Shown here one piece after another: positions 1 to 64,000 of a DNA stretch of 64,000 nucleotides. Numbering within the stretch: the stretch's first letter is position 1; each line of letters starts with the position of its first letter. The notes under the pieces are model-generated. The model saw only the letters and a program-made list of their open reading frames with translations, was not told the origin of the DNA and did not search any database. The DNA comes from Eukaryota sp. GEM-RC1 (taxonomy: Eukaryota): NCBI GenBank assembly GCA_040285855.1, contig JAUFOQ010000001.1:2356001-2420000 (forward strand). Direction: 5' to 3'. Position numbers and translations under genes: made by a program.

Positions 1-739
1 AGGTACCCTATTTATCACTAATGACAGTGTTACTTACTTTCCAGCATTCACACTACCTAAATCTACAGTCTTTTGAATTGACTGATTGTTGTTTTTTCTT
101 GGTATAATTCTCAATGAAAGCAGTAGAACACCTTTTTTCTGATTTGATCTAGACCAAAGCTGTTTGTAATACCACATTCATTGTTCCCATTGATAAGGGA
201 ATCTTGTGTACTTAATTAATGGTTCTATTCAGTGGAGGAAGGAATTTTCACTACTCAGAATCTTTATCTTTGTGTTTCTGTCATTTTAGTTCATTTGAAC
301 TTTCCTAAACTAGATTCTTTTTCCATCAGTCGAGATTGTGTTTCTCAGATGAAAATAGATTTAAAAACAACACCTTACAGTAAAACACTGAATAGACGTT
401 TCTGTTCAATTCAGTGTAAACTATTAAAATCTGATACTTAAATCTTTTGTTAATTTTTGGAAATTTCCTTAGATTTCAAGGAAGCTTTGTACTGTGTAGC
501 ATTGAACCCATGTGCATTAACGTCAATTAAAACACCTTGCATTTCATTCAATTAAAAATATCATTCATTAAATTCATAGAAAAAGACCCTTATCATCCGA
601 TATCTAAATTTGACTAACTTCATTGCCTTTTTCCCTCAACTCTTTGTCAAAAGTTAAAGAACAACTCAAGGTATTTCCAGTACCAAGATCAACAATCTTT
701 TGGGAAGATTCTCTAACCAAGTTGTTGATCAAATCATGT

Positions 740-1560
740 AGAATTGTCTGAGTGTTGATAAAAACTTCAGCGATTCCCTTTTCTATTTCTTCTTTTGTTC
801 AAGATACTTTAGCTATTGCGCTGGCCCTGAAGTCCACAGAAAGAGAAGTTAAACGACGAGAAGTTTTAAATCGTTTATAATAGTAGTTTAATCATTGTAC
901 TTTGGTTCACTTTGAATTAAATTGATTGTTGTCTGTGATGTCTGAAGGCGGACTGTGTGAAGCTTATAATTGTACATACTTATAATCGAATATGATTAGG
1001 AAGACTCTGAACTGGGGTATGATTTGGATTTATTCGACATAAAGTTTGAAAATTGGAGAATCAACGATAAACAACTTGTTCTTTTGTTTATCACCAATGT
1101 TGGCTCACGTGAAGCGTACATCAATGGAGCAAGAAGTGCAGAGAATACGAAAGGGTTTTCAGGATTGGGTAATTTTTCAATTCTTTTGACTTTGTTGTTT
1201 GACTTTTCTAGATTACAAAGCTTTGCAGTGATTGTAGAAGGATGGAAGACGAATCTTTCAACAGCGTCTACACAATAATAGTAAAATAAAATGAAGTTGA
1301 TAAATATATCTGGCTTTTGTGAAATATCTAAACTGCCTTTAAACAATTTTACAAATTTAGAGAATAACTGAGAACCTTGCCACCAGACGTATTCTCTGTA
1401 CGAGAAGAAGACGTTCAGCGTTTAGAAGAGGATGAACGAGCATATTTTTCAGCAGAAGTAGCAAAATCAGTGGTTGATCCTCCGAAGACGACCTTTAGTT
1501 AGGTCAGCTGATTTGTCAGGAAGCGATGATATATTCTTAGATCTAGTAATTCTACTGAAA
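740..1560 (-). mobile_element. Decayed repeat ORF, probably the 5' part of a non-LTR retroelement
   Basis: Broken minus-strand ORF. Bases ~760-865 recur inverted at ~56545-56640 (cttctcgtcgtttaacttctctttctgtgga), so it is a dispersed repeat. The retroelement assignment rests on context only. Confidence 0.35.
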
Positions 1561-1799
1561 AGCATGAAAGGAGAAATAGAATTCGAGACATTTATTTATT
1601 AAAACATAAACAGAATCTAAAGAAACTAAAATACAAAGCAAGTAAAACATAAGTCAAATTATAAGACGGACAGTACCTGACCAGTAACAGTAAATCAATC
1701 ATCAGAAATGTTGGAAAATCTCGATCTTCATCATTCGTGGCATATTTGTAGGTGTTTACAATAATTATGTATTTCTTCTTTTGTTGATTGAAGTACATA

Positions 1800-2760
1800 A
1801 ATAAGCGGATTTATGTGCGGAGAAAAACACACAACCAGAAAACAACAAATAAATCAACACTATAAAAACAATTATCAAACGAACTACCTAATTCCGAAAA
1901 GTAGTTGCCTTCAAACAACTTGGACAAAATGGAATCAACATATCTATACATAGACCTAACATTGAAAAAAACAAATTTACTCTTCCAGTACGATCTGTTA
2001 AACTGCTTGCCAAATTCTGAACACAAATTTTCAAATAAATTTAAAAACTCCTTGGTAGAAGAACCGAAATTTCCGTACAAAGAAACTGCAAAAAGCTGAA
2101 GACGATATTATTGTGTCTTCGTGAATTCAATGCAGCAACTGGATGTACGTACTTAGACACGTTGGCGTTCTCAGCGTCTTTCAGTGGATCATTTGAAGTA
2201 TTCAAAATATTGGTAATAGGTGAAGCTTTGCAAGGATCAACGGTCGTAAAATCAACAGCAATTTCTTGGCATGACAACCAAGGGCCAATAAAATCACCAC
2301 GTTTCTGAGTAGAATCAGGGTGATCTGAAAGATGAGAAAGTAACGGTTCAACTTTGCCATGGAAACCATTCGCCTTAAACATTTCCAAACAAGTATCTCG
2401 AAGACTGTTGTGCAAAATTGAACTATAATATATGAACTTTGAACAATTGACCAAACGATGAAAGTTAGTTTTATGTTTGTTTTTACAGATGCACATGCTG
2501 TTCTGTAACAAACCAAATGGCCAAAAACCTAAACGAAGTCTCATGTTAACAAGCCATTCATGATCTTTTAGATTGAAAATTAATCTACATAAATGAAAGA
2601 GTTCTCTCAGTTTTGACTTTTTGATGATCATATTCAAATGATCAAATTTAACGAGCGTTAAACCAGTAATACTCTTCACATCATTCGTATCTTGAATTGT
2701 ACCAAAGAATGATCTCGTTTAGATCCACACTAACCGTCAAATAATTATTCATCTGGAACA
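1800..2760 (-). mobile_element. RLE-type (CRE/SLACS-like) non-LTR retrotransposon, 3' endonuclease region, frameshifted
   Basis: CxC..H...C knuckle, then HNSLRD..KVEP..RGD..VDFTTVD..AE..KY. After a frameshift: xGNFGSS..FL..W. This is the restriction-like endonuclease layout. Confidence 0.75.
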
Positions 2761-3409
2761 CTGTTGTGAACAATGTTTGCTTTAACTCTACACACAAGTG
2801 CAGGAACTGTAAAATATAGAAGCTCTGAAGTGTTCTTCTCCAAAAAGTCTCTTATTCTACTCAATAGATTTTGAACAGTGGATATTGCCTTCTTCAATTA
2901 AACAGTATTGGTGTCCTCGAAGGGACACCAGCGAAGTTTATTGATGATTTGTTTAACATCCGGTTTAGAAGAGTTGCGTTTAACTTAAATGATAGCAGAA
3001 CACACTTTTCATTGAACTAATGCGAAAAGCAAGGTTTTGGCCGAAATTCGTTTATTTTTCACAACTGAATACACGGTACATGTAGTGTGAATGAACTAAA
3101 TCAGAAATCGTGTGTTCATCCTAGCTATTTGTTCGACATCTTCGACCATATTAAAAACTTAATATATTTAAACATAATCAATTTCATAAAAGAACGCTTA
3201 AGCTAAAGGAGATCACAAACTACAAAGAGGGTTCGTCAGCCACACGAGGCATAGTGACAGAACAATTTGTAAGTCCAATAACGTAGCATTGATGGTTCTG
3301 AGAGGGTTGTAAATGGTTTGGAACCAAAAAATCTAAACAATAATCGAGTACTTGAAGAAGTAAACTGGTAACATAGCAGTTGACGAATCTTTAGATTGAA
3401 TCACACTGT

Positions 3410-4699
3410 TTAAAACAATAGCCCATTAGTTAATTGACAATTACTGTTGAATTGAAAAAGGATAATACGATTATCTGACATCATATCCACGAGTCGTTTG
3501 TTTCGAAATTGCAAACGGTTATCACAAAGGTCAATCTGACGAATTTTTGAGTTACATTTCAGTAGTTCTACTAAAACAATTGCACCTGCATCACCAATAT
3601 AGTTAGACCGAAGATTAATCCTGGTAATCGAAGAATGAACTTTGAATGCTTCAACTAAAGCAATTGCTCCTGCATCAAGAATACAGTTTGAAGAAAGATC
3701 GACTATAGTAAGAAAACTATGAAGTTTAAAAGCTTCAGTCAATGTCATAATGCCTGCATAACCAATGAAGTTAGATCCTAAACTCATCTCGGAAATTGAA
3801 CAATTGACTTTTAAAGCATCAGCCAACAGTTTAACTCCTGCCATACAAATTCTGCAATGCTTTAAATCCAACTTATTAATCGAAGAATTGACCCTCAACA
3901 TATTAGCTAACGCAAGAAAACCTTCAGTTTCAATAGAGTTTGAATCAAGATTGAGATTTGTAATTGAAGAATGAACTTTTAACACATCAGACAGCGCTAC
4001 AACACCATTACGGTCAATTAAGTTGTTCCGTAAATTGAGACAAGTAACTGTGGAATTAATTTTCAGAGCATGTGATATTGAAATGACACCTCCACTACCA
4101 ATAGAGTTATCACATAGATTAATCTGAGTAATTACAGAATTAATCTTCAGCACTTCTGCTAACACCACAGCACCTTCAAAACCAATAGAACTATACTGTA
4201 GATTTAAGTGAGTTATTGTAGGATGTTTTTTCAACGCTTCAGCTAATGTTCTGAAATTGAACAGATCAACATCCACGTCAAGTTGTTTAAGATGGAGAAG
4301 ATAACAAGAGGAAGATACATTTAGGAAATTTAAGTCATTTGAACTCCTCAAATGGACTTTGAGACCTGATATAATCCGAGCATAGTCGGAAAACCTTTCC
4401 ATTGCAAAGGACTGCTTCACAAATACGAAGACAGACAGAATTTCTGCTTTAAAGAGAGAATTGATGGTGGTAACTAAGGGAAGCTCGTCGGAAACCATGT
4501 GAAATGTGGTTCTTTTGAAAAACATTTTGATGGCAAGAAAAGAAGATTCAAAAAAACGTTGACTAGTATGGCCAACATTGTGGATAAATGAATGTAGTTG
4601 TCGTACCAGACAAATAATCGAGCTAGAATGTTCAGAGAAACATGAATCATCGTCAAGTAATGGCATATAAAGACGACGCAGTAAAAAAGATGGATCCAT
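3410..4699 (-). CDS. Leucine-rich repeat protein (ribonuclease-inhibitor/NLRC3-type 28-aa LRRs, no NACHT)
   Basis: Intact 429-aa ORF. About 9 repeats of LAEALKxNSxITxLNLxxNxIGxxG after a ~140-aa N-terminal region. Confidence 0.9.
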   Translation of the reverse strand: MDPSFLLRRLYMPLLDDDSCFSEHSSSIICLVRQLHSFIHNVGHTSQRFFESSFLAIKMFFKRTTFHMVSDELPLVTTINSLFKAEILSVFVFVKQSFAMERFSDYARIISGLKVHLRSSNDLNFLNVSSSCYLLHLKQLDVDVDLFNFRTLAEALKKHPTITHLNLQYSSIGFEGAVVLAEVLKINSVITQINLCDNSIGSGGVISISHALKINSTVTCLNLRNNLIDRNGVVALSDVLKVHSSITNLNLDSNSIETEGFLALANMLRVNSSINKLDLKHCRICMAGVKLLADALKVNCSISEMSLGSNFIGYAGIMTLTEAFKLHSFLTIVDLSSNCILDAGAIALVEAFKVHSSITRINLRSNYIGDAGAIVLVELLKCNSKIRQIDLCDNRLQFRNKRLVDMMSDNRIILFQFNSNCQLTNGLLF

Positions 4700-6254
4700 A
4701 CTATCAGCGATTGTTGCAAACGGATAGTTTTGGAAGTAGGGTTAGCCGACCTCAAAATATTGGAGGAGTTTATGTTAGAGGGGCAGTCTGTGAACCAGTT
4801 AATGTTGGGAGTGACTAATGAAGACATCGGACGAAGTTATTTGATAGTTTCATCTTCAACAGAAGTTTGAGCAACACCTCCATCTAACTTCACATTACAA
4901 CATGAAACTGGTGTGCTTCTCTGAACGGTATTAGCGATGATGCGGTATAAAGATACAGCTCCTTCAAATATTGAGGTCATTTCAACATCTTGGACGATCT
5001 GTTCAGTTCCAACGTCATCCACTGATGATGGTACACCTTTGCTTTAACATAGTTCTCATCTTATATAATTCCTCCTCCGATGTTTGTAGCTATTGCGATT
5101 GTTACTTTCTTGAACTCCGCCGCTTCCAAAGCAATTCTGATCATCAGCTTTGTTCCTATTCGTCTGATGAGATATTCCAACATCCTTTTGTCGAATACAT
5201 TTGTGGAACTTCTTTTGATAAATAACTCTCGGATTTCCTCCACCAAACCGTTGTTCAGTGTGATTCTTTGGAAGCTTCTTCTTGGTGAGTTAACAGTTAG
5301 TTACAGCTTCAACACTAACAAATTGTCTCCGATAGTTTTTAACCATTAATCGGTCACAGATGGTATCTCTACTGGTGATCACGTGATCTGAACTTTGATG
5401 ACTAATAAAGTGACTTTCAATTATGATGTAATCTAACGTCATGTTACTTTTAGTAATAGCAATTACAAGTAAAATTTAAAGTTTAGAGCAACAGCTCTTT
5501 GTCAAACGTCTTCTACTCCGATCATTTATTTTACAGACTACACTACTGGTAGCAATATCACAGTCAAAATCTTTTACAAACAAAGTATGACTTAACATGA
5601 AGAAATAGATATTAAGTAAGTCATTAAAGGTCTAATTTCTATTTAGCAAAGCAGAGCTCCATTTCAGAGTTAATGATTAAATAGGGTATTGTTGATTGTC
5701 AAAAACCGACTGTGTAAAAGCATTTCTTTGATGCCAAGATATCATAAGTAACAATCATTAACTTAAGGAATGGTATGACCGTTAGTTGCTTCACGTCCAG
5801 TTTCAAAATTTTAGAATGGATTTTGATACATCACCATGGTTGTGTTTTGTTGTGAAGATATCACTCTTTTGTCCACTTTGGGGCAGTACACATACCAAAT
5901 ACAAGTCTTCACCCACTTCGTCCATGTTCTCCATGCTGTCTACTTTTACTTCAAACAATGTCATCTTTGACAAATCATTATAAAATATTTGTTATGTAGA
6001 GATCAAGATTTAGTCACCAGGGAAATTGTGATGAAGAAAGTACACTATAAGATGCGGCGAGACATTTTGAATCAGTAGAAAGCACTGGAAACAGTGATGA
6101 TATAAACTTGTTTGACAAAACTTACACTTTCGGTGATTTAACACACATACTGGAGGTGTAATAAAACAAGAGAAAACAGATAAGGGCTTTATATTAACAT
6201 AAATACACAATATATAAAGAGTTTATTTGCAACATCAAATTAATACATACTAAC

Positions 6255-6644
6255 TCAGAAAATGAAAGAAGTTAAATTCTCCACATCAACACGAGAATTG
6301 TCCCTATACAACTTCGAATAAATGAAACATAAATACTTGGGAATGCTTCTATAAAGAGCGAACATAATTCGAGTAATCCATACAGCGCCCTTGCCATTAG
6401 AACGACATAAAAGACTAAAATCACTGAAAAACTTTAAACCGGCTGGACCAATATTACCAAAAATTGAAATGGCAAATGGAACAAATGAAAACTTAGAATA
6501 TAGATTTTCATTAAGCTTCTGCAAAGCATCCGCATAATTTGAACACTTTCGTTGTTCAGCCTTTTCCAAATGACCATTCGAATCATTCAATATGGAGTCT
6601 TGGTAGACTTTTGCAAACGAGTCAACTGTAGTAAAATCAACCAC
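6255..6644 (-). mobile_element. RLE non-LTR retrotransposon 3' fragment
   Basis: VDFTTVD..LEKAEQRKCSNY..FVPFAISIFGNIGPAGLKF..W, homologous to 1800-2760. Confidence 0.75.
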
Positions 6645-9057
6645 AACTTACATAAATACACAACGTATATTTTGTATTTCCCATACCTGCTTCTTACAAA
6701 AACCAGCTCTACTCACAGACGCAAGTCTCCGTCATATGAAATAAGTCTTAAGACACAAAAAACCTTGGTGCTATGTCGTAAGAGAACTGAACAATAAGAA
6801 TTATGTAAAGAAGAAATTGCAATTTTGTCATCAAAAGATCCTTAAGATGCAAAAGGACGAAGAACAAAAAGATTAATAGGAGACAGTTCTGTGTGAATTA
6901 CCTCATAAACACCTACTCGAAAGAAGTACAGTGGAAATTCTTTACACAGTTTTATTCTATAACCGTACATATAACACCAACAAGCATAAGTTTCCCATCA
7001 CTGCCATGTTCCTGCATTTCCGCTTTTCATTTTGTTTCTCCTACCATTTTTATAATCTGACATCAAGAGACTTTTCACTTTCTTTGAACAACCACGAAGA
7101 TGACGATTTCCCATCATCATCTCTACTGTAGGTATACAATCAGAATAGCTAATAATAAACAATCGTAATATCATCCTATTTCATATGTCTCCTGCTTCTA
7201 ACCCATGTCATAAGCAACAAAATATTAGCGGATATATCCAAAAAGAAACTAACCTCAGAAGAACTAACTGCTAAGTTAAGAGTTTGTTGACAGTGACAAT
7301 CTTGAAACAGTCTGCGTAAATGCTGGATTAGAATATTCTTTAGCACTAAAGGAATCGCCATAATGTTGAAGTAATGACCACAACATGTGTCAGGTTTCAC
7401 TGCAAGCTCTGTGGGACAACTCAATCAGTGAACACATGGGCTATGGAGGGACATTCAGTTCCAAACCATGAACATAAAAGATGGATTCAGTTTTGTTCTG
7501 CAATCAATAACCCTGAAAATTTAGAGAAAGTATCTGCTTCAATTTCATACCTAATAAAACACTGTAGATCTAGAAAAAGACACTCCAAAGCTAACTGCTT
7601 TTAAACAAAGCATTAATTGGTTTCACATACATTAATGATTCAGTTAGCGTCTTCACCATTTGAAGTTCAAGAATTTCTTTATATCTCTAAAATTATTTCT
7701 GGAATAAAAGTGGCATTAAAGAACGTGGAACATCAAAGATCCTCAGGTCCGCTGTATCTCATGACATAATATCTTTTCCAGTTGAAAGCTCACTTTCACA
7801 TTTCAGGAAGTGTGCTGAAATTATGGACAGAACTGCCCCCTGCACATTCCGAAAGAAGTCGTCGGGTTTCAACACAACCGACCCCATCATAGAAGAAAGA
7901 ACGTCAAACAAGCCTTTTTCAGAATCGAGACTGCCAAAGCAGAAAGTGCCTAAACCTGACGAAAGCCAACTGTTTCTGTCGTCATGGAGTTTCCTTTAAT
8001 GTTAACCATAGCTGAAGTATTTCTCGACCGATGGAACATTGTCAAAAATGATCTGCATTTCTGCCCATTGACTGAACTCCAAAAATCAAGACTTCGAACT
8101 AATGAAGATATGCACGCACTGAGAAAATTCCGTCGTTAAAACATTAAAGAAGATTTTATGAAAAAAGAAGTGTCGATGATGTTTTCAGATTGATATTTGA
8201 CCCTCTTCTTGAAGGTCTTGAATTGCAATTCTAACATAATTCGTTTCTGATGCATCCAAAAGGTACTCATCCACCTTTTTGTTAGTTTTAATTCACTATT
8301 TGATGAGTTTCTGAATAAACCTATTAGTTTTGACGTATACTGATGTTACTCGCGGACGTCTCGTGTAACACTGGTTTGATGTCGATTTGATCCATTTTTG
8401 CAACATTTGGTAAGATGTCATTACTCCTGTCAGTACAATTAATAAAACAACATAATGATTTGTTAAATGAGAATTGATGAATAAATTCCGCAAATCTAGA
8501 ATTCTCGAAAATTTGATTAATTTGACCCAATTTAAGACTAAATTATGATTCTTAAAATTATACTAAATTACTGGAAATTTCTTCCAACATACGAATCAGT
8601 AAATTAGTAAATCAACAATTGGAGATAAAAGAAATTCTGCTTTAAAGTAACAATTCACAATGTGATACGTATGAAGTTCTTAGCAGAGGAAATTTCTTCC
8701 TGTACAGATAAAACTACTCAATGTCGATGACGTGACACAAGAATGGCTTCAAAAAAGAGCGAAATAAAATTTTGCAGTCATATGGAAGTTTCGATATCTG
8801 ATTCCATGTACCACGCAGTGGATTAAGATGTAATTGGCCAAATACTTCTATAGACGATATCCGTATTTACATCTCAATGACGTCATCTGCCATTGAAAGG
8901 GTCACGGTGTTGTGTCCCAGAAAATCAGTTCTGTCTTTCGAGAAGAGGATACCAGAATTTCTAGAGAACAAGAACAGTTCATTGTACATCCAAATCTACC
9001 ACACAAGGTTTCCACAATGAGTCCTCAACGTGTGGAGAAGTGTTGGTGAGAGGAAGT

Positions 9058-9147
9058 GCAATGGAACTCTGTTCTTAGTCGAAAGTAATAGAGTACAAAA
9101 GATAGAATCATTGGATATGATGAGCAGGTGTAGGATGAATGACAGTG
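9058..9147 (+). promoter_or_regulatory. Conserved ~90 bp block upstream of BTB-SPRY genes (copy 1 of 8)
   Basis: aactctgttcttagtcgaaagtaatagagtacaaaagatagaatcattggatatgatgagcaggtgtaggatgaat. Also at ~19794-19875, 22465-22548, 27057-27139, 28833-28920, 45320-45407, 53884-53974 and 58449-58508, always 5' of and co-oriented with a family gene. Function is inferred. Confidence 0.55.
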
Positions 9148-9225
9148 GTACGATGTCACTGTTTTGTTGTTTTTTGACTTGAGCTTAACCGAACCATTTT
9201 CTCATCTTCTTTTATATTGATTCTG

Positions 9226-10771
9226 ATGTCGTTTTCTCTTCCCCAACAGAAACCCTTTCTATCATTCTCGATGAACCTTCCCTCTGTAATCAAACCATTA
9301 CATTTGGAGAAGAGTATATTGAAGTACACAGAATCATCCTGGCTGCTCATTCTACCTACTTCCGGTCTCTTTGGTTCTTGGAGTTTGGTGATAGAGACGA
9401 AAACCCAATTGATTTCTCCCATCTACCTGTTGATTCCAACAAATTTCTTGCCTTCATCAAGTCCTTTTTCGGACAATCTTTCACTCTCAATGAAAACAAT
9501 GCTTACGACTTCTACTTTCTTGTCCATTACTTCCAAGTGGACAAACTGATCGTACAAGTGGAAAACCACCTAAACCATCATCTCGTAACCTGGGCTTGGT
9601 TAAAACCATTCATTAATCAAGCAGATGAAAGAAATGACTTGAGAGCTCTGGAATTCGTTGGCCCTTTCTTTTCAAGATTGATGACCTTCTGATTGATGAC
9701 GTGATGGAAATCACTTCCGAAGGGTTAAAAACTCTCTGCAAATACTGTACTTCCACTCAAGCACAGTCGTGGTTCATCAAATCAATGGTAGAATCAATCT
9801 TGAATCAAAGTTTTGATTTGAATGAATTTTTCAATGTTTTAAATTCTTGCTCAATTGAAGCCTTTTCATTTCAACAATGAGATGAGTTTCTATTTGTTCC
9901 TTTAAAAGATGTTGAAGAATTGGAAGCCGATTTGATGAAGTTTTTGTTTACAAGAGTTAAGAATCTTTATTTTGACTCTTTGGTGAAGGAAAATTCTGAT
10001 TTAAGGGAAGAAAATTCTGATTTGAACATTCAAAATTCTGAATTAGCTACTAAATGTTCGGATTTAGAAATTAACAATTCTGAGTTAAACACACGTACTA
10101 CTAATTTAACAACCGAAAATCATGATTTGAAGACAGAAAACTGGCAATTGAAGACAAACAATTTTGATTTAACAGCTGATATTCATAATTTAACTGCTAC
10201 AATGTCCAACGAAATTACTAAACTAAAACAAGAAATTGAACAACTTAAAAAGACAACTACAGAAACTCAAGTGGTGTCTCAATCAGTTCCTCAATCAAAA
10301 GTGATTAGATTCTCCCCAACTAAGAAACATTCTCAGTTACAAGTTAGTGGGGATAGAAAGAGAGTTGTTGTTGGAAGTGGTGGTTATCCGAATAAAAACA
10401 TCTTAGGAGAAGATCCACTTCTTCCAGGTAATGTTTATACTTGGAAGTTGATGTACCAGGGGATTAATGGTGGCCTTGTTGTTGGAGTCATTGACGAGCC
10501 ACAGTTTAAAGTCAATGGTGTCTGTGGGAGTGCTCACGTTTTTGCTAATTTTAGTGCAGTTTATGGTTGTCTCCTAGGAAACATAACTCAGTGGAATCCT
10601 GGTGAATTACTCGAAATCAATGTAAATCTCATTAACCACACTTTAACAATCAAATCCGTGGGTAATTCTTCAATTAATCTTACTGGAACTCTTCCCAGAT
10701 TAAGTGGTGGTAATTACTATCCATATGCTTTGTTAAATAGTAATAATAATGTGCTTGTAATAGTCGAATAA
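9226..10771 (+). pseudogene. BTB-BACK-coiled-coil-PRY/SPRY gene, disrupted
   Basis: Collinear with the intact paralogs. 1-nt losses near 9241 and 9672, and an in-frame TGA at 9878-9880 where paralogs have TGG. The SPRY part is open. Confidence 0.85.
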
Positions 10772-11189
10772 AGTGATATCATTTACACTGGAAGTTGTTG
10801 TCTATAAATATGATAAGTTAAAGAACTTGCTATTAATAAGGGACGTGATTGACTAACCCAATCAACTGTTCCTTGTCAGATTGTTCCACGTACAATACAT
10901 GGTTAGTTACCGACTTGTTTTAACACGTCTCCATAATGATAGCCGGACTTCATTTCTATTATTGTTTGCATAATGATCACTTAAAAATTGATCTTGTCAT
11001 AAACTATTTCTGGTTATTGAATTTCGGAACAGTTGAATATGTCAATCTTGTTGTCGCACACTCTATTTAGTGATTTGGTATCAGTTCTGATCAAGTTCTG
11101 AATTTGGGGACAATCTTTTGTCTAATTGCAATCAAACGCAACTTCCGTATTCATTATAATGCCACCTTTTTCATTCATACTAGATATGT

Positions 11190-11500
11190 TGAGTACAAAT
11201 TATGTCCTTTTGCAATTTCTATTTATGGTTGACTTGGTAGAGATGCTCTTTGTTTTCTCTGTGATTTTGAGACAGTTGTCAAAAAATAATGAACAAGAAA
11301 TTTGATTTCAAGTTGTGGTTGATTCGTATTGTTTTTACAATATTTGAAACAATTCCTATCATGATTTTTAAAGCTCTACTAGCTCTCAGTATTTTTAATG
11401 AAGAAAAAGCTGTTGTGAGGTTTAATGGCAATAACTGTTGTTATAATGATATTGAGTTCTAGTGTTTGTGTTTATCTTAGTGTTTTTATTCAATAAAAAG
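11190..11500 (+). mobile_element. RLE retrotransposon 3' end fragment
   Basis: Encodes PFAISIYG*LG..W. Closely similar to 21748-21966. Confidence 0.65.
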
Positions 11501-12428
11501 ACAGAACAGTGTCATTCAAGACACAATATTTATTGATATTGGGTTCAATTTAAAACATCTCTCAAAATTGAATTATGATAATTCTCAACTATTTTTGAAT
11601 ATTGTAAAAATGTTTCTACACATTGTATGAAGGATCAAAAACAGCTTGATTCATTAATTAGCCTATGAAGAATTTAGGTTTGGTGCCATTTACAGTTTCT
11701 TTTGTCATACCTCCACTTCCCTAATAAATTAAGGCAATAGTCACTGTCAGTGTTGTTAAGTGAAGAAAAAGTCAAACCCAAAATAGATTCAGATGAACCA
11801 ACAATTAGAGGAACTGGTAGTAAGTGTGCAAATGAAGAAAATTCCATCTTCTCATCTCTACAGTGTTCATCACCAAATGGTTGCTACTGGGAATTTAAGA
11901 TTCCCGAGTTTTCTGTAAAGAGTGAACAAACCGTTGAATGTGTCTTTGAGATCATGAGAGGAATTGTTTGTAAGTCTGTGAAAACATTAAGAGTCAACTA
12001 ACACTTCTGATCATTATTCTGGTTAAACCTGCCATTTTATCCACACCAGCCGTAAGTTGAATCTGAGAAACGTATTTGACTAATGATTAGATTTAAATTG
12101 GTGAACTGAAATTGAACTGCACGAAACAACATTTCAAAGATAAATCACTGCTGTTTGATTCTGAGTACTACTTTTAGTATCAAATAATCTGAAGGTAATG
12201 CACGCAAAAGAGACTATAAAAGGAACAATTCGAAACCGTATTTAATGGGATATTTGCAACGGTTGTATCTGTAGTGTAACAGTGTATGTTTCAGTACAGA
12301 CTCCGGTTGAACAGTGCTCACCACTACAGTAACAATTGTTTTGAAGACTTTGGATTGTACAAGATTGCACATTGACCTCTCTCTCCAAAACTAATCACTA
12401 TTTTCTGACATTTATAACCTTGTAGCTA

Positions 12429-13220
12429 ATGTCTGGATTCTCCAGAGCAGAAAAAACTCAACTTCTTGCCGCGGTAAAAGCTGGCGATCTGCACAAGATC
12501 AAAAGTCTTATCAATTCTTCATCCTCCCCCTTCATACCAGATGAACTAATAGCAAAGACGATCATGTATCTTCGCAGACATATAGTGAAAGACACGGAGT
12601 TGTTCTTCAAAGGATATCCGGTCATTTCCTTCAACAGAAAAGGACAACAACAAGAACGATTTCTTCTCGTTACTGCTTCTGCACTATATCACATTAAGTA
12701 CGACTTCGCTCTTCAACAAATCCATCATGTTAAACGATTCCCCCTCTCTGCTATATCTCATGTCTACTGGGGCCATCTATGCAACGACTACTCCTCTCCG
12801 CCGCCAAGAGGAAACCAAACTAAACGCTCAGTCCTCGCCTTTGGTCTCCAAGTCCATTTCAAAGCCGATACTGCCTCAGGCGGTATAGTCACAAGCTCGG
12901 GGGTTTTCAGTCCAGTGAGGACCTATGTTCCTCTCCTCTCCTCCACGTGTCCTGAAGGATCATCTCGTGCTGTGGCCGAGGAGATGTCGATACCGATAGA
13001 GTCTAGCCTTGTACATATTTCTCAAAACTCTCTCTCCACATCATCCTTCACACCCTCTGGAATCGTCATCCAACATGAAATCACAAGACCTTCTGGTGGC
13101 TTAATCTCAATGTTTTATAATGGGCTGAAGCTAGGTTTCTGGAACAAAACGAAATGCAGGGATCCTTTGGATAATGATTCCCTATCTGACACTAGTAGAA
13201 GGGGTTCCGATCCGTCGTAA
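12429..13220 (+). CDS. hSac2-domain protein (TPRG1L/INPP5F-like)
   Basis: Intact 263 aa. QQERFLLVTASALYHIKYDF..HVKRFPLSAISHVYWG resembles the hSac2 domain. Confidence 0.7.
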   Translation: MSGFSRAEKTQLLAAVKAGDLHKIKSLINSSSSPFIPDELIAKTIMYLRRHIVKDTELFFKGYPVISFNRKGQQQERFLLVTASALYHIKYDFALQQIHHVKRFPLSAISHVYWGHLCNDYSSPPPRGNQTKRSVLAFGLQVHFKADTASGGIVTSSGVFSPVRTYVPLLSSTCPEGSSRAVAEEMSIPIESSLVHISQNSLSTSSFTPSGIVIQHEITRPSGGLISMFYNGLKLGFWNKTKCRDPLDNDSLSDTSRRGSDPS

Positions 13221-13676
13221 GAATTAAACCATCGTCTCAGTACAACAAAAGGCAGGAATTCTTTTATTAAAGTTCTTGGTTTGGTTTGTTCTTGTTTTGT
13301 GTAGATTTTTTAGTTTGTTTGTTGTCATGTTTTGTAGTATTTTTTGTAAATTCTTTGTAAGAATGTGTTTGATGTTGTTTTAGATTAGTCTGCTTAAAGT
13401 TTAAACAATTAAACCGTTTGCACAAGACAATAAATTTGAAAAGAGGGTTTATCATTAAAATAGGTAAAATTCACCAAAAATGATTGACAATCAAGAACTA
13501 AGAAAGAGACCGTCGTCTTATAATATAGCAAAGTTCATCTGACAAAGAAGTGGCATCAACTGATCTGACATGAAAGAACTAAGTCCAATCCAAAGACAGA
13601 TTCACAAGAACATGAATGAAGAAACAGATCAACAGTACAAATGTAGTGTTATTTACATGGCAAAGCTTGATCACAA

Positions 13677-13949
13677 TCAATAAGGAATCACAGGAAAAGA
13701 AATCGAAGGACTAGACAGATCGGTGGAATCATAAGGACCATACAGAGCTACTTGATCACCTCTAAGAAGAACCCCATCGAGAGTCTGAATTTCTGGGGAA
13801 ACTGGGGAGGTTGTACTGGAAAAAAGAAGCAGTTTGGTCTGTTGAAGAAGCATATTTGCATTGGAGTCAGTGCCTTTAAAGATGCCACAATAAGTACTTC
13901 CATCGGTAGTGAAAACTAAGATCTTTTCGTTGATAAGTTCGTCAGTCAT
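13677..13949 (-). CDS. LSM8: Sm-like protein, LSm8-like
   Basis: 90 aa. Sm1 motif (KILVFTTDGSTYCGIFKGTDSNANMLL) and Sm2 motif (VLLRGDQVALYG). Subtype is tentative. Confidence 0.75.
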   Translation of the reverse strand: MTDELINEKILVFTTDGSTYCGIFKGTDSNANMLLQQTKLLLFSSTTSPVSPEIQTLDGVLLRGDQVALYGPYDSTDLSSPSISFPVIPY

Positions 13950-13998
13950 TTGAAGCGAAAATCAAAAGACAAAACTTTTCCACCTCCAAACTCAGCAA

Positions 13999-14859
13999 AT
14001 GCTTCGAAGAACTATTCGACAACGAAAAGAATATCTTTATCGCAAAACTGTACAAAAGGAAACTCAACAAGATCTTGTGAACAAAACAAAAATCCGAAAA
14101 GCACTTGCTGACGGACAGAGAATCCCTACAGAACTCCGGGACTCTGCTGTATCTCTTAAAGAACAAATCATCGCTGAAGATGACGAAACTATGAAAGGAT
14201 CTTTCCTTGACGACGAATATAGCACAGCAACATACCGTGATCCCAAAATTCTCTTAACTACTTCTCGAGCTCCCAGTACTCGTCTTCTACAGTTTGCAAA
14301 GGAATTACGTATCATCTTTCCTAATGCTGAACGTGTCAATCGTGGTACAACTACAGTCAAGGAGTTAATCGAAGTAAGTAGACGTCATGACGTGTCAGAT
14401 CTACTTATTGTTCACGAAACCAGAGGAGAACCTGATGGCCTCATTGTTTCTCATATGCCTCACGGACCTACCGCTTTCTTCTCCCTCTCCAATGCTGTTC
14501 TCCGTCACGATGTCCCTGATGTTCAACCAATGTCAGAGGCTGCCCCTCACTTAATCTTTGATAAGCTCACTTCAACTCTTGGACTTCGAGTGACTAATAT
14601 TCTGAAGCACCTGTTCCCAGCTCCCAAGGACGATTCAAAACGTGTCATCACCTTTGCCAACACAGGCGACTTTATTACCTTCAGACATCATACATACACT
14701 CAGGAGAAAGACAGGATTGAGCTAGCTGAAGCTGGTCCTCGTTTTGTAATGAGACCGTATAAAATCCTTTTGGGATCACTAGAGATGGATGAAGCTGAAG
14801 TTGAGTTTGCGTTGAGGCCTTTCATGAATTCATCTAGAAAACGTACGTTTTTGTCATAG
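13999..14859 (+). CDS. IMP4: U3 snoRNP protein IMP4 (Brix domain)
   Basis: MLRRTIRQRKEYLYRK start, DDEY..DPKILLTTSR, VHETRGEPDGL, LAEAGPRF. Confidence 0.97.
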   Translation: MLRRTIRQRKEYLYRKTVQKETQQDLVNKTKIRKALADGQRIPTELRDSAVSLKEQIIAEDDETMKGSFLDDEYSTATYRDPKILLTTSRAPSTRLLQFAKELRIIFPNAERVNRGTTTVKELIEVSRRHDVSDLLIVHETRGEPDGLIVSHMPHGPTAFFSLSNAVLRHDVPDVQPMSEAAPHLIFDKLTSTLGLRVTNILKHLFPAPKDDSKRVITFANTGDFITFRHHTYTQEKDRIELAEAGPRFVMRPYKILLGSLEMDEAEVEFALRPFMNSSRKRTFLS

Positions 14860-14992
14860 GATTTAGTTTTTTTGTTTTAGTTTTGTTTTTAGCCTTCACG
14901 TAGCTTTTTTAATCTATTTATTGGATTAGTTTTTCAATTTTTATCAAATCATGAAATGTAGATCATACATGTACTTCAATGTCTTTGCTGCT

Positions 14993-15436
14993 TCATCCAA
15001 GAGGATTTTTCCTGAAATGGATATGTATGAGATCGTTGAACAGAATTTTGAGTTCTTCAACTAATTCAAAGAACACAAACAGACCTTGTTGGTCATCACA
15101 AGATTCGATTTCGTAAACAGTGTTGATCTTGGTTGTCACAAAACAGATACGCTTATCACCCATAACAATTTCTAGTTCCGTTTTTCCAACTCGATCTGGT
15201 CTTGGCCATAGTGAATCTTTGTGGTTAACTATGTGAGATTCAACAATCATATTTCTTATAAATCGTACAACAGGTTCGGACAATTGTACCTCTCGTAGAA
15301 TAGGTTCTTCACGCTTATAGCCAGAGTTGTTACGATAAAGCAAGTTACCATTATCACGCAGTTCAAACTCAATAAACTCGTGTCCTACAGATGTTCCAGT
15401 GTGGCCTAAGTAAAGCCGGCAGAAGAAGTCATCCAT
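14993..15436 (-). CDS. MAGOH: Mago nashi (exon junction complex core)
   Basis: From the ATG at 15436: YLGH..GHEFIEFELR..YRNNSGYK..WPRPDRVGKTELEI..HFR. Confidence 0.93.
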   Translation of the reverse strand: MDDFFCRLYLGHTGTSVGHEFIEFELRDNGNLLYRNNSGYKREEPILREVQLSEPVVRFIRNMIVESHIVNHKDSLWPRPDRVGKTELEIVMGDKRICFVTTKINTVYEIESCDDQQGLFVFFELVEELKILFNDLIHIHFRKNPLG

Positions 15437-15505
15437 TAAAAGGAAATGCCTTTCAAAGGACAATTCAATTCAACAAACACTACTCAAACAATCCTTCCTT
15501 AACTA

Positions 15506-16966
15506 ATGGTACTCAACGAACTTGGTTCCCGCATCTCTGATGCTATTCATAGAATGCAGCAAAGTGCAGTTATAGATTCTGGTGTTGTGAATGACATGCT
15601 TAAAGAAATCGGAAATGCTCTTATATCGTCTGATGTTAATCCTAAAACAGTGATAGAACTACGTAAAAAAGTGAAAGAATCGGTTGATCTTGACCAACTT
15701 GCGGCTGGTATCAACCGTCGTAAACTTCTCCAACAAGCAGTAGTTGAAGCTCTAATCTCTCTACTAGATCCTCAAACCAAACCCTTTCAACCAACCAAAG
15801 GTAGATCAAATGTTGTAATGTTTGTTGGTCTCCAAGGTTCTGGTAAAACCACTACTTGTACAAAATACGCTGCCTACTGGAAGAAGAAAGGTTGGAAAGT
15901 TGCTCTAGTCTGTGCTGATACCTTCAGAGCTGGAGCTTTCGATCAGCTGAAACAAAACGCCACACGTGTTGGTATTCCTTTCTACGGCTCTTACAGTGAA
16001 ACAGATCCTGTCAAAATAGCAGCAGATGGTGTAGCAACCTTTAAAAAGGAGAAGTTCGACATCATTATTGTTGATACATCTGGCCGTCATAAACAAGAGG
16101 TAGCTCTCTTTGATGAAATGGAACAGGTATCAAGAACTGTTCAACCTGACGATCATATCTTTATCCTTGATGCTTCCATTGGTCAATCTGCTTATGATCA
16201 AGCTGTTGCTTTTAAAGAACGTGTTGCTGTTGGTTCAGTTATTATTACTAAGCTTGACGGTCATGCCAAGGGTGGTGGTGCCCTCTCTGCTGTAGCTGCA
16301 ACTAAAGCTCCTATTACTTTTATAGGAACTGGCGAAGGATTTGAAAATTTTGAAGTTTTTAAAGCTGATTCTTTTGTTTCTAGGCTTTTGGGTTATGGAG
16401 ATATTGAAAGTTTTGTTCGAACGATACAAGAGTCTGGGCTTGATACAGAAGAAACAACAGAGGCTTTTGAACGTTTAACTCAAGGAGAGTTTTCTTTTAG
16501 AGATTTACGAGATCAATTTGAAAATTTAGGAAAAATGAATTTATCGTCGATGCTGAGTTATATTCCTGGTTTGGGCAACCTAATACCAAGTGGTTCAGAA
16601 GAAGATGGAAAGAAAAGGCTACATCGATTTACTGTAATTATGGACTCAATGACTGAGAAAGAATTAGATTCTCCAAAGTTATTTGAGAAACAGAATCCAT
16701 CTGCTGCTAGTAGGATCAATAGAATAGCAAAAGGAAGTGGATCTACTGTGAAGGAGGTGGCGCAGCTAGTGACTGAGTTTAAGAAGTTAGCCAAGATGGG
16801 GAGTAAGATGAAGGGACTAACGAATATGGGAGGTGGACAGATGAACCCTAGGAATATGCAGTCAATGATGCAAGGGTTGGATCCTCGAATGTTACAGAGT
16901 TTAGGAGGTGCAGGGAATATTCAGAAAATGATGAAGCAAATGGGAGGAAAGTTTCCTGGGATGTAG
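15506..16966 (+). CDS. SRP54: Signal recognition particle 54 kDa subunit
   Basis: MVLNELG start, GLQGSGKTT, DTFRAGA, DTSGRH, TKLDGHAKGGG, Met-rich M domain. Intact 486 aa. Confidence 0.98.
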   Translation: MVLNELGSRISDAIHRMQQSAVIDSGVVNDMLKEIGNALISSDVNPKTVIELRKKVKESVDLDQLAAGINRRKLLQQAVVEALISLLDPQTKPFQPTKGRSNVVMFVGLQGSGKTTTCTKYAAYWKKKGWKVALVCADTFRAGAFDQLKQNATRVGIPFYGSYSETDPVKIAADGVATFKKEKFDIIIVDTSGRHKQEVALFDEMEQVSRTVQPDDHIFILDASIGQSAYDQAVAFKERVAVGSVIITKLDGHAKGGGALSAVAATKAPITFIGTGEGFENFEVFKADSFVSRLLGYGDIESFVRTIQESGLDTEETTEAFERLTQGEFSFRDLRDQFENLGKMNLSSMLSYIPGLGNLIPSGSEEDGKKRLHRFTVIMDSMTEKELDSPKLFEKQNPSAASRINRIAKGSGSTVKEVAQLVTEFKKLAKMGSKMKGLTNMGGGQMNPRNMQSMMQGLDPRMLQSLGGAGNIQKMMKQMGGKFPGM

Positions 16967-17080
16967 TGGTTTGATTGTAGATTTATTGACTGTGATTATA
17001 AACGTCACGTGTTTGTGAACTTTTTGTCTTTTATTATTTGTATGGAAAGAATTGTCCTATTTTAAATCTATGGTATTAAT

Positions 17081-17577
17081 TAGGGTTGTCAACGACTCAA
17101 GTCGAGTGACTTGACTTGTAAATTCCCAAGTCGACTAGAGCAAAATGACTTGACTTGTTTATTAACGTGGGTGTGAGTGCTGATAGAAGTACATCATTAA
17201 CCAATGCTCATCAATTTATTAGTTTAAATAAGTAAAAAAGATACACATAGACTGTAGTACTAGACCACAACTTCACCAATATTCTGACCAACGTCTTCGT
17301 CTTCGTCGTCACTACGGACTTCTAAGATATCATAACCCTTTTCAGAGAAAAGCGACAATTTGGCATCTTGATTCACGATGTCTGATTTATATACTAGTTA
17401 TTTAAAAAGTTGCAGTATTTGAGCATCTTACACTGATATTCAGTTGCCCGCCGTCTATAAAAAAGCGACATTACTTACAAGTCAAGTCGTCTTGACTTTG
17501 ACTTGAGTCAAATGGGAAAAAATGACTTGACTCAACTCGATCGACTTGCAACTTGAGTCAAGTAATTGGCAACCCTA
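17081..17577. mobile_element. Non-autonomous hAT-type MITE (497 bp)
   Basis: TIR TAGGGTTG..CAACCCTA, perfect 8-bp TSD GTATTAAT, subterminal GACTTGA/TCAAGTC repeats. Confidence 0.92.
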
Positions 17578-17879
17578 GTATTAATTCACTGTTGATACAT
17601 TGATTCAAGTGGTCTGAAAACTATAAAGACGACAGCGGGGTGGGGGAGAAAAACAAGCTCGGAAGTTCCTCGCGGGTAACCAGAAATCTAGATTAACTCT
17701 ATTAGTTTCTGTGTAACATTTCCAGAATAACTATAGTATAAAGTTGATACACCAAGTAGAACTAGCCTAAGACTCGTGAAGATATTCCTAGCTTTTCTAG
17801 GCCAAATGTGTTTTAAACATTGACCAATGATACTGTTAAGTACACGAAACAAAGTTTGTTCGCTGCTTTTTTGTAATAC

Positions 17880-18620
17880 ATAGTGGACCTTCTGATTTAT
17901 TTCTCAATTTCTGAAGGTGTTTGGATTACATTTATCTGATGAATCTTGGATGATCAACAGGTATTTTCGTTTGGCTATTTCCCCTGCAAATTAATTAAAA
18001 TATTCAACTTGCTCATGTGGCGCTAATGGTTTTTTCATCATTTATTCAATTACCGCTTTTTATCCATCTTCGTTCAGTTATTCATGATGGTGTACGTGAT
18101 TCTTGTTATTCCACATTTAAAACACATGGCTTTCACTCTAAAGTTGAACCAGTTTTGAATCACCTTTTTCAAAATGAATTTTCAAATCAACAGAGAGGGT
18201 ATCTCCATACTCCGTGGCTTATATCGAGTCAATCGTAGTTAATGATTCATTAATATATTTTACCACAGTAGATTTTAGTCAAATCTTGTGTTAGTAGAAG
18301 ATTTTATTCTTCTTTTAATCCATTAACAACTGCTGAAAATATCAAAAGTTCCAAGTTTGACTCTTAAATAGAAGAGTTGAATCGAAAGTCATATTACAAA
18401 CTTGTGTTTCAACCTTTTGCCTTTTTCTCTTTTTGAATCGATTAGTACTGCTGGATTTAGAAGAACTGAACTGTGTAAGGAAAAGAGGCGTAAGTTTAGA
18501 ACGACTAAATGAAAATCCGTTCTGTGTTTTCCCTATATATAAATGTGCATTTCTATTTCGTTTCTTTCGTTGAGAAACTGTACAAAATTGGTGTGAACGT
18601 TACTGTTGAACAACTTTATC
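17880..18620 (+). mobile_element. Decayed RLE retrotransposon 3' region
   Basis: HDGVRD..FHSKVEP..QRG, TTVD, AE..K and QPFA motifs with stops and frameshifts. Duplicated at ~25150-25880. Confidence 0.7.
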
Positions 18621-19193
18621 TTTTGCTAGATTGGAATGAAGTCGTTTATATTTAGTCTCAGCATGATTTGTATATTTCGCAAATTCATATTTTTGTAGGA
18701 ATATTACCGTTTTTGATACCGAATAAAGTAACAGTTCGATGAAAACAGTAGCAGTAATTGCATGTACTCAATGTAATCAATTCCTATTGTACACGTTTAC
18801 AACATATGCAAATTCAAATATTGATAAATAAAATAACCGGGAATAGTTCTTGTCGATTACCTTCGTACAGTGAAGATTATATAAACGAGGATTAAAAGAA
18901 ATGCAGTCTGATTTTCATTGAAGAAACTACTGATTGTTGATTCGGAGTACGTGTTTAAATACATGCTTCTTAAGAATGATGACGTGCATTCTACGTGGCG
19001 TAATGTCAAAACGAAATAGATTATTGCAACTACCAACCCTGTTAGTGACTATCCTGATTTCTGTTATTAATAGCAAACAGCACGTCTAGACATCGACTTC
19101 CATTATTTGATGTTTTTTTCTCAGACTATCTTCAGAATTCACAAAATACTGTTATTCGCTGCTTTAAATGAAAAGACTGAACTGTTATCAACT

Positions 19194-19727
19194 TTATTCA
19201 ACTATTTCAAGTTCATGATCACTATAGGATAACAAAGCATACAAATAATAATTACCGCAACGTAATCTGGGAAGAGTTCCAGTAAGAAGAAATGTCGAAT
19301 TACTCACCGATTTGATTGTTATAGTAAAGTCCGTGAGATTTACATTGATTTCAAGTAATTCACCAGGGTTCCACTTGGCCTTATATCCTGAGAGACCACC
19401 CGAAACGAAACCTGCATTGGCAATACAGTAAGTATCAACTCTACAACCACCTTCAACATTAAACTTTGATTCGTCAATGACTCCAACCCAAGGACCATTA
19501 GTATCCCCCTGATACCTCAACTTCCAAGTGTAATCATTACGTGGAAGAAGAGGATTTTCTCCCAATATATGTCTAGCTCCTCCGAAATCAAGACTTCCAT
19601 AAACAACTCTCTTTCGATCCTCACTAACTTGCATTTGGGGATGTTTCTTAGTTGGGGAGAATCTAATCACTTTGATATGGTTTCGATACAGAGGGAAGGT
19701 TCATTGAGGGGGAAGGGAAAACGACAT
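19194..19727 (-). pseudogene. SPRY-only mini-gene, duplication copy A
   Basis: Same as 26458-26991 except two homopolymer length differences that create an early TGA, possibly sequencing errors. Confidence 0.75.
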
Positions 19728-19880
19728 CAGAAGAAAAGCAAAGATAATCTTTTGTTAATCACATCTCAACAACAAAACAGTGACATCGTACCTCTGTCAT
19801 TCATCCTACACCTGCTCATCATATCCAATGATTCTATCTTTTGTACTCTATTACTTTCGACTAAGAACAGAGTTCTAGTT

Positions 19881-19977
19881 TAGGACTTATCCAAATAAGG
19901 ATAAGACTAGTGTGGGTAAAACTAGGCATTTGTTTAGTACTTTTGTACAACAAATTTATGATAAATTCTATGTGTAA
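19881..19977 (+). pseudogene. 3' terminal fragment of the beta-lactamase-fold gene
   Basis: Matches 52050-52146 (RTYPNKDKTSVGKTRHLFSTFVQQIYDKFYV*). A second copy lies at 27145-27241. Confidence 0.9.
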
Positions 19978-20158
19978 TTGTTTTTATTTGTGTAGAATAT
20001 TGAAATAACAATAATCTAGTACGATTTTCTGCTAGCATTGAGACTATTGAAAATTGAGGTGATGTCTTCTATTTGAATCAGCTTCAGAATTTATAAATTA
20101 ATTGGAATTTCGTTTTGAATGCGGAGACTTACAAAAAGTAATGAGAATGTTATCAATT

Positions 20159-21681
20159 TTATTCAACGATTTCAATCACATGATCACTATGCCATAACAA
20201 AGCATATGGATAATAATTACCACTACTTAATCTGGGAAGAGTTCCAGTAAGATTAATTGAAGAATTACTCACGGATTTGATTGTTAAAGTGTGGTTAATG
20301 AGATTTACATTGATTTCGAGTAATTCACCAGGATTCCACTGAGTTTTGTTTCCTGAGAGACAACCCCAAACATGATTACTATTGACAAAACCGTGAGCAT
20401 TCTCATAACAACGACCTTCAACACTAAACTTTGACTCGTCAATGACTGCAACAAAAAGATTACTAGTATGCCCCTGGTACCTCAACTTCCAAGTATACTC
20501 ATTACCTGGAAGAAGTGGATCTTCTCCCAAGATATTTCTATCCACAATACCACCACTTCCAATAACAACTCTCTTTCTATCCCCACTAACTTGTAACTGA
20601 GAATGTTTCTTAGTTGGGCAGAATCTAATCACTTTTGATTGAGGAACTGATTGAGACACCACTTGAGTTTCTGTAGTTGTCTTTTTAAGTTGTTCAATTT
20701 CTTGTTTTAGTTTAGCAATTTCGTAAGAGTTTTTAGTGGTTAAATTCTGAATATCAGTTGTTAAACTAGAAATTTGCCCAGATAAATCAGAATTGTTTGT
20801 CTTCAATTGCGAGTTTTCTGCCTTCAAGTCATGAATTTCCGTTTTTAAATCAGTAGTAAGTGAGTAAAAGGCAGAATTGTTGTTTTCTAAATGCGAACAT
20901 TTGGTCGTTAATTCAGAAACTTCCTTCACCAACGAATCAAAATAAAGATTCTTAACTCTTGTAAACAAAAACTTCATCAAATCGGCTTCCAATTCTTCAA
21001 CATTTTTTAAAGGTACAAACAGAAACTCATCCCATTGTTGAAAAGAAAAGGCTTCAATTGAGCAAGAATTGAGGATATTTAGAAACTCATTCAAATCAAA
21101 ACTTTGATTCAACACTGATTCCACCATTGATTTGATGAACCAAGATTGAGATTGAGTGGAAGTGCAGAATTTTGAAAGTGTTTGTAACCCTTCAGTAGTG
21201 ATTGCCATCACGTCATCAATCAGAAGGTCGACAACCTTGGAAAGAAAGGACCAGCGAATTCCAGAGCTCTCAAGTCATTTCTTTCATCTGCTTCTATAAT
21301 GAATGGGTTTAACCAAGCCCATGTTACGAGATGAGTGTTGAGGTGGTTTTCCACGTGGTCAATCAGTTCGTCCACTTGGAAATAGTGGACGAGATAGAAG
21401 AAGTCGTAAGCATTACTCTCCACGAGGGTGAAAGATCGTCCGAAGAAGGACTTGATGAAGGCAAGAAAGTTGTTAGAATCAACAGGGAGATGTGAGAAGT
21501 CGATTGGGTTTTCGTCTCTATCACCAAACTCCAAGAACCAAAGAGACCGAAAGTAGGTAGAATGAGCAGCAAGGATGACTCTGTGTACTTCAATAGACTC
21601 TTCTCCAAATGTAATGGTTTGATTACAGAGGCAAGGTTCATTGAGGATGATAGACTCTGCGGGGGAAAGGGAAAATGACAT
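20159..21681 (-). CDS. BTB-BACK-coiled-coil-PRY/SPRY protein (one 1-nt frameshift in an A/T run near 21241)
   Basis: BTB motif VHRVILAAHSTYFRSL, 9 heptads, SPRY (YTWKL..VIDE..YYPY). The single homopolymer frameshift may be an error. Confidence 0.85.
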
Positions 21682-21747
21682 GATATATCAATGTAAGAGG
21701 AGATGGGAAATGGTTCGGTTAATCCCACCAAAACGATAACATTGTAC

Positions 21748-21966
21748 AAGAAATTTGATTTCAAATTTTGGTTGAATCGTATTGTTTTTACAATATTTAA
21801 AACAATTCCTATCATGATTTCAAAAGCTCTATTAGCTCTCAGTGTTTTTTATGAAGAAAAAGCTGATGTGAGTTTTAATGGCAATGATTGTTGCTTTAAT
21901 GATATTGAATTCTAGTATTTGTGTTTATTTTAATGTTTTTAATAAAGAGAATTATTTAAAAAAAAA
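21748..21966 (+). mobile_element. 5'-truncated retrotransposon insertion with poly(A) tail and TSD
   Basis: Homologous to ~11296-11500, ends in an A run, flanked by (AA)CATTGTAC at 21740-21747 and 21967-21974. Absent from the paralogous promoter at ~45420-45450. Confidence 0.85.
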
Positions 21967-21974
21967 CATTGTAC

Positions 21975-22444
21975 CAGTGTTTGAAAACCACCCGGGTGGA
22001 AATGAAAACCACCCGGGTGCCACCAGTGCCACCCACCACCCGGGTGGCGTCTGGGTGGTACTGGGTGGATAATTTTGGTCTTACCATCATCTTCAATCCA
22101 TGACTTCCTGAATACATACTTCGTTGTTCAACGTGTCCTGAATACAATTATTTTAACGGGAGTTATTTCTAGGCTCGGAGAGGCTATTTATTTATTTTTC
22201 AGAGGGTTTTTGTAATCCCAAACCTAAATAAAGTACTTCATTGTTAGTTATTTTATATCACACACTGCTAAAGTACTTTCAGTTTCATTGTATATGGTGT
22301 ATAAAGTAGTTTTTGCACCAAAACTTATGTCTCGTACTTTATTGCCACCCGGTGACCACCCGGGTGGAAATGAAAACCACCCGGACGCCACCCGGTTCCA
22401 CCCACCACCCGGGTGGCGTCCGGGTGGAAAATTTTGGAACACTG
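21975..22444. mobile_element. Non-autonomous hAT-type MITE (470 bp)
   Basis: TIR CAGTGTT(TG/CC)AAAA, 8-bp TSD CATTGTAC, subterminal CACCCGGGTG palindromic repeats at both ends. Confidence 0.92.
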
Positions 22445-22808
22445 CATTGTACTACCATGCTTGTTATTCATCCTACACCTGCTCATCATATCCAATGATT
22501 CTATCTTTTGTACTCTATTACTTTCGACTAAGAACAGAGTTCCATTGCTCTTCCTCTCACCAACACTTCCTTGCACATCGACGTGATGAGGACTCCTTCA
22601 CTAAGGTAAACAATGATTAAATATCCCTGTCTACTTTCTTCACTTTCACTTGATGTTGGTAGTTCCTTCTTTCATTTGAAGCACTTCTCATTGATCTCAT
22701 ATAGACCTAGTAGGCACAACGTAGACTCTTTTGCCTTAAAACCATGGTTTTATGACCGATCCCTTAGTGGTCTACCAATGCTTCTTATCTGTTATTATTG
22801 TATTTTAA

Positions 22809-24233
22809 TGTTATTCATAGAATGCAGCAAAGTGCTGTTATAGATTCTGGTGTTGTGAATGACATGCTTAAAGAAATCGGAAATGCTCTTATATCGTCTG
22901 ATGTTAATCCTAAAACAGTGTTAGAACTACGTAAAAAGTGAAAGAATCGGTTGATCTTGACCAACTTGCGGCTGGTATCAACCGTCGTAAACTTCTCCAA
23001 CAAGCAGTAGTTGAAGCTCTAATCTCTCTACTAGATCCTCAAACCAAACCCTTTCAACCAACCAAAGGTAGATCAAATGTTGTAATGTTTGTTGGTCTCC
23101 AAGGTTCTGGTAATACCACTACTTGTACAAAATACGCTGCCTACTGGAAGAAGAAAGGTTGGAAAGTTGCTCTAGTCTGTGCTGATACCTTCAGAGCTGG
23201 AGCTTTCGATCAGCTGAAACAAAACGCCACACGTGTTGGTATTCCTTTCTACGGCTCTTACAGTGAAACAGACCCTGTCAAAATAGCAGCAGATGGTGTA
23301 GCAACCTTTAAGAAGGAGAAGTTCGACATCATTATTGTTGATACATCTGGCCGTCATAAACAAGAGGTAGCTCTCTTTGATGAAATGGAACAGGTATCAA
23401 GAACTGTTCAACCTGACGATCATATCTTTATCCTTGATGCTTCCATTGGTCAATCTGCTTATGATCAAGCTGTTGCTTTTAAAGAACGTGTTGCTGTTGG
23501 TTCAGTTATTATTACTAAGCTTGACGGTCATGCCAAGGGTGGTGGTGCCCTCTCTGCTGTAGCTGCAACTAAAGCTCCTATTACTTTTATAGGAACTGGC
23601 GAAGGATTTGAAAATTTTGAAGTTTTTAAAGCTGATTCTTTTGTTTCTAGGCTTTTGGGTTATGGAGATATTGAAAGTTTTGTTCGAACGATACAAGAGT
23701 CTGGGCTTGATACAGAAGAAACAACAGAGGCTTTTGAACGTTTAACTCAAGGAGAGTTTTCTTTTAGAGATTTACGAGATCAATTTGAAAATTTAGGAAA
23801 AATGAATTTATCGTCGATGCTGAGTTATATTCCTGGTTTGGGCAACCTAATACCAAGTGGTTCAGAAGAAGATGGAAAGAAAAGGCTACATCGATTTACT
23901 GTAATTATGGACTCAATGACTGAGAAAGAATTAGATTCTCCAAAGTTATTTGAGAAACAGAATCCATCTGCTGCTAGTAGGATCAATAGAATAGCAAAAG
24001 GAAGTGGATCTACTGTGAAGGAGGTGGCGCAGCTAGTGACTGAGTTTAAGAAGTTAGCCAAGATGGGGAGTAAGATGAAGGGACTAACGAATATGGGAGG
24101 TGGACAGATGAACCCTAGGAATATGCAGTCAATGATGCAAGGGTTGGATCCTCGAATGTTACAGAGTTTAGGAGGTGCAGGGAATATTCAGAAAATGATG
24201 AAGCAAATGGGAGGAAAGTTTCCTGGGATGTAG
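22809..24233 (+). pseudogene. SRP54: 5'-truncated SRP54 copy with P-loop K-to-N change
   Basis: Lacks the native ATG and first ~12 codons. A5 instead of A6 at ~22933. GSGKTT becomes GSGNTT (AAA to AAT at 23112-23114). Confidence 0.88.
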
Positions 24234-24346
24234 TGGTTTGATTGTAGATTTATTGACTGTGATTATAAACGTCACGTGTTTGTGAACTTTTGTCTTTTAT
24301 TATTTGTATGGAAAGAATTGTCCTATTTTAAATCTATGGTATTAAT

Positions 24347-24843
24347 TAGGGTTGTCAACGACTCAAGTCGAGTGACTTGACTTGTAAATTCCCAAGTCGA
24401 CTAGAGCAAAATGACTTGACTTGTTTATTAACGTGGGTGTGAGTGCTGATAGAAGTACATCATTAACCAATGCTCATCAATTTATTAGTTTAAATAAGTA
24501 AAAAAGATACACATAGACTGTAGTACTAGACCACAACTTCACCAATATTCTGACCAACGTCTTCGTCTTCGTCGTCACTACGGACTTCTAAGATATCATA
24601 ACCCTTTTCAGAGAAAAGCGACAATTTGGCATCTTGATTCACGATGTCTGATTTATATACTAGTTATTTAAAAAGTTGCAGTATTTGAGCATCTTACACT
24701 GATATTCAGTTGCCCGCCCTCTATAAAAAAGCGACATTACTTACAAGTCAAGTCGTCTTGACTTTGACTTGAGTCAAATGGGAAAAAATGACTTGACTCA
24801 ACTCGATCGACTTGCAACTTGAGTCAAGTAATTGGCAACCCTA
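24347..24843. mobile_element. hAT-type MITE, duplicate of 17081-17577
   Basis: Same TIRs and the same GTATTAAT TSD, copied with the segmental duplication. Confidence 0.92.
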
Positions 24844-26457
24844 GTATTAATTCACTGTTGATACATTGATTCAAGTGGTCTGAAAACTATAAAGACGACA
24901 GCGGGGTGGGGGAGAAAAACAAGCTCGGAAGTTCCTCGCGGGTAACCAGAAATCTAGATTAACTCTATTAGTTTCTGTGTAACATTTCCAGAATAACTAT
25001 AGTATAAAGTTGATACACCAAGTAGAACTAGCCTAAGACTCGTGAAGATATTCCTAGCTTTTCTAGGCCAAATGTGTTTTAAACATTGACCAATGATACT
25101 GTTAAGTACACGAAACAAAGTTTGTTCGCTGCTTTTTTGTAATACATAGTGGACCTTCTGATTTATTTCTCAATTTCTGAAGGTGTTTGGATTACATTTA
25201 TCTGATGAATCTTGGATGATCAACAGGTATTTTCGTTTGGCTATTTCCCCTGCAAATTAATTAAAATATTCAACTTGCTCATGTGGCGCTAATGGTTTTT
25301 TTCATCATTTATTCAATTACCGCTTTTTATCCATCTTCGTTCAGTTATTCATGATGGTGTACGTGATTCTTGTTATTCCACATTTAAAACACATGGCTTT
25401 CACTCTAAAGTTGAACCAATTTTGAATCACCTTTTTCAAAATGAATTTTCAAATCAACAGAGAGGGTATCTCCATACTCCGTGGCTTATATCGAGTCAAT
25501 CGTAGTTAATGATTCATTAATATATTTTACCACAGTAGATTTTAGTCAAATCTTGTGTTAGTAGAAGATTTTATTCTTCTTTTAATCCATTAACAACTGC
25601 TGAAAATATCAAAAGTTCCAAGTTTGACTCTTAAATAGAAGAGTTGAATCGAAAGTCATATTACAAACTTGTGTTTCAACCTTTTGCCTTTTCTCTTTTG
25701 AATCGATTAGTACTGCTGGATTTAGAAGAACTGAACTGTGTAAGGAAAAGAGGCGTAAGTTTAGAACGACTAAATGAAAATCCGTTCTGTGTTTTCCCTA
25801 TATATAAATGTGCATTTCTATTTCGTTTCTTTCGTTGAGAAACTGTACAAAATTGGTGTGAACGTTACTGTTGAACAACTTTATCTTTTACTAGATTGGA
25901 ATGAAGTCGTTTATATTTAGTCTCAGCATGATTTGTATATTTCGCAAATTCATATTTTTGTAGGAATATTACCGTTTTTGATACCGAATAAAGTAACAGT
26001 TCGATGAAAACAGTAGCAGTAATTGCATGTACTCAATGTAATCAATTCCTATTGTACACGTTTACAACATATGCAAATTCAAATATTGATAAATAAAATA
26101 ACCGGAAATAGTTCTTGTCGATTACCTTCGTACAGTGAAGATTATATAAACGAGGATTAAAAGAAATGCAGTCTGATTTTCATTGAAGAAACTACTGATT
26201 GTTGATTCGGAGTACGTGTTTAAATACATGCTTCTTAAGAATGATGACGTGCATTCTACGTGGCGTAATGTCAAAACGAAATAGATTATTGCAACTACCA
26301 ACCCTGTTAGTGACTATCCTGATTTCTGTTATTAATAGCAAACAGCACGTCTAGACATCGACTTCCATTATTTGATGTTTTTTCTCAGACTATCTTCAGA
26401 ATTCACAAAATACTGTTATTCGCTGCTTTAAATGAAAAGACTGAACTGTTATCAACT

Positions 26458-26991
26458 TTATTCAACTATTTCAAGTTCATGATCACTATAGGATAACAAA
26501 GCATACAAATAATAATTACCGCAACGTAATCTGGGAAGAGTTCCAGTAAGAAGAAATGTCGAATTACTCACCGATTTGATTGTTATAGTAAAGTCCGTGA
26601 GATTTACATTGATTTCAAGTAATTCACCAGGGTTCCACTTGGCCTTATATCCTGAGAGACCACCCGAAACGAAACCTGCATTGGCAATACAGTAAGTATC
26701 AACTCTACAACCACCTTCAACATTAAACTTTGATTCGTCAATGACTCCAACCCAAGGACCATTAGTATCCCCCTGATACCTCAACTTCCAAGTGTAATCA
26801 TTACGTGGAAGAAGAGGATTTTCTCCCAATATATGTCTAGCTCCTCCGAAATCAAGACTTCCATAAACAACTCTCTTTCGATCCTCACTAACTTGCATTT
26901 GGGGATGTTTCTTAGTTGGGGAGAATCTAATCACTTTTGATATGGTTTCGATACAGAGGGAAGGTTCATTGAGGGGAAGGGAAAACGACAT
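26458..26991 (-). CDS. SPRY-only mini-protein (family start fused in frame to PRY/SPRY)
   Basis: 177-aa ORF: MSFSLPLNEPSLC joins SKVIRFSPTKKH through a 4-residue linker (IETI). BTB, BACK and coiled coil are deleted. Confidence 0.7.
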   Translation of the reverse strand: MSFSLPLNEPSLCIETISKVIRFSPTKKHPQMQVSEDRKRVVYGSLDFGGARHILGENPLLPRNDYTWKLRYQGDTNGPWVGVIDESKFNVEGGCRVDTYCIANAGFVSGGLSGYKAKWNPGELLEINVNLTDFTITIKSVSNSTFLLTGTLPRLRCGNYYLYALLSYSDHELEIVE

Positions 26992-27422
26992 CAGAAGAAA
27001 AGCAAAGATAATCTTTTGTTAATCACATCTCAACAACAAAACAGTGACATCGTACCTCTGTCATTCATCCTACACCTGCTCATCATATCCAATGATTCTA
27101 TCTTTTGTACTCTATTACTTTCGACTAAGAACAGAGTTCTAGTTTAGGACTTATCCAAATAAGGATAAGACTAGTGTGGGTAAAACTAGGCATTTGTTTA
27201 GTACTTTTGTACAACAAATTTATGATAAATTCTATGTGTAATTGTTTTTATTTGTGTAGAATATTGAAATAACAATAATCTAGTACGATTTTCTGCTAGC
27301 ATTGAGACTATTGAAAATTGAGGTGATGTCTTCTATTTGAATCAGCTTCAGAATTTATAAATTAATTGGAATTTCGTTTTGAATGCGGAGACTTACAAAA
27401 AGTAATGAGAATGTTATCAATT

Positions 27423-28754
27423 TTATTCAACGATTTCAATCACATGATCACTATGCCATAACAAAGCATATGGATAATAATTACCACTACTTAATCTGGG
27501 AAGAGTTCCAGTAAGATTAATTGAAGAATTACTCACGGATTTAATTGTTAAAGTGTGATTAATGAGATTTACATTGATTTCGAGTAATTCACCAGGATTC
27601 CACTGAGTTTTGTTTCCTGAGAGACAACCCCAAACATCATTACCATTGTAAAAACAGTGAGCATTCACACAACCATCATCAACACTAAACTTTGACTCGT
27701 CAATGACTCCAACAACAAGATTACTAGTAGTCCCCTGGTACCTCAACTTCCAAGTATACTCATTACCTGGAAGAAGAGGATCTTCTCCCAAGATATTTCT
27801 AATACCATCACTTCCAGCTCCAACAACTCTCTTTCTATCATCACTAACTTGTAACTCAGAATGCTTCCTGGTGTGTGAGAACCTAATCATTTTTGATTGA
27901 GAAATCATTTCAGTTTCTGTAACTTTCTTTTTTAATTCTTCAACTTCACGGTTTAACTTAGCAATACTTGATACCAAGTCAGAATTTTCTTTCACCAAAG
28001 AGTTTGCACAACCATCTTTAACTTTTGTAAACAAAAACTTCATCAAATCGGCTTCCAATTCTTTAACATCTTTTAAAGGAACAATGAGAAACTCATGCCA
28101 TTGTTGAAAAGAAAGAGCTTCAATTGAACAAGAATTTAAAACATTAAAAAATTCATTCAAATCAAAACTGTGATTCAAAATTGATTCCACCGTTGATTTG
28201 ACGAACCACGATTGAGATTGAGTGGAAGTACAGTATTTTGAAAGTGTTTTTAACCCTTCAGTAGTGATTGCCATCACATCATCAATCACAAGGTCATCAA
28301 CCTTAGAAAAGAAAGGACCAACGAATTCCAGAGCTCTCAAGTCATGTCTTTCATCTGCTTCTTTCATGAATGGTTTTAACCAAGCCCAGGTCATGAGATT
28401 AGTGTTTAGGTGGTTTTCCACTTGTACAATCAATTTGTCCACTTGGAAGTAGTGGACAAGGTAGTAGAAGTCGTAAGCATTATTCGCATTGAGAGTGAAA
28501 GATCGTCCGAAGAAGGACTTGATGAAGGCAAGAAAGTTGTTGGAATTAACAGGGAGATGGGAGAAGTCGATTGGGTTTTCATCTCTGTCACCAAACTCCA
28601 AGAACCAAAGAGATCGAAAGTAGGTAGAATGAGCAGCAAGGATGATTCTGTGTACTTCAATAGACTCTTCACCAAATGTAATGGTTTGATTACAGAGGGA
28701 AGGTTCATCTAGGATGATAGAAAGAGTCTCTGCTGGGGGAAGGGAAAACGACAT
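27423..28754 (-). CDS. BTB-BACK-coiled-coil-PRY/SPRY protein, intact
   Basis: Uninterrupted ORF from the ATG at 28754 (443 aa), short coiled coil. Confidence 0.92.
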   Translation of the reverse strand: MSFSLPPAETLSIILDEPSLCNQTITFGEESIEVHRIILAAHSTYFRSLWFLEFGDRDENPIDFSHLPVNSNNFLAFIKSFFGRSFTLNANNAYDFYYLVHYFQVDKLIVQVENHLNTNLMTWAWLKPFMKEADERHDLRALEFVGPFFSKVDDLVIDDVMAITTEGLKTLSKYCTSTQSQSWFVKSTVESILNHSFDLNEFFNVLNSCSIEALSFQQWHEFLIVPLKDVKELEADLMKFLFTKVKDGCANSLVKENSDLVSSIAKLNREVEELKKKVTETEMISQSKMIRFSHTRKHSELQVSDDRKRVVGAGSDGIRNILGEDPLLPGNEYTWKLRYQGTTSNLVVGVIDESKFSVDDGCVNAHCFYNGNDVWGCLSGNKTQWNPGELLEINVNLINHTLTIKSVSNSSINLTGTLPRLSSGNYYPYALLWHSDHVIEIVE

Positions 28755-29449
28755 CAGGATCAATGCAAAAGGAGCTGAGAAATGGTTCGGTTAAGCTCAA
28801 GTCAAAAAACAACAAACAGTGACATCGTACCACTGTCATTCATCCTACACCTGCTCACCATATCCAATGACTCTATCTTTTGTACTCTATTACTTTCGAC
28901 TAAGAACAGAGTTCTATTGCACTCCCTCTCTCCAACACTTATCTACATCATCTACATGATGATGATTCCTTCACTATGGTAAACAATGATGATATGAAGT
29001 TTTTCTTCTTTCTATTCCTCTTCACTTGATGTTCATAGACTAAGACTCAATGATAGTTCTATTAATCATGCAAATCACTTCTGACTGACATTCTAGGCAT
29101 ATCAAAGACACTCAATCTTCGTTGCCCAATTCTAATCTAAAGTACATTTTCTGGAAACATCAGCAGTCCAAGTCTTCATTCAAGCAATGATGATGAACAC
29201 ACTGCCAATTGTTCCTTAAAAGCCAATGCTGATCTATCTGATTAATATTTACTCTTTTACACAAAGATATGACAACAACGTTTTTGAAATCTAGGTCATC
29301 ATCACCTACAATAAACATCCTTTAAACTGTGGAAAAGGTGACGCCTGAAGAAGTATTATTCTTTCTGAATTCGTCACTCATGAACCAGGTTTTACAAGTT
29401 CTTTCTATCTAGTTCAATCTGTGTATGAAGAAATTTCCTACACTCTGAG

Positions 29450-30583
29450 CTTCATTTATACAGTCGACCGTTATATTACTGGACTTACTCTGTAAAAGAG
29501 GCTCTATCTAAATTGTGTGTCTAAAGCTGTGTGAGTGTAAGCTTTAGGGGTGAAGTACTAATTTCAAATTGGTCCAAAATAGTGAGTCTTCACCAATCAA
29601 TTTCTTCACTTTAAAGAGTGGACTGTTTGTCACATTTTTGGAGAATTCTCTAGCTTCACATTAAAGTCATTGCTGTTTACAACTGACTACAATGCTCTCA
29701 TATTCAGTCAAGTTCCCTATCACATCATTATCACATCAGCAAATCGTGTTTCGGAAGGATAAATTCTGTTCTCCATAGGTGCTGGATTTCATCACCACAC
29801 GATATCCAACTGACTTTTTGAGATAGTTACAACTGTTTCTTCTTAGGTATGTAGGGTTTTCTATGGGCATTTAGTAGCTATTTATAGAAATACAGGATAG
29901 TGCAGTCACAATTGGTCAAGGGGCAATTGGTGATAGAATTTGTTCATCTGACATCAACTCAAAGAACAACCCTCAGTACCTTAGTGGTTTCTTTTCAAAG
30001 AAAGTATACAATGAAATAGATGCTTCAAGGCTTCATAATTGACGAGTTCAATGGTCGCATCAGGCACGTAACCAAGGAGAACTGAAAAGAAAACGATATT
30101 AGTGTCTTTAACTGTTGTTCGAAGTTCAAAGTTCAAAGTAGGTGGAACAGCAATAGGTGCATTACTGACATGTTTTTTGTTATCAGGTGAAAAGAGGTTA
30201 TGATCATTTTTCAGGTGTTTCTTCAGAACTTTGTCTGATGCCTTCAAAGATAACGTTGTAGTGCAACCTTGAAATGAGCATTCCCGTCTCTGACACTCGG
30301 TCCCATCATCAAGTGATTACCGTACAATAAGGTTTGACGGTACAATTGGTCATGAGGGTTAAAAGATGAAGTTATCTGTCTATCTTCTTTCTTTAGAAAG
30401 GAACTTTATCTAAACTATCCTGTGCTATAATATATATAACTTAAATTACAATAAGTTCAGATCAGCTCTATAACCATTACATCTTTCTGAAGTATTACTC
30501 GAGTAACACTCTGGATTTATTACTTATTACTCTGCTTGAATAATAATTCTTTTGTACTTGAGTACAGTAATTTGCAACATCTG
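29450..30583 (-). mobile_element. Decayed hAT-like transposon 5' end with BED-finger remnant
   Basis: Minus strand reads CSFQGCTTTLSLKASDKVLKKHLKNDH (C-x4-C..H-x4-H). A TIR-like CAGATGTTGC lies at ~30583 with TTACT/AGTAA subterminal repeats. Confidence 0.45.
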
Positions 30584-30664
30584 CTAGGAAATTACATGTT
30601 TCATGAAGAAGTTCCCTGTCGACACCTAAAATAACTTTCTATTAGAGTGACACATTCCAGAAAA

Positions 30665-31040
30665 GCAGATTATGTGCGGAGAATAACACACAACAACAAG
30701 GGAACAACAAATAAATAAAGAATATTAAAACAACACGAACTATCCAATTACGAGAAGAAGTTACGACATTCATATTTGTCAGTTTAGTTTGTTACAGTTC
30801 TTTGGATTAACACATTTTATTTATTTTAAATCATTTTAAGATTATTTGCAACAATACATTTTTACATACAAATTCAGAAAATGAAAGAAGTTAAATTATC
30901 CTTATTTATACGAAAAATAACAAAATACAACTTAGAATAAATGGAATTTAAATCCTTAAAAATGATTCTGTAAAAAGAAAACAAAATTTTATTAATCCAT
31001 ACAGAACCATTAAAAATCTTGTCATCAGAACGGCATAAAA
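30665..31040 (-). mobile_element. Two adjacent RLE retrotransposon 3' ends
   Basis: 30665-30765 matches ~1805-1910, and 30870-31040 matches ~6250-6420. Confidence 0.65.
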
Positions 31041-34000
31041 GATAGAAAAAATCAATTGGAGATGTTTATTATAATGCGATTATATCTTTGTTGAGTTTTG
31101 TATTCGTGCCTTACCTTTGTATCAGCATCTTTCATCCAAGACAACAGAGTTATATGGGGACCGCCATAACTGCCACGTGGCGTGCTATGCATTCCACGTG
31201 GATCTTTAGTGGGTTAATGTTCTGATTAGGAGAATACCATTCGAAGTCTCTAAATATGTATTATAATAAATATATTGTCTTTTATTTTCATTTTTAATGA
31301 TTGTTACACGGTGTTTTGTTCTCCATAGAGTAGCACTTCTCTGAAAGGTGAGTGTGAACTTTTTGTTTCTGAGAGAGGTGTAAACAATTTATGATGAGAA
31401 ATGTATGATTTAATCATCATTGACGGTCATTGCACTTCTCGTTCTGTCCATTGTGTTGACACATTGACAATGCACCGTCGCCAACTCCAACACCTTTTTG
31501 TGTTTCATAACAGTATATCAAGAACTACTTGCAAAGAACACACAAAGAACAAGACGTGCTTACTGTTGAACTTGTCCTTCTTATATCGTGAGTTTATCTT
31601 CGATTTTCTTAACAATGTAGTCTCCTCGCTCTGGAAAAGAAGTCTAGCTTAACTGTTGATGATCATGAAGAACCACAGTTGTCGGAATCAAGTGTTAAAG
31701 GCAGTACTGAAGATGTACGATTACATTAGCAAATGCTAAAGACTACTGGTTGTGGTTTATGTTCATATTAAAGGCAATTTCAAAATTTGAAAGAGTTCCC
31801 ACTGTTATCACTGACAGACAGAAGTATATGTTGGACGCTGTTAATGATAACTCTGGATGATGGGAAACTTAGAGGACTGCTAAGTAACCGCATTGTTATA
31901 CATTATACAGTTGTTTGAAAAGATGTTTGTTATCAATAAGACGATTGGACTTTGTGAAAAACAAATATACTAACAATGATATTTATGAATTTGTGACCTA
32001 GAAGAAATGAAATTTGTATCGAAACTCCAATATTAAATGTTCTACATAAAGAAGTCAAGAGACGTCATATCTTCTCTCACTAGAAATGCTTCGGGATCAT
32101 TGGCTCGCCCTATTGATCTGAGCTGTGGGAGGGAAAACTGAAGCCCTCACTAAAAAGTCATGCAATCGTACACAGCACTATGGGTTGAATCCGACTCCTA
32201 ACCAGTAAAGTAGCTCTCTTATATTTGGATAACCAGATCTTGGTATACTAGAAACCCCTTTGATCTAAAGATTGCTTTAGTGAGCAATGAAGAACCTTTG
32301 GGTTTCGAGAATTGGAAAGGTTTCAGTGAAGAACAAGACTCCGTTTGTGAAATCTATTATGAGAGGTCAAAATGTAAAACCGCCAGTTATTATACCTGCT
32401 TTTTCTGATGAAGACCTTGTTGAATATGTCGAAGACGATACCAGTAGCAAAACAAATGTTTCTGTTAGATACAATGGTCTTCAGACCAATCGACTGCTTG
32501 ATAGGAAAAAGCGGAAGAACTTAGGTAATCTCATTAAGAACCATGAGATTGTCCAACTGGAGTCTCTTCAGTCCAACGTCATCACGTTTTTTCAAGTCTA
32601 GGCCTGTGGGCCAATCTATCGAAGAACAAACCAGTGATCCACTTCTCGGTGAGAGGTATCAACCAGGTAATAAAGATGTTGACTTTTCTCAGGAAGATCT
32701 GCTATTAGGGAACTGTTACATGCTATGAACAACCCACCGTTTACCAATTTCTTGTAAAGCTTTCACTCTCCAATTTTACCTGTAATTAACTCGACTGGAA
32801 TGGGTACGACTAGACTCTTGCTTAGTATTCTTGGAAAAATTAATTTCATCATATTGCTTCAAATATACTTCTTCAAACAAACAAATTAAAAATAATGGTT
32901 TAATCATAAATAGTCTGTTTTAGAATGGAAACAACGTCAACAGGAGCCCCAAAATGATCATACTTCATGTGAAAACCACAACAAAATTGGACAAAACAAT
33001 TGATCTTTTTCGAAGTCGTGTATGTAGTTTACAAATTATAAACTAAATTTCTGTGGTAAAATGTCAAGTGAACTTTCCACTGATTAAATAATCAAAAGAC
33101 AAAGGGGGATGAAGTTCTGAGTGGAAGACTTTTCTTCAGCCACTTACTAGAACTACACTAAAATGAAAAATTGAATCACTAACTTCAATCAAACAGTATA
33201 AAAGATATAATGAAAACAAGTATCTCAGAGATGTTCAGTCACCACTAATATAGTTAAACAGAAATAGACCTAACACTTGCTCATAAATACAGTTGCTGGA
33301 GAAGTAATAAAACTTAGTAAATATTCCTGCAAACGTCAACAAAAAAAATCATCAATGTAAAAATTTGAAGATAGAAGAGACGAATCCCTCATGTTTCTCT
33401 CATCACTAGAACAAAACCAATGAATATTAAACCAAGAATTCTTAGGAACAAGACAGTAACTTCTATAGATAGCCTTTCTCAAAAGTATTTCCAGTGAACA
33501 TGGTTTGGACCAGCAATCAGTGAAATGATGGATTCTAATGATGAAAGATCGGTAACAGGGACATCAATGGAATGATCTCAGTAATGAGTTATATCGAGAG
33601 AGGTCGAGACCATGACCAGATTGAGGTCTTTGTTGAAGAGCTAGAGAACGATGATTCATAATAGGAGTTGTTACACGACGACGAGTAAGCCTGTATCGAG
33701 ATAAGTACGGGTAGAAAAAGAGTGTCAATCGGAAAAGGAAGACTGAAACTCAAGCATCATGTACAACCGCAAGACAGAGTTGTACATTTGGAAGTACATC
33801 AGAATGTAAAGGGAAAGAACGAACCAAACCAGAGAAGAAACATCGGAAAGAGAGAAAATGGGCAACGTAGCGATGACAAGAGAAGAATGACGAAGATTAT
33901 AGAACTGTTAAGACTCAGGAGGTGGACAGAAAGAATGACTAGAGAGCAAACGTTCATGTTGAGGATGAACTTCTTCATTCACTCCATCAAGTATGGACTT

Positions 34001-35199
34001 CAACACTTGACCCCGTCTTTACGCCGTGGGACGTCGCCTTCTACTCACATTTGATCTTCATTCCTTCCTCTGTCTTTGTATCCGCGCGTGTACTATCAAT
34101 CACTCATCTCTCGTGATCACTTCATCCTTGTTTCTTGATGTCTCTACTCCTCTATCTCTACTCGTCGTTTATCTACCATATGTTTCTCTAAATGATAGGT
34201 ATTCTGCTTAATCCAGGTATCCTCCTTAGCCTTGGATTATTTACTCTACTACATGTGTATTATGTGTACTCATATCATCTTGTTTGACTGACATTGTCTA
34301 TGGTATCACGTGATCAATGATGACGTGATCGATACTCCTCGTCTTTTCTTCTGCTAATCAGTATATCTTGATACTGTGATGTGAAGAGCTGTTGGTCATC
34401 TTGAAGTTTTCGATCTTGTGATCGTTTGTTTATTAAAAAATGTTTATAAGATGTGATATTCAAAACAGAATAAAGAAAGTATTTTTGTAATCTTCTCAGT
34501 AGTAAGAAAAGGAAATTGGAAAGAAAGACAAACACTGAATTTCACTCTAGATTTCGATAAATGTTCAAATTCCACAAGACAACGGGTGAAACTTATTTTT
34601 TGGTGAACACGTCACTCAATTGTTTTGGTAGTAAGATTGTTTCAGAACTCTCTGTATACTTCTTAGGAAATCGTTACTTTTGAACTTGAAATTTAAGAAA
34701 TAGAATATTAACGAAACCATTATAAGTCGATGAGAAGTTTTTGATGAATTTTTGCTAAATCCATTGATGAATGATGACGAATCTAATAGCAGGTGATATA
34801 AATTTCTTCCAACACGCCCGTGAATAGAACAATGGAACAACAACAAATTTAAAGTAAAGGAGAAACTATGGTCATTTGAATTGCATTCTATTCTTGTATG
34901 GAGAGGATTGCTTCAAAAAACACCTCTGCGTAGGATCTTCAGTTCGAATCCCTCCCATGTCTATGATGGATCAAAACAAAAACTTAAATGGTCTGAATGT
35001 TTACACTTACTACTCAGACTGTGTTTATCTATGATTTTGTACTTTCTACTTAAACTATGAAATACCGTTATCAATGTCAATATAAAATATTAAATAATGG
35101 TAGTGCAGAAGTGTGTTAAATGAATAAAGGTCAAACTACCAGTGAATTTCATTTCAAATCGATATCACTCAAACATTCACCTTCTAATAAATCGTACTT

Positions 35200-36000
35200 A
35201 TGTTGTCTTTGTCTTCAATAGATCAACCAAACTCCATCCCAATAGAACTTAATTACTATCTTGTTGCTGGATCAAGAAAGTTTAGTGATAAGTATGTTGG
35301 ACTGCTCTTTGACGATATCCTTGACATCACAGTCGAAAACCTCACTACTCTTCTTATGAGCCATTATTCTGAAGTCGCAGCTAGACTCAGAAAAGAACAA
35401 CATCCTGAAGCTTCTTTAGAAATCTCCTTCCGTATATCTAACAACTTTGGAAAAGAAGTTCCAGCACAATTCAAGGATGGGTGATTGACTACGTCTCTGA
35501 TAATCCATGCCTTTTGTGTAAAAATTAACCCACAGGCAGCAATCAGTGCCAGATTTTATGATCAATGGGTCCGAACTAGAGAACAAGAAGAGGCTAAAAG
35601 AATTACTTTGGATGAACTAAAGAATCATCAAGCTAATTCAACATTGGTTCTTGCAGAAAACTTATGGGTGAGTTGGTTGGATCTCATTAACCAACAGAGA
35701 GCAGAAATTTCGGTTGTGCCAGAGTTGCATGTACCTTTTCTGGGAGAAGTTGTTGACAATCCCATTACAACCGACATGGCTGAAGAAATTGTGCAGTATG
35801 CTTCTGCTAGACTTTTTCGAATCAGAAAAGATGTTCTTGAATACTTAGATGCATGTGAAGCCAAGTATTTCCGAGAAATGGAGGCTTTTATTATTGGACT
35901 AGGGAAAAGAAGAAGCAGCCAAGTTTTGATGAACGCTGATATCGAACAATCACTTTCAAGAGTGTCCCGAGCTGAAGATTCTCAACATCAAAATGATTAG
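35200..36000 (+). pseudogene. Unknown ~266-codon ORF interrupted by one in-frame TGA (35482-35484), convergent with the transposase
   Basis: ORFs 35200-35484 and 35485-36000 are contiguous and in the same frame. No recognisable domain. Confidence 0.55.
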
Positions 36001-36109
36001 ATTGTTGTTGTCAATGATTGATTTAAAATAAAAATTATGTTTCAACTTCCCCCTATTAAGATTAAGATATACTATTTAAAAAATAAAAAACAAAGAAAAT
36101 TAATCTAGG

Positions 36110-37170
36110 AATTTCTCAAATTCTTTTGCTTTTTCACCATGGAGATAAGGAGACTGGTAGGGACGCAGATGACGCCAACCACTATTCTCAAATATATTTT
36201 GACACGAGAATGACATTTCTGTTCTCAATACTTTTTGCAGCAAACCAAGTTTTGATTGCTGAAAAGTGATTGTTCCCGAACCTTACGTCGTAAAAGCCTA
36301 TAAAAAGTCTCAATTGGGTTACACTCGGGACAATACGGCGGGAGTATCAAGTGTTTTACTCCCGCAAGTCGCAGAGCTCGGTCAATGTAAGGTGATTTAT
36401 GTATATTGTAACCATCAACTTTTAGTATTGATCGAGGGCCCCCGGTGGTGGATAGTATTCTGCGATAAATAAGGTCTCCAATAAAGTTGACATAACCTGT
36501 ACGAGAGAAATGTCCCTTTTGAATATGGAATAATAATAGACCGTTGACGTCGATAGCAACCATTAGGATTATTTGAATCGACTAAATGTTGGATGTTCCA
36601 CACGCAGAAGCTGACCCTTCGGACTCCAACCTTTGTTTCGAACAAAGTGTTCAGACTTGAATGAGACTTCATCTATGAACACGAGCTGTTGTGGTATCAC
36701 TACTCCGATTTGATAACGGAAAGAAAACACAACGTTTTCTATTAGCTGTTTTTTTGCTCTGCGCATTAGATTGCAACACTTCTTGTAAGTGAATCCATTA
36801 TCGATCAGAGTTCTGTGAATGGTACTCACACTAACTTTTTTCTTGAAGCTCGTAAGGATGAGTTTTGATACTTCACGTAAGAAGAGGAGAGGTTGATTAC
36901 GGATGAGGTCAAGTACAAAGGAAACTTCAGCTTGGTTAAGAAGTTGACTGGAGGAAGTGGAAGAGGGTGAAAACAGAGACCTGTTCGAAGAAATGCTACG
37001 CTCAGGGAAAATTTTTCGTAGCCAGTCACGGTAGATTGAGCAACATCAGCTTGAGTCTTGTTGAGAAAGACCAACGTATAAATGGCGCGAATCTTCGTAT
37101 CTTCACTGGCATGAAGTTTCAGACTTCGTAAGTCAGCGCCTGAGAGAAGAAGATCAATAGGAGCACCCAT
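36110..37170 (-). mobile_element. IS630/Tc1-mariner DD34E transposase, frameshifted
   Basis: HTH (STIHRTL..GFTYKK), LVFIDEVSF..GWSPKG, VDGYNIHK..LILPPYCPECNPIE, with 34 residues between the second D and E. Split over three frames. Confidence 0.88.
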
Positions 37171-39399
37171 ATGTGCGCAAAAAGCGGTTTAAAAGAAAAA
37201 GGTGAACAATGAAGAGGTGTGAAATGAAATTCACCGAATATCGAACAGGTATGATTCACACTGACGGTGTGACAGCCCACTTCATTGGTACTTTGGTTTT
37301 GCCAGATACCGCTGAAGTTTGTTTGTAAGTAAACATTTGTGGCTGGAATGATATCTACAATGGTGATGACCAATTGTGAGACAAGTACGCCTGAACGCTT
37401 AATTTTGAACCTTGTCCTTACACTACAAAACTGACAATTGAGTGTTTCAATATACAATTATCAAAGCAAACGTTTTCCGAGTCAGTGGCAACAATTAAGA
37501 CCAAATTCTACAATGCAGCTTTATAGAAATATTAGTTCTACTTTGAAACTAAAATAATTGAAGGTGTAAATCTAAATCTTACAAAGACCTCAAGTAATCT
37601 TTTCAGGAAATACTGGAGGCTAAAAGATCGTCTGTGCTCACAACAGGAATTGTTCTACAGATTGTTAAATCAATGTGATTTTAGATACTCAAAGGCTGGA
37701 GATGAGTGTAATAAATTGTACCGTTTTCATACTAATCAATTAACAATTCTTGTGAATATATTTAGTGAAACTTATGAACTGAGACTTAAGCTACAGAACC
37801 AACGTCTAACTGCGTTGTTAGATTTCCACAAGAATGCTATTGAGATAACCAGATGGTTTACCATAGTCTTAGAGAGGATTCTGTCTCTTCAACAAATCAG
37901 TTTGGATTACCAATGATGGCAATGATCGGAATCGATAGTACTTCCCACAATAGTTGTGGGTGTATGTGCAGCATATATGTCACCAGAACTGAGACCAATT
38001 GGGTCAATAAGGATGACGTTGTACTTACAACGTCTTCTTCTAATTCTTCTGTTCATAGTAAAATAATGTATTCTAATAAGGACAGTGTTAACGTTGTGGT
38101 CAACTGAAGTGGTTAATGAGATCCGTAAGTGGAAGGAACCTCCATACAAACTCTTAAATACTAGTTCTATTAACAAGGTAAAATCAACAATTATAATTGT
38201 GACCACACCAATGTCACTGCCGAGAATAATGTGAACTTGCATTTTGCCTCTCTCATCACTTGAATACATAAAACCCACTCAATTTGTTTTACGGTTTATA
38301 TCCGTATTCTTATTAATTCCATTACTAACATTTCTCTTCAACAGTGTTACCCCTGACAGTCTTGCTGATAACATGATACCAGTGTTTGGCCTGACTCTTA
38401 CTTTAATGGGACTATTCTTCACATGCGATTTGTCCCTTTCCAAAGTCCTCCACTCTGGCACTCTCAAACAATTCCATCATGTTGTTTCTTTTCCCAATGT
38501 TTTTGTTCCTCTAGAATCAAATTGTTTCTAGAATCACAGCGTATGTAATGTCAGTGGCAGTAATATTGACCACAAGCATATGAGCATATACTTATTTTCC
38601 ATCGAGAACATTAAAATAAGGATGGAGATGCGTCTGTCCTGTCATGAATCCTTCAGCCTAATTCAAAAAGTAAATGTGAAGTCTTGTTTAGCTTAATGAA
38701 TTAGATATAGAAAATCTCTTTTCTTGTACAAATGGTAATAGCCAACATCTACAAGGATTGTTGATGAAGACTTCTGCCATGTTTAAAAACATAACTAAAA
38801 GATTAACAACCAAATAATGAAATTTACTTTCATTATCATGTTTGGATATCAAAATTGACAATGAATTTCAGGTAAAATCATACAGAAGATAAATAGAAAT
38901 ACATGAAATAAACGTAAAACACCAGAAACATATACAAATAATCAAGAGAATATCAAGAGGACCAAAAAATGGCAAGTGGCAAAATCTGATTAGAAGAATC
39001 GATCACGTCATCACGAATGTCGTTGATTCATTAATGATAGAAATTAAATTGGATAAAAACAACCAATTCATTTTTACTAGAGCTAATAATTCAAGGCTAA
39101 GTCTGGATACACACACTTTAAGAGCGATGGTCACCAGTTCAGAGTGCTTAATAACTCAGTAGAGGATACTTCGAGGGATTCTTGATGATGTTGCATTTGA
39201 GGGTAGATGTCTTGGTTGAGGTAATCTCCACTTAATACTTTCTCGAACAAACCCTTTAAGTCAATTTCCTTAGTTTAATCATAAATAGTCTGAGTTAGAG
39301 TGAAAACATCGTCAACTGGAGGACTATATATGAGAACGATACAACGACAAACTTATTACCAAGAGTAGACTTGACAAGGTTTGAAACCTCCTTCTTGTT

Positions 39400-39630
39400 G
39401 TTTCATGAAAGTCAGTACAGCGAAAGCAACGGAGAGAAGTTTGTCGTAGTCTTCAACGATGATGGTGGGGTGACTGTTGAAGAGAGGTTCAGCGTAGGCA
39501 AGGAGTTCAGAAGCGAGGATCATGATTGAGGTTGATCCGTCACTAACTTCTTCATCTTGGGTTAGCGCTGGTTCGATCTTAGTTCTGTCAATGGGAGAAA
39601 CGACGTCGATTTCACGAGAGATGCAGGGTA
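39400..39630 (-). pseudogene. CCT3: Decayed fragment of a CCT/TRiC chaperonin subunit (gamma-like)
   Basis: Translates REIDVVSP..IE..TQDEEVSDGSTSIMILASELLAYAEPLFNSHPTII, matching the CCT motif QDEEVGDGTTSV. Confidence 0.75.
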
Positions 39631-42600
39631 CGCATTTGGCAATTTGAAGGCTGTAGGATCGGCAACCGCTGTAAGCATAGAATGAGAGAGTGGAGGGGAA
39701 GACGTTGTCACAAGAGTAAGCTTCGGTGATGGTATATTGCAGATGGCGTGAAGAGCTGTCAGTTTATGGAAGATGAACAGCGAAAGGCATGGATGTGATC
39801 AACAACATGGTACTACAGAAGGCTAGTAGTGGAAGATATCCAATGAGATAAACACCATTTGTCAATCAATGGTGTATGACAATCTACATCTGGTCATAAC
39901 AATGCCAATACTTATCAAGCCCGGCTTGGAGCTGTCTACCCTTTCCTTGAGGTCTCACCTATTGTCTATTCTCTTCTCTCTCTGTATTTTCTTCTAATGA
40001 ATTATATCCCATTCATTTCTCGCTGCTTATACCTTACTTCAGGACTTCAAATTTTGTTGTTGAGTCTTACAACTGTACGCAGTGCTCGAATTCTTGTCTT
40101 CTTAAAATCACTCGTGTACTTCCACATCTACCCGTACTTTACTCCACACAGGATCACTCTCAGTTGCGTTACAACAACCACTTCCTCTCTTTCTTCCTCT
40201 GACTCAGCTTCCACTGTTTCTCACAATAGTCACCGATCCTCGTATTCGTGTACTTGTACTTACATGTACATGTTTTTCCTCTTCTTATTTATACTTAGTG
40301 CTATTCTGGTTTCTTATCCTTTCATCTTACTTCTACTTTCTCTTCTGATTCTTACTCTTACTCTGACTCATAAACAATGACTTGAAAGTCGTCTTAACTT
40401 TCACCTCTCAACCTAACTCATCACTGGAATCAGTTATCCGTAGTTTGTAGATCTTTCATCATTGAAATCCACCCTGTTCAATAACCACTTTAGCTTGTTG
40501 TCTCACCCTCATGAGTTTTCTCACTCTCATGAGTTTTATACTTGTGATGGGAGAAACTTGATCTGAGTACTTTTCCACTTCTTTGTCAAGGTTGGTGACG
40601 TCATCTTGATCATTTTGTAGGCGTATCCTTTTACGTTTTTTGAGTAATTTGTCAAACAATTTTTTTAGTCTCTCTTTTCTATATTTTCAATCAAATTTGA
40701 TTGAACCAGTGTTTCTATCCTATTTAGTTGATTAATTCAAATCCTCATTTTAAAGCACCTGTATGGTGAAAGAAACTTTCATCATTCATGTTTGTTCAAT
40801 GACAAAAGAAGTAATAATTAATAAGTTGGTTTCTTTTATCAGCATTTGGTAATTTTGTTAGATCAAGCAGTCTTTAAAAGATCTTCACGTGGAAATCAAT
40901 CATATTTCCGTCTATATGATGTTGTAATATCGTGAATTACACGTGACCATAGGAGCTACAAAGTGGATACAGTCAGACAATTCATCATTAGTTGTGTGAA
41001 GTGTGGTTAGAGTTGGACTTGCTGTTGGTGTGGTTTGGGATAGGGCATTGGTACTGGCCAATAGCTTTTGATGTTGTTTTAGGGCAGAAGTCAAAAGGAC
41101 GGTAGCTTTATAAGGAGAAAGACTGATAGATGTGATGATCCACGTCATCATACATCATCAGTATCAACACTACCTCTCCTCAATTTTTTTAGAGGATTCA
41201 GAAAGCTGCCATTATCAACTCGTATCACGTTGATTTCATGTTTCTGACCAGGACAGTCACGAGGATAATGACCTGGACGGTGACATTTGAAGCAGGTCTT
41301 CGAAGTTTCAGTGCAGACGATTTATCCAACTGTCGGCTAATAGGAGCAGACACAGAATGGAAACCACTCCTTCCCATTTTATCGAGATAAGTTATAAAGC
41401 CATTTGTTGAACGGACTTTGGGAAAATCGTTGGTATCAAGAAAATTAAATGGTTCCCTATTTTTCCCGTAGGAGCTAGCACTATTCTTGAAGATGTGGGA
41501 TGTCAATTATCTATTCTCCATGCATGGCCACACAAGTTTGAATGACTGGGTCGGCGGCAACTTTTAGGTATTAAGGGGATACACCAATGCCGTGGGGAAG
41601 TACTTGTTTGTTTGTCAATGGTACTTTTCAATCATGAGTTTGGTTTTCCTACCCAAGGTATCCCTTCTTTCTTGATCTTTCTGGCCCGAACTCGCTATAG
41701 TTTCTTTAGAAAACGTGAACATGATCTGTTTTCCGTTGCTTTATAGAGAGCCATATTATTATGCCTTTATTATGGTGACCGTTCTTATTTGTCACAATGA
41801 AAAACTTATATGGATCAGTTTTCGGCTCATGAAACCTCCTTCAAGACTTGTACTTGGACTTGGTTTCAACTCCTTCTTGTTTGTTAGAGTAATCAGTCCT
41901 TGAATTAATTGGTCCAGAGTAAAACAAATCCTTGTGTGTATTTTTCAATGGCCAATTTGTAGTTTGTGATTGCTCTCTATCTAGTTTGAAGTTATTTCCA
42001 TAAAGCGCTGTAATTTTGAGCTGTCTTGATTTTCTAAGGAGTCGAGCTCTTGAGTAATACACGAAGTCCAATTTGTGGACATTCATTTTGATTGGTCAGA
42101 CATCAGCAGATGCACTGATACATGGTAGACACCACTACCAACAAAGGATCACAACAGCAAAAGACTTTAAGTGAGTCATATTTCGGTTAAAGTGGAAGCA
42201 GAAAACATCTTTAAAATTGACGACATTAGAGACCAACATTGATTGAACATTCTATACCAAAGATGGAGCATCTATCACCTATAAATCCATTTAAGACCGA
42301 TGGGCTGCAATACTGCAAAGTCAACTAACGCTTGCTTGATGCAGTACTGTTGTATAGCAAATATTGTCTGTATCGCTGACAATCGGCATTAATACTGGAC
42401 AATGTATGCCATCTAGTGGAGATATTTTACATGGAACCCACATAGGGGACTTTATTTAATGTTCTACCAAAAGTGCTGAGAAAATGTTTTTTTATGACTA
42501 GACGCATTCCCTATGTCTCTGGATGAACACAGCCACAACCATCTGGTTTTGAAGAGGCTAGAAATTGTTTATGAAATTTAAAGACATAATTATAACTGTC

Positions 42601-43299
42601 GACTCCATTGCTAGCATACCGGCACATTCTAACCAAATTATAAGTCAACGCAGCAAAACGTTGTCAGCGTCTTACAGCTTATAAGTTAAGTCCATAATTC
42701 GGCCATCATCAATTTGTTATCAGGACATGGTAATGAACATTTGAGTTACTAAATAGATATCATCCAATACGTGTGGCAACATGTGTTGAGGTGAACCCAA
42801 ACACACTCTTAGGTATGTGACTTCTAACTCTCTATGTTCTTTTGAATGATATTATAAGGATACTGTAGCTGACAATTTTCCTATAAAACAATTGTGTGAT
42901 AATGTAAGAAAACAGTACAGTAGTATTTTTGAGAAGGAGCTCAATTAGTTCTAAAGAAACAAAGCCGTTGGCAGAAGATCTCTGACAGACTCCAGGTTTT
43001 TTACTGTCATCATCCATTTTAAATCGAAATAAAAGATGTAATAGACATATAAAGTGTCAGAAATAGACATTGCGACAATGTACATAAGGCATTGAATGTT
43101 TTATTAGTGCCCCAAGAAAAACAGTAGAGTAATTATTCGGCACATATCAACTATATTCACCAATTCTATTTTTGTTCGAACGTTGATAAACATTAGTAGC
43201 CCTAAACTGTTCTGATAAGCGCTGTAAATGATTATTTTCCATTTCTAAATTCAGTATTCGGTCTTTATTAGCTCTGTTTTCAGAGAACTTTAAATATTC

Positions 43300-43424
43300 G
43301 GCTTGAGCCGGCTAAAAATATTTTTAGCCAGCCGGCTTGCAGCTGGAAATATTTCTATTCTGGACCAGTCGGCTGGCTCGGCTAGCCGGCTAAGCCGGCT
43401 AAATTGAGCCGGCTCCCATCTCTA
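43300..43424. mobile_element. Solo hAT-like transposon end
   Basis: Cluster of AGCCGGCT palindromes ending in CCCATCTCTA (TIR TAGAGATG on the minus strand). No partner end found. Confidence 0.6.
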
Positions 43425-43829
43425 ATTTTGATTGAGTTCTTTCAGTGGAAGGAACCAGTTTTGTCGCAAACATAACTCATGAGGTTGATTGAAAACTGAT
43501 GACTCATTGATTGTGCAGATGAGGTGAGATAGTGATCTCAGGATCTCTAGATACAGAGTCAAGCTTAGTTGAGAAGACTAGTGCGTTTTTAAAATATAGA
43601 TACTCAAATGTTTAGTAGACGAACTACTCATCGAAGAATTACAACTGATTTTCCAACTGTCTGTAGCAATGTTATTGTATATATCAGGAAACACAAATGA
43701 AAGATAAAGATCACTATTGGCGGATAGATTCTCTTGTTGAGAAACGCTTCATTGTAATAAAAATGTAAGTCAGTAATTACACATAATGTAGCCGACATGG
43801 TGAATGCTGTAAAAGAGTTAAATATCGCC

Positions 43830-44800
43830 ACGACGTGGAACTTCAATCAATCAAGATGATGTGACGTATACTCGCATTGCTTATCGACTTGATCTTTGGG
43901 TAAAAACAGTCCTTGAAGAGATCAAAACAGTCATAAAGAATAGTTTATGACTCTGCGACGCTACTGCATAGCTCCTCCTGATTGATGCAAAACTTGAAAA
44001 AATTGAGAAAGTCTCCTCCCTCATTGTTCCAACAAATACAACTAAGATATAGAACTCGTCGTTGTGGATAATCCGTTCAATCTATTTGACTAAATTTAAA
44101 ATTCTGATCTGAGGAAACAAAATCCACCTCATTGTTGCAGAAACACAGGGTTAGTTTTTGTTAAACTCGTTTTGCACACTGTTACATGGGGTCACTCTTC
44201 AATAGAGTAGTTCTTTGTATTCATCTACTGGATTTTGGGTGGAACTGTAGGATCTCCAGTGTTCCACATCCAAGAAGGTCCTGCTTTATTTGTTCTATAT
44301 TCAAACTATGCACAGAACATGTACTATACCATTGGTTAACAAATGCTTTTAGTAATATTCAAACGGTATTGCAAAAGTATCTAGACGACGTCTATGACTC
44401 CTCTGTATATGTATGTGCAGTTTTGGATCAAAGATGTATACTGGCTAACCTACAACGATTTGATACTCCTCGGGACTTCAAAAAAATACTTGACATTAAT
44501 ATTGAAACTTAATAAAATGCTGAACCTACTGTTGTTGTTAGATCTTTGTATAGTGCAGTATTCAGAGGAGTAGAGACAGAGATCTAATCAAATAATAGGA
44601 GATCTACATGACCATAATGTATTGGAAAACTGACATCTTGCTGTGGTGGAAGAGTAATGAAATAACGTTTCCTCCGCTTGCAAGACCTACAACGGATTTC
44701 TTTAGTTGCCAAGGAATATCACCAAATGTTCTCTCTTCCGGGTACAGGACAAAAGCAAAAGATGTGAGAAAAGTTCGACAGTGTAAGTTCACACTACATA
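43830..44800 (+). mobile_element. Decayed hAT transposase C-terminal half
   Basis: CAVLDQR (LDPR motif) and DILLWWKSNEITFPPLARPTTDFFSCQG (hAT dimerisation domain), with many stops. Confidence 0.7.
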
Positions 44801-45490
44801 AAGGTAGACTGTATAAATGAAGCTCTGAGTGTAGGAAATTACTTCCTTCACGATTGAACTAAAGAAAGAACTTGTAAAACTTAGGTCAAAGTGACGAATT
44901 CAGAAAGAATAATACTTCTTCATACGTCACCATGATCGGTGTTAGCAATTCTATTGGTGTAGAATTTCATTCAAATTAAGTTGTCGTCACACTTTCAAAT
45001 TTCTTAAATGGTCTTAATCAAATAGATCAGCATTGACTTTTAAGGAATAATTGGCAGTGTGTTCATCATCATTGCTTGAATGAAGACTTGGACTGCTAAT
45101 GTTTCCAGAAAATGTACTTTAGATTAGAATTGGGCAACGAAGATTATGTGTCTTTGATATGCCTAGAATGTCAGTCAGAAGTGATTTGCACGATTGAAAG
45201 AGCCATTAGCCTCAAGTGAAGAGGAATAGAAACAGGATGGAAACACATCATCATTGTTTACCATAATTAAAGAGTCCTCATCATGTAGATGATGTAGAGA
45301 AGTGTTGGTGGGAGGAAGAGCAATGGAACTCTGTTCTTAGTCGAAAGCAACAGAGTACAAAGGATAGAATCATTGGATATGATGAGCAGGTGTAGAATGA
45401 ATAACAGTCATGGTACATGTACTAGTAGTACAATGTTATCGTTTTGGTGGGATTAAAACCATTTCCCATCTCCCCTTACATTGATATATC

Positions 45491-47055
45491 ATGTCATTTT
45501 CCCTTTCCCCGCAGAATCTATCATCCTCAATGAACCTTCCCTCTGTAATCAAACCATTACATTTGCAGAAGAGTCTATTGAAGTACACAGAGTCATCCTT
45601 GCTGCGCACTCCACGTATTTTCGGTCTCTTTGGTTCTTGGAGTTTGGTGATAGAGACGAAAACCCAATCGACTTCTCTCATCTCCCTGTTGATTCCAACA
45701 ATTTTCTGGCCTTCATCAAGTCCTTCTTCGGAGGATCTTTCGCCCTTGTGGAGAGTAATGCTTACGACTTCTTTTACCTCGTCCACTACTTCCAGGTGGA
45801 CGAACTGATTGACCACGTGGAAAACCACCTAAACACTCATCTCGTAACCTGGGCTTGGTTAAAACCATTCATTATAGAAGCAGATGAAAGAAATGACTTG
45901 AGAGCTCTGGAATTCGTTGGTCCTTACTTTTCTAAGATTGATGACCTTGTGATTGATGACGTGATGGCAATCACTACTGAAGGGTTAAAAACACTTTGCA
46001 AGTACTGTACTTCCACTCAATCTCAATCGTGGTTCATCAAATCAATGGTGGAATCAATTATGAATCAAAGTTTTGACTTGAATGAGTTTTTGAATGTTTT
46101 AAATTCCTGTTCAATTGAAGCCTTTTCTTTTCAACAATGGGATGAGTTTCTGTTTGTTCCTTTAAAAGATGTTGATGAATTGGAAGCGGATTTGATGAAG
46201 TTTTTGTTTACAAGAGTTAAGAATCTTTATTTTGACTCGTTGGTGAAGGAAAATTCTGATTTGAAGGAAGAAAATTCTGAATTGAACATTCAAAATTCTG
46301 AATTAACTACCAAATGTTCGGATCTAGAAAGTAACAATTCTGAGTTAAACACACTTACTACTGATTTAACAACGGAAAATCATGATTTGAAGACAGAAAT
46401 CTCTCATTTGAAGACAACAATTTCTGAGTTAGAAACAAACAATGCTGGTTTAACAACTGATATTCAGAATTTAACTGCTACAAATTCTAACGAAATTGCT
46501 AAACTGCAACAAGAAATTGAACAACTTAAAAAGTCAACCAAAGAAACTCAAGTCGTGTCTCAATCAGTTCCTCAATCAAAAGTGATTAGATTCTCCCCAA
46601 CTAAGAAACATTCTCAGTTACAAGTTAGTGGGGATAGAAAGAGAGTTGTTGTTGGAAGTGGTGGTGGTGGTGTGAGAAATATCTTGGGAGAAGATCCACT
46701 TCTTCCAGGTGATGAGTATACTTGGAAGTTGAGGTACCAGGGGGGTACTGGTGGTCTTGTTGTTGGAGTAATTGACGAGTCAAAGTTTAGTGTTGATGGT
46801 TATTGTTGGGGGAATGCTCACTGTTTCCACAATGGTAATAATGTTTTTGGTTGTCTCTCAGGAAACAAAACTAAGTGGAATCCTGGTGAATTACTCGAAA
46901 TCAATGTAAATCTCATTAACCACACTTTAACAATCAAATCTGTGAGTAATTCTTCAATTAATCTTACTGGTACTCTTCCCAGATTAAGTAGTGGTAATTA
47001 TTATCCATATGCTTTGTTATGGTATAGTGATCATGTGATTGAAATAGTTGAATAA
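45491..47055 (+). CDS. BTB-BACK-coiled-coil-PRY/SPRY protein, longest coiled coil
   Basis: Open from ~45510 to the stop. The native ATG at 45491 is out of frame by one missing C in a C run, possibly an error. 11 heptads. Confidence 0.88.
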
Positions 47056-47242
47056 AGTTGATAACATTCTCATTACTTTTTGTAAGTCTCCGCATTCAAA
47101 ACGAAATTCCAATTAATTTATAAATTCTGAAGCTGATTCAAAACCTTGAAGGCATCACCTAGGTTTTCTGTAGTATCAGTGCTAACAGAATATCATATCA
47201 GAACATTGCACTTATAACATTCTACAGAACAAATAAAACCAA

Positions 47243-47444
47243 TTACACATAGAATTTATCATAAATTTGTTGTACAAAAGTACTAAACAAATGCCTAGTT
47301 TTACCCACAATAGTCTTATCCTTATTAGGATAAGTCCTATTAGTCAACAAAACTAAAGCTAAATCACGTGTAGGATCAATACAGACCATAGTGCCAGTAT
47401 ACCCTAAATGCATAAAAGTCTCAGGCGCCAAAGTTCCACAAGAA
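47243..47444 (-). pseudogene. 3' 200-bp fragment of the beta-lactamase-fold gene
   Basis: Near-identical to ~51945-52146 (CGTLAPETFMHLGYTGT..DKFYV*). Confidence 0.92.
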
Positions 47445-47479
47445 GTTGCGACCCGTCATGGCGAATTCCGTCAAATGAC

Positions 47480-48181
47480 AGGTCTAACTTAAACTCACTC
47501 ACTACTGAATTGATGGAGGAAAATCATGATTTGAATACAACAGTTTCTGATTTATCCACACACATTTCTGATTTAACAACTGATTTTCAGAATCTAACTG
47601 CTACAAACTCTTACGAAATTGCTAAACTAAAACAGGAAAACGAACAACTTAAAAAGACAATTACAGAAACTCAATTGATGTCTCAATCAGTTCCTCAATC
47701 AAAAGTGATTAGATTCTCTCCAACTAAGAAACATTCGCAGTTACAAGTTAGTGGGGATAGAATGAAAGTTTTTGTTGGAAGTGGTGGTAATGTAATTGGA
47801 AATATCTTGGGAGAAGATCCACTTCCTCCAGGTAATGAGTATACTTGGAAGTTGAGGTACCAGGGGACTACTTGTAGTCTTATTGTTGGAGTCATTGACG
47901 AGTCACAGTTTAGTGTTGAAGGTCGTTGTTATGATTATGCTCACTGTTTTGAGAATGATTGTGATCGTATTACAGGTTGTCTCTCAGGAAACAAAACTAA
48001 GTGGAATCCTGGTGAATTACTCGAAATCAATGTAAATCTCGTTAATTACTCTTTAACAATCAAATCCATGAGTAATTCTTTAATTAATCTTACTGGACCT
48101 CTTCCTAGATTAAGTAGCGGTAATTATTATCCATATGCTACGTTATGGCGTGATGATCATGTACTTGAAATAGTTGAATAA
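47480..48181 (+). pseudogene. 5'-truncated coiled-coil-PRY/SPRY copy (no BTB), open frame
   Basis: Family homology starts mid coiled coil. A possible ATG lies at 47513. It lacks the conserved upstream block. Confidence 0.8.
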
Positions 48182-49098
48182 AGTTGATCCCATTTTTAAT
48201 GGATAAGTCTCTTCGTTTAAAGCAGTGACTCAAATTAATTTAAAAATTCCAAAATGTAGTCGATTAGAAGACATCAATAAACAATCACGTTCAGTATTAC
48301 AGTACTATATTTGTAGGATAACAGTCACATTTACAAGTTTTGCATGCTTATCTTGAATACATGTTCTTCAGATTGAGTGTAAGTCAATGATTGATTGTGT
48401 ACGCATTCCAAACTTCCGTTTTTTAAAATAGAATTTCATTGCAGAAAAATAGGTTTTGGCTGGTCGTTACCCATCTTCTTTAGATCAATTATCTTCAGGT
48501 ATCATAGAAATTGTGATGATGTTTATTAAATAAGTGTACCAAATACGAGTTATCGTCCATCCTTTTATGGAGGTGCTAAAAACGTTGTTTATTTCTCTTA
48601 TTGAATTCTTCTTTGTATCACGTTCGCTGATGTAAAGAACGGAATTGTGACTAAACTAAATCAACTTTGTAGAAGAGTTGTTCCGTCACAAGCACTCTCT
48701 TGCACTAAGTTCTTCATGTTAGCACAGTGGGGAACTTGCTGGGTTGACCTCAGTGGACTCTGATTTCCAATCCATTACGTATTTGTTTTAGTGCATATAA
48801 TGGATATGTTTTAAGAATTGATTTTTGATTACGTGATCAATCATGTGTCTGGAGCGTACTACTTTCTACTCTCGGTTATAGTTCACTATATTAAGGTAAA
48901 TATGTTCCCTGACTACTACTGCTGCAACAGTTGGATCGAACGTTAGTTTTTATGAAGTATGTTTGAGTTGGCATACTTAGTATTATATTCGCTCAGATAC
49001 AACATTCTTAAGCAGTCGTAACCAATTAGAATTGAAGAGAAATAAATTGTGGTACTTAAGTAGTAGTAGTATGAATCATAAACATAGACATAAACCTA

Positions 49099-49632
49099 CA
49101 CCAATCGGTTTAATTAATCTGGATAAAGATTAGTCTGGACTAGAAATAGTCTGGTCCAGATTAATAATACACTAGACACGGTCCATAAATCAGTAGCAAT
49201 CTTTGGTATCTAAAGAGTAAATACACTTTGAATGTAATAGATAATTAAACGAAAAAATTGACGAAGATATAACATCGATTTTTGGTCGTTTATAATTCAA
49301 GATGCTGCGAAGTTCCAGTTGCAGTTTGAATTAAGAGAATGTGTTTATTAATGTCCTGAAATTGTAACAAATCAAAAAAAGCTTTCATACAAAATAATTT
49401 TTGAGTTCTTTGTAGTGTCAACTAAGTTTGTAGAACAACAATTATGATGATGTAAACAACAAAAGGATCCAGACTATTTTATTTTCTCAACAATTAGTCT
49501 GATCCAGACTAAATATCTATTATGTAAATTAGTCTGGACTAGAAATAGTCTGGGCCAGACTAATTCTTATTTTTGGGGTCTAAAAACCTTTATAAGACTT
49601 AGTCTGGTCCAGACTATTTAAACCGATGGGTG
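49099..49632. mobile_element. Tc1/mariner-type MITE
   Basis: TIR CACC(A/C)ATCGGTTTAA flanked by TA on both sides. Subterminal TAGTCTGG/CCAGACTA repeats. Confidence 0.85.
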
Positions 49633-50706
49633 TAGTTACCAAGGGGTGAGCCATAAAAACGACAATGTTCCTCTTGGTAGCGGATCATAAAAACTTTATC
49701 TGATGAGGACCATACAGTACTGTCTCAGTGTCTTGCTCACACATTCGCGATAGCTTCTGATTTCCGTTCCCAAAATAAACTGGTTATCTTAAAGTTGATT
49801 TTGTAAGACAAACGTGCGAAACCAGTGTATATCAGTCGCATTATTATTACCGTATATTGAGCATTATTCAAATTTGAGGAAAACAGCTACAGCGTCGTGT
49901 GTATTTTTTAAATGATTCAAATTTGAAGTTAAATATATGATGGTACAAGGCAAAAATTAATTAACATTACTGACAGAAATTGATGTGATCAATGAGGAAT
50001 GATATTATGTAGTGATATCGGGTATCACAGGTAAACACATGTATCATGTACTACTATCAAAAATTTAATGAAGATCGAAAACGACCACCAATATATTATA
50101 GTATTGGTACAACTTGCTTTGTGATAACATGCACCGGATCGGTGGAATTAACAACTCTCAACAAATGACTTGTTGTTATGAGAAAATTGCAAGTTGAACC
50201 ATATTTGACATTGTAAACACATAATCATATAGGTGTTGTCAATTTGTTTTTAATCCCGTAGTCTATTCTACTAATGTTTTAAATATTTTTCTCATAACAT
50301 TAATGTAATTCAGACCTACTTCTATTTCATGCTGAAAGAAAGAATTGGCGATGACCTTGAAGATTTGTGCTTTCGTATAACATGGAATGTACACTCCATC
50401 AAGAATCGTGAAAATGAGGTGAAACATTTCAAGTCATACATCTGTCTTGGTTGTACTTTACAACCAAGAATTCGTTGTAATAATTTACAATCATACATTT
50501 GGTTGCTTCCATAAGTTGTTAAAATTGGTTCTTCTTCACGAATATACTCCAGTCATCAATTTACTAAACGAGATGCACTGACTTCCTGTCATAATTAACA
50601 CCGTCATCTCAAATCCATATAGTGCAATTTACTGAAGGTCGAAAATCAATTCCAATAAATTGCAATACCGATACCGTTAATCAGTGAGAAGAAAAGTAAA
50701 AATATG

Positions 50707-50779
50707 CTCCCGTGTAGGGACTCGAACCCTAAATCGTTCGATTAAAAGTCGAACGCGCTACCAGTTACGCCACGCGGGA
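50707..50779 (-). tRNA. tRNA-Lys (anticodon TTT)
   Basis: 73-nt cloverleaf: acceptor TCCCGCG/CACGGGA (one C-A mismatch), anticodon arm TTCGA-CTTTTAA-TCGAA, T arm TAGGG-TTCGAGT-CCCTA, followed by a T5 Pol III terminator. Confidence 0.93.
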
Positions 50780-50866
50780 TCACAACTTCCATGATCGTTG
50801 CTAGAACGTGTCGGGTAATGATATTCATTTAAACCAAGAGAAGATTTGATCAGACTCCGAGACCAA

Positions 50867-52146
50867 ATGTATCATCTTCTATCACTCCTCCTCTTGGTCA
50901 TCACCTCGTGTGCTGTTGATTGGTCCCCAGTTGATAGTCTCTTACAACAGGGTATTCAAAACAAGATTTATCCTGCTGCTCATGGTCTTGTGTATTCCAA
51001 AACCAAGGGCTTAATCTACGACAAGACTTTTGGTTATTTCTCTTATGGAGAACCACTTCCCTATAACCCCGTCCCACCCAAAGTCACCCAAACCGCAATC
51101 TGGGATATGGCTTCGTGTACCAAAGTCATTGCCACCACATCTGCCGTTGCTCAATTCTACGAACGTGGAGAACTTCCCCTAGATCTCCCACTCTCACATC
51201 CTTCTCTTCTTGGATCTTCCTTCGCTCAGTCTGGAAAGGACAAGATCACAGCCCGTCACGTACTCACCCACAGTTCTGGATTCCCCCCGATCCTTTCCCT
51301 AACTTCATGTCCAAGAACTTTGGCTGTCCAGCTTCCCGTCACACTCCTCCCACTGAAACCTTCTCTTGTATTCCTCAGATCCACACTGCTCTCATGAAGC
51401 AAACCCTGGCTCGTCAACCCGAGGAAAAGTATGTGTATTCAGATCTATCAATGATGACGATGGCTTACGTGGTAGGATCATTGGCTCGTAGACATGGTTA
51501 CGTCATGGATACAGATCTAGAGGATCACTGTAAACTTTTCATCGATGTTGAGCTCTACTCTGACGTGTCAACACTTCCCATTGATCTCTGCTACTATCGA
51601 GCCTACGTCATGAAGTATGCTCTTAAACCCGAGTTTGAATCTGATCAAATGTTGTTTTCCGTCCCTTCCACTCGTAAACCCCAATGCCTTCCTCAATGGA
51701 ATGCCACTGATGTTGGCCGTGGTATCATTCAGGGCTCAGTAAGTGATGAGAACTCTTATGCTGCTGGAGGAGTACTGGGTCATGCTGGACTCTTCTCAAC
51801 TGGAAAGGGAATGCTCTCTTTTGTCAAGAGAATTCTTGAGAATGATGTTGTGAATGCCACGACATTAAAGACCTTTGGTACAGTGGCTAATAGTACTTTC
51901 TCATCACGTGCTCTGGGGTGGGATACCAATTATCCTGATGGATATTCTTGTGGAACTTTGGCGCCTGAGACTTTTATGCATTTAGGGTATACTGGCACTA
52001 TGGTCTGTATTGATCCTACACGTGATTTAGCTTTAGTTTTGTTGACTAATAGGACTTATCCTAATAAGGATAAGACTAGTGTGGGTAAAACTAGGCATTT
52101 GTTTAGTACTTTTGTACAACAAATTTATGATAAATTCTATGTGTAA
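50867..52146 (+). CDS. Secreted beta-lactamase-fold serine hydrolase (AmiE/YbbE-like), with a 1-nt frameshift in the C run near 51285
   Basis: Signal peptide MYHLLSLLLLVITSCA, SxxK (ASCTK), LTHSSG, YSD, VSDEN..GGVLGHAGLFST, HLGYTGT, LLTNR. The two ORFs join if one C is added. Confidence 0.88.
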
Positions 52147-52321
52147 TTGTTTATATTTGTTATAAGTGCAATGTTCTGATATGATATTCTGTTAGCACTG
52201 ATACTACAGAAAACCCAGGTGATGTCTTCAAGGTTTTGAATCAGCTTCAGAATTTACAAATTAATTGGAATTTCGTTTTGAATGAGGAGACTTACAAAAA
52301 GTAATGAGAATGTTATCAATT

Positions 52322-53713
52322 TTATTCAACTATTTCAATCACATGATCACTATGCCATAACAAAGCAAATGGATAATAATTACCGCCACTTAATCTGGGA
52401 AGAGTTCCAGTAAGATTAATTGAAGAATTACTCACGGATTTGATTGTTAAATTGTGATTAACTAGATTTACACTGATTTCGAGTAATTCACCAGGATTCC
52501 ACTGAGTTTTGTTTCCTGAGAGACAACCCCAAACATTATTACCATTGTGGAAACAGTGAGCATTCGAATGACAACCACCATCAACACTAAACTTTGACTC
52601 GTCAATGACTCCAACAGCAAGATTACTAGTATGCCCCTGGTACCTCAACTTCCAAGTATAAACATTACCTTGAACAAGTGGATCTTCTCCCAAGATACTT
52701 TTCATACCATCACTTCCAGCTCCAACAACTTTCTTTTTATCATCGCTAACTTGGAACTGAGAATACTTTCTGGTGTGTGAGAATCTAATCACTTTTGACT
52801 GAGGATCAGCAATACTTTCTAATGTAGTTTTTCTAAATTCTTCGATTTCACATTTTAACCCAGAAATTTCGGTGACAAATTTCATGTTATCTTCTTGTAA
52901 AGTAGAAATTTGATTCTTCAAATCAGAGTTCTCTTCCTTCAAATCAGAATTTTCCTTTTCCAACGAATCGAAATAAAGATTCTTAATTTTGGTGAACAAA
53001 AACTGCATCAAATCAGTTTCCAATTCTTCAACACCTGTTAAAGGAACAAACAGAAACTCATTCCATTGTGAATAAGAAAGAGCTTCAATTGAGCAAGAAT
53101 TTAAAACATTTGAAAATTCATTTAAATCAAAACTTTGATTCAAAATTGATTCCACCATTGACTTGATAAACCACGACTGTGATTGACTTGAAGTGCAGTA
53201 TTTTGAAAGTGCTTGTAACCCTTCAGTAGTGATTGCCATCACGTCATCAATCACAAGGTCGTCAACCTTGGAAAAGAAAGGCCCAACGAATTCCAAAGCT
53301 CTCAAGTCATTCCTTTCATCTGCTTCTTTAATGAATGGTTTTAACCAATCCCATGTTACGAGACGAGTGTTTAGGTGGTTTTCAACAAGTTCAATCAATT
53401 TGTCCACTCGGAAGTAGTGGACAAGATAGTAAAAGTCATAAGCATGGTTGTCATTGAGGGTGAAAGATCCTCCGAAGAAGGACTTGATGAAGGCCAAAAA
53501 GTTGTTGGAATCAACAGGAAGATGGGAGAAGTCGATTGGGTTTTCATCTCTATCACCAAACTCCAAGAACCAAAGAGATCGAAAGTAGGTAGAATGAGCA
53601 GCAAGGATGAATCTGTTCACATCAATAGAGTCTTCTCCAAATGTAATGGTTTGATTACACAGAGAAGGTTCATTGAGAATGATAGATTCTGCTGGCGGAA
53701 GGGAATATGACAT
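52322..53713 (-). CDS. BTB-BACK-coiled-coil-PRY/SPRY protein, intact
   Basis: Uninterrupted ORF from the ATG at 53713 (463 aa), tail-to-tail with the beta-lactamase gene. Confidence 0.92.
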   Translation of the reverse strand: MSYSLPPAESIILNEPSLCNQTITFGEDSIDVNRFILAAHSTYFRSLWFLEFGDRDENPIDFSHLPVDSNNFLAFIKSFFGGSFTLNDNHAYDFYYLVHYFRVDKLIELVENHLNTRLVTWDWLKPFIKEADERNDLRALEFVGPFFSKVDDLVIDDVMAITTEGLQALSKYCTSSQSQSWFIKSMVESILNQSFDLNEFSNVLNSCSIEALSYSQWNEFLFVPLTGVEELETDLMQFLFTKIKNLYFDSLEKENSDLKEENSDLKNQISTLQEDNMKFVTEISGLKCEIEEFRKTTLESIADPQSKVIRFSHTRKYSQFQVSDDKKKVVGAGSDGMKSILGEDPLVQGNVYTWKLRYQGHTSNLAVGVIDESKFSVDGGCHSNAHCFHNGNNVWGCLSGNKTQWNPGELLEISVNLVNHNLTIKSVSNSSINLTGTLPRLSGGNYYPFALLWHSDHVIEIVE

Positions 53714-55169
53714 CAGGATCAAGACAAAAGGAGATGAGAATACGTCCAGTTCAACTACAAAAATAGTATAGGAGAAATCGTATCACTTGTTGACACCGTA
53801 GAGTGACGTGGCATGTAGTCAATAGTATTGTGTATTCTTGTTATAAATCTTTTCTTGCTTCCTTGACAAAGGCTAACATCACTATCATTCATCCTACACC
53901 TGCTCATCATATCCGATGACTCTGATTCTATCTTTTGTACTCTATTACTTTCGACTAAGAACAGAGTTCCATTGCACTTTCTCTATCCAACACTTTTCTT
54001 CATCTACATGATTAAAATTCTTTTACTAATGTAAACAATGATGCTGATTCTCGCTCTTCTTTCTTCACCTTCCCCTGGTGTTGAAAATTCTGTCTTGCAT
54101 TTGAACCACTTATTATTGATATCATAGACACTTTGGTGATGTTTACTTTTGACATTCTTTATGGATTAACTTTTGTCTTGACTCACCTTGTTTTATTATT
54201 ATTCTCCAAGAACTGGTTCTTCTTCAAATCAATTAGGTAAAGATGAAATCTGGTTTCCAATTGTGTTGATAGCCGTTGTTCCTTTTTTTACTTCTTACTT
54301 TTGTGTTACACAGATCATCATTTGTACTGTTAATAAACTGAGTGTTCTAAATTACACATACAATGGTGACATCTTCTTGAACAATCATCTATGGTGAGCT
54401 TCTTTTCTATAACTCCTGCCATGACCTATTACATGCATTGTACCATTATTGTGTCCTACTGCAGTTTAATTTCTTTAAAGAATATCTTCGTCAAGGTTTT
54501 TTTTACACTGTTTTATTTTATTATAAATGTAATAGATCAAACAACTAAAATTTGATATCATTAAAACAACACCCGTCGCTATCGAACCTTACAACAGCTT
54601 TGTCCTCATAACAGGAACTCACTACTAATAAAGCTTTGGAGATGATTAGGGGAATTGTTTTGGAAACAGTAGTCAAGATAGTGGTAGCTAGGAATAGCCA
54701 AACCTTGTAATTCTGAGATTTATTGTTGTCCTGCTGATCTGTGAATTTTTAGTTGGTGAGATGCAGACACTACAATGTAGTTTAGGTACAAATTAGAAAC
54801 ACAGAGAACTAATTCTCTCAAGTCATGTTGATTTATGCTCTCACCATCAAATACGTGTGCATTGTGTTCAACTTTAAGTGTTTGACTAAAACACTACTGA
54901 TGCAATCCAAAATACATACGTTTTCGCATTATTTATTGAAGAATACAAATTAAAATATATTTTACCCTGACAGTTGATGACGTCATTATTCTTCTGGATT
55001 CTTTAACCTACAAGAAAATTGAATTCCCATTTCCTAGGACGAGACAATCCGGACCAGTCACATACGCGCTAATGAACAATAGAGTTCATATTTAAGGTAA
55101 AAGCGAGGGGGAACCAGAAGTCGGGTGAGAAGATTCACTTCTTGAGAGATTTGAAAGACAACTTCCAAC

Positions 55170-56353
55170 ATGACAACAGCATTGTTAGGTTTTTCCTCTA
55201 GAAATTCTTCATTAGAATCTCAGGACAGAGTCCATCAGTACTCTAAACTTGCAGACACACTTAAAACAGTCCACAAACATCGATGCGGAAAACATCGTCT
55301 TTTGTCGAAATCTCTTACTTCCCAATACCCAGAGGCTTCACTACTCTTGAATATCAGAAAACTTGAACATTCTGCCGAAGCCTTACTTTCTCGTGTTCGT
55401 CTTGAACAATCATATCCCTTCAACTACGTCAATGCTTCCTTTTTTCCTGTCTCCTTCACAGCTTCATTCTCTTTCAAAAGGAAGGTACTCTATGCACTGT
55501 AACTTTTACCCCTTCTAATCTCATTTGTCCCATTCTCCAACAGCTCTACACTTCTAACCTGTCAGACAACGTTCTCGTAAACTCATGTACTCTCTCTGTA
55601 TCATCTTATCGTGATAACAGACCTATCCTCTCTACCCCCATCTCAATAACCTCTTCAGAACCTCAGTCATTTGAGTTCAACTCTAACTGCAAGGTTCTAC
55701 GACTTACCATCGACATTGAACCTCATCTCAAAACTTCTCTCTTCTCCCCTTCCCCTCTTCTGTCTTCAATAATGTCTAGCATCGGTTCCCTCCCCCCTCC
55801 CATTGCTGTCTCCCTTCCCCAAACTCTCTCAGCAGTTCTCAAGTACGCAATGACTAGGGGTTGTGTCAATGACCAAATGAAGGTAATAGCTGGAAGAGAT
55901 GAGCTCATCACTCAACTCATATCCCCTCAGATGGCAGTCGACTCAGTTGATCTCGTCTCTTTCGTCCTTGCTCAGCTCAAGCTCTCAACTCCAAGTGCTC
56001 AAGTAATGATCAACTCCAATACTAGATTATCCATGGATTGCAGGTTTGAAGTATCACCGAGGCTGTCTGGGGACTTGATATCTAACGAGGTTGAAGCAGA
56101 GAGACCTTGGGTTGATGACGTGATTGATGTTGCTTGGAGGAGGTGTGAGTTGTTGAAGGAGAGTGTGATTGATCCCTGTGGTAGTCTGTCAAATTTGATT
56201 GGATCGTATAGTGATGAGATGAAGGTGTTGAAGCAGTTTAATTCACCAGTTGAGGAGCGTAGTGGTGAGGTGTTTAGGAAATCTCCTGAGATTAGCACTA
56301 TTTTAGCTCAACGAATGTCTTTAATGAACAAAAGTCAACGTGCAAGCAAATAG
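55170..56353 (+). CDS. Divergent SWIB-domain BAF60/SMARCD-like subunit, one 59-nt intron (55485-55543)
   Basis: Removing GTACTC..CTAAT..CAACAG joins ORF 55170 in frame to ORF 55772. Motifs LLNIRKLEHSAEALLSRVRLE, SPSPLLSSI..LSAVLKYA and SPVEERS resemble SMARCD/Snf12. Confidence 0.65.
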
Positions 56354-56723
56354 TATTGGTTTATTTGATGGTTTTGGATTATTTATTTAAGGAAGTTTGT
56401 GTCTGTGTTATTAATTGTTAAACAACAGCAATAGAAATGTATTGCACTGTAATAAACCATTCATAAGTCAGTCACTCTTCAGTATTCATTTTAACATTTG
56501 ACTGGAGTTGATTCGAAGTTGGATGTTACGAATTCTGTATTCTGCTGCTTCTCGTCGTTTAACTTCTCTTTCTGTGGATTCTAGGGTCATTGCAAAAGAA
56601 GAAGTTGCAAAGGGTATTGCTGAAGTTCTTACCAAAAATTAACAAAAGATTTACGTATCAGATTTCAATAAATTACACTGAATTGAATAGAAAATTCTAT
56701 TCAGTTGATGTAAAGTGTTTTTT

Positions 56724-56805
56724 CTACTTGGAATGGATTATCTGGAAGTAATGGATTTTCTCCCAAGATATTTCTGAATAGACTACGGCCACTTCCATAT
56801 ACAAC
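56724..56805 (-). pseudogene. Tiny SPRY loop-1 remnant
   Basis: Reads VVYGSGRSLFRNILGENPLLPDN. Confidence 0.7.
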
Positions 56806-57037
56806 TGCATAACATCCGAGAATAATTACTAAGTAATTCGAGTTCTAATTTGATAGTTTGTAAATTACACATTGAACTGGGTTTATGCTACTAGTAGCAA
56901 GATTGAACAACATTAAGCATGGTTTTTACTAACTTTTTGACTGTAAACTTCCAGGGTGTGTTCTAATGAAATTAGATGCATTAATTATTCACAGAGTAGA
57001 GTAATTTTGAGACTTACACGTGAAAAAGATGTCAACT

Positions 57038-58409
57038 TCATTCAACTATTTCAAGCACGTGATTATAAAATAAGATAGCACAAAGATAGTAATTACCACT
57101 ACTTAATCTGGGAAGAGTTCCAGTGAGATTAATTGAAGAATTACTCACGGATTTGATTGTTAAAGTGTGATTAATTAAGTTTGCATTGATTTCGAGTAAT
57201 TCACCAGGATTCCAGCTAGTTTTGTTTCCTGAGAGACAACCAAAAACATTATTACCATTGTGGAAACAGTGAGCATTCCCCCAACAATCACCATCAACAC
57301 TAAACTTTGACTCGTCAATTACTCCAACAACAAGATTATCAGTATACCCCTGGTATCAACTTCCAAGTATACTCATTACCTGGAAGAAGTGGATCTTCTC
57401 CCAAGATATTTCTCCACCCACTACCACCACTTCCAAAAACAACTCTCCTTCTGTCCCCACTAACTTGTAACTCAGAATGTTTCTTAGTTGGAGAGAATCT
57501 AATCACTTTTGATTGAGGAACTGATTGAGACACCACTTGAGTTTCTGTAGTTGTCTTTTTAAGTTGTTCAATTTCTTGTTTTAGTTTAGCAATTTCGTTC
57601 GACTTTGTAGCAGTTAAATTCTGAATTTCAATTGTTAAGTCATAATTTTCCTTCACCAAAGAGTCAAAATAAAGATTCTTAACTCTTGTGAACAAAAACT
57701 TCATCAAATCGGCTTCCAATTCTTCAACGTCTTTTAAAGGAACAAACAGAAACTCATCCCATTGTTGAAAAGAAAGAGCTTCAATTGAGCAAGAATTTGA
57801 GATACTTGGAAATTCATTCAGATCGAAACTGTGATTCAGAATTGATTCCACCATTGATTTAATCAGCCAAGACTGTGATTGAGTGGAAGTGCAGAATTTT
57901 GAAAGTGTTTGTAACCCTTCAGTAGTGATTGGCATCACGTCATCAATCAGAAGGTCATCAATCTTAGAAAAGAAAGGACCAGCGAATTCCAGAGCTCTCA
58001 AGTCATTTCTTTCATCTGTTTCTTTAATGAATGGTTTTAGCCAATCCCAGGTAACGAGATTAGTGTTTAGGTGGTTTTCCACTTGTACAATCAGTTTGTC
58101 CACTTGGAAGTAGTGGACAAGATAGTAAAAGTCATAAGCATTGTTCTCGTTGAGGGTGAAAGATCGTCCGAAGAAGGACTTGATAAAGGCAATAAAGTTG
58201 TTGGAATCAACAGGCAGATGAGAGAAGTCGATTGGGTTTTCGTCTCTATCACCAAACTCCAAGAACCAAAGAGACCGGAAGCAGGTAGAATGAGCAGCAA
58301 GGATGACTCTGTGTACTTCAATAGACTCTTCTCCAAATGTAATGGTTTGGTTGCATAGGTAAGGTTCATCGAGGATGATAGATTCAGCTGGGGGAAGGGA
58401 ATATGACAT
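57038..58409 (-). pseudogene. BTB-BACK-coiled-coil-PRY/SPRY gene with a 2-nt deletion in SPRY
   Basis: TTGATACCAG versus TTGAGGTACCAG in paralogs (~57355). The rest of SPRY continues to a TGA at 57038-57040. Only 2 heptads. Confidence 0.85.
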
Positions 58410-58554
58410 CAAAACAATGCAAACGGAGAGAGAAGTGGTTTAGTTAATTATCCAATGATTCTATCTTTTGTACTCTATTACTTTCGACTAAGAACAGAGT
58501 TCCATTGCAATTCCTTTCACCAACACTTGTCTACATCATCTATATGATGAGGAC

Positions 58555-59702
58555 CAGGAGTGTGTATCGATAAAATCTTACTGTTCGACAACGATTCATC
58601 TACTTATCGATATCTTATCGACCCCACAATTCTGGAAGATATATTTATCGACTGTCTCCAACAATATTCCGATATACTGCGATAAATAAATATAATTTTC
58701 TGGAGACAAAATGACCATCTGTTTGGTTTCAGTGAGTGATTTCTCTAAAACAGGTCACATTCACTGGTCACATATCGGTATTAGTCTCACTGAAACTTAT
58801 TATGAGTGCTAATTATTTCGCACTTGTACTAGTCTCACTAAATACATAATTCTATGACATCATTATTTTTGAAAAACCTTCTCTCTATTTTAAGTTACCA
58901 ATCTCCTTAACAAATAAACTCTGCCGTTGATCCATCTGTGTTTCGTCACGATTTCTAGAACATCAATGGTCAACTTATGTTCATGTCAATCTCTCCAGTA
59001 CCTTCTCCAGTTGGCTCTTGGAAGATGCTTTGGGTCTTAAAGCTACAGATGAAGCTAGAGTCAAATTATTTAGAGTGTTTAGAGGGGAATCATATATTCA
59101 AGTAGGGTTTTTAAGTTGATCTCATCATTATAAAAGTTCTTCTAACTTTAAGAGCTCATTCAATCAATTGCATCTTTGTTACATCTTTCTCGTTAAAAAT
59201 AATTAAAGTAGTACATATTTGGGAGGTCAACATTGAAACTCTCATATCGGAATTCGTCCCACTGAGACTATTTTACAGTGACTAATTCAAACAATCAGTG
59301 TATTAAAATTGTAGTAATGACTGATAAAAGATGTTGGAGAATTTGTTTCCTGCTGCACAAATCCATCATGACCCATGAGTTTTCAAGAAAAGACCTTGAG
59401 GCTCTAGGCTATGCCAAGGTTCCCTTCTAACTTCTACTTTAGGCTTATTCTGCCCCAACCCCAGCAAAAGCTGAGCACAGAGATACGCATGGTGCTTGGA
59501 AATTCGTTAAGCATAGTAAACGTAGTTTGATTAGTATAGATAACTTGCATATTGTTATTGTATGTTCGTCAATTATCTAAGATATATTTATCGATTCACG
59601 GTGCATTAGTCGGTAAATAAATAAGATATATTTCCTGACACTATATTTATCGAAGTTGCCTAAAAAAAGATAAATAAAAGTTATCGATAATACACACTCC
59701 TG
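58555..59702. mobile_element. Non-autonomous hAT-type element (1148 bp)
   Basis: TIR CAGGAGTGTGTA..TACACACTCCTG, perfect 8-bp TSD ATGAGGAC, TATCGA subterminal repeats. It is inserted in the upstream block of the 57038 gene. Confidence 0.92.
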
Positions 59703-60419
59703 ATGAGGACTCTTCCATTAAGACAATCAATGCTTTGTCAAGAACTGTGTCTTCTTTAAAATCGATTAAATAATGATGCTCTGTGATTTTCATTTGATTT
59801 GATAGTCTCATGGTTGTCTTGCTTTCGACGTGTTTCTCATGTGTTCCACAAAAGGTCATTTTGGGTTTTTACAGTTTCGTGTAACTACACTTAAAGAACT
59901 CTATAACTATACCATCATATCCTTTACTATGCTTGTAATGGGGTCTTGTGAATCTCCTTAGTGTATAAGTAAAGAACACCAACAATGGAGTGGAAATTAA
60001 TAACGTAAATCTAAATCAGTATTCTTCAAAATATCCCGATCAATCGTTGATATCTAAATCTAACCAACGTAAACACCAAAATGACCGTTATTAATTTCTT
60101 CGTCAAAGGTTTTCGATAATGTCATTAACTTTGACCACTTCTAGATCAAACTATTTGCTGAGGCCAGTGTACATATAACAATTTCGTTTTGGAGCAAAAA
60201 GGAGATGTGATTGTTTCCTAGAATACTGGTTCCTCTTGTATTACAGACTTGTCCGCCAGATGTTTGAACTTTTTTACATTGAATGATGGTTAGGTCTTTC
60301 GCATAAATACTAATATATACTAGTAAGTATTGAAATCAGCTCTAATTTTTCTGCTCTTGAAGTGGCTGAAAAGGAAAAAATACAAAGTACTGTCACTTAA
60401 TTAACCAATTGAATGTTGA

Positions 60420-60700
60420 CAGGTACAATTCTTTGTGTTTCAACCTTTTGTGATGTCGATATACGGTAATATTGGACCAGCTGCACAAGGTTTTTTAACT
60501 TCCTTTGGTAAATTGTGTTCTGAGTATGGTTAAGTTTTCAATGAAAATTTTTGGTTGAGTAGGTTAACGTTTGCGTTGTTTCGTTCAATGCACAGATATT
60601 TTAATTCAATTTTAGGTAAGTTGTTCGGTGATGGACAGAAGGATCATAGTTTAGATACTTTAGTTAGTGTCTGTTAGTTATTAACTTCTGCAAATGCATT
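60420..60700 (+). mobile_element. RLE retrotransposon 3' end fragment
   Basis: FQPFVMSIYGNIGPAAQ..FWLSRLTFALFRSM, the same C-terminal motif as the other copies. Confidence 0.65.
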
Positions 60701-61612
60701 TATTTCACTGATTGATCATAAACCCCGTTTTTTTTGAAATCAGTGCAACACTTCAAATATGACTGGGTTTCTTTACGGAACCAGTAATTTTTTAAAAAAT
60801 CTTTGAGTTTAACTAGTCAAACAATACAAGCATACCTTCTTCTATACTTGTATTAGGACCTCGACGAAATATAGTTTCAATACTCAGGCTGTTATACAAA
60901 AACAATTTAATCATGTTAAGTGACATCTTTGGAAAATCATTTGGCTTTATCATATCAGCGATTGGACCAAAATTTCCATTTTTGGAAGTACACGTAATGG
61001 GAAAAGGCGTTTTGGTTTTTAATTCATTTTTTGAGTCTATGTGTAAGGATCAGAAATAAAGATTTAATTTGATTTCCTGTGTTCCAACTGATGTCCATTT
61101 TTATCAAGTCAATTATCACTAAGTACACCGGTGGTGATGTTGATCAGAAAGTTTCTGTGCTCATATTGATATCTATTTTTGTCCTGTTCATCCATGAACT
61201 TTTCTACTTCGACTACAATTGTTGACAACATATACAGTAATAATAGTTTTCTAATAGATTGCCGATTGATCAGACGTAACTAAGAGCCAACCGTTCTCTG
61301 AGTTCGGTTGGAATCCTATTGAAAAGAAGTGAAATAACAGTACGTGGATTTATGTTAACCGCGACTACTAGTGGCAAGAAATCAAAACAAAAGAGTCTAT
61401 ATTTGGTTCTATTGGATGAAGATCAGTTTTATGTTTATTTTTGAAGTGATATACCTCAACTATCACACAATACCACACTGTTATGTGATATTGTGAAGTG
61501 ATATGTGTGATTCACAGGGATGTGTGATACCCAAGTATGGTCTAAACACATTCATGACAATTCTTTATCAGAAATAAATACAAAAATAAACTACATTAAT
61601 AAATTCCGCGTA

Positions 61613-62308
61613 CTAGTCATCAAATAGGGACAAAATCGATGCCCTTGCTGATTGTATCTTAGACCTAGAGTCAACAAAAGAGGGAATCACTTCAGGCTCA
61701 TCTTCAATGAAAGAAAAGGCAGACTTTTCAGAAGAAGGAGTGGATGAAGATCTGAAGGAAGTCGGGGGGTTCTCAAAGGAATCAGTGTCGATCAGGTTAA
61801 CTTCTCTCTTCTGACTAGTGGAGAGAGTCGATCTAGAGCGATTAGAAGAGGGCATTGAAGGAGAGTTCGAGGGTTTGGGGGATCCTCGTGGGGAACTCAC
61901 GGGAGACGATGGTGCAGTGACAGGGGAGGGGCATTGGATGGCAGGAGTATCGCTGTACCAGAGCTTCTTGGCATATTTGTTCTTGATGAAGCTAGAACGG
62001 TCATCAGTGGAACATGATTGAGTAATCTTGCGGTCCTTTGACAGCTTAGCTTCATAATAAGCGTTGAATGCAGCATTGCCGCCAATAGAATGCATGAAAT
62101 CGACTTGATTCATTGTCCACTCATCGAGAGTACAAGATTTAACCTTAGAGATATGAGTTCCTAAGGAACGGTGTATAGCAGAACAATTCATACAGAAAAA
62201 TATGCCTAGATTTGTTGAAGCCCATCTTGGTGCTCTACAGCCGCAGTCAACACATGACTGATTTCCAGGTAACCTGAGGACCTGATTAAGCCTAGCTTTG
62301 ATGTCCAT
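61613..62308 (-). CDS. ArfGAP (SMAP/Age2-like)
   Basis: GNQSCVDCG..PRWASTNLGIFFCMNCSAIHRSLGTHISKVKS..LDEW, then a Ser/Pro-rich tail. Confidence 0.95.
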   Translation of the reverse strand: MDIKARLNQVLRLPGNQSCVDCGCRAPRWASTNLGIFFCMNCSAIHRSLGTHISKVKSCTLDEWTMNQVDFMHSIGGNAAFNAYYEAKLSKDRKITQSCSTDDRSSFIKNKYAKKLWYSDTPAIQCPSPVTAPSSPVSSPRGSPKPSNSPSMPSSNRSRSTLSTSQKREVNLIDTDSFENPPTSFRSSSTPSSEKSAFSFIEDEPEVIPSFVDSRSKIQSARASILSLFDD

Positions 62309-62367
62309 CAGGTCTGAAGTGGAAGTTGGTGTTTTAGGAGGGTGAAGAGATCAAAAATACTTTCTTC

Positions 62368-63985
62368 ATGTCTGTCTCTCCTCGTGTTCTCTTAGTTGTC
62401 CGTGACGGATGGGGTTCTAACCCTGAAGTCAGAGGTAACGCTATTGCTGCAGCATCTGCTGAAGGAAAAATTCCTAACAACGACTCTTGGAAAGAAAACT
62501 ATCCCTGGACTCTCATTCGTACTGATGGATCTCCTGTAGGTCTCCCTGAAGGCTTCCAAGGCTCTTCTGAAGTCGGTCATCTCAATATGGGTGCTGGCCG
62601 TGTTGTCACACAAGAACTTAAACGTATCAATGACATGATGGTCACTGGTACCATGTGGGAATGCAAGAAATGGGCTGAAATCATCAACAACTGGAAGCAA
62701 CACAACTCAACCCTCCACTTCCTACTCTTACTACAAGACGAAGGTGTCCATGCTCATTGTGACCATCTCTACAAGATGATGAGAAGAGCAAGACAAGATA
62801 ACCCCACTGGTAAGATCGTCATCCATCCCTTCCTTGATGGTCGTGACACTCCTCCCAGATCCTGCTTAGAATACATTGCACGTATGCTACCCTTCCTCTC
62901 CCCCTCTAACTCTAGAACTTCAACAAGTCATGAATGAAGTGGGTAACGCCACCATTGGTACTGTTATGGGTAGATACTACTCCATGGACAGATCACGTAA
63001 CTGGACCCTCACTGATTCTGCTCTTGATTGCATGATTAATCTTAAAGGCAGAAAGGTTGAGACAGCCATTGCCGCAGTGGAACAGAGCTATGCAAATGAC
63101 AAGACTCCTGATGGATATCCCATGACAGACGAGTATATTCATCCCCATGTTGTTGGAGCCTATGCTGGAATTAAAGAGAATGACTGTATCTTACACACAA
63201 ATTATAGACAGGATAGAGCTATTCAGTTAGCTGCTGCTTTCTGTAATAGAGATATGTATGGTGGGTCTACAGAAACGCCACGTGTCACTTTTGTTGGGTT
63301 CACTCAGTACTATAATGAGTTTGAGAACTATCTGATTGAACCAATGACTGGAGGTGGAGGTATGGAGAATCTGCTGGGTGAAGTTGTGTCGAAGGCTGGA
63401 TTTAGACAGCTTCGCATTGCTGAAACTCAGAAGTTCCGTCACGTCACCTCCTTCTTTAATGGGAAGAGTACTAAGCCTTATCCTCTGGAAGATCAAGTAG
63501 AGGTTCCCAGTCGTTTTGATGCCGCTTCTTTTGCTTCCCATCCAGAAATGGAAGCTTATCAAGTGACTGAAGAGCTCATCAAGAGAATTGATGAGAATCC
63601 TGATTATAGATTTATTGTGGTTAACTATGCTAACACTGACATGGTTTCTCATACTGGTGAGTTTGTTCCCGCCAAAACTGCTGTCGAGATTGTGGACGAA
63701 TGTGTAGGAAAGCTAGTAAACCACTGGTTATCCCTAGGTGGAGTTGCTATTGTGACTGCTGATCATGGAAACGCTGATCAAATGATTGACTATAACACTG
63801 GCATGGTCAAGACCTCTCATACTATTCATCCAGTTGATTTGATTCTAGTAGGTGAAGCAGTTAAGGGTAAGAAGATGTTACCACATTGTGAGGGTAAGTT
63901 AGCTGATATTGCCCCCACTGTTCTTCAGTTACTTGGACTTCCTATTCCAAAGGAAATGACTGCTCAGAGTTTGATTGTGGAGTAA
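62368..63985 (+). CDS. gpmI: 2,3-bisphosphoglycerate-independent phosphoglycerate mutase, one 34-nt intron (62882-62915)
   Basis: DGWG, GSSEVGH, DGRDT, GRYYSMDR, DMVSHTG, TADHGN, LADIAPT. Splicing GTATGC..CTAACTCTAG gives a 527-aa frame. Confidence 0.95.
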
Positions 63986-64000
63986 GGGGGATTGATTTTG

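Follow-up and report, generated by a model that had tools for sequence, protein, structure and literature searches.

The F-box and MATH-BTB expansions of nematodes and plants are birth-and-death families of cullin adaptors, in which a conserved ligase-binding head is joined to a positively selected substrate-binding tail. The genes described here differ from them in that the variable module is a SPRY domain, not MATH, FTH or FBA, and in the loop-sized exchange that takes place within the family. They also resemble the zebrafish NLR-B30.2 genes, presented in the relevant sections of PMC4852459 as a large lineage-specific family found mostly on one chromosome and among other genes, with positively selected hypervariable loops in the C-terminal SPRY/B30.2 domain, whose variants are proposed to be spread and combined through gene conversion. 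A ubiquitin-ligase-type head, a coiled coil and a variable SPRY domain also characterize the vertebrate TRIM-SPRY ligases, such as TRIM5 and the finTRIMs, in the portions of PMC3503706 and PMC2533329 that deal with them, whereas our genes are not TRIMs, since a BTB domain takes the place of RING-B-box. The nematode SPRYSECs, as portrayed in part of PMC5071358, are likewise built on a SPRY scaffold that has expanded and whose hypervariable loops are under positive selection, but they are secreted SPRY-only parasite effectors, whereas the protist genes are BTB fusions of a free-living cell and no signal peptide is evident at their N-terminus. Finally, in chicken Ig and trypanosome VSG genes short homologous tracts alter variable loops (PMC3924843, in the part concerned), as they do here, although in the protist family we found no single recipient, one-way pseudogene flow or donor array.

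We analysed a 64-kb stretch of DNA (hereafter, the window) that carries nine copies, A to I, of a BTB-coiled-coil-SPRY family. We found 122 paralog proteins of the family, all bearing the name of the metamonad 'Eukaryota sp. GEM-RC1'; of the first 119, 86 gave a complete domain, and both a complete BTB and a complete SPRY are present in 52 of these 119, and comparisons outside the window were made on protein sequences. This is a recent expansion, of some ninety gene copies, in a free-living single-celled eukaryote, with 101 of the 122 proteins encoded on one 3.98 Mb contig. Together with this concentration on one chromosome, we found domain-wise incongruence and positive selection in the SPRY loops, as in zebrafish NLR-B30.2 genes, and the best reading is a birth-and-death receptor family similar to these, in which selected point changes create diversity and undirected ectopic exchange spreads it. 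It is not a member of that family: the head is BTB-coiled coil without NACHT/LRR, the host is a unicellular metamonad, and exchange extends over the whole gene and is not confined by group. In functional terms, we consider it rather likely that these are ubiquitin-ligase adaptors for shifting foreign targets, in a recently expanded family whose loops are substituted fast and moved by ectopic recombination. The family would thus probably be a TRIM-like repertoire that marks foreign proteins for destruction, and we infer an immune role.

SPRY receptors that are expanded, positively selected and conversion-shuffled have already been described in fish, in mammals and in nematode parasites. If our reading is correct, such innate recognition extends to a distant branch of eukaryotes, represented by a free-living anaerobic flagellate in which the SPRY clade also carries TRIM-order and MLKL-like heads, and a cultured system becomes available for asking what protists defend against. 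Our literature search found no protist BTB/SPRY receptor family in print; BTB and SPRY are absent from the main text of PMC11316075, whose supplements may list these families.

Family copies and their predicted fold

The copies and two associated elements are distributed in the window as follows:

9226..10771, plus strand: copy A, BTB-coiled-coil-SPRY, likely pseudogene
19194..19727, minus strand: copy B, SPRY-only; an internal deletion joins the first BTB codons to SPRY
20159..21681, minus strand: copy C, BTB-coiled-coil-SPRY with a single homopolymer frameshift near 21240
22462..22657, minus strand: conserved family 5' element, moved away from copy C by an insertion
26458..26991, minus strand: copy D, SPRY-only, intact 177-aa frame, SPRY identical to that of copy B
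27423..28754, minus strand: copy E, intact BTB-coiled-coil-SPRY
45491..47055, plus strand: copy F, BTB-coiled-coil-SPRY, frameshifted once in a homopolymer immediately downstream of its start
47477..48181, plus strand: copy G, 5'-truncated, coiled coil and open SPRY
52322..53713, minus strand: copy H, intact BTB-coiled-coil-SPRY
56731..56805, minus strand: degenerate SPRY fragment, 3' of copy I
57038..58409, minus strand: copy I, BTB-coiled-coil-SPRY, its SPRY frame shifted by two bases near 57357

All copies listed in a preliminary description of this locus are present, and copy D, which it had missed, brings the number to nine. Frameshifts also occur outside the copies it called damaged: copies A, B and G, which it considered broken, do have the open SPRY frames it had noted, but copies C and F are also frameshifted, and in copy I the frameshift lies inside SPRY. 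Copy A has one in-frame TGA and two single-base frameshifts in homopolymer runs, all upstream of its open SPRY. Copy B, which carries the most divergent SPRY of the window, has, compared with copy D, two homopolymer indels that offset each other. The family 5' element also precedes copies A, B, D, E, F, H and I, having been retained by copy B despite its deletion, and is absent from G, the start of which directly adjoins a duplicated 3' flank of copy F. Copy H stands tail to tail with a whole beta-lactamase-like gene. The window also carries truncated copies, transposon remnants, tandem duplications and non-LTR-like fragments. A split iPGM gene, considered as a possible assembly frameshift, has a short GT-AG intron instead.

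In the window genes, Pfam detects BTB (PF00651, E 1.7e-14 and 2.6e-13) and coiled coil only, with no NACHT, LRR, RING or B-box; the separate C-terminal domain that follows the N-terminal BTB matches no SPRY model and no family at E 0.05. This domain is 9-20% identical to solved SPRYs, and a sequence search of solved structures returned no meaningful match. The structure predicted for the domain of copy F (46579-47052, pLDDT 96) resembles the RanBP9/10 SPRY (Foldseek E 3e-9) and the TRIM67 PRY-SPRY (Z 18.0, rmsd 2.5, 149/158 aligned), and Atlas features of the domain give 0.96 to SPRY clusters. A SPRY/B30.2 beta-sandwich fold is predicted to span the whole domain. Judging by sequence, the N-terminal BTB and the separate, putative substrate-binding domain have the layout of a BTB-type Cullin-3 adaptor.

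Variation and selection in the SPRY loops

Four loops of the SPRY domain change fast, with about 23 sites of excess amino-acid change, and 58-61 of 61 paralogs carry loops that no other paralog has. At loop sites, which were picked for this test from non-window paralogs, omega reaches 3.0 compared with 0.32 in the framework (p 7e-10), and pairwise dN/dS is 1.6-2.0 for the loops against 0.47-0.49. The model M2a is preferred over M1a (p 2e-11) and this holds on a star tree, although M2a is inflated by recombination and by changes of several bases at once. Variable codons also show more synonymous differences (0.22 vs 0.10), so that a local mutational component may contribute. These results support loop diversity being mostly point change under positive selection.

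The alternative that survives best, although we judge it unlikely, is genomic drift, with a duplication-prone chromosome, unconstrained loops and neutral exchange. In its favour are the star-like trees of the family and the abundance in the window of truncated copies, transposon remnants and tandem duplications, and drift has reportedly been argued for plant F-box genes. It fits poorly, however, with an omega that clearly exceeds 1 at loop sites but is 0.3 for the framework, with the site-specific preference for aromatic residues at positions 77, 90 and 148, and with the little variation of conserved codons within the loops, which show 0.024 synonymous differences.

Exchange of segments between copies

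The loop patchwork between paralogs proposed in the preliminary description is confirmed. The motifs VIGSGG, HTSNL, VEGRCY and LLWHSDHV are present in copy C; copies F and I have CWGNAHCFHNGNNVFGCL in common while their loop 4 and 3' flank are unrelated; and copies E and H share RFSHTRK..VVGAGSDG, all as described there. Two of the similarities of copy C carry less meaning than it gave them, GSGG being family consensus and without signal, and LLWHSDHV in C and E reflecting one 4.8 kb duplication. The following features bear on the exchange:

15540..20373, unstranded: first arm of a 4.8 kb tandem duplication, 99.8% identical to the second arm
22808..27637, unstranded: second arm, with a truncated SRP54, copy D and the 3' part of copy E
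46770..46873 (approximate), plus strand: loop 3 tract shared by copies F and I, with loop 2 and loop 4 divergent on either side
51945..52146, plus strand: terminal 3' part of the beta-lactamase-like gene, also found as fragments behind other copies

Identity between the two arms stops abruptly inside the SPRY of copy C, between codons 88 and 114, and the step in C/E identity is highly significant (p 2e-35), corresponding to a single crossover or a duplication end. Copy C has a 5' part close to copy F, and in loop 4 and the 3' flank it does not differ from copy E, which itself combines an H-type SPRY start with the C-type loop 4 and 3' flank. Copy F is also composite, with a BTB resembling C, a loop 3 resembling I and a 3' flank resembling H. 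In the quartet CEFH, site support switches from 47:4 to 0:23 (Fisher p 2e-15). The segmental exchange that was thought to recombine loops is thus supported by the C/E junction, this quartet and tracts found genome-wide.

Incongruence along the gene, as had been claimed, exceeds chance: in a triplet mosaic statistic, one-tree simulations (500 on a single tree, with site rates kept in place) were exceeded with p=0.002 in each of three data sets: the SPRY domain of 8 copies, the framework sites of that domain taken by themselves, and the coding region from 6 copies. PHI did not reach significance for the 8 domains of the window (p 0.14-0.43), nor in its raw form for 61 protein domains (p 0.98-0.99), in the latter case because clustered variable sites raise local homoplasy; a rate-corrected form of our own was significant on these 61 domains at short range only. 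The similarity of F and I in loop 3, compared with the next framework segment alone, gave p 0.10. A naive longest-identical-run test was set aside as confounded by rate differences.

Across the genome, 27 of 45 family proteins are mosaic above all 12 simulations over the whole protein, whereas 0 of 45 exceed the maximum of 12 simulations for triplets of the domain only; segment correlations within the domain fall below all 100 simulations. Pairs of copies have entire loops in common while the flanks on either side diverge, and eight pairs have runs of 8-20 identical variable sites (shuffled maximum 8). Tract-wise homologous exchange is thereby seen in the variable regions, with internal loop-sized tracts, attributable to conversion or double crossover, in P0021/P0092, P0023, P0019/P0025 and F/I. 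Exchange is equally evident in the BTB half.

The preliminary description went further and proposed that broken copies may serve as donor cassettes, as in VSG or chicken Ig diversification. In such a scheme, silent copies would give loop tracts one way to one or few expressed genes. Loop-sized tracts between divergent flanks do exist, the SPRY frames of A, B and G are open, and 3 of the 8 tract pairs join a complete gene to a partner whose BTB is incomplete or missing. Broken copies are nevertheless not enriched among exchange partners (8/15 are complete, vs 52/89 overall), and no single recipient is apparent, as at least 52 genes are complete. No loop of A, B or G recurs identically in the 57 non-window paralogs, and exchange reaches the BTB half too. 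Moreover, open SPRY frames match chance expectation, and 13 predicted paralogs terminate inside SPRY; A and B/D retain the 5' element, and D is an intact SPRY-only frame. Private framework changes (non-synonymous:synonymous) in A (10:4), B (23:11) and G (11:3) do not differ from those in intact H (10:2), in a comparison of low power with a neutral ratio of 3.55. The only source locus that could be traced, that of the 3' segment common to four copies, is also an intact gene, H. Fragments of the beta-lactamase-like 3' end, 202 nt behind F and 97 nt behind C and E, contrast with the whole gene next to H, which sets the direction of the flank duplication and makes H the likely source locus. Donor cassettes, which would matter more if real, are therefore very improbable and not supported.

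Marginally less probable still is that the mosaics are assembly or polishing chimeras of similar repeats. Homopolymer indels are common, A having them in the same runs as F and, elsewhere, in the same runs as C, and 6 of the 7 indel events between the duplication arms are single bases in homopolymer runs; many of the frameshifts are likely homopolymer errors of assembly. The tracts, however, bear later changes not expected of a chimera (3/95 differences in F/I and 13/117 in E/H; also P0023/P0068), the arms are 11 substitutions apart, with a P-loop change in the second SRP54, and mosaicism is genome-wide.

Proposed mechanism and other heads on the SPRY clade

Under selection and undirected exchange, any copy could acquire new loop variants through point changes favoured by diversifying selection. 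Homologous exchange among dispersed copies, intact or not, would then recombine these variants, and truncated copies would be by-products of duplications. The BTB domain would likely bind a Cullin-3 ligase, whereas related proteins with RING or RING-B-box heads would carry out ubiquitination themselves; viruses, intracellular bacteria or mobile elements are the likely origin of the target proteins. Least probable of all is that targeted mutagenesis (similar to diversity-generating retroelements or another hypermutation) writes the variable codons: these vary more at first and second positions (0.48 and 0.52) than at third (0.32), are mostly T-ending and C-poor, show raised synonymous change and have non-LTR-like fragments nearby, but third positions do vary, non-NNY codons such as TGG, GAG and GTG are frequent, residue choice is site-specific, and the window has no template-like copy in self-comparison and no dedicated reverse transcriptase. 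Variation at these sites is not confined to template adenines and NNY codons, as it is in diversity-generating retroelements.

In these protists, the same SPRY clade is also found on RING-like-kinase, MLKL-like-kinase and RING-B-box-coiled-coil (TRIM) heads, putative ubiquitin or signalling modules, although the distant SPRY domain tree is poorly resolved. We tentatively propose, as a possibility that falls somewhat short of probable, a Skoliomonad TRIM-like cell-autonomous immunity, independent of that of animals, in which a hypervariable SPRY, positively selected and loop-shuffled among ~90 genes, would sit on swappable heads (BTB, RING-kinase, RING-B-box-coiled coil, MLKL-like bundle plus kinase), with destruction of the bound target or death of the cell as the outcome. 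SPRY-bearing TRIMs are placed in animals only in the pertinent parts of PMC3503706 and PMC2533329, and those of the former report only MATH-type TRIM37-like genes outside animals. Set against this, the protist RING-B-box-SPRY proteins are the more striking finding: in P0137 and P0150, RING and two B-box stretches lie above Pfam cut-offs and SPRY is recognized with E 8e-24 and 4e-15, in the order RING, two B-boxes, coiled region (a coiled coil by eye) and SPRY, making both TRIM-like by domain order.

Architecture and expansion of the family

The window is eukaryotic and gene-dense, with SRP54, Brix, Mago, ArfGAP and iPGM among its genes (Pfam scan). With the gene at 45491 as query, a translated search recovered nine copies of the BTB-coiled-coil-SPRY family, including copy D, absent from the preliminary description, and one fragment:

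Copy A, 9226
Copy B, 19194, SPRY-only
Copy C, 20159
Copy D, 26458, SPRY-only
Copy E, 27423, intact
Copy F, 45491
Copy G, 47477, 5'-truncated
Copy H, 52322, intact
Copy I, 57038
56731-56805, degenerate family fragment

Full copies comprise a BTB domain (Pfam E 1.7e-14), a helical region, a coiled coil of variable length and a C-terminal domain of 158 aa that matched no named family in the Pfam scan. Folded from a 57-row alignment, this domain yielded a model (pLDDT 96) resembling SPRY/PRY-SPRY structures (Foldseek E 3e-9; structural alignment Z 18.0, rmsd 2.5), and its Atlas features agree with SPRY (0.96); the SPRY label given earlier stands as a prediction. A non-coding element of ~110-200 bp (81-96% conserved), likely a promoter or 5' UTR, lies upstream of A, B, D, E, F, H and I and at 22462-22657.

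Successive protein database searches (86, then 33 new, then 3 new) gave a family of 122 proteins, 114 named 'Eukaryota sp. GEM-RC1', eight encoded by the window and 101 located on one 3.98 Mb contig (tallied from search tables); among the first 119, the domain was matched in 109 (86 complete, 13 ending and 10 starting inside it) and 52 combine complete BTB and SPRY domains, all these counts being approximate since the database merges entries >90% identical and in some cases lists a frameshifted gene as two halves. Skoliomonas sp. GEM-RC is described in PMC11316075 as a free-living, bacterivorous metamonad of soda lakes.

Mosaicism, loop-sized tracts and excess amino-acid change

Recombination among the family copies is real. 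Over 4.8 kb, 11 substitutions and 7 indel events separate the arms of a duplication (15540-20373 and 22808-27637), whereas from 20374 onward the divergence between C and E jumps to about 13% (p 2e-35), a step located inside SPRY between codons 88 and 114. For the quartet C, E, F and H, 47 sites support CF|EH and 4 CE|FH from the 5' flank to loop 1, versus 0 and 23, respectively, in loop 4 and the 3' flank (switch p 2e-15); for A, C, F and I, the BTB favors AI|CF by 14:0 and the next region AF|CI by 10:5 (p 2e-4). The triplet mosaic statistic lies above 500 single-tree simulations when computed on 8 domains (D, identical to B, being omitted), when restricted to framework sites and on the 6 full coding regions (p 0.002 in every case), with p 0.04 for the N-terminal half alone. 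Among 45 full-length proteins, 27 were mosaic above all 12 simulations over their whole length, 29 in the N-terminal half and none with domain-only triplets, and correlations between SPRY segments were lower than in all 100 simulations. On the opposing side, PHI was not significant on the 8 window DNA domains, nor was raw PHI on 61 protein domains.

The motif sharing reported in the preliminary description as a loop patchwork is found exactly where it was placed, although the GSGG motif of loop 1 is the family consensus. Eight of 3,916 pairs (89 domains) are identical at 8 to 20 consecutive variable sites (shuffled maximum 8). Among the SPRY-bearing database proteins, P0021 and P0092 have loops 2-3 in common while the 5 preceding and 3 following sites all differ, P0023 matches P0037 in loops 1-2 and P0068 in loop 3, and in P0016/P0006 and P0104/P0051 the sharing extends over most of the domain; loop 3 is common to P0019/P0025, F/I and P0069/P0094. 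A recent shared tract was found in only 15 of the 89 domains.

The loops are not a set of reusable cassettes: among 61 domains (69 minus one identical twin and seven damaged), loop 1 is unique in 60, loop 2 in 60, loops 3a and 3b each in 61 and loop 4 in 58. At 23 variable sites, picked from 57 non-window paralogs and then tested on window DNA, omega is 3.0 versus 0.32 elsewhere (p 7e-10), and M2a is better than M1a (p 2e-11; omega 6.5 for 10% of sites; selected sites 32, 56, 77, 78, 84, 88, 90 and 148), a preference that persists on a star tree and with C, E, F and H alone, though recombination may inflate both tests. The variable sites are rich in G, S, Y, N, F, R, D, H and W, an enrichment typical of binding surfaces. 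SPRYSEC loops are described as having the same composition (PMC5071358).

Proposed donor cassettes and a probable TRIM-like repertoire

Segmental exchange recombining loops, as proposed in the preliminary description, is supported, but its suggestion that broken copies act as donor cassettes, as in VSG or chicken Ig diversification, is not. In the chicken system, as outlined in PMC3924843, one functional segment is copied into one-way from an upstream pseudogene cluster; in contrast, this family has at least 52 complete genes. Tract partners are complete in 8 of 15 cases, comparable to 52 of 89 in the whole set, and the loops of A, B and G had no exact match in 57 paralogs. The 3' flank common to C, E, F and H includes the tail of a beta-lactamase-like gene that, within the window, is whole only beside H, which points to intact H as its source; unless a second whole copy of that gene lies elsewhere, an intact gene is the sole traceable source in the window. 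B, D and G begin immediately after duplicated 3' flanks; G, whose start directly abuts one, therefore reads as a junction casualty, and B and D retain the 5' element, D also with an intact SPRY-only frame.

C, F and I are frameshifted as well, I inside SPRY. Among full-length copies, 1 of 6 lesions falls within SPRY, and this sparing is chance-like (probability 0.33 for 0 of 3; 0.31 for at most 1 of 7). In four of the six, a homopolymer run has lost a single base; A and F are hit in the same runs, as are A and C, and a nearby, likely single-copy gene shows a loss of this kind too. Long-read consensus sequences typically carry errors of this type, so it is uncertain how many copies are truly broken.

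The SPRY clade also carries other heads. Searching 1.84 billion representatives with a profile returned 54 matches, 41 of them new; the 20 looked up comprised 14 from GEM-RC1, 5 from 'Eukaryota sp. TZLM1-RC', presumably Skoliomonas litria, and 1 weak match. Heads among 22 scanned proteins include BTB, kinase, UBA and Ras-BTB. In skoliomonads, P0137 and P0150 have a RING with two B-boxes, then a coiled region and SPRY, and P0125 has MLKL_N, kinase and B-box before SPRY; P0140 has B-boxes as its head. In five GEM-RC1 proteins a kinase precedes this SPRY; judged by eye, four of them have a RING-like N-terminus (two of the kinase-SPRY proteins matched Sina_RING below cut-off). P0077, P0080, P0081, P0082, P0084 and P0124 carry RING-like, kinase and coiled-coil regions fused to a SPRY of this recent family (as much as 84% identity with copy F), so heads, like loops, have been swapped.

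Point change under selection would generate loop variants, which undirected ectopic exchange would recombine between copies, while duplication would both create and break copies; the proteins are likely to serve as ligase adaptors whose targets change and are probably foreign. The family is a variation on an already known type of system, its closest described precedent being zebrafish NLR-B30.2 (PMC4852459), and it is the TRIM-like repertoire of a free-living protist, not donor cassettes, that makes it interesting. PMC3503706 and PMC2533329 confine SPRY-bearing TRIMs to animals; we found no literature report of protist ones, which is weak evidence of absence.

Mobile elements and neighbouring genes

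Copy C has an insertion in its 5' region (21748-22461), with three CATTGTAC 8-mers. It combines an AT-rich, poly-A-ended piece of ~220 bp, also present at 11290-11488 and 54492-54661, with an element that has internal GC-rich repeats, short terminal inverted repeats and an 8-bp target duplication, from which last feature we take it to be hAT-like. A DDE transposase remnant lies at 36225-37045 (weak DDE_3 and HTH matches). Four fragments, without any Pfam match, resemble the zinc-knuckle and restriction-like endonuclease found at the C-terminus of non-LTR retroelements:

2044-2718, non-LTR-like fragment
6474-6647, non-LTR-like fragment
17924-18427, non-LTR-like fragment
25195-25691, non-LTR-like fragment

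The duplication contains a second, 5'-truncated SRP54 (22935-24233) with its P-loop Lys changed to Asn. The beta-lactamase-family serine hydrolase gene (50822-52146), possibly of bacterial origin, has a signal-peptide-like start and is broken in two by a frameshift that lies in a run of C near 51285. A leucine-rich-repeat protein (LRR_6, 3410-4741) possibly belongs to another expanded family, and the iPGM gene is interrupted by a short GT-AG intron (62880-62915, ~34 nt) with a CTAAC branch-like motif.
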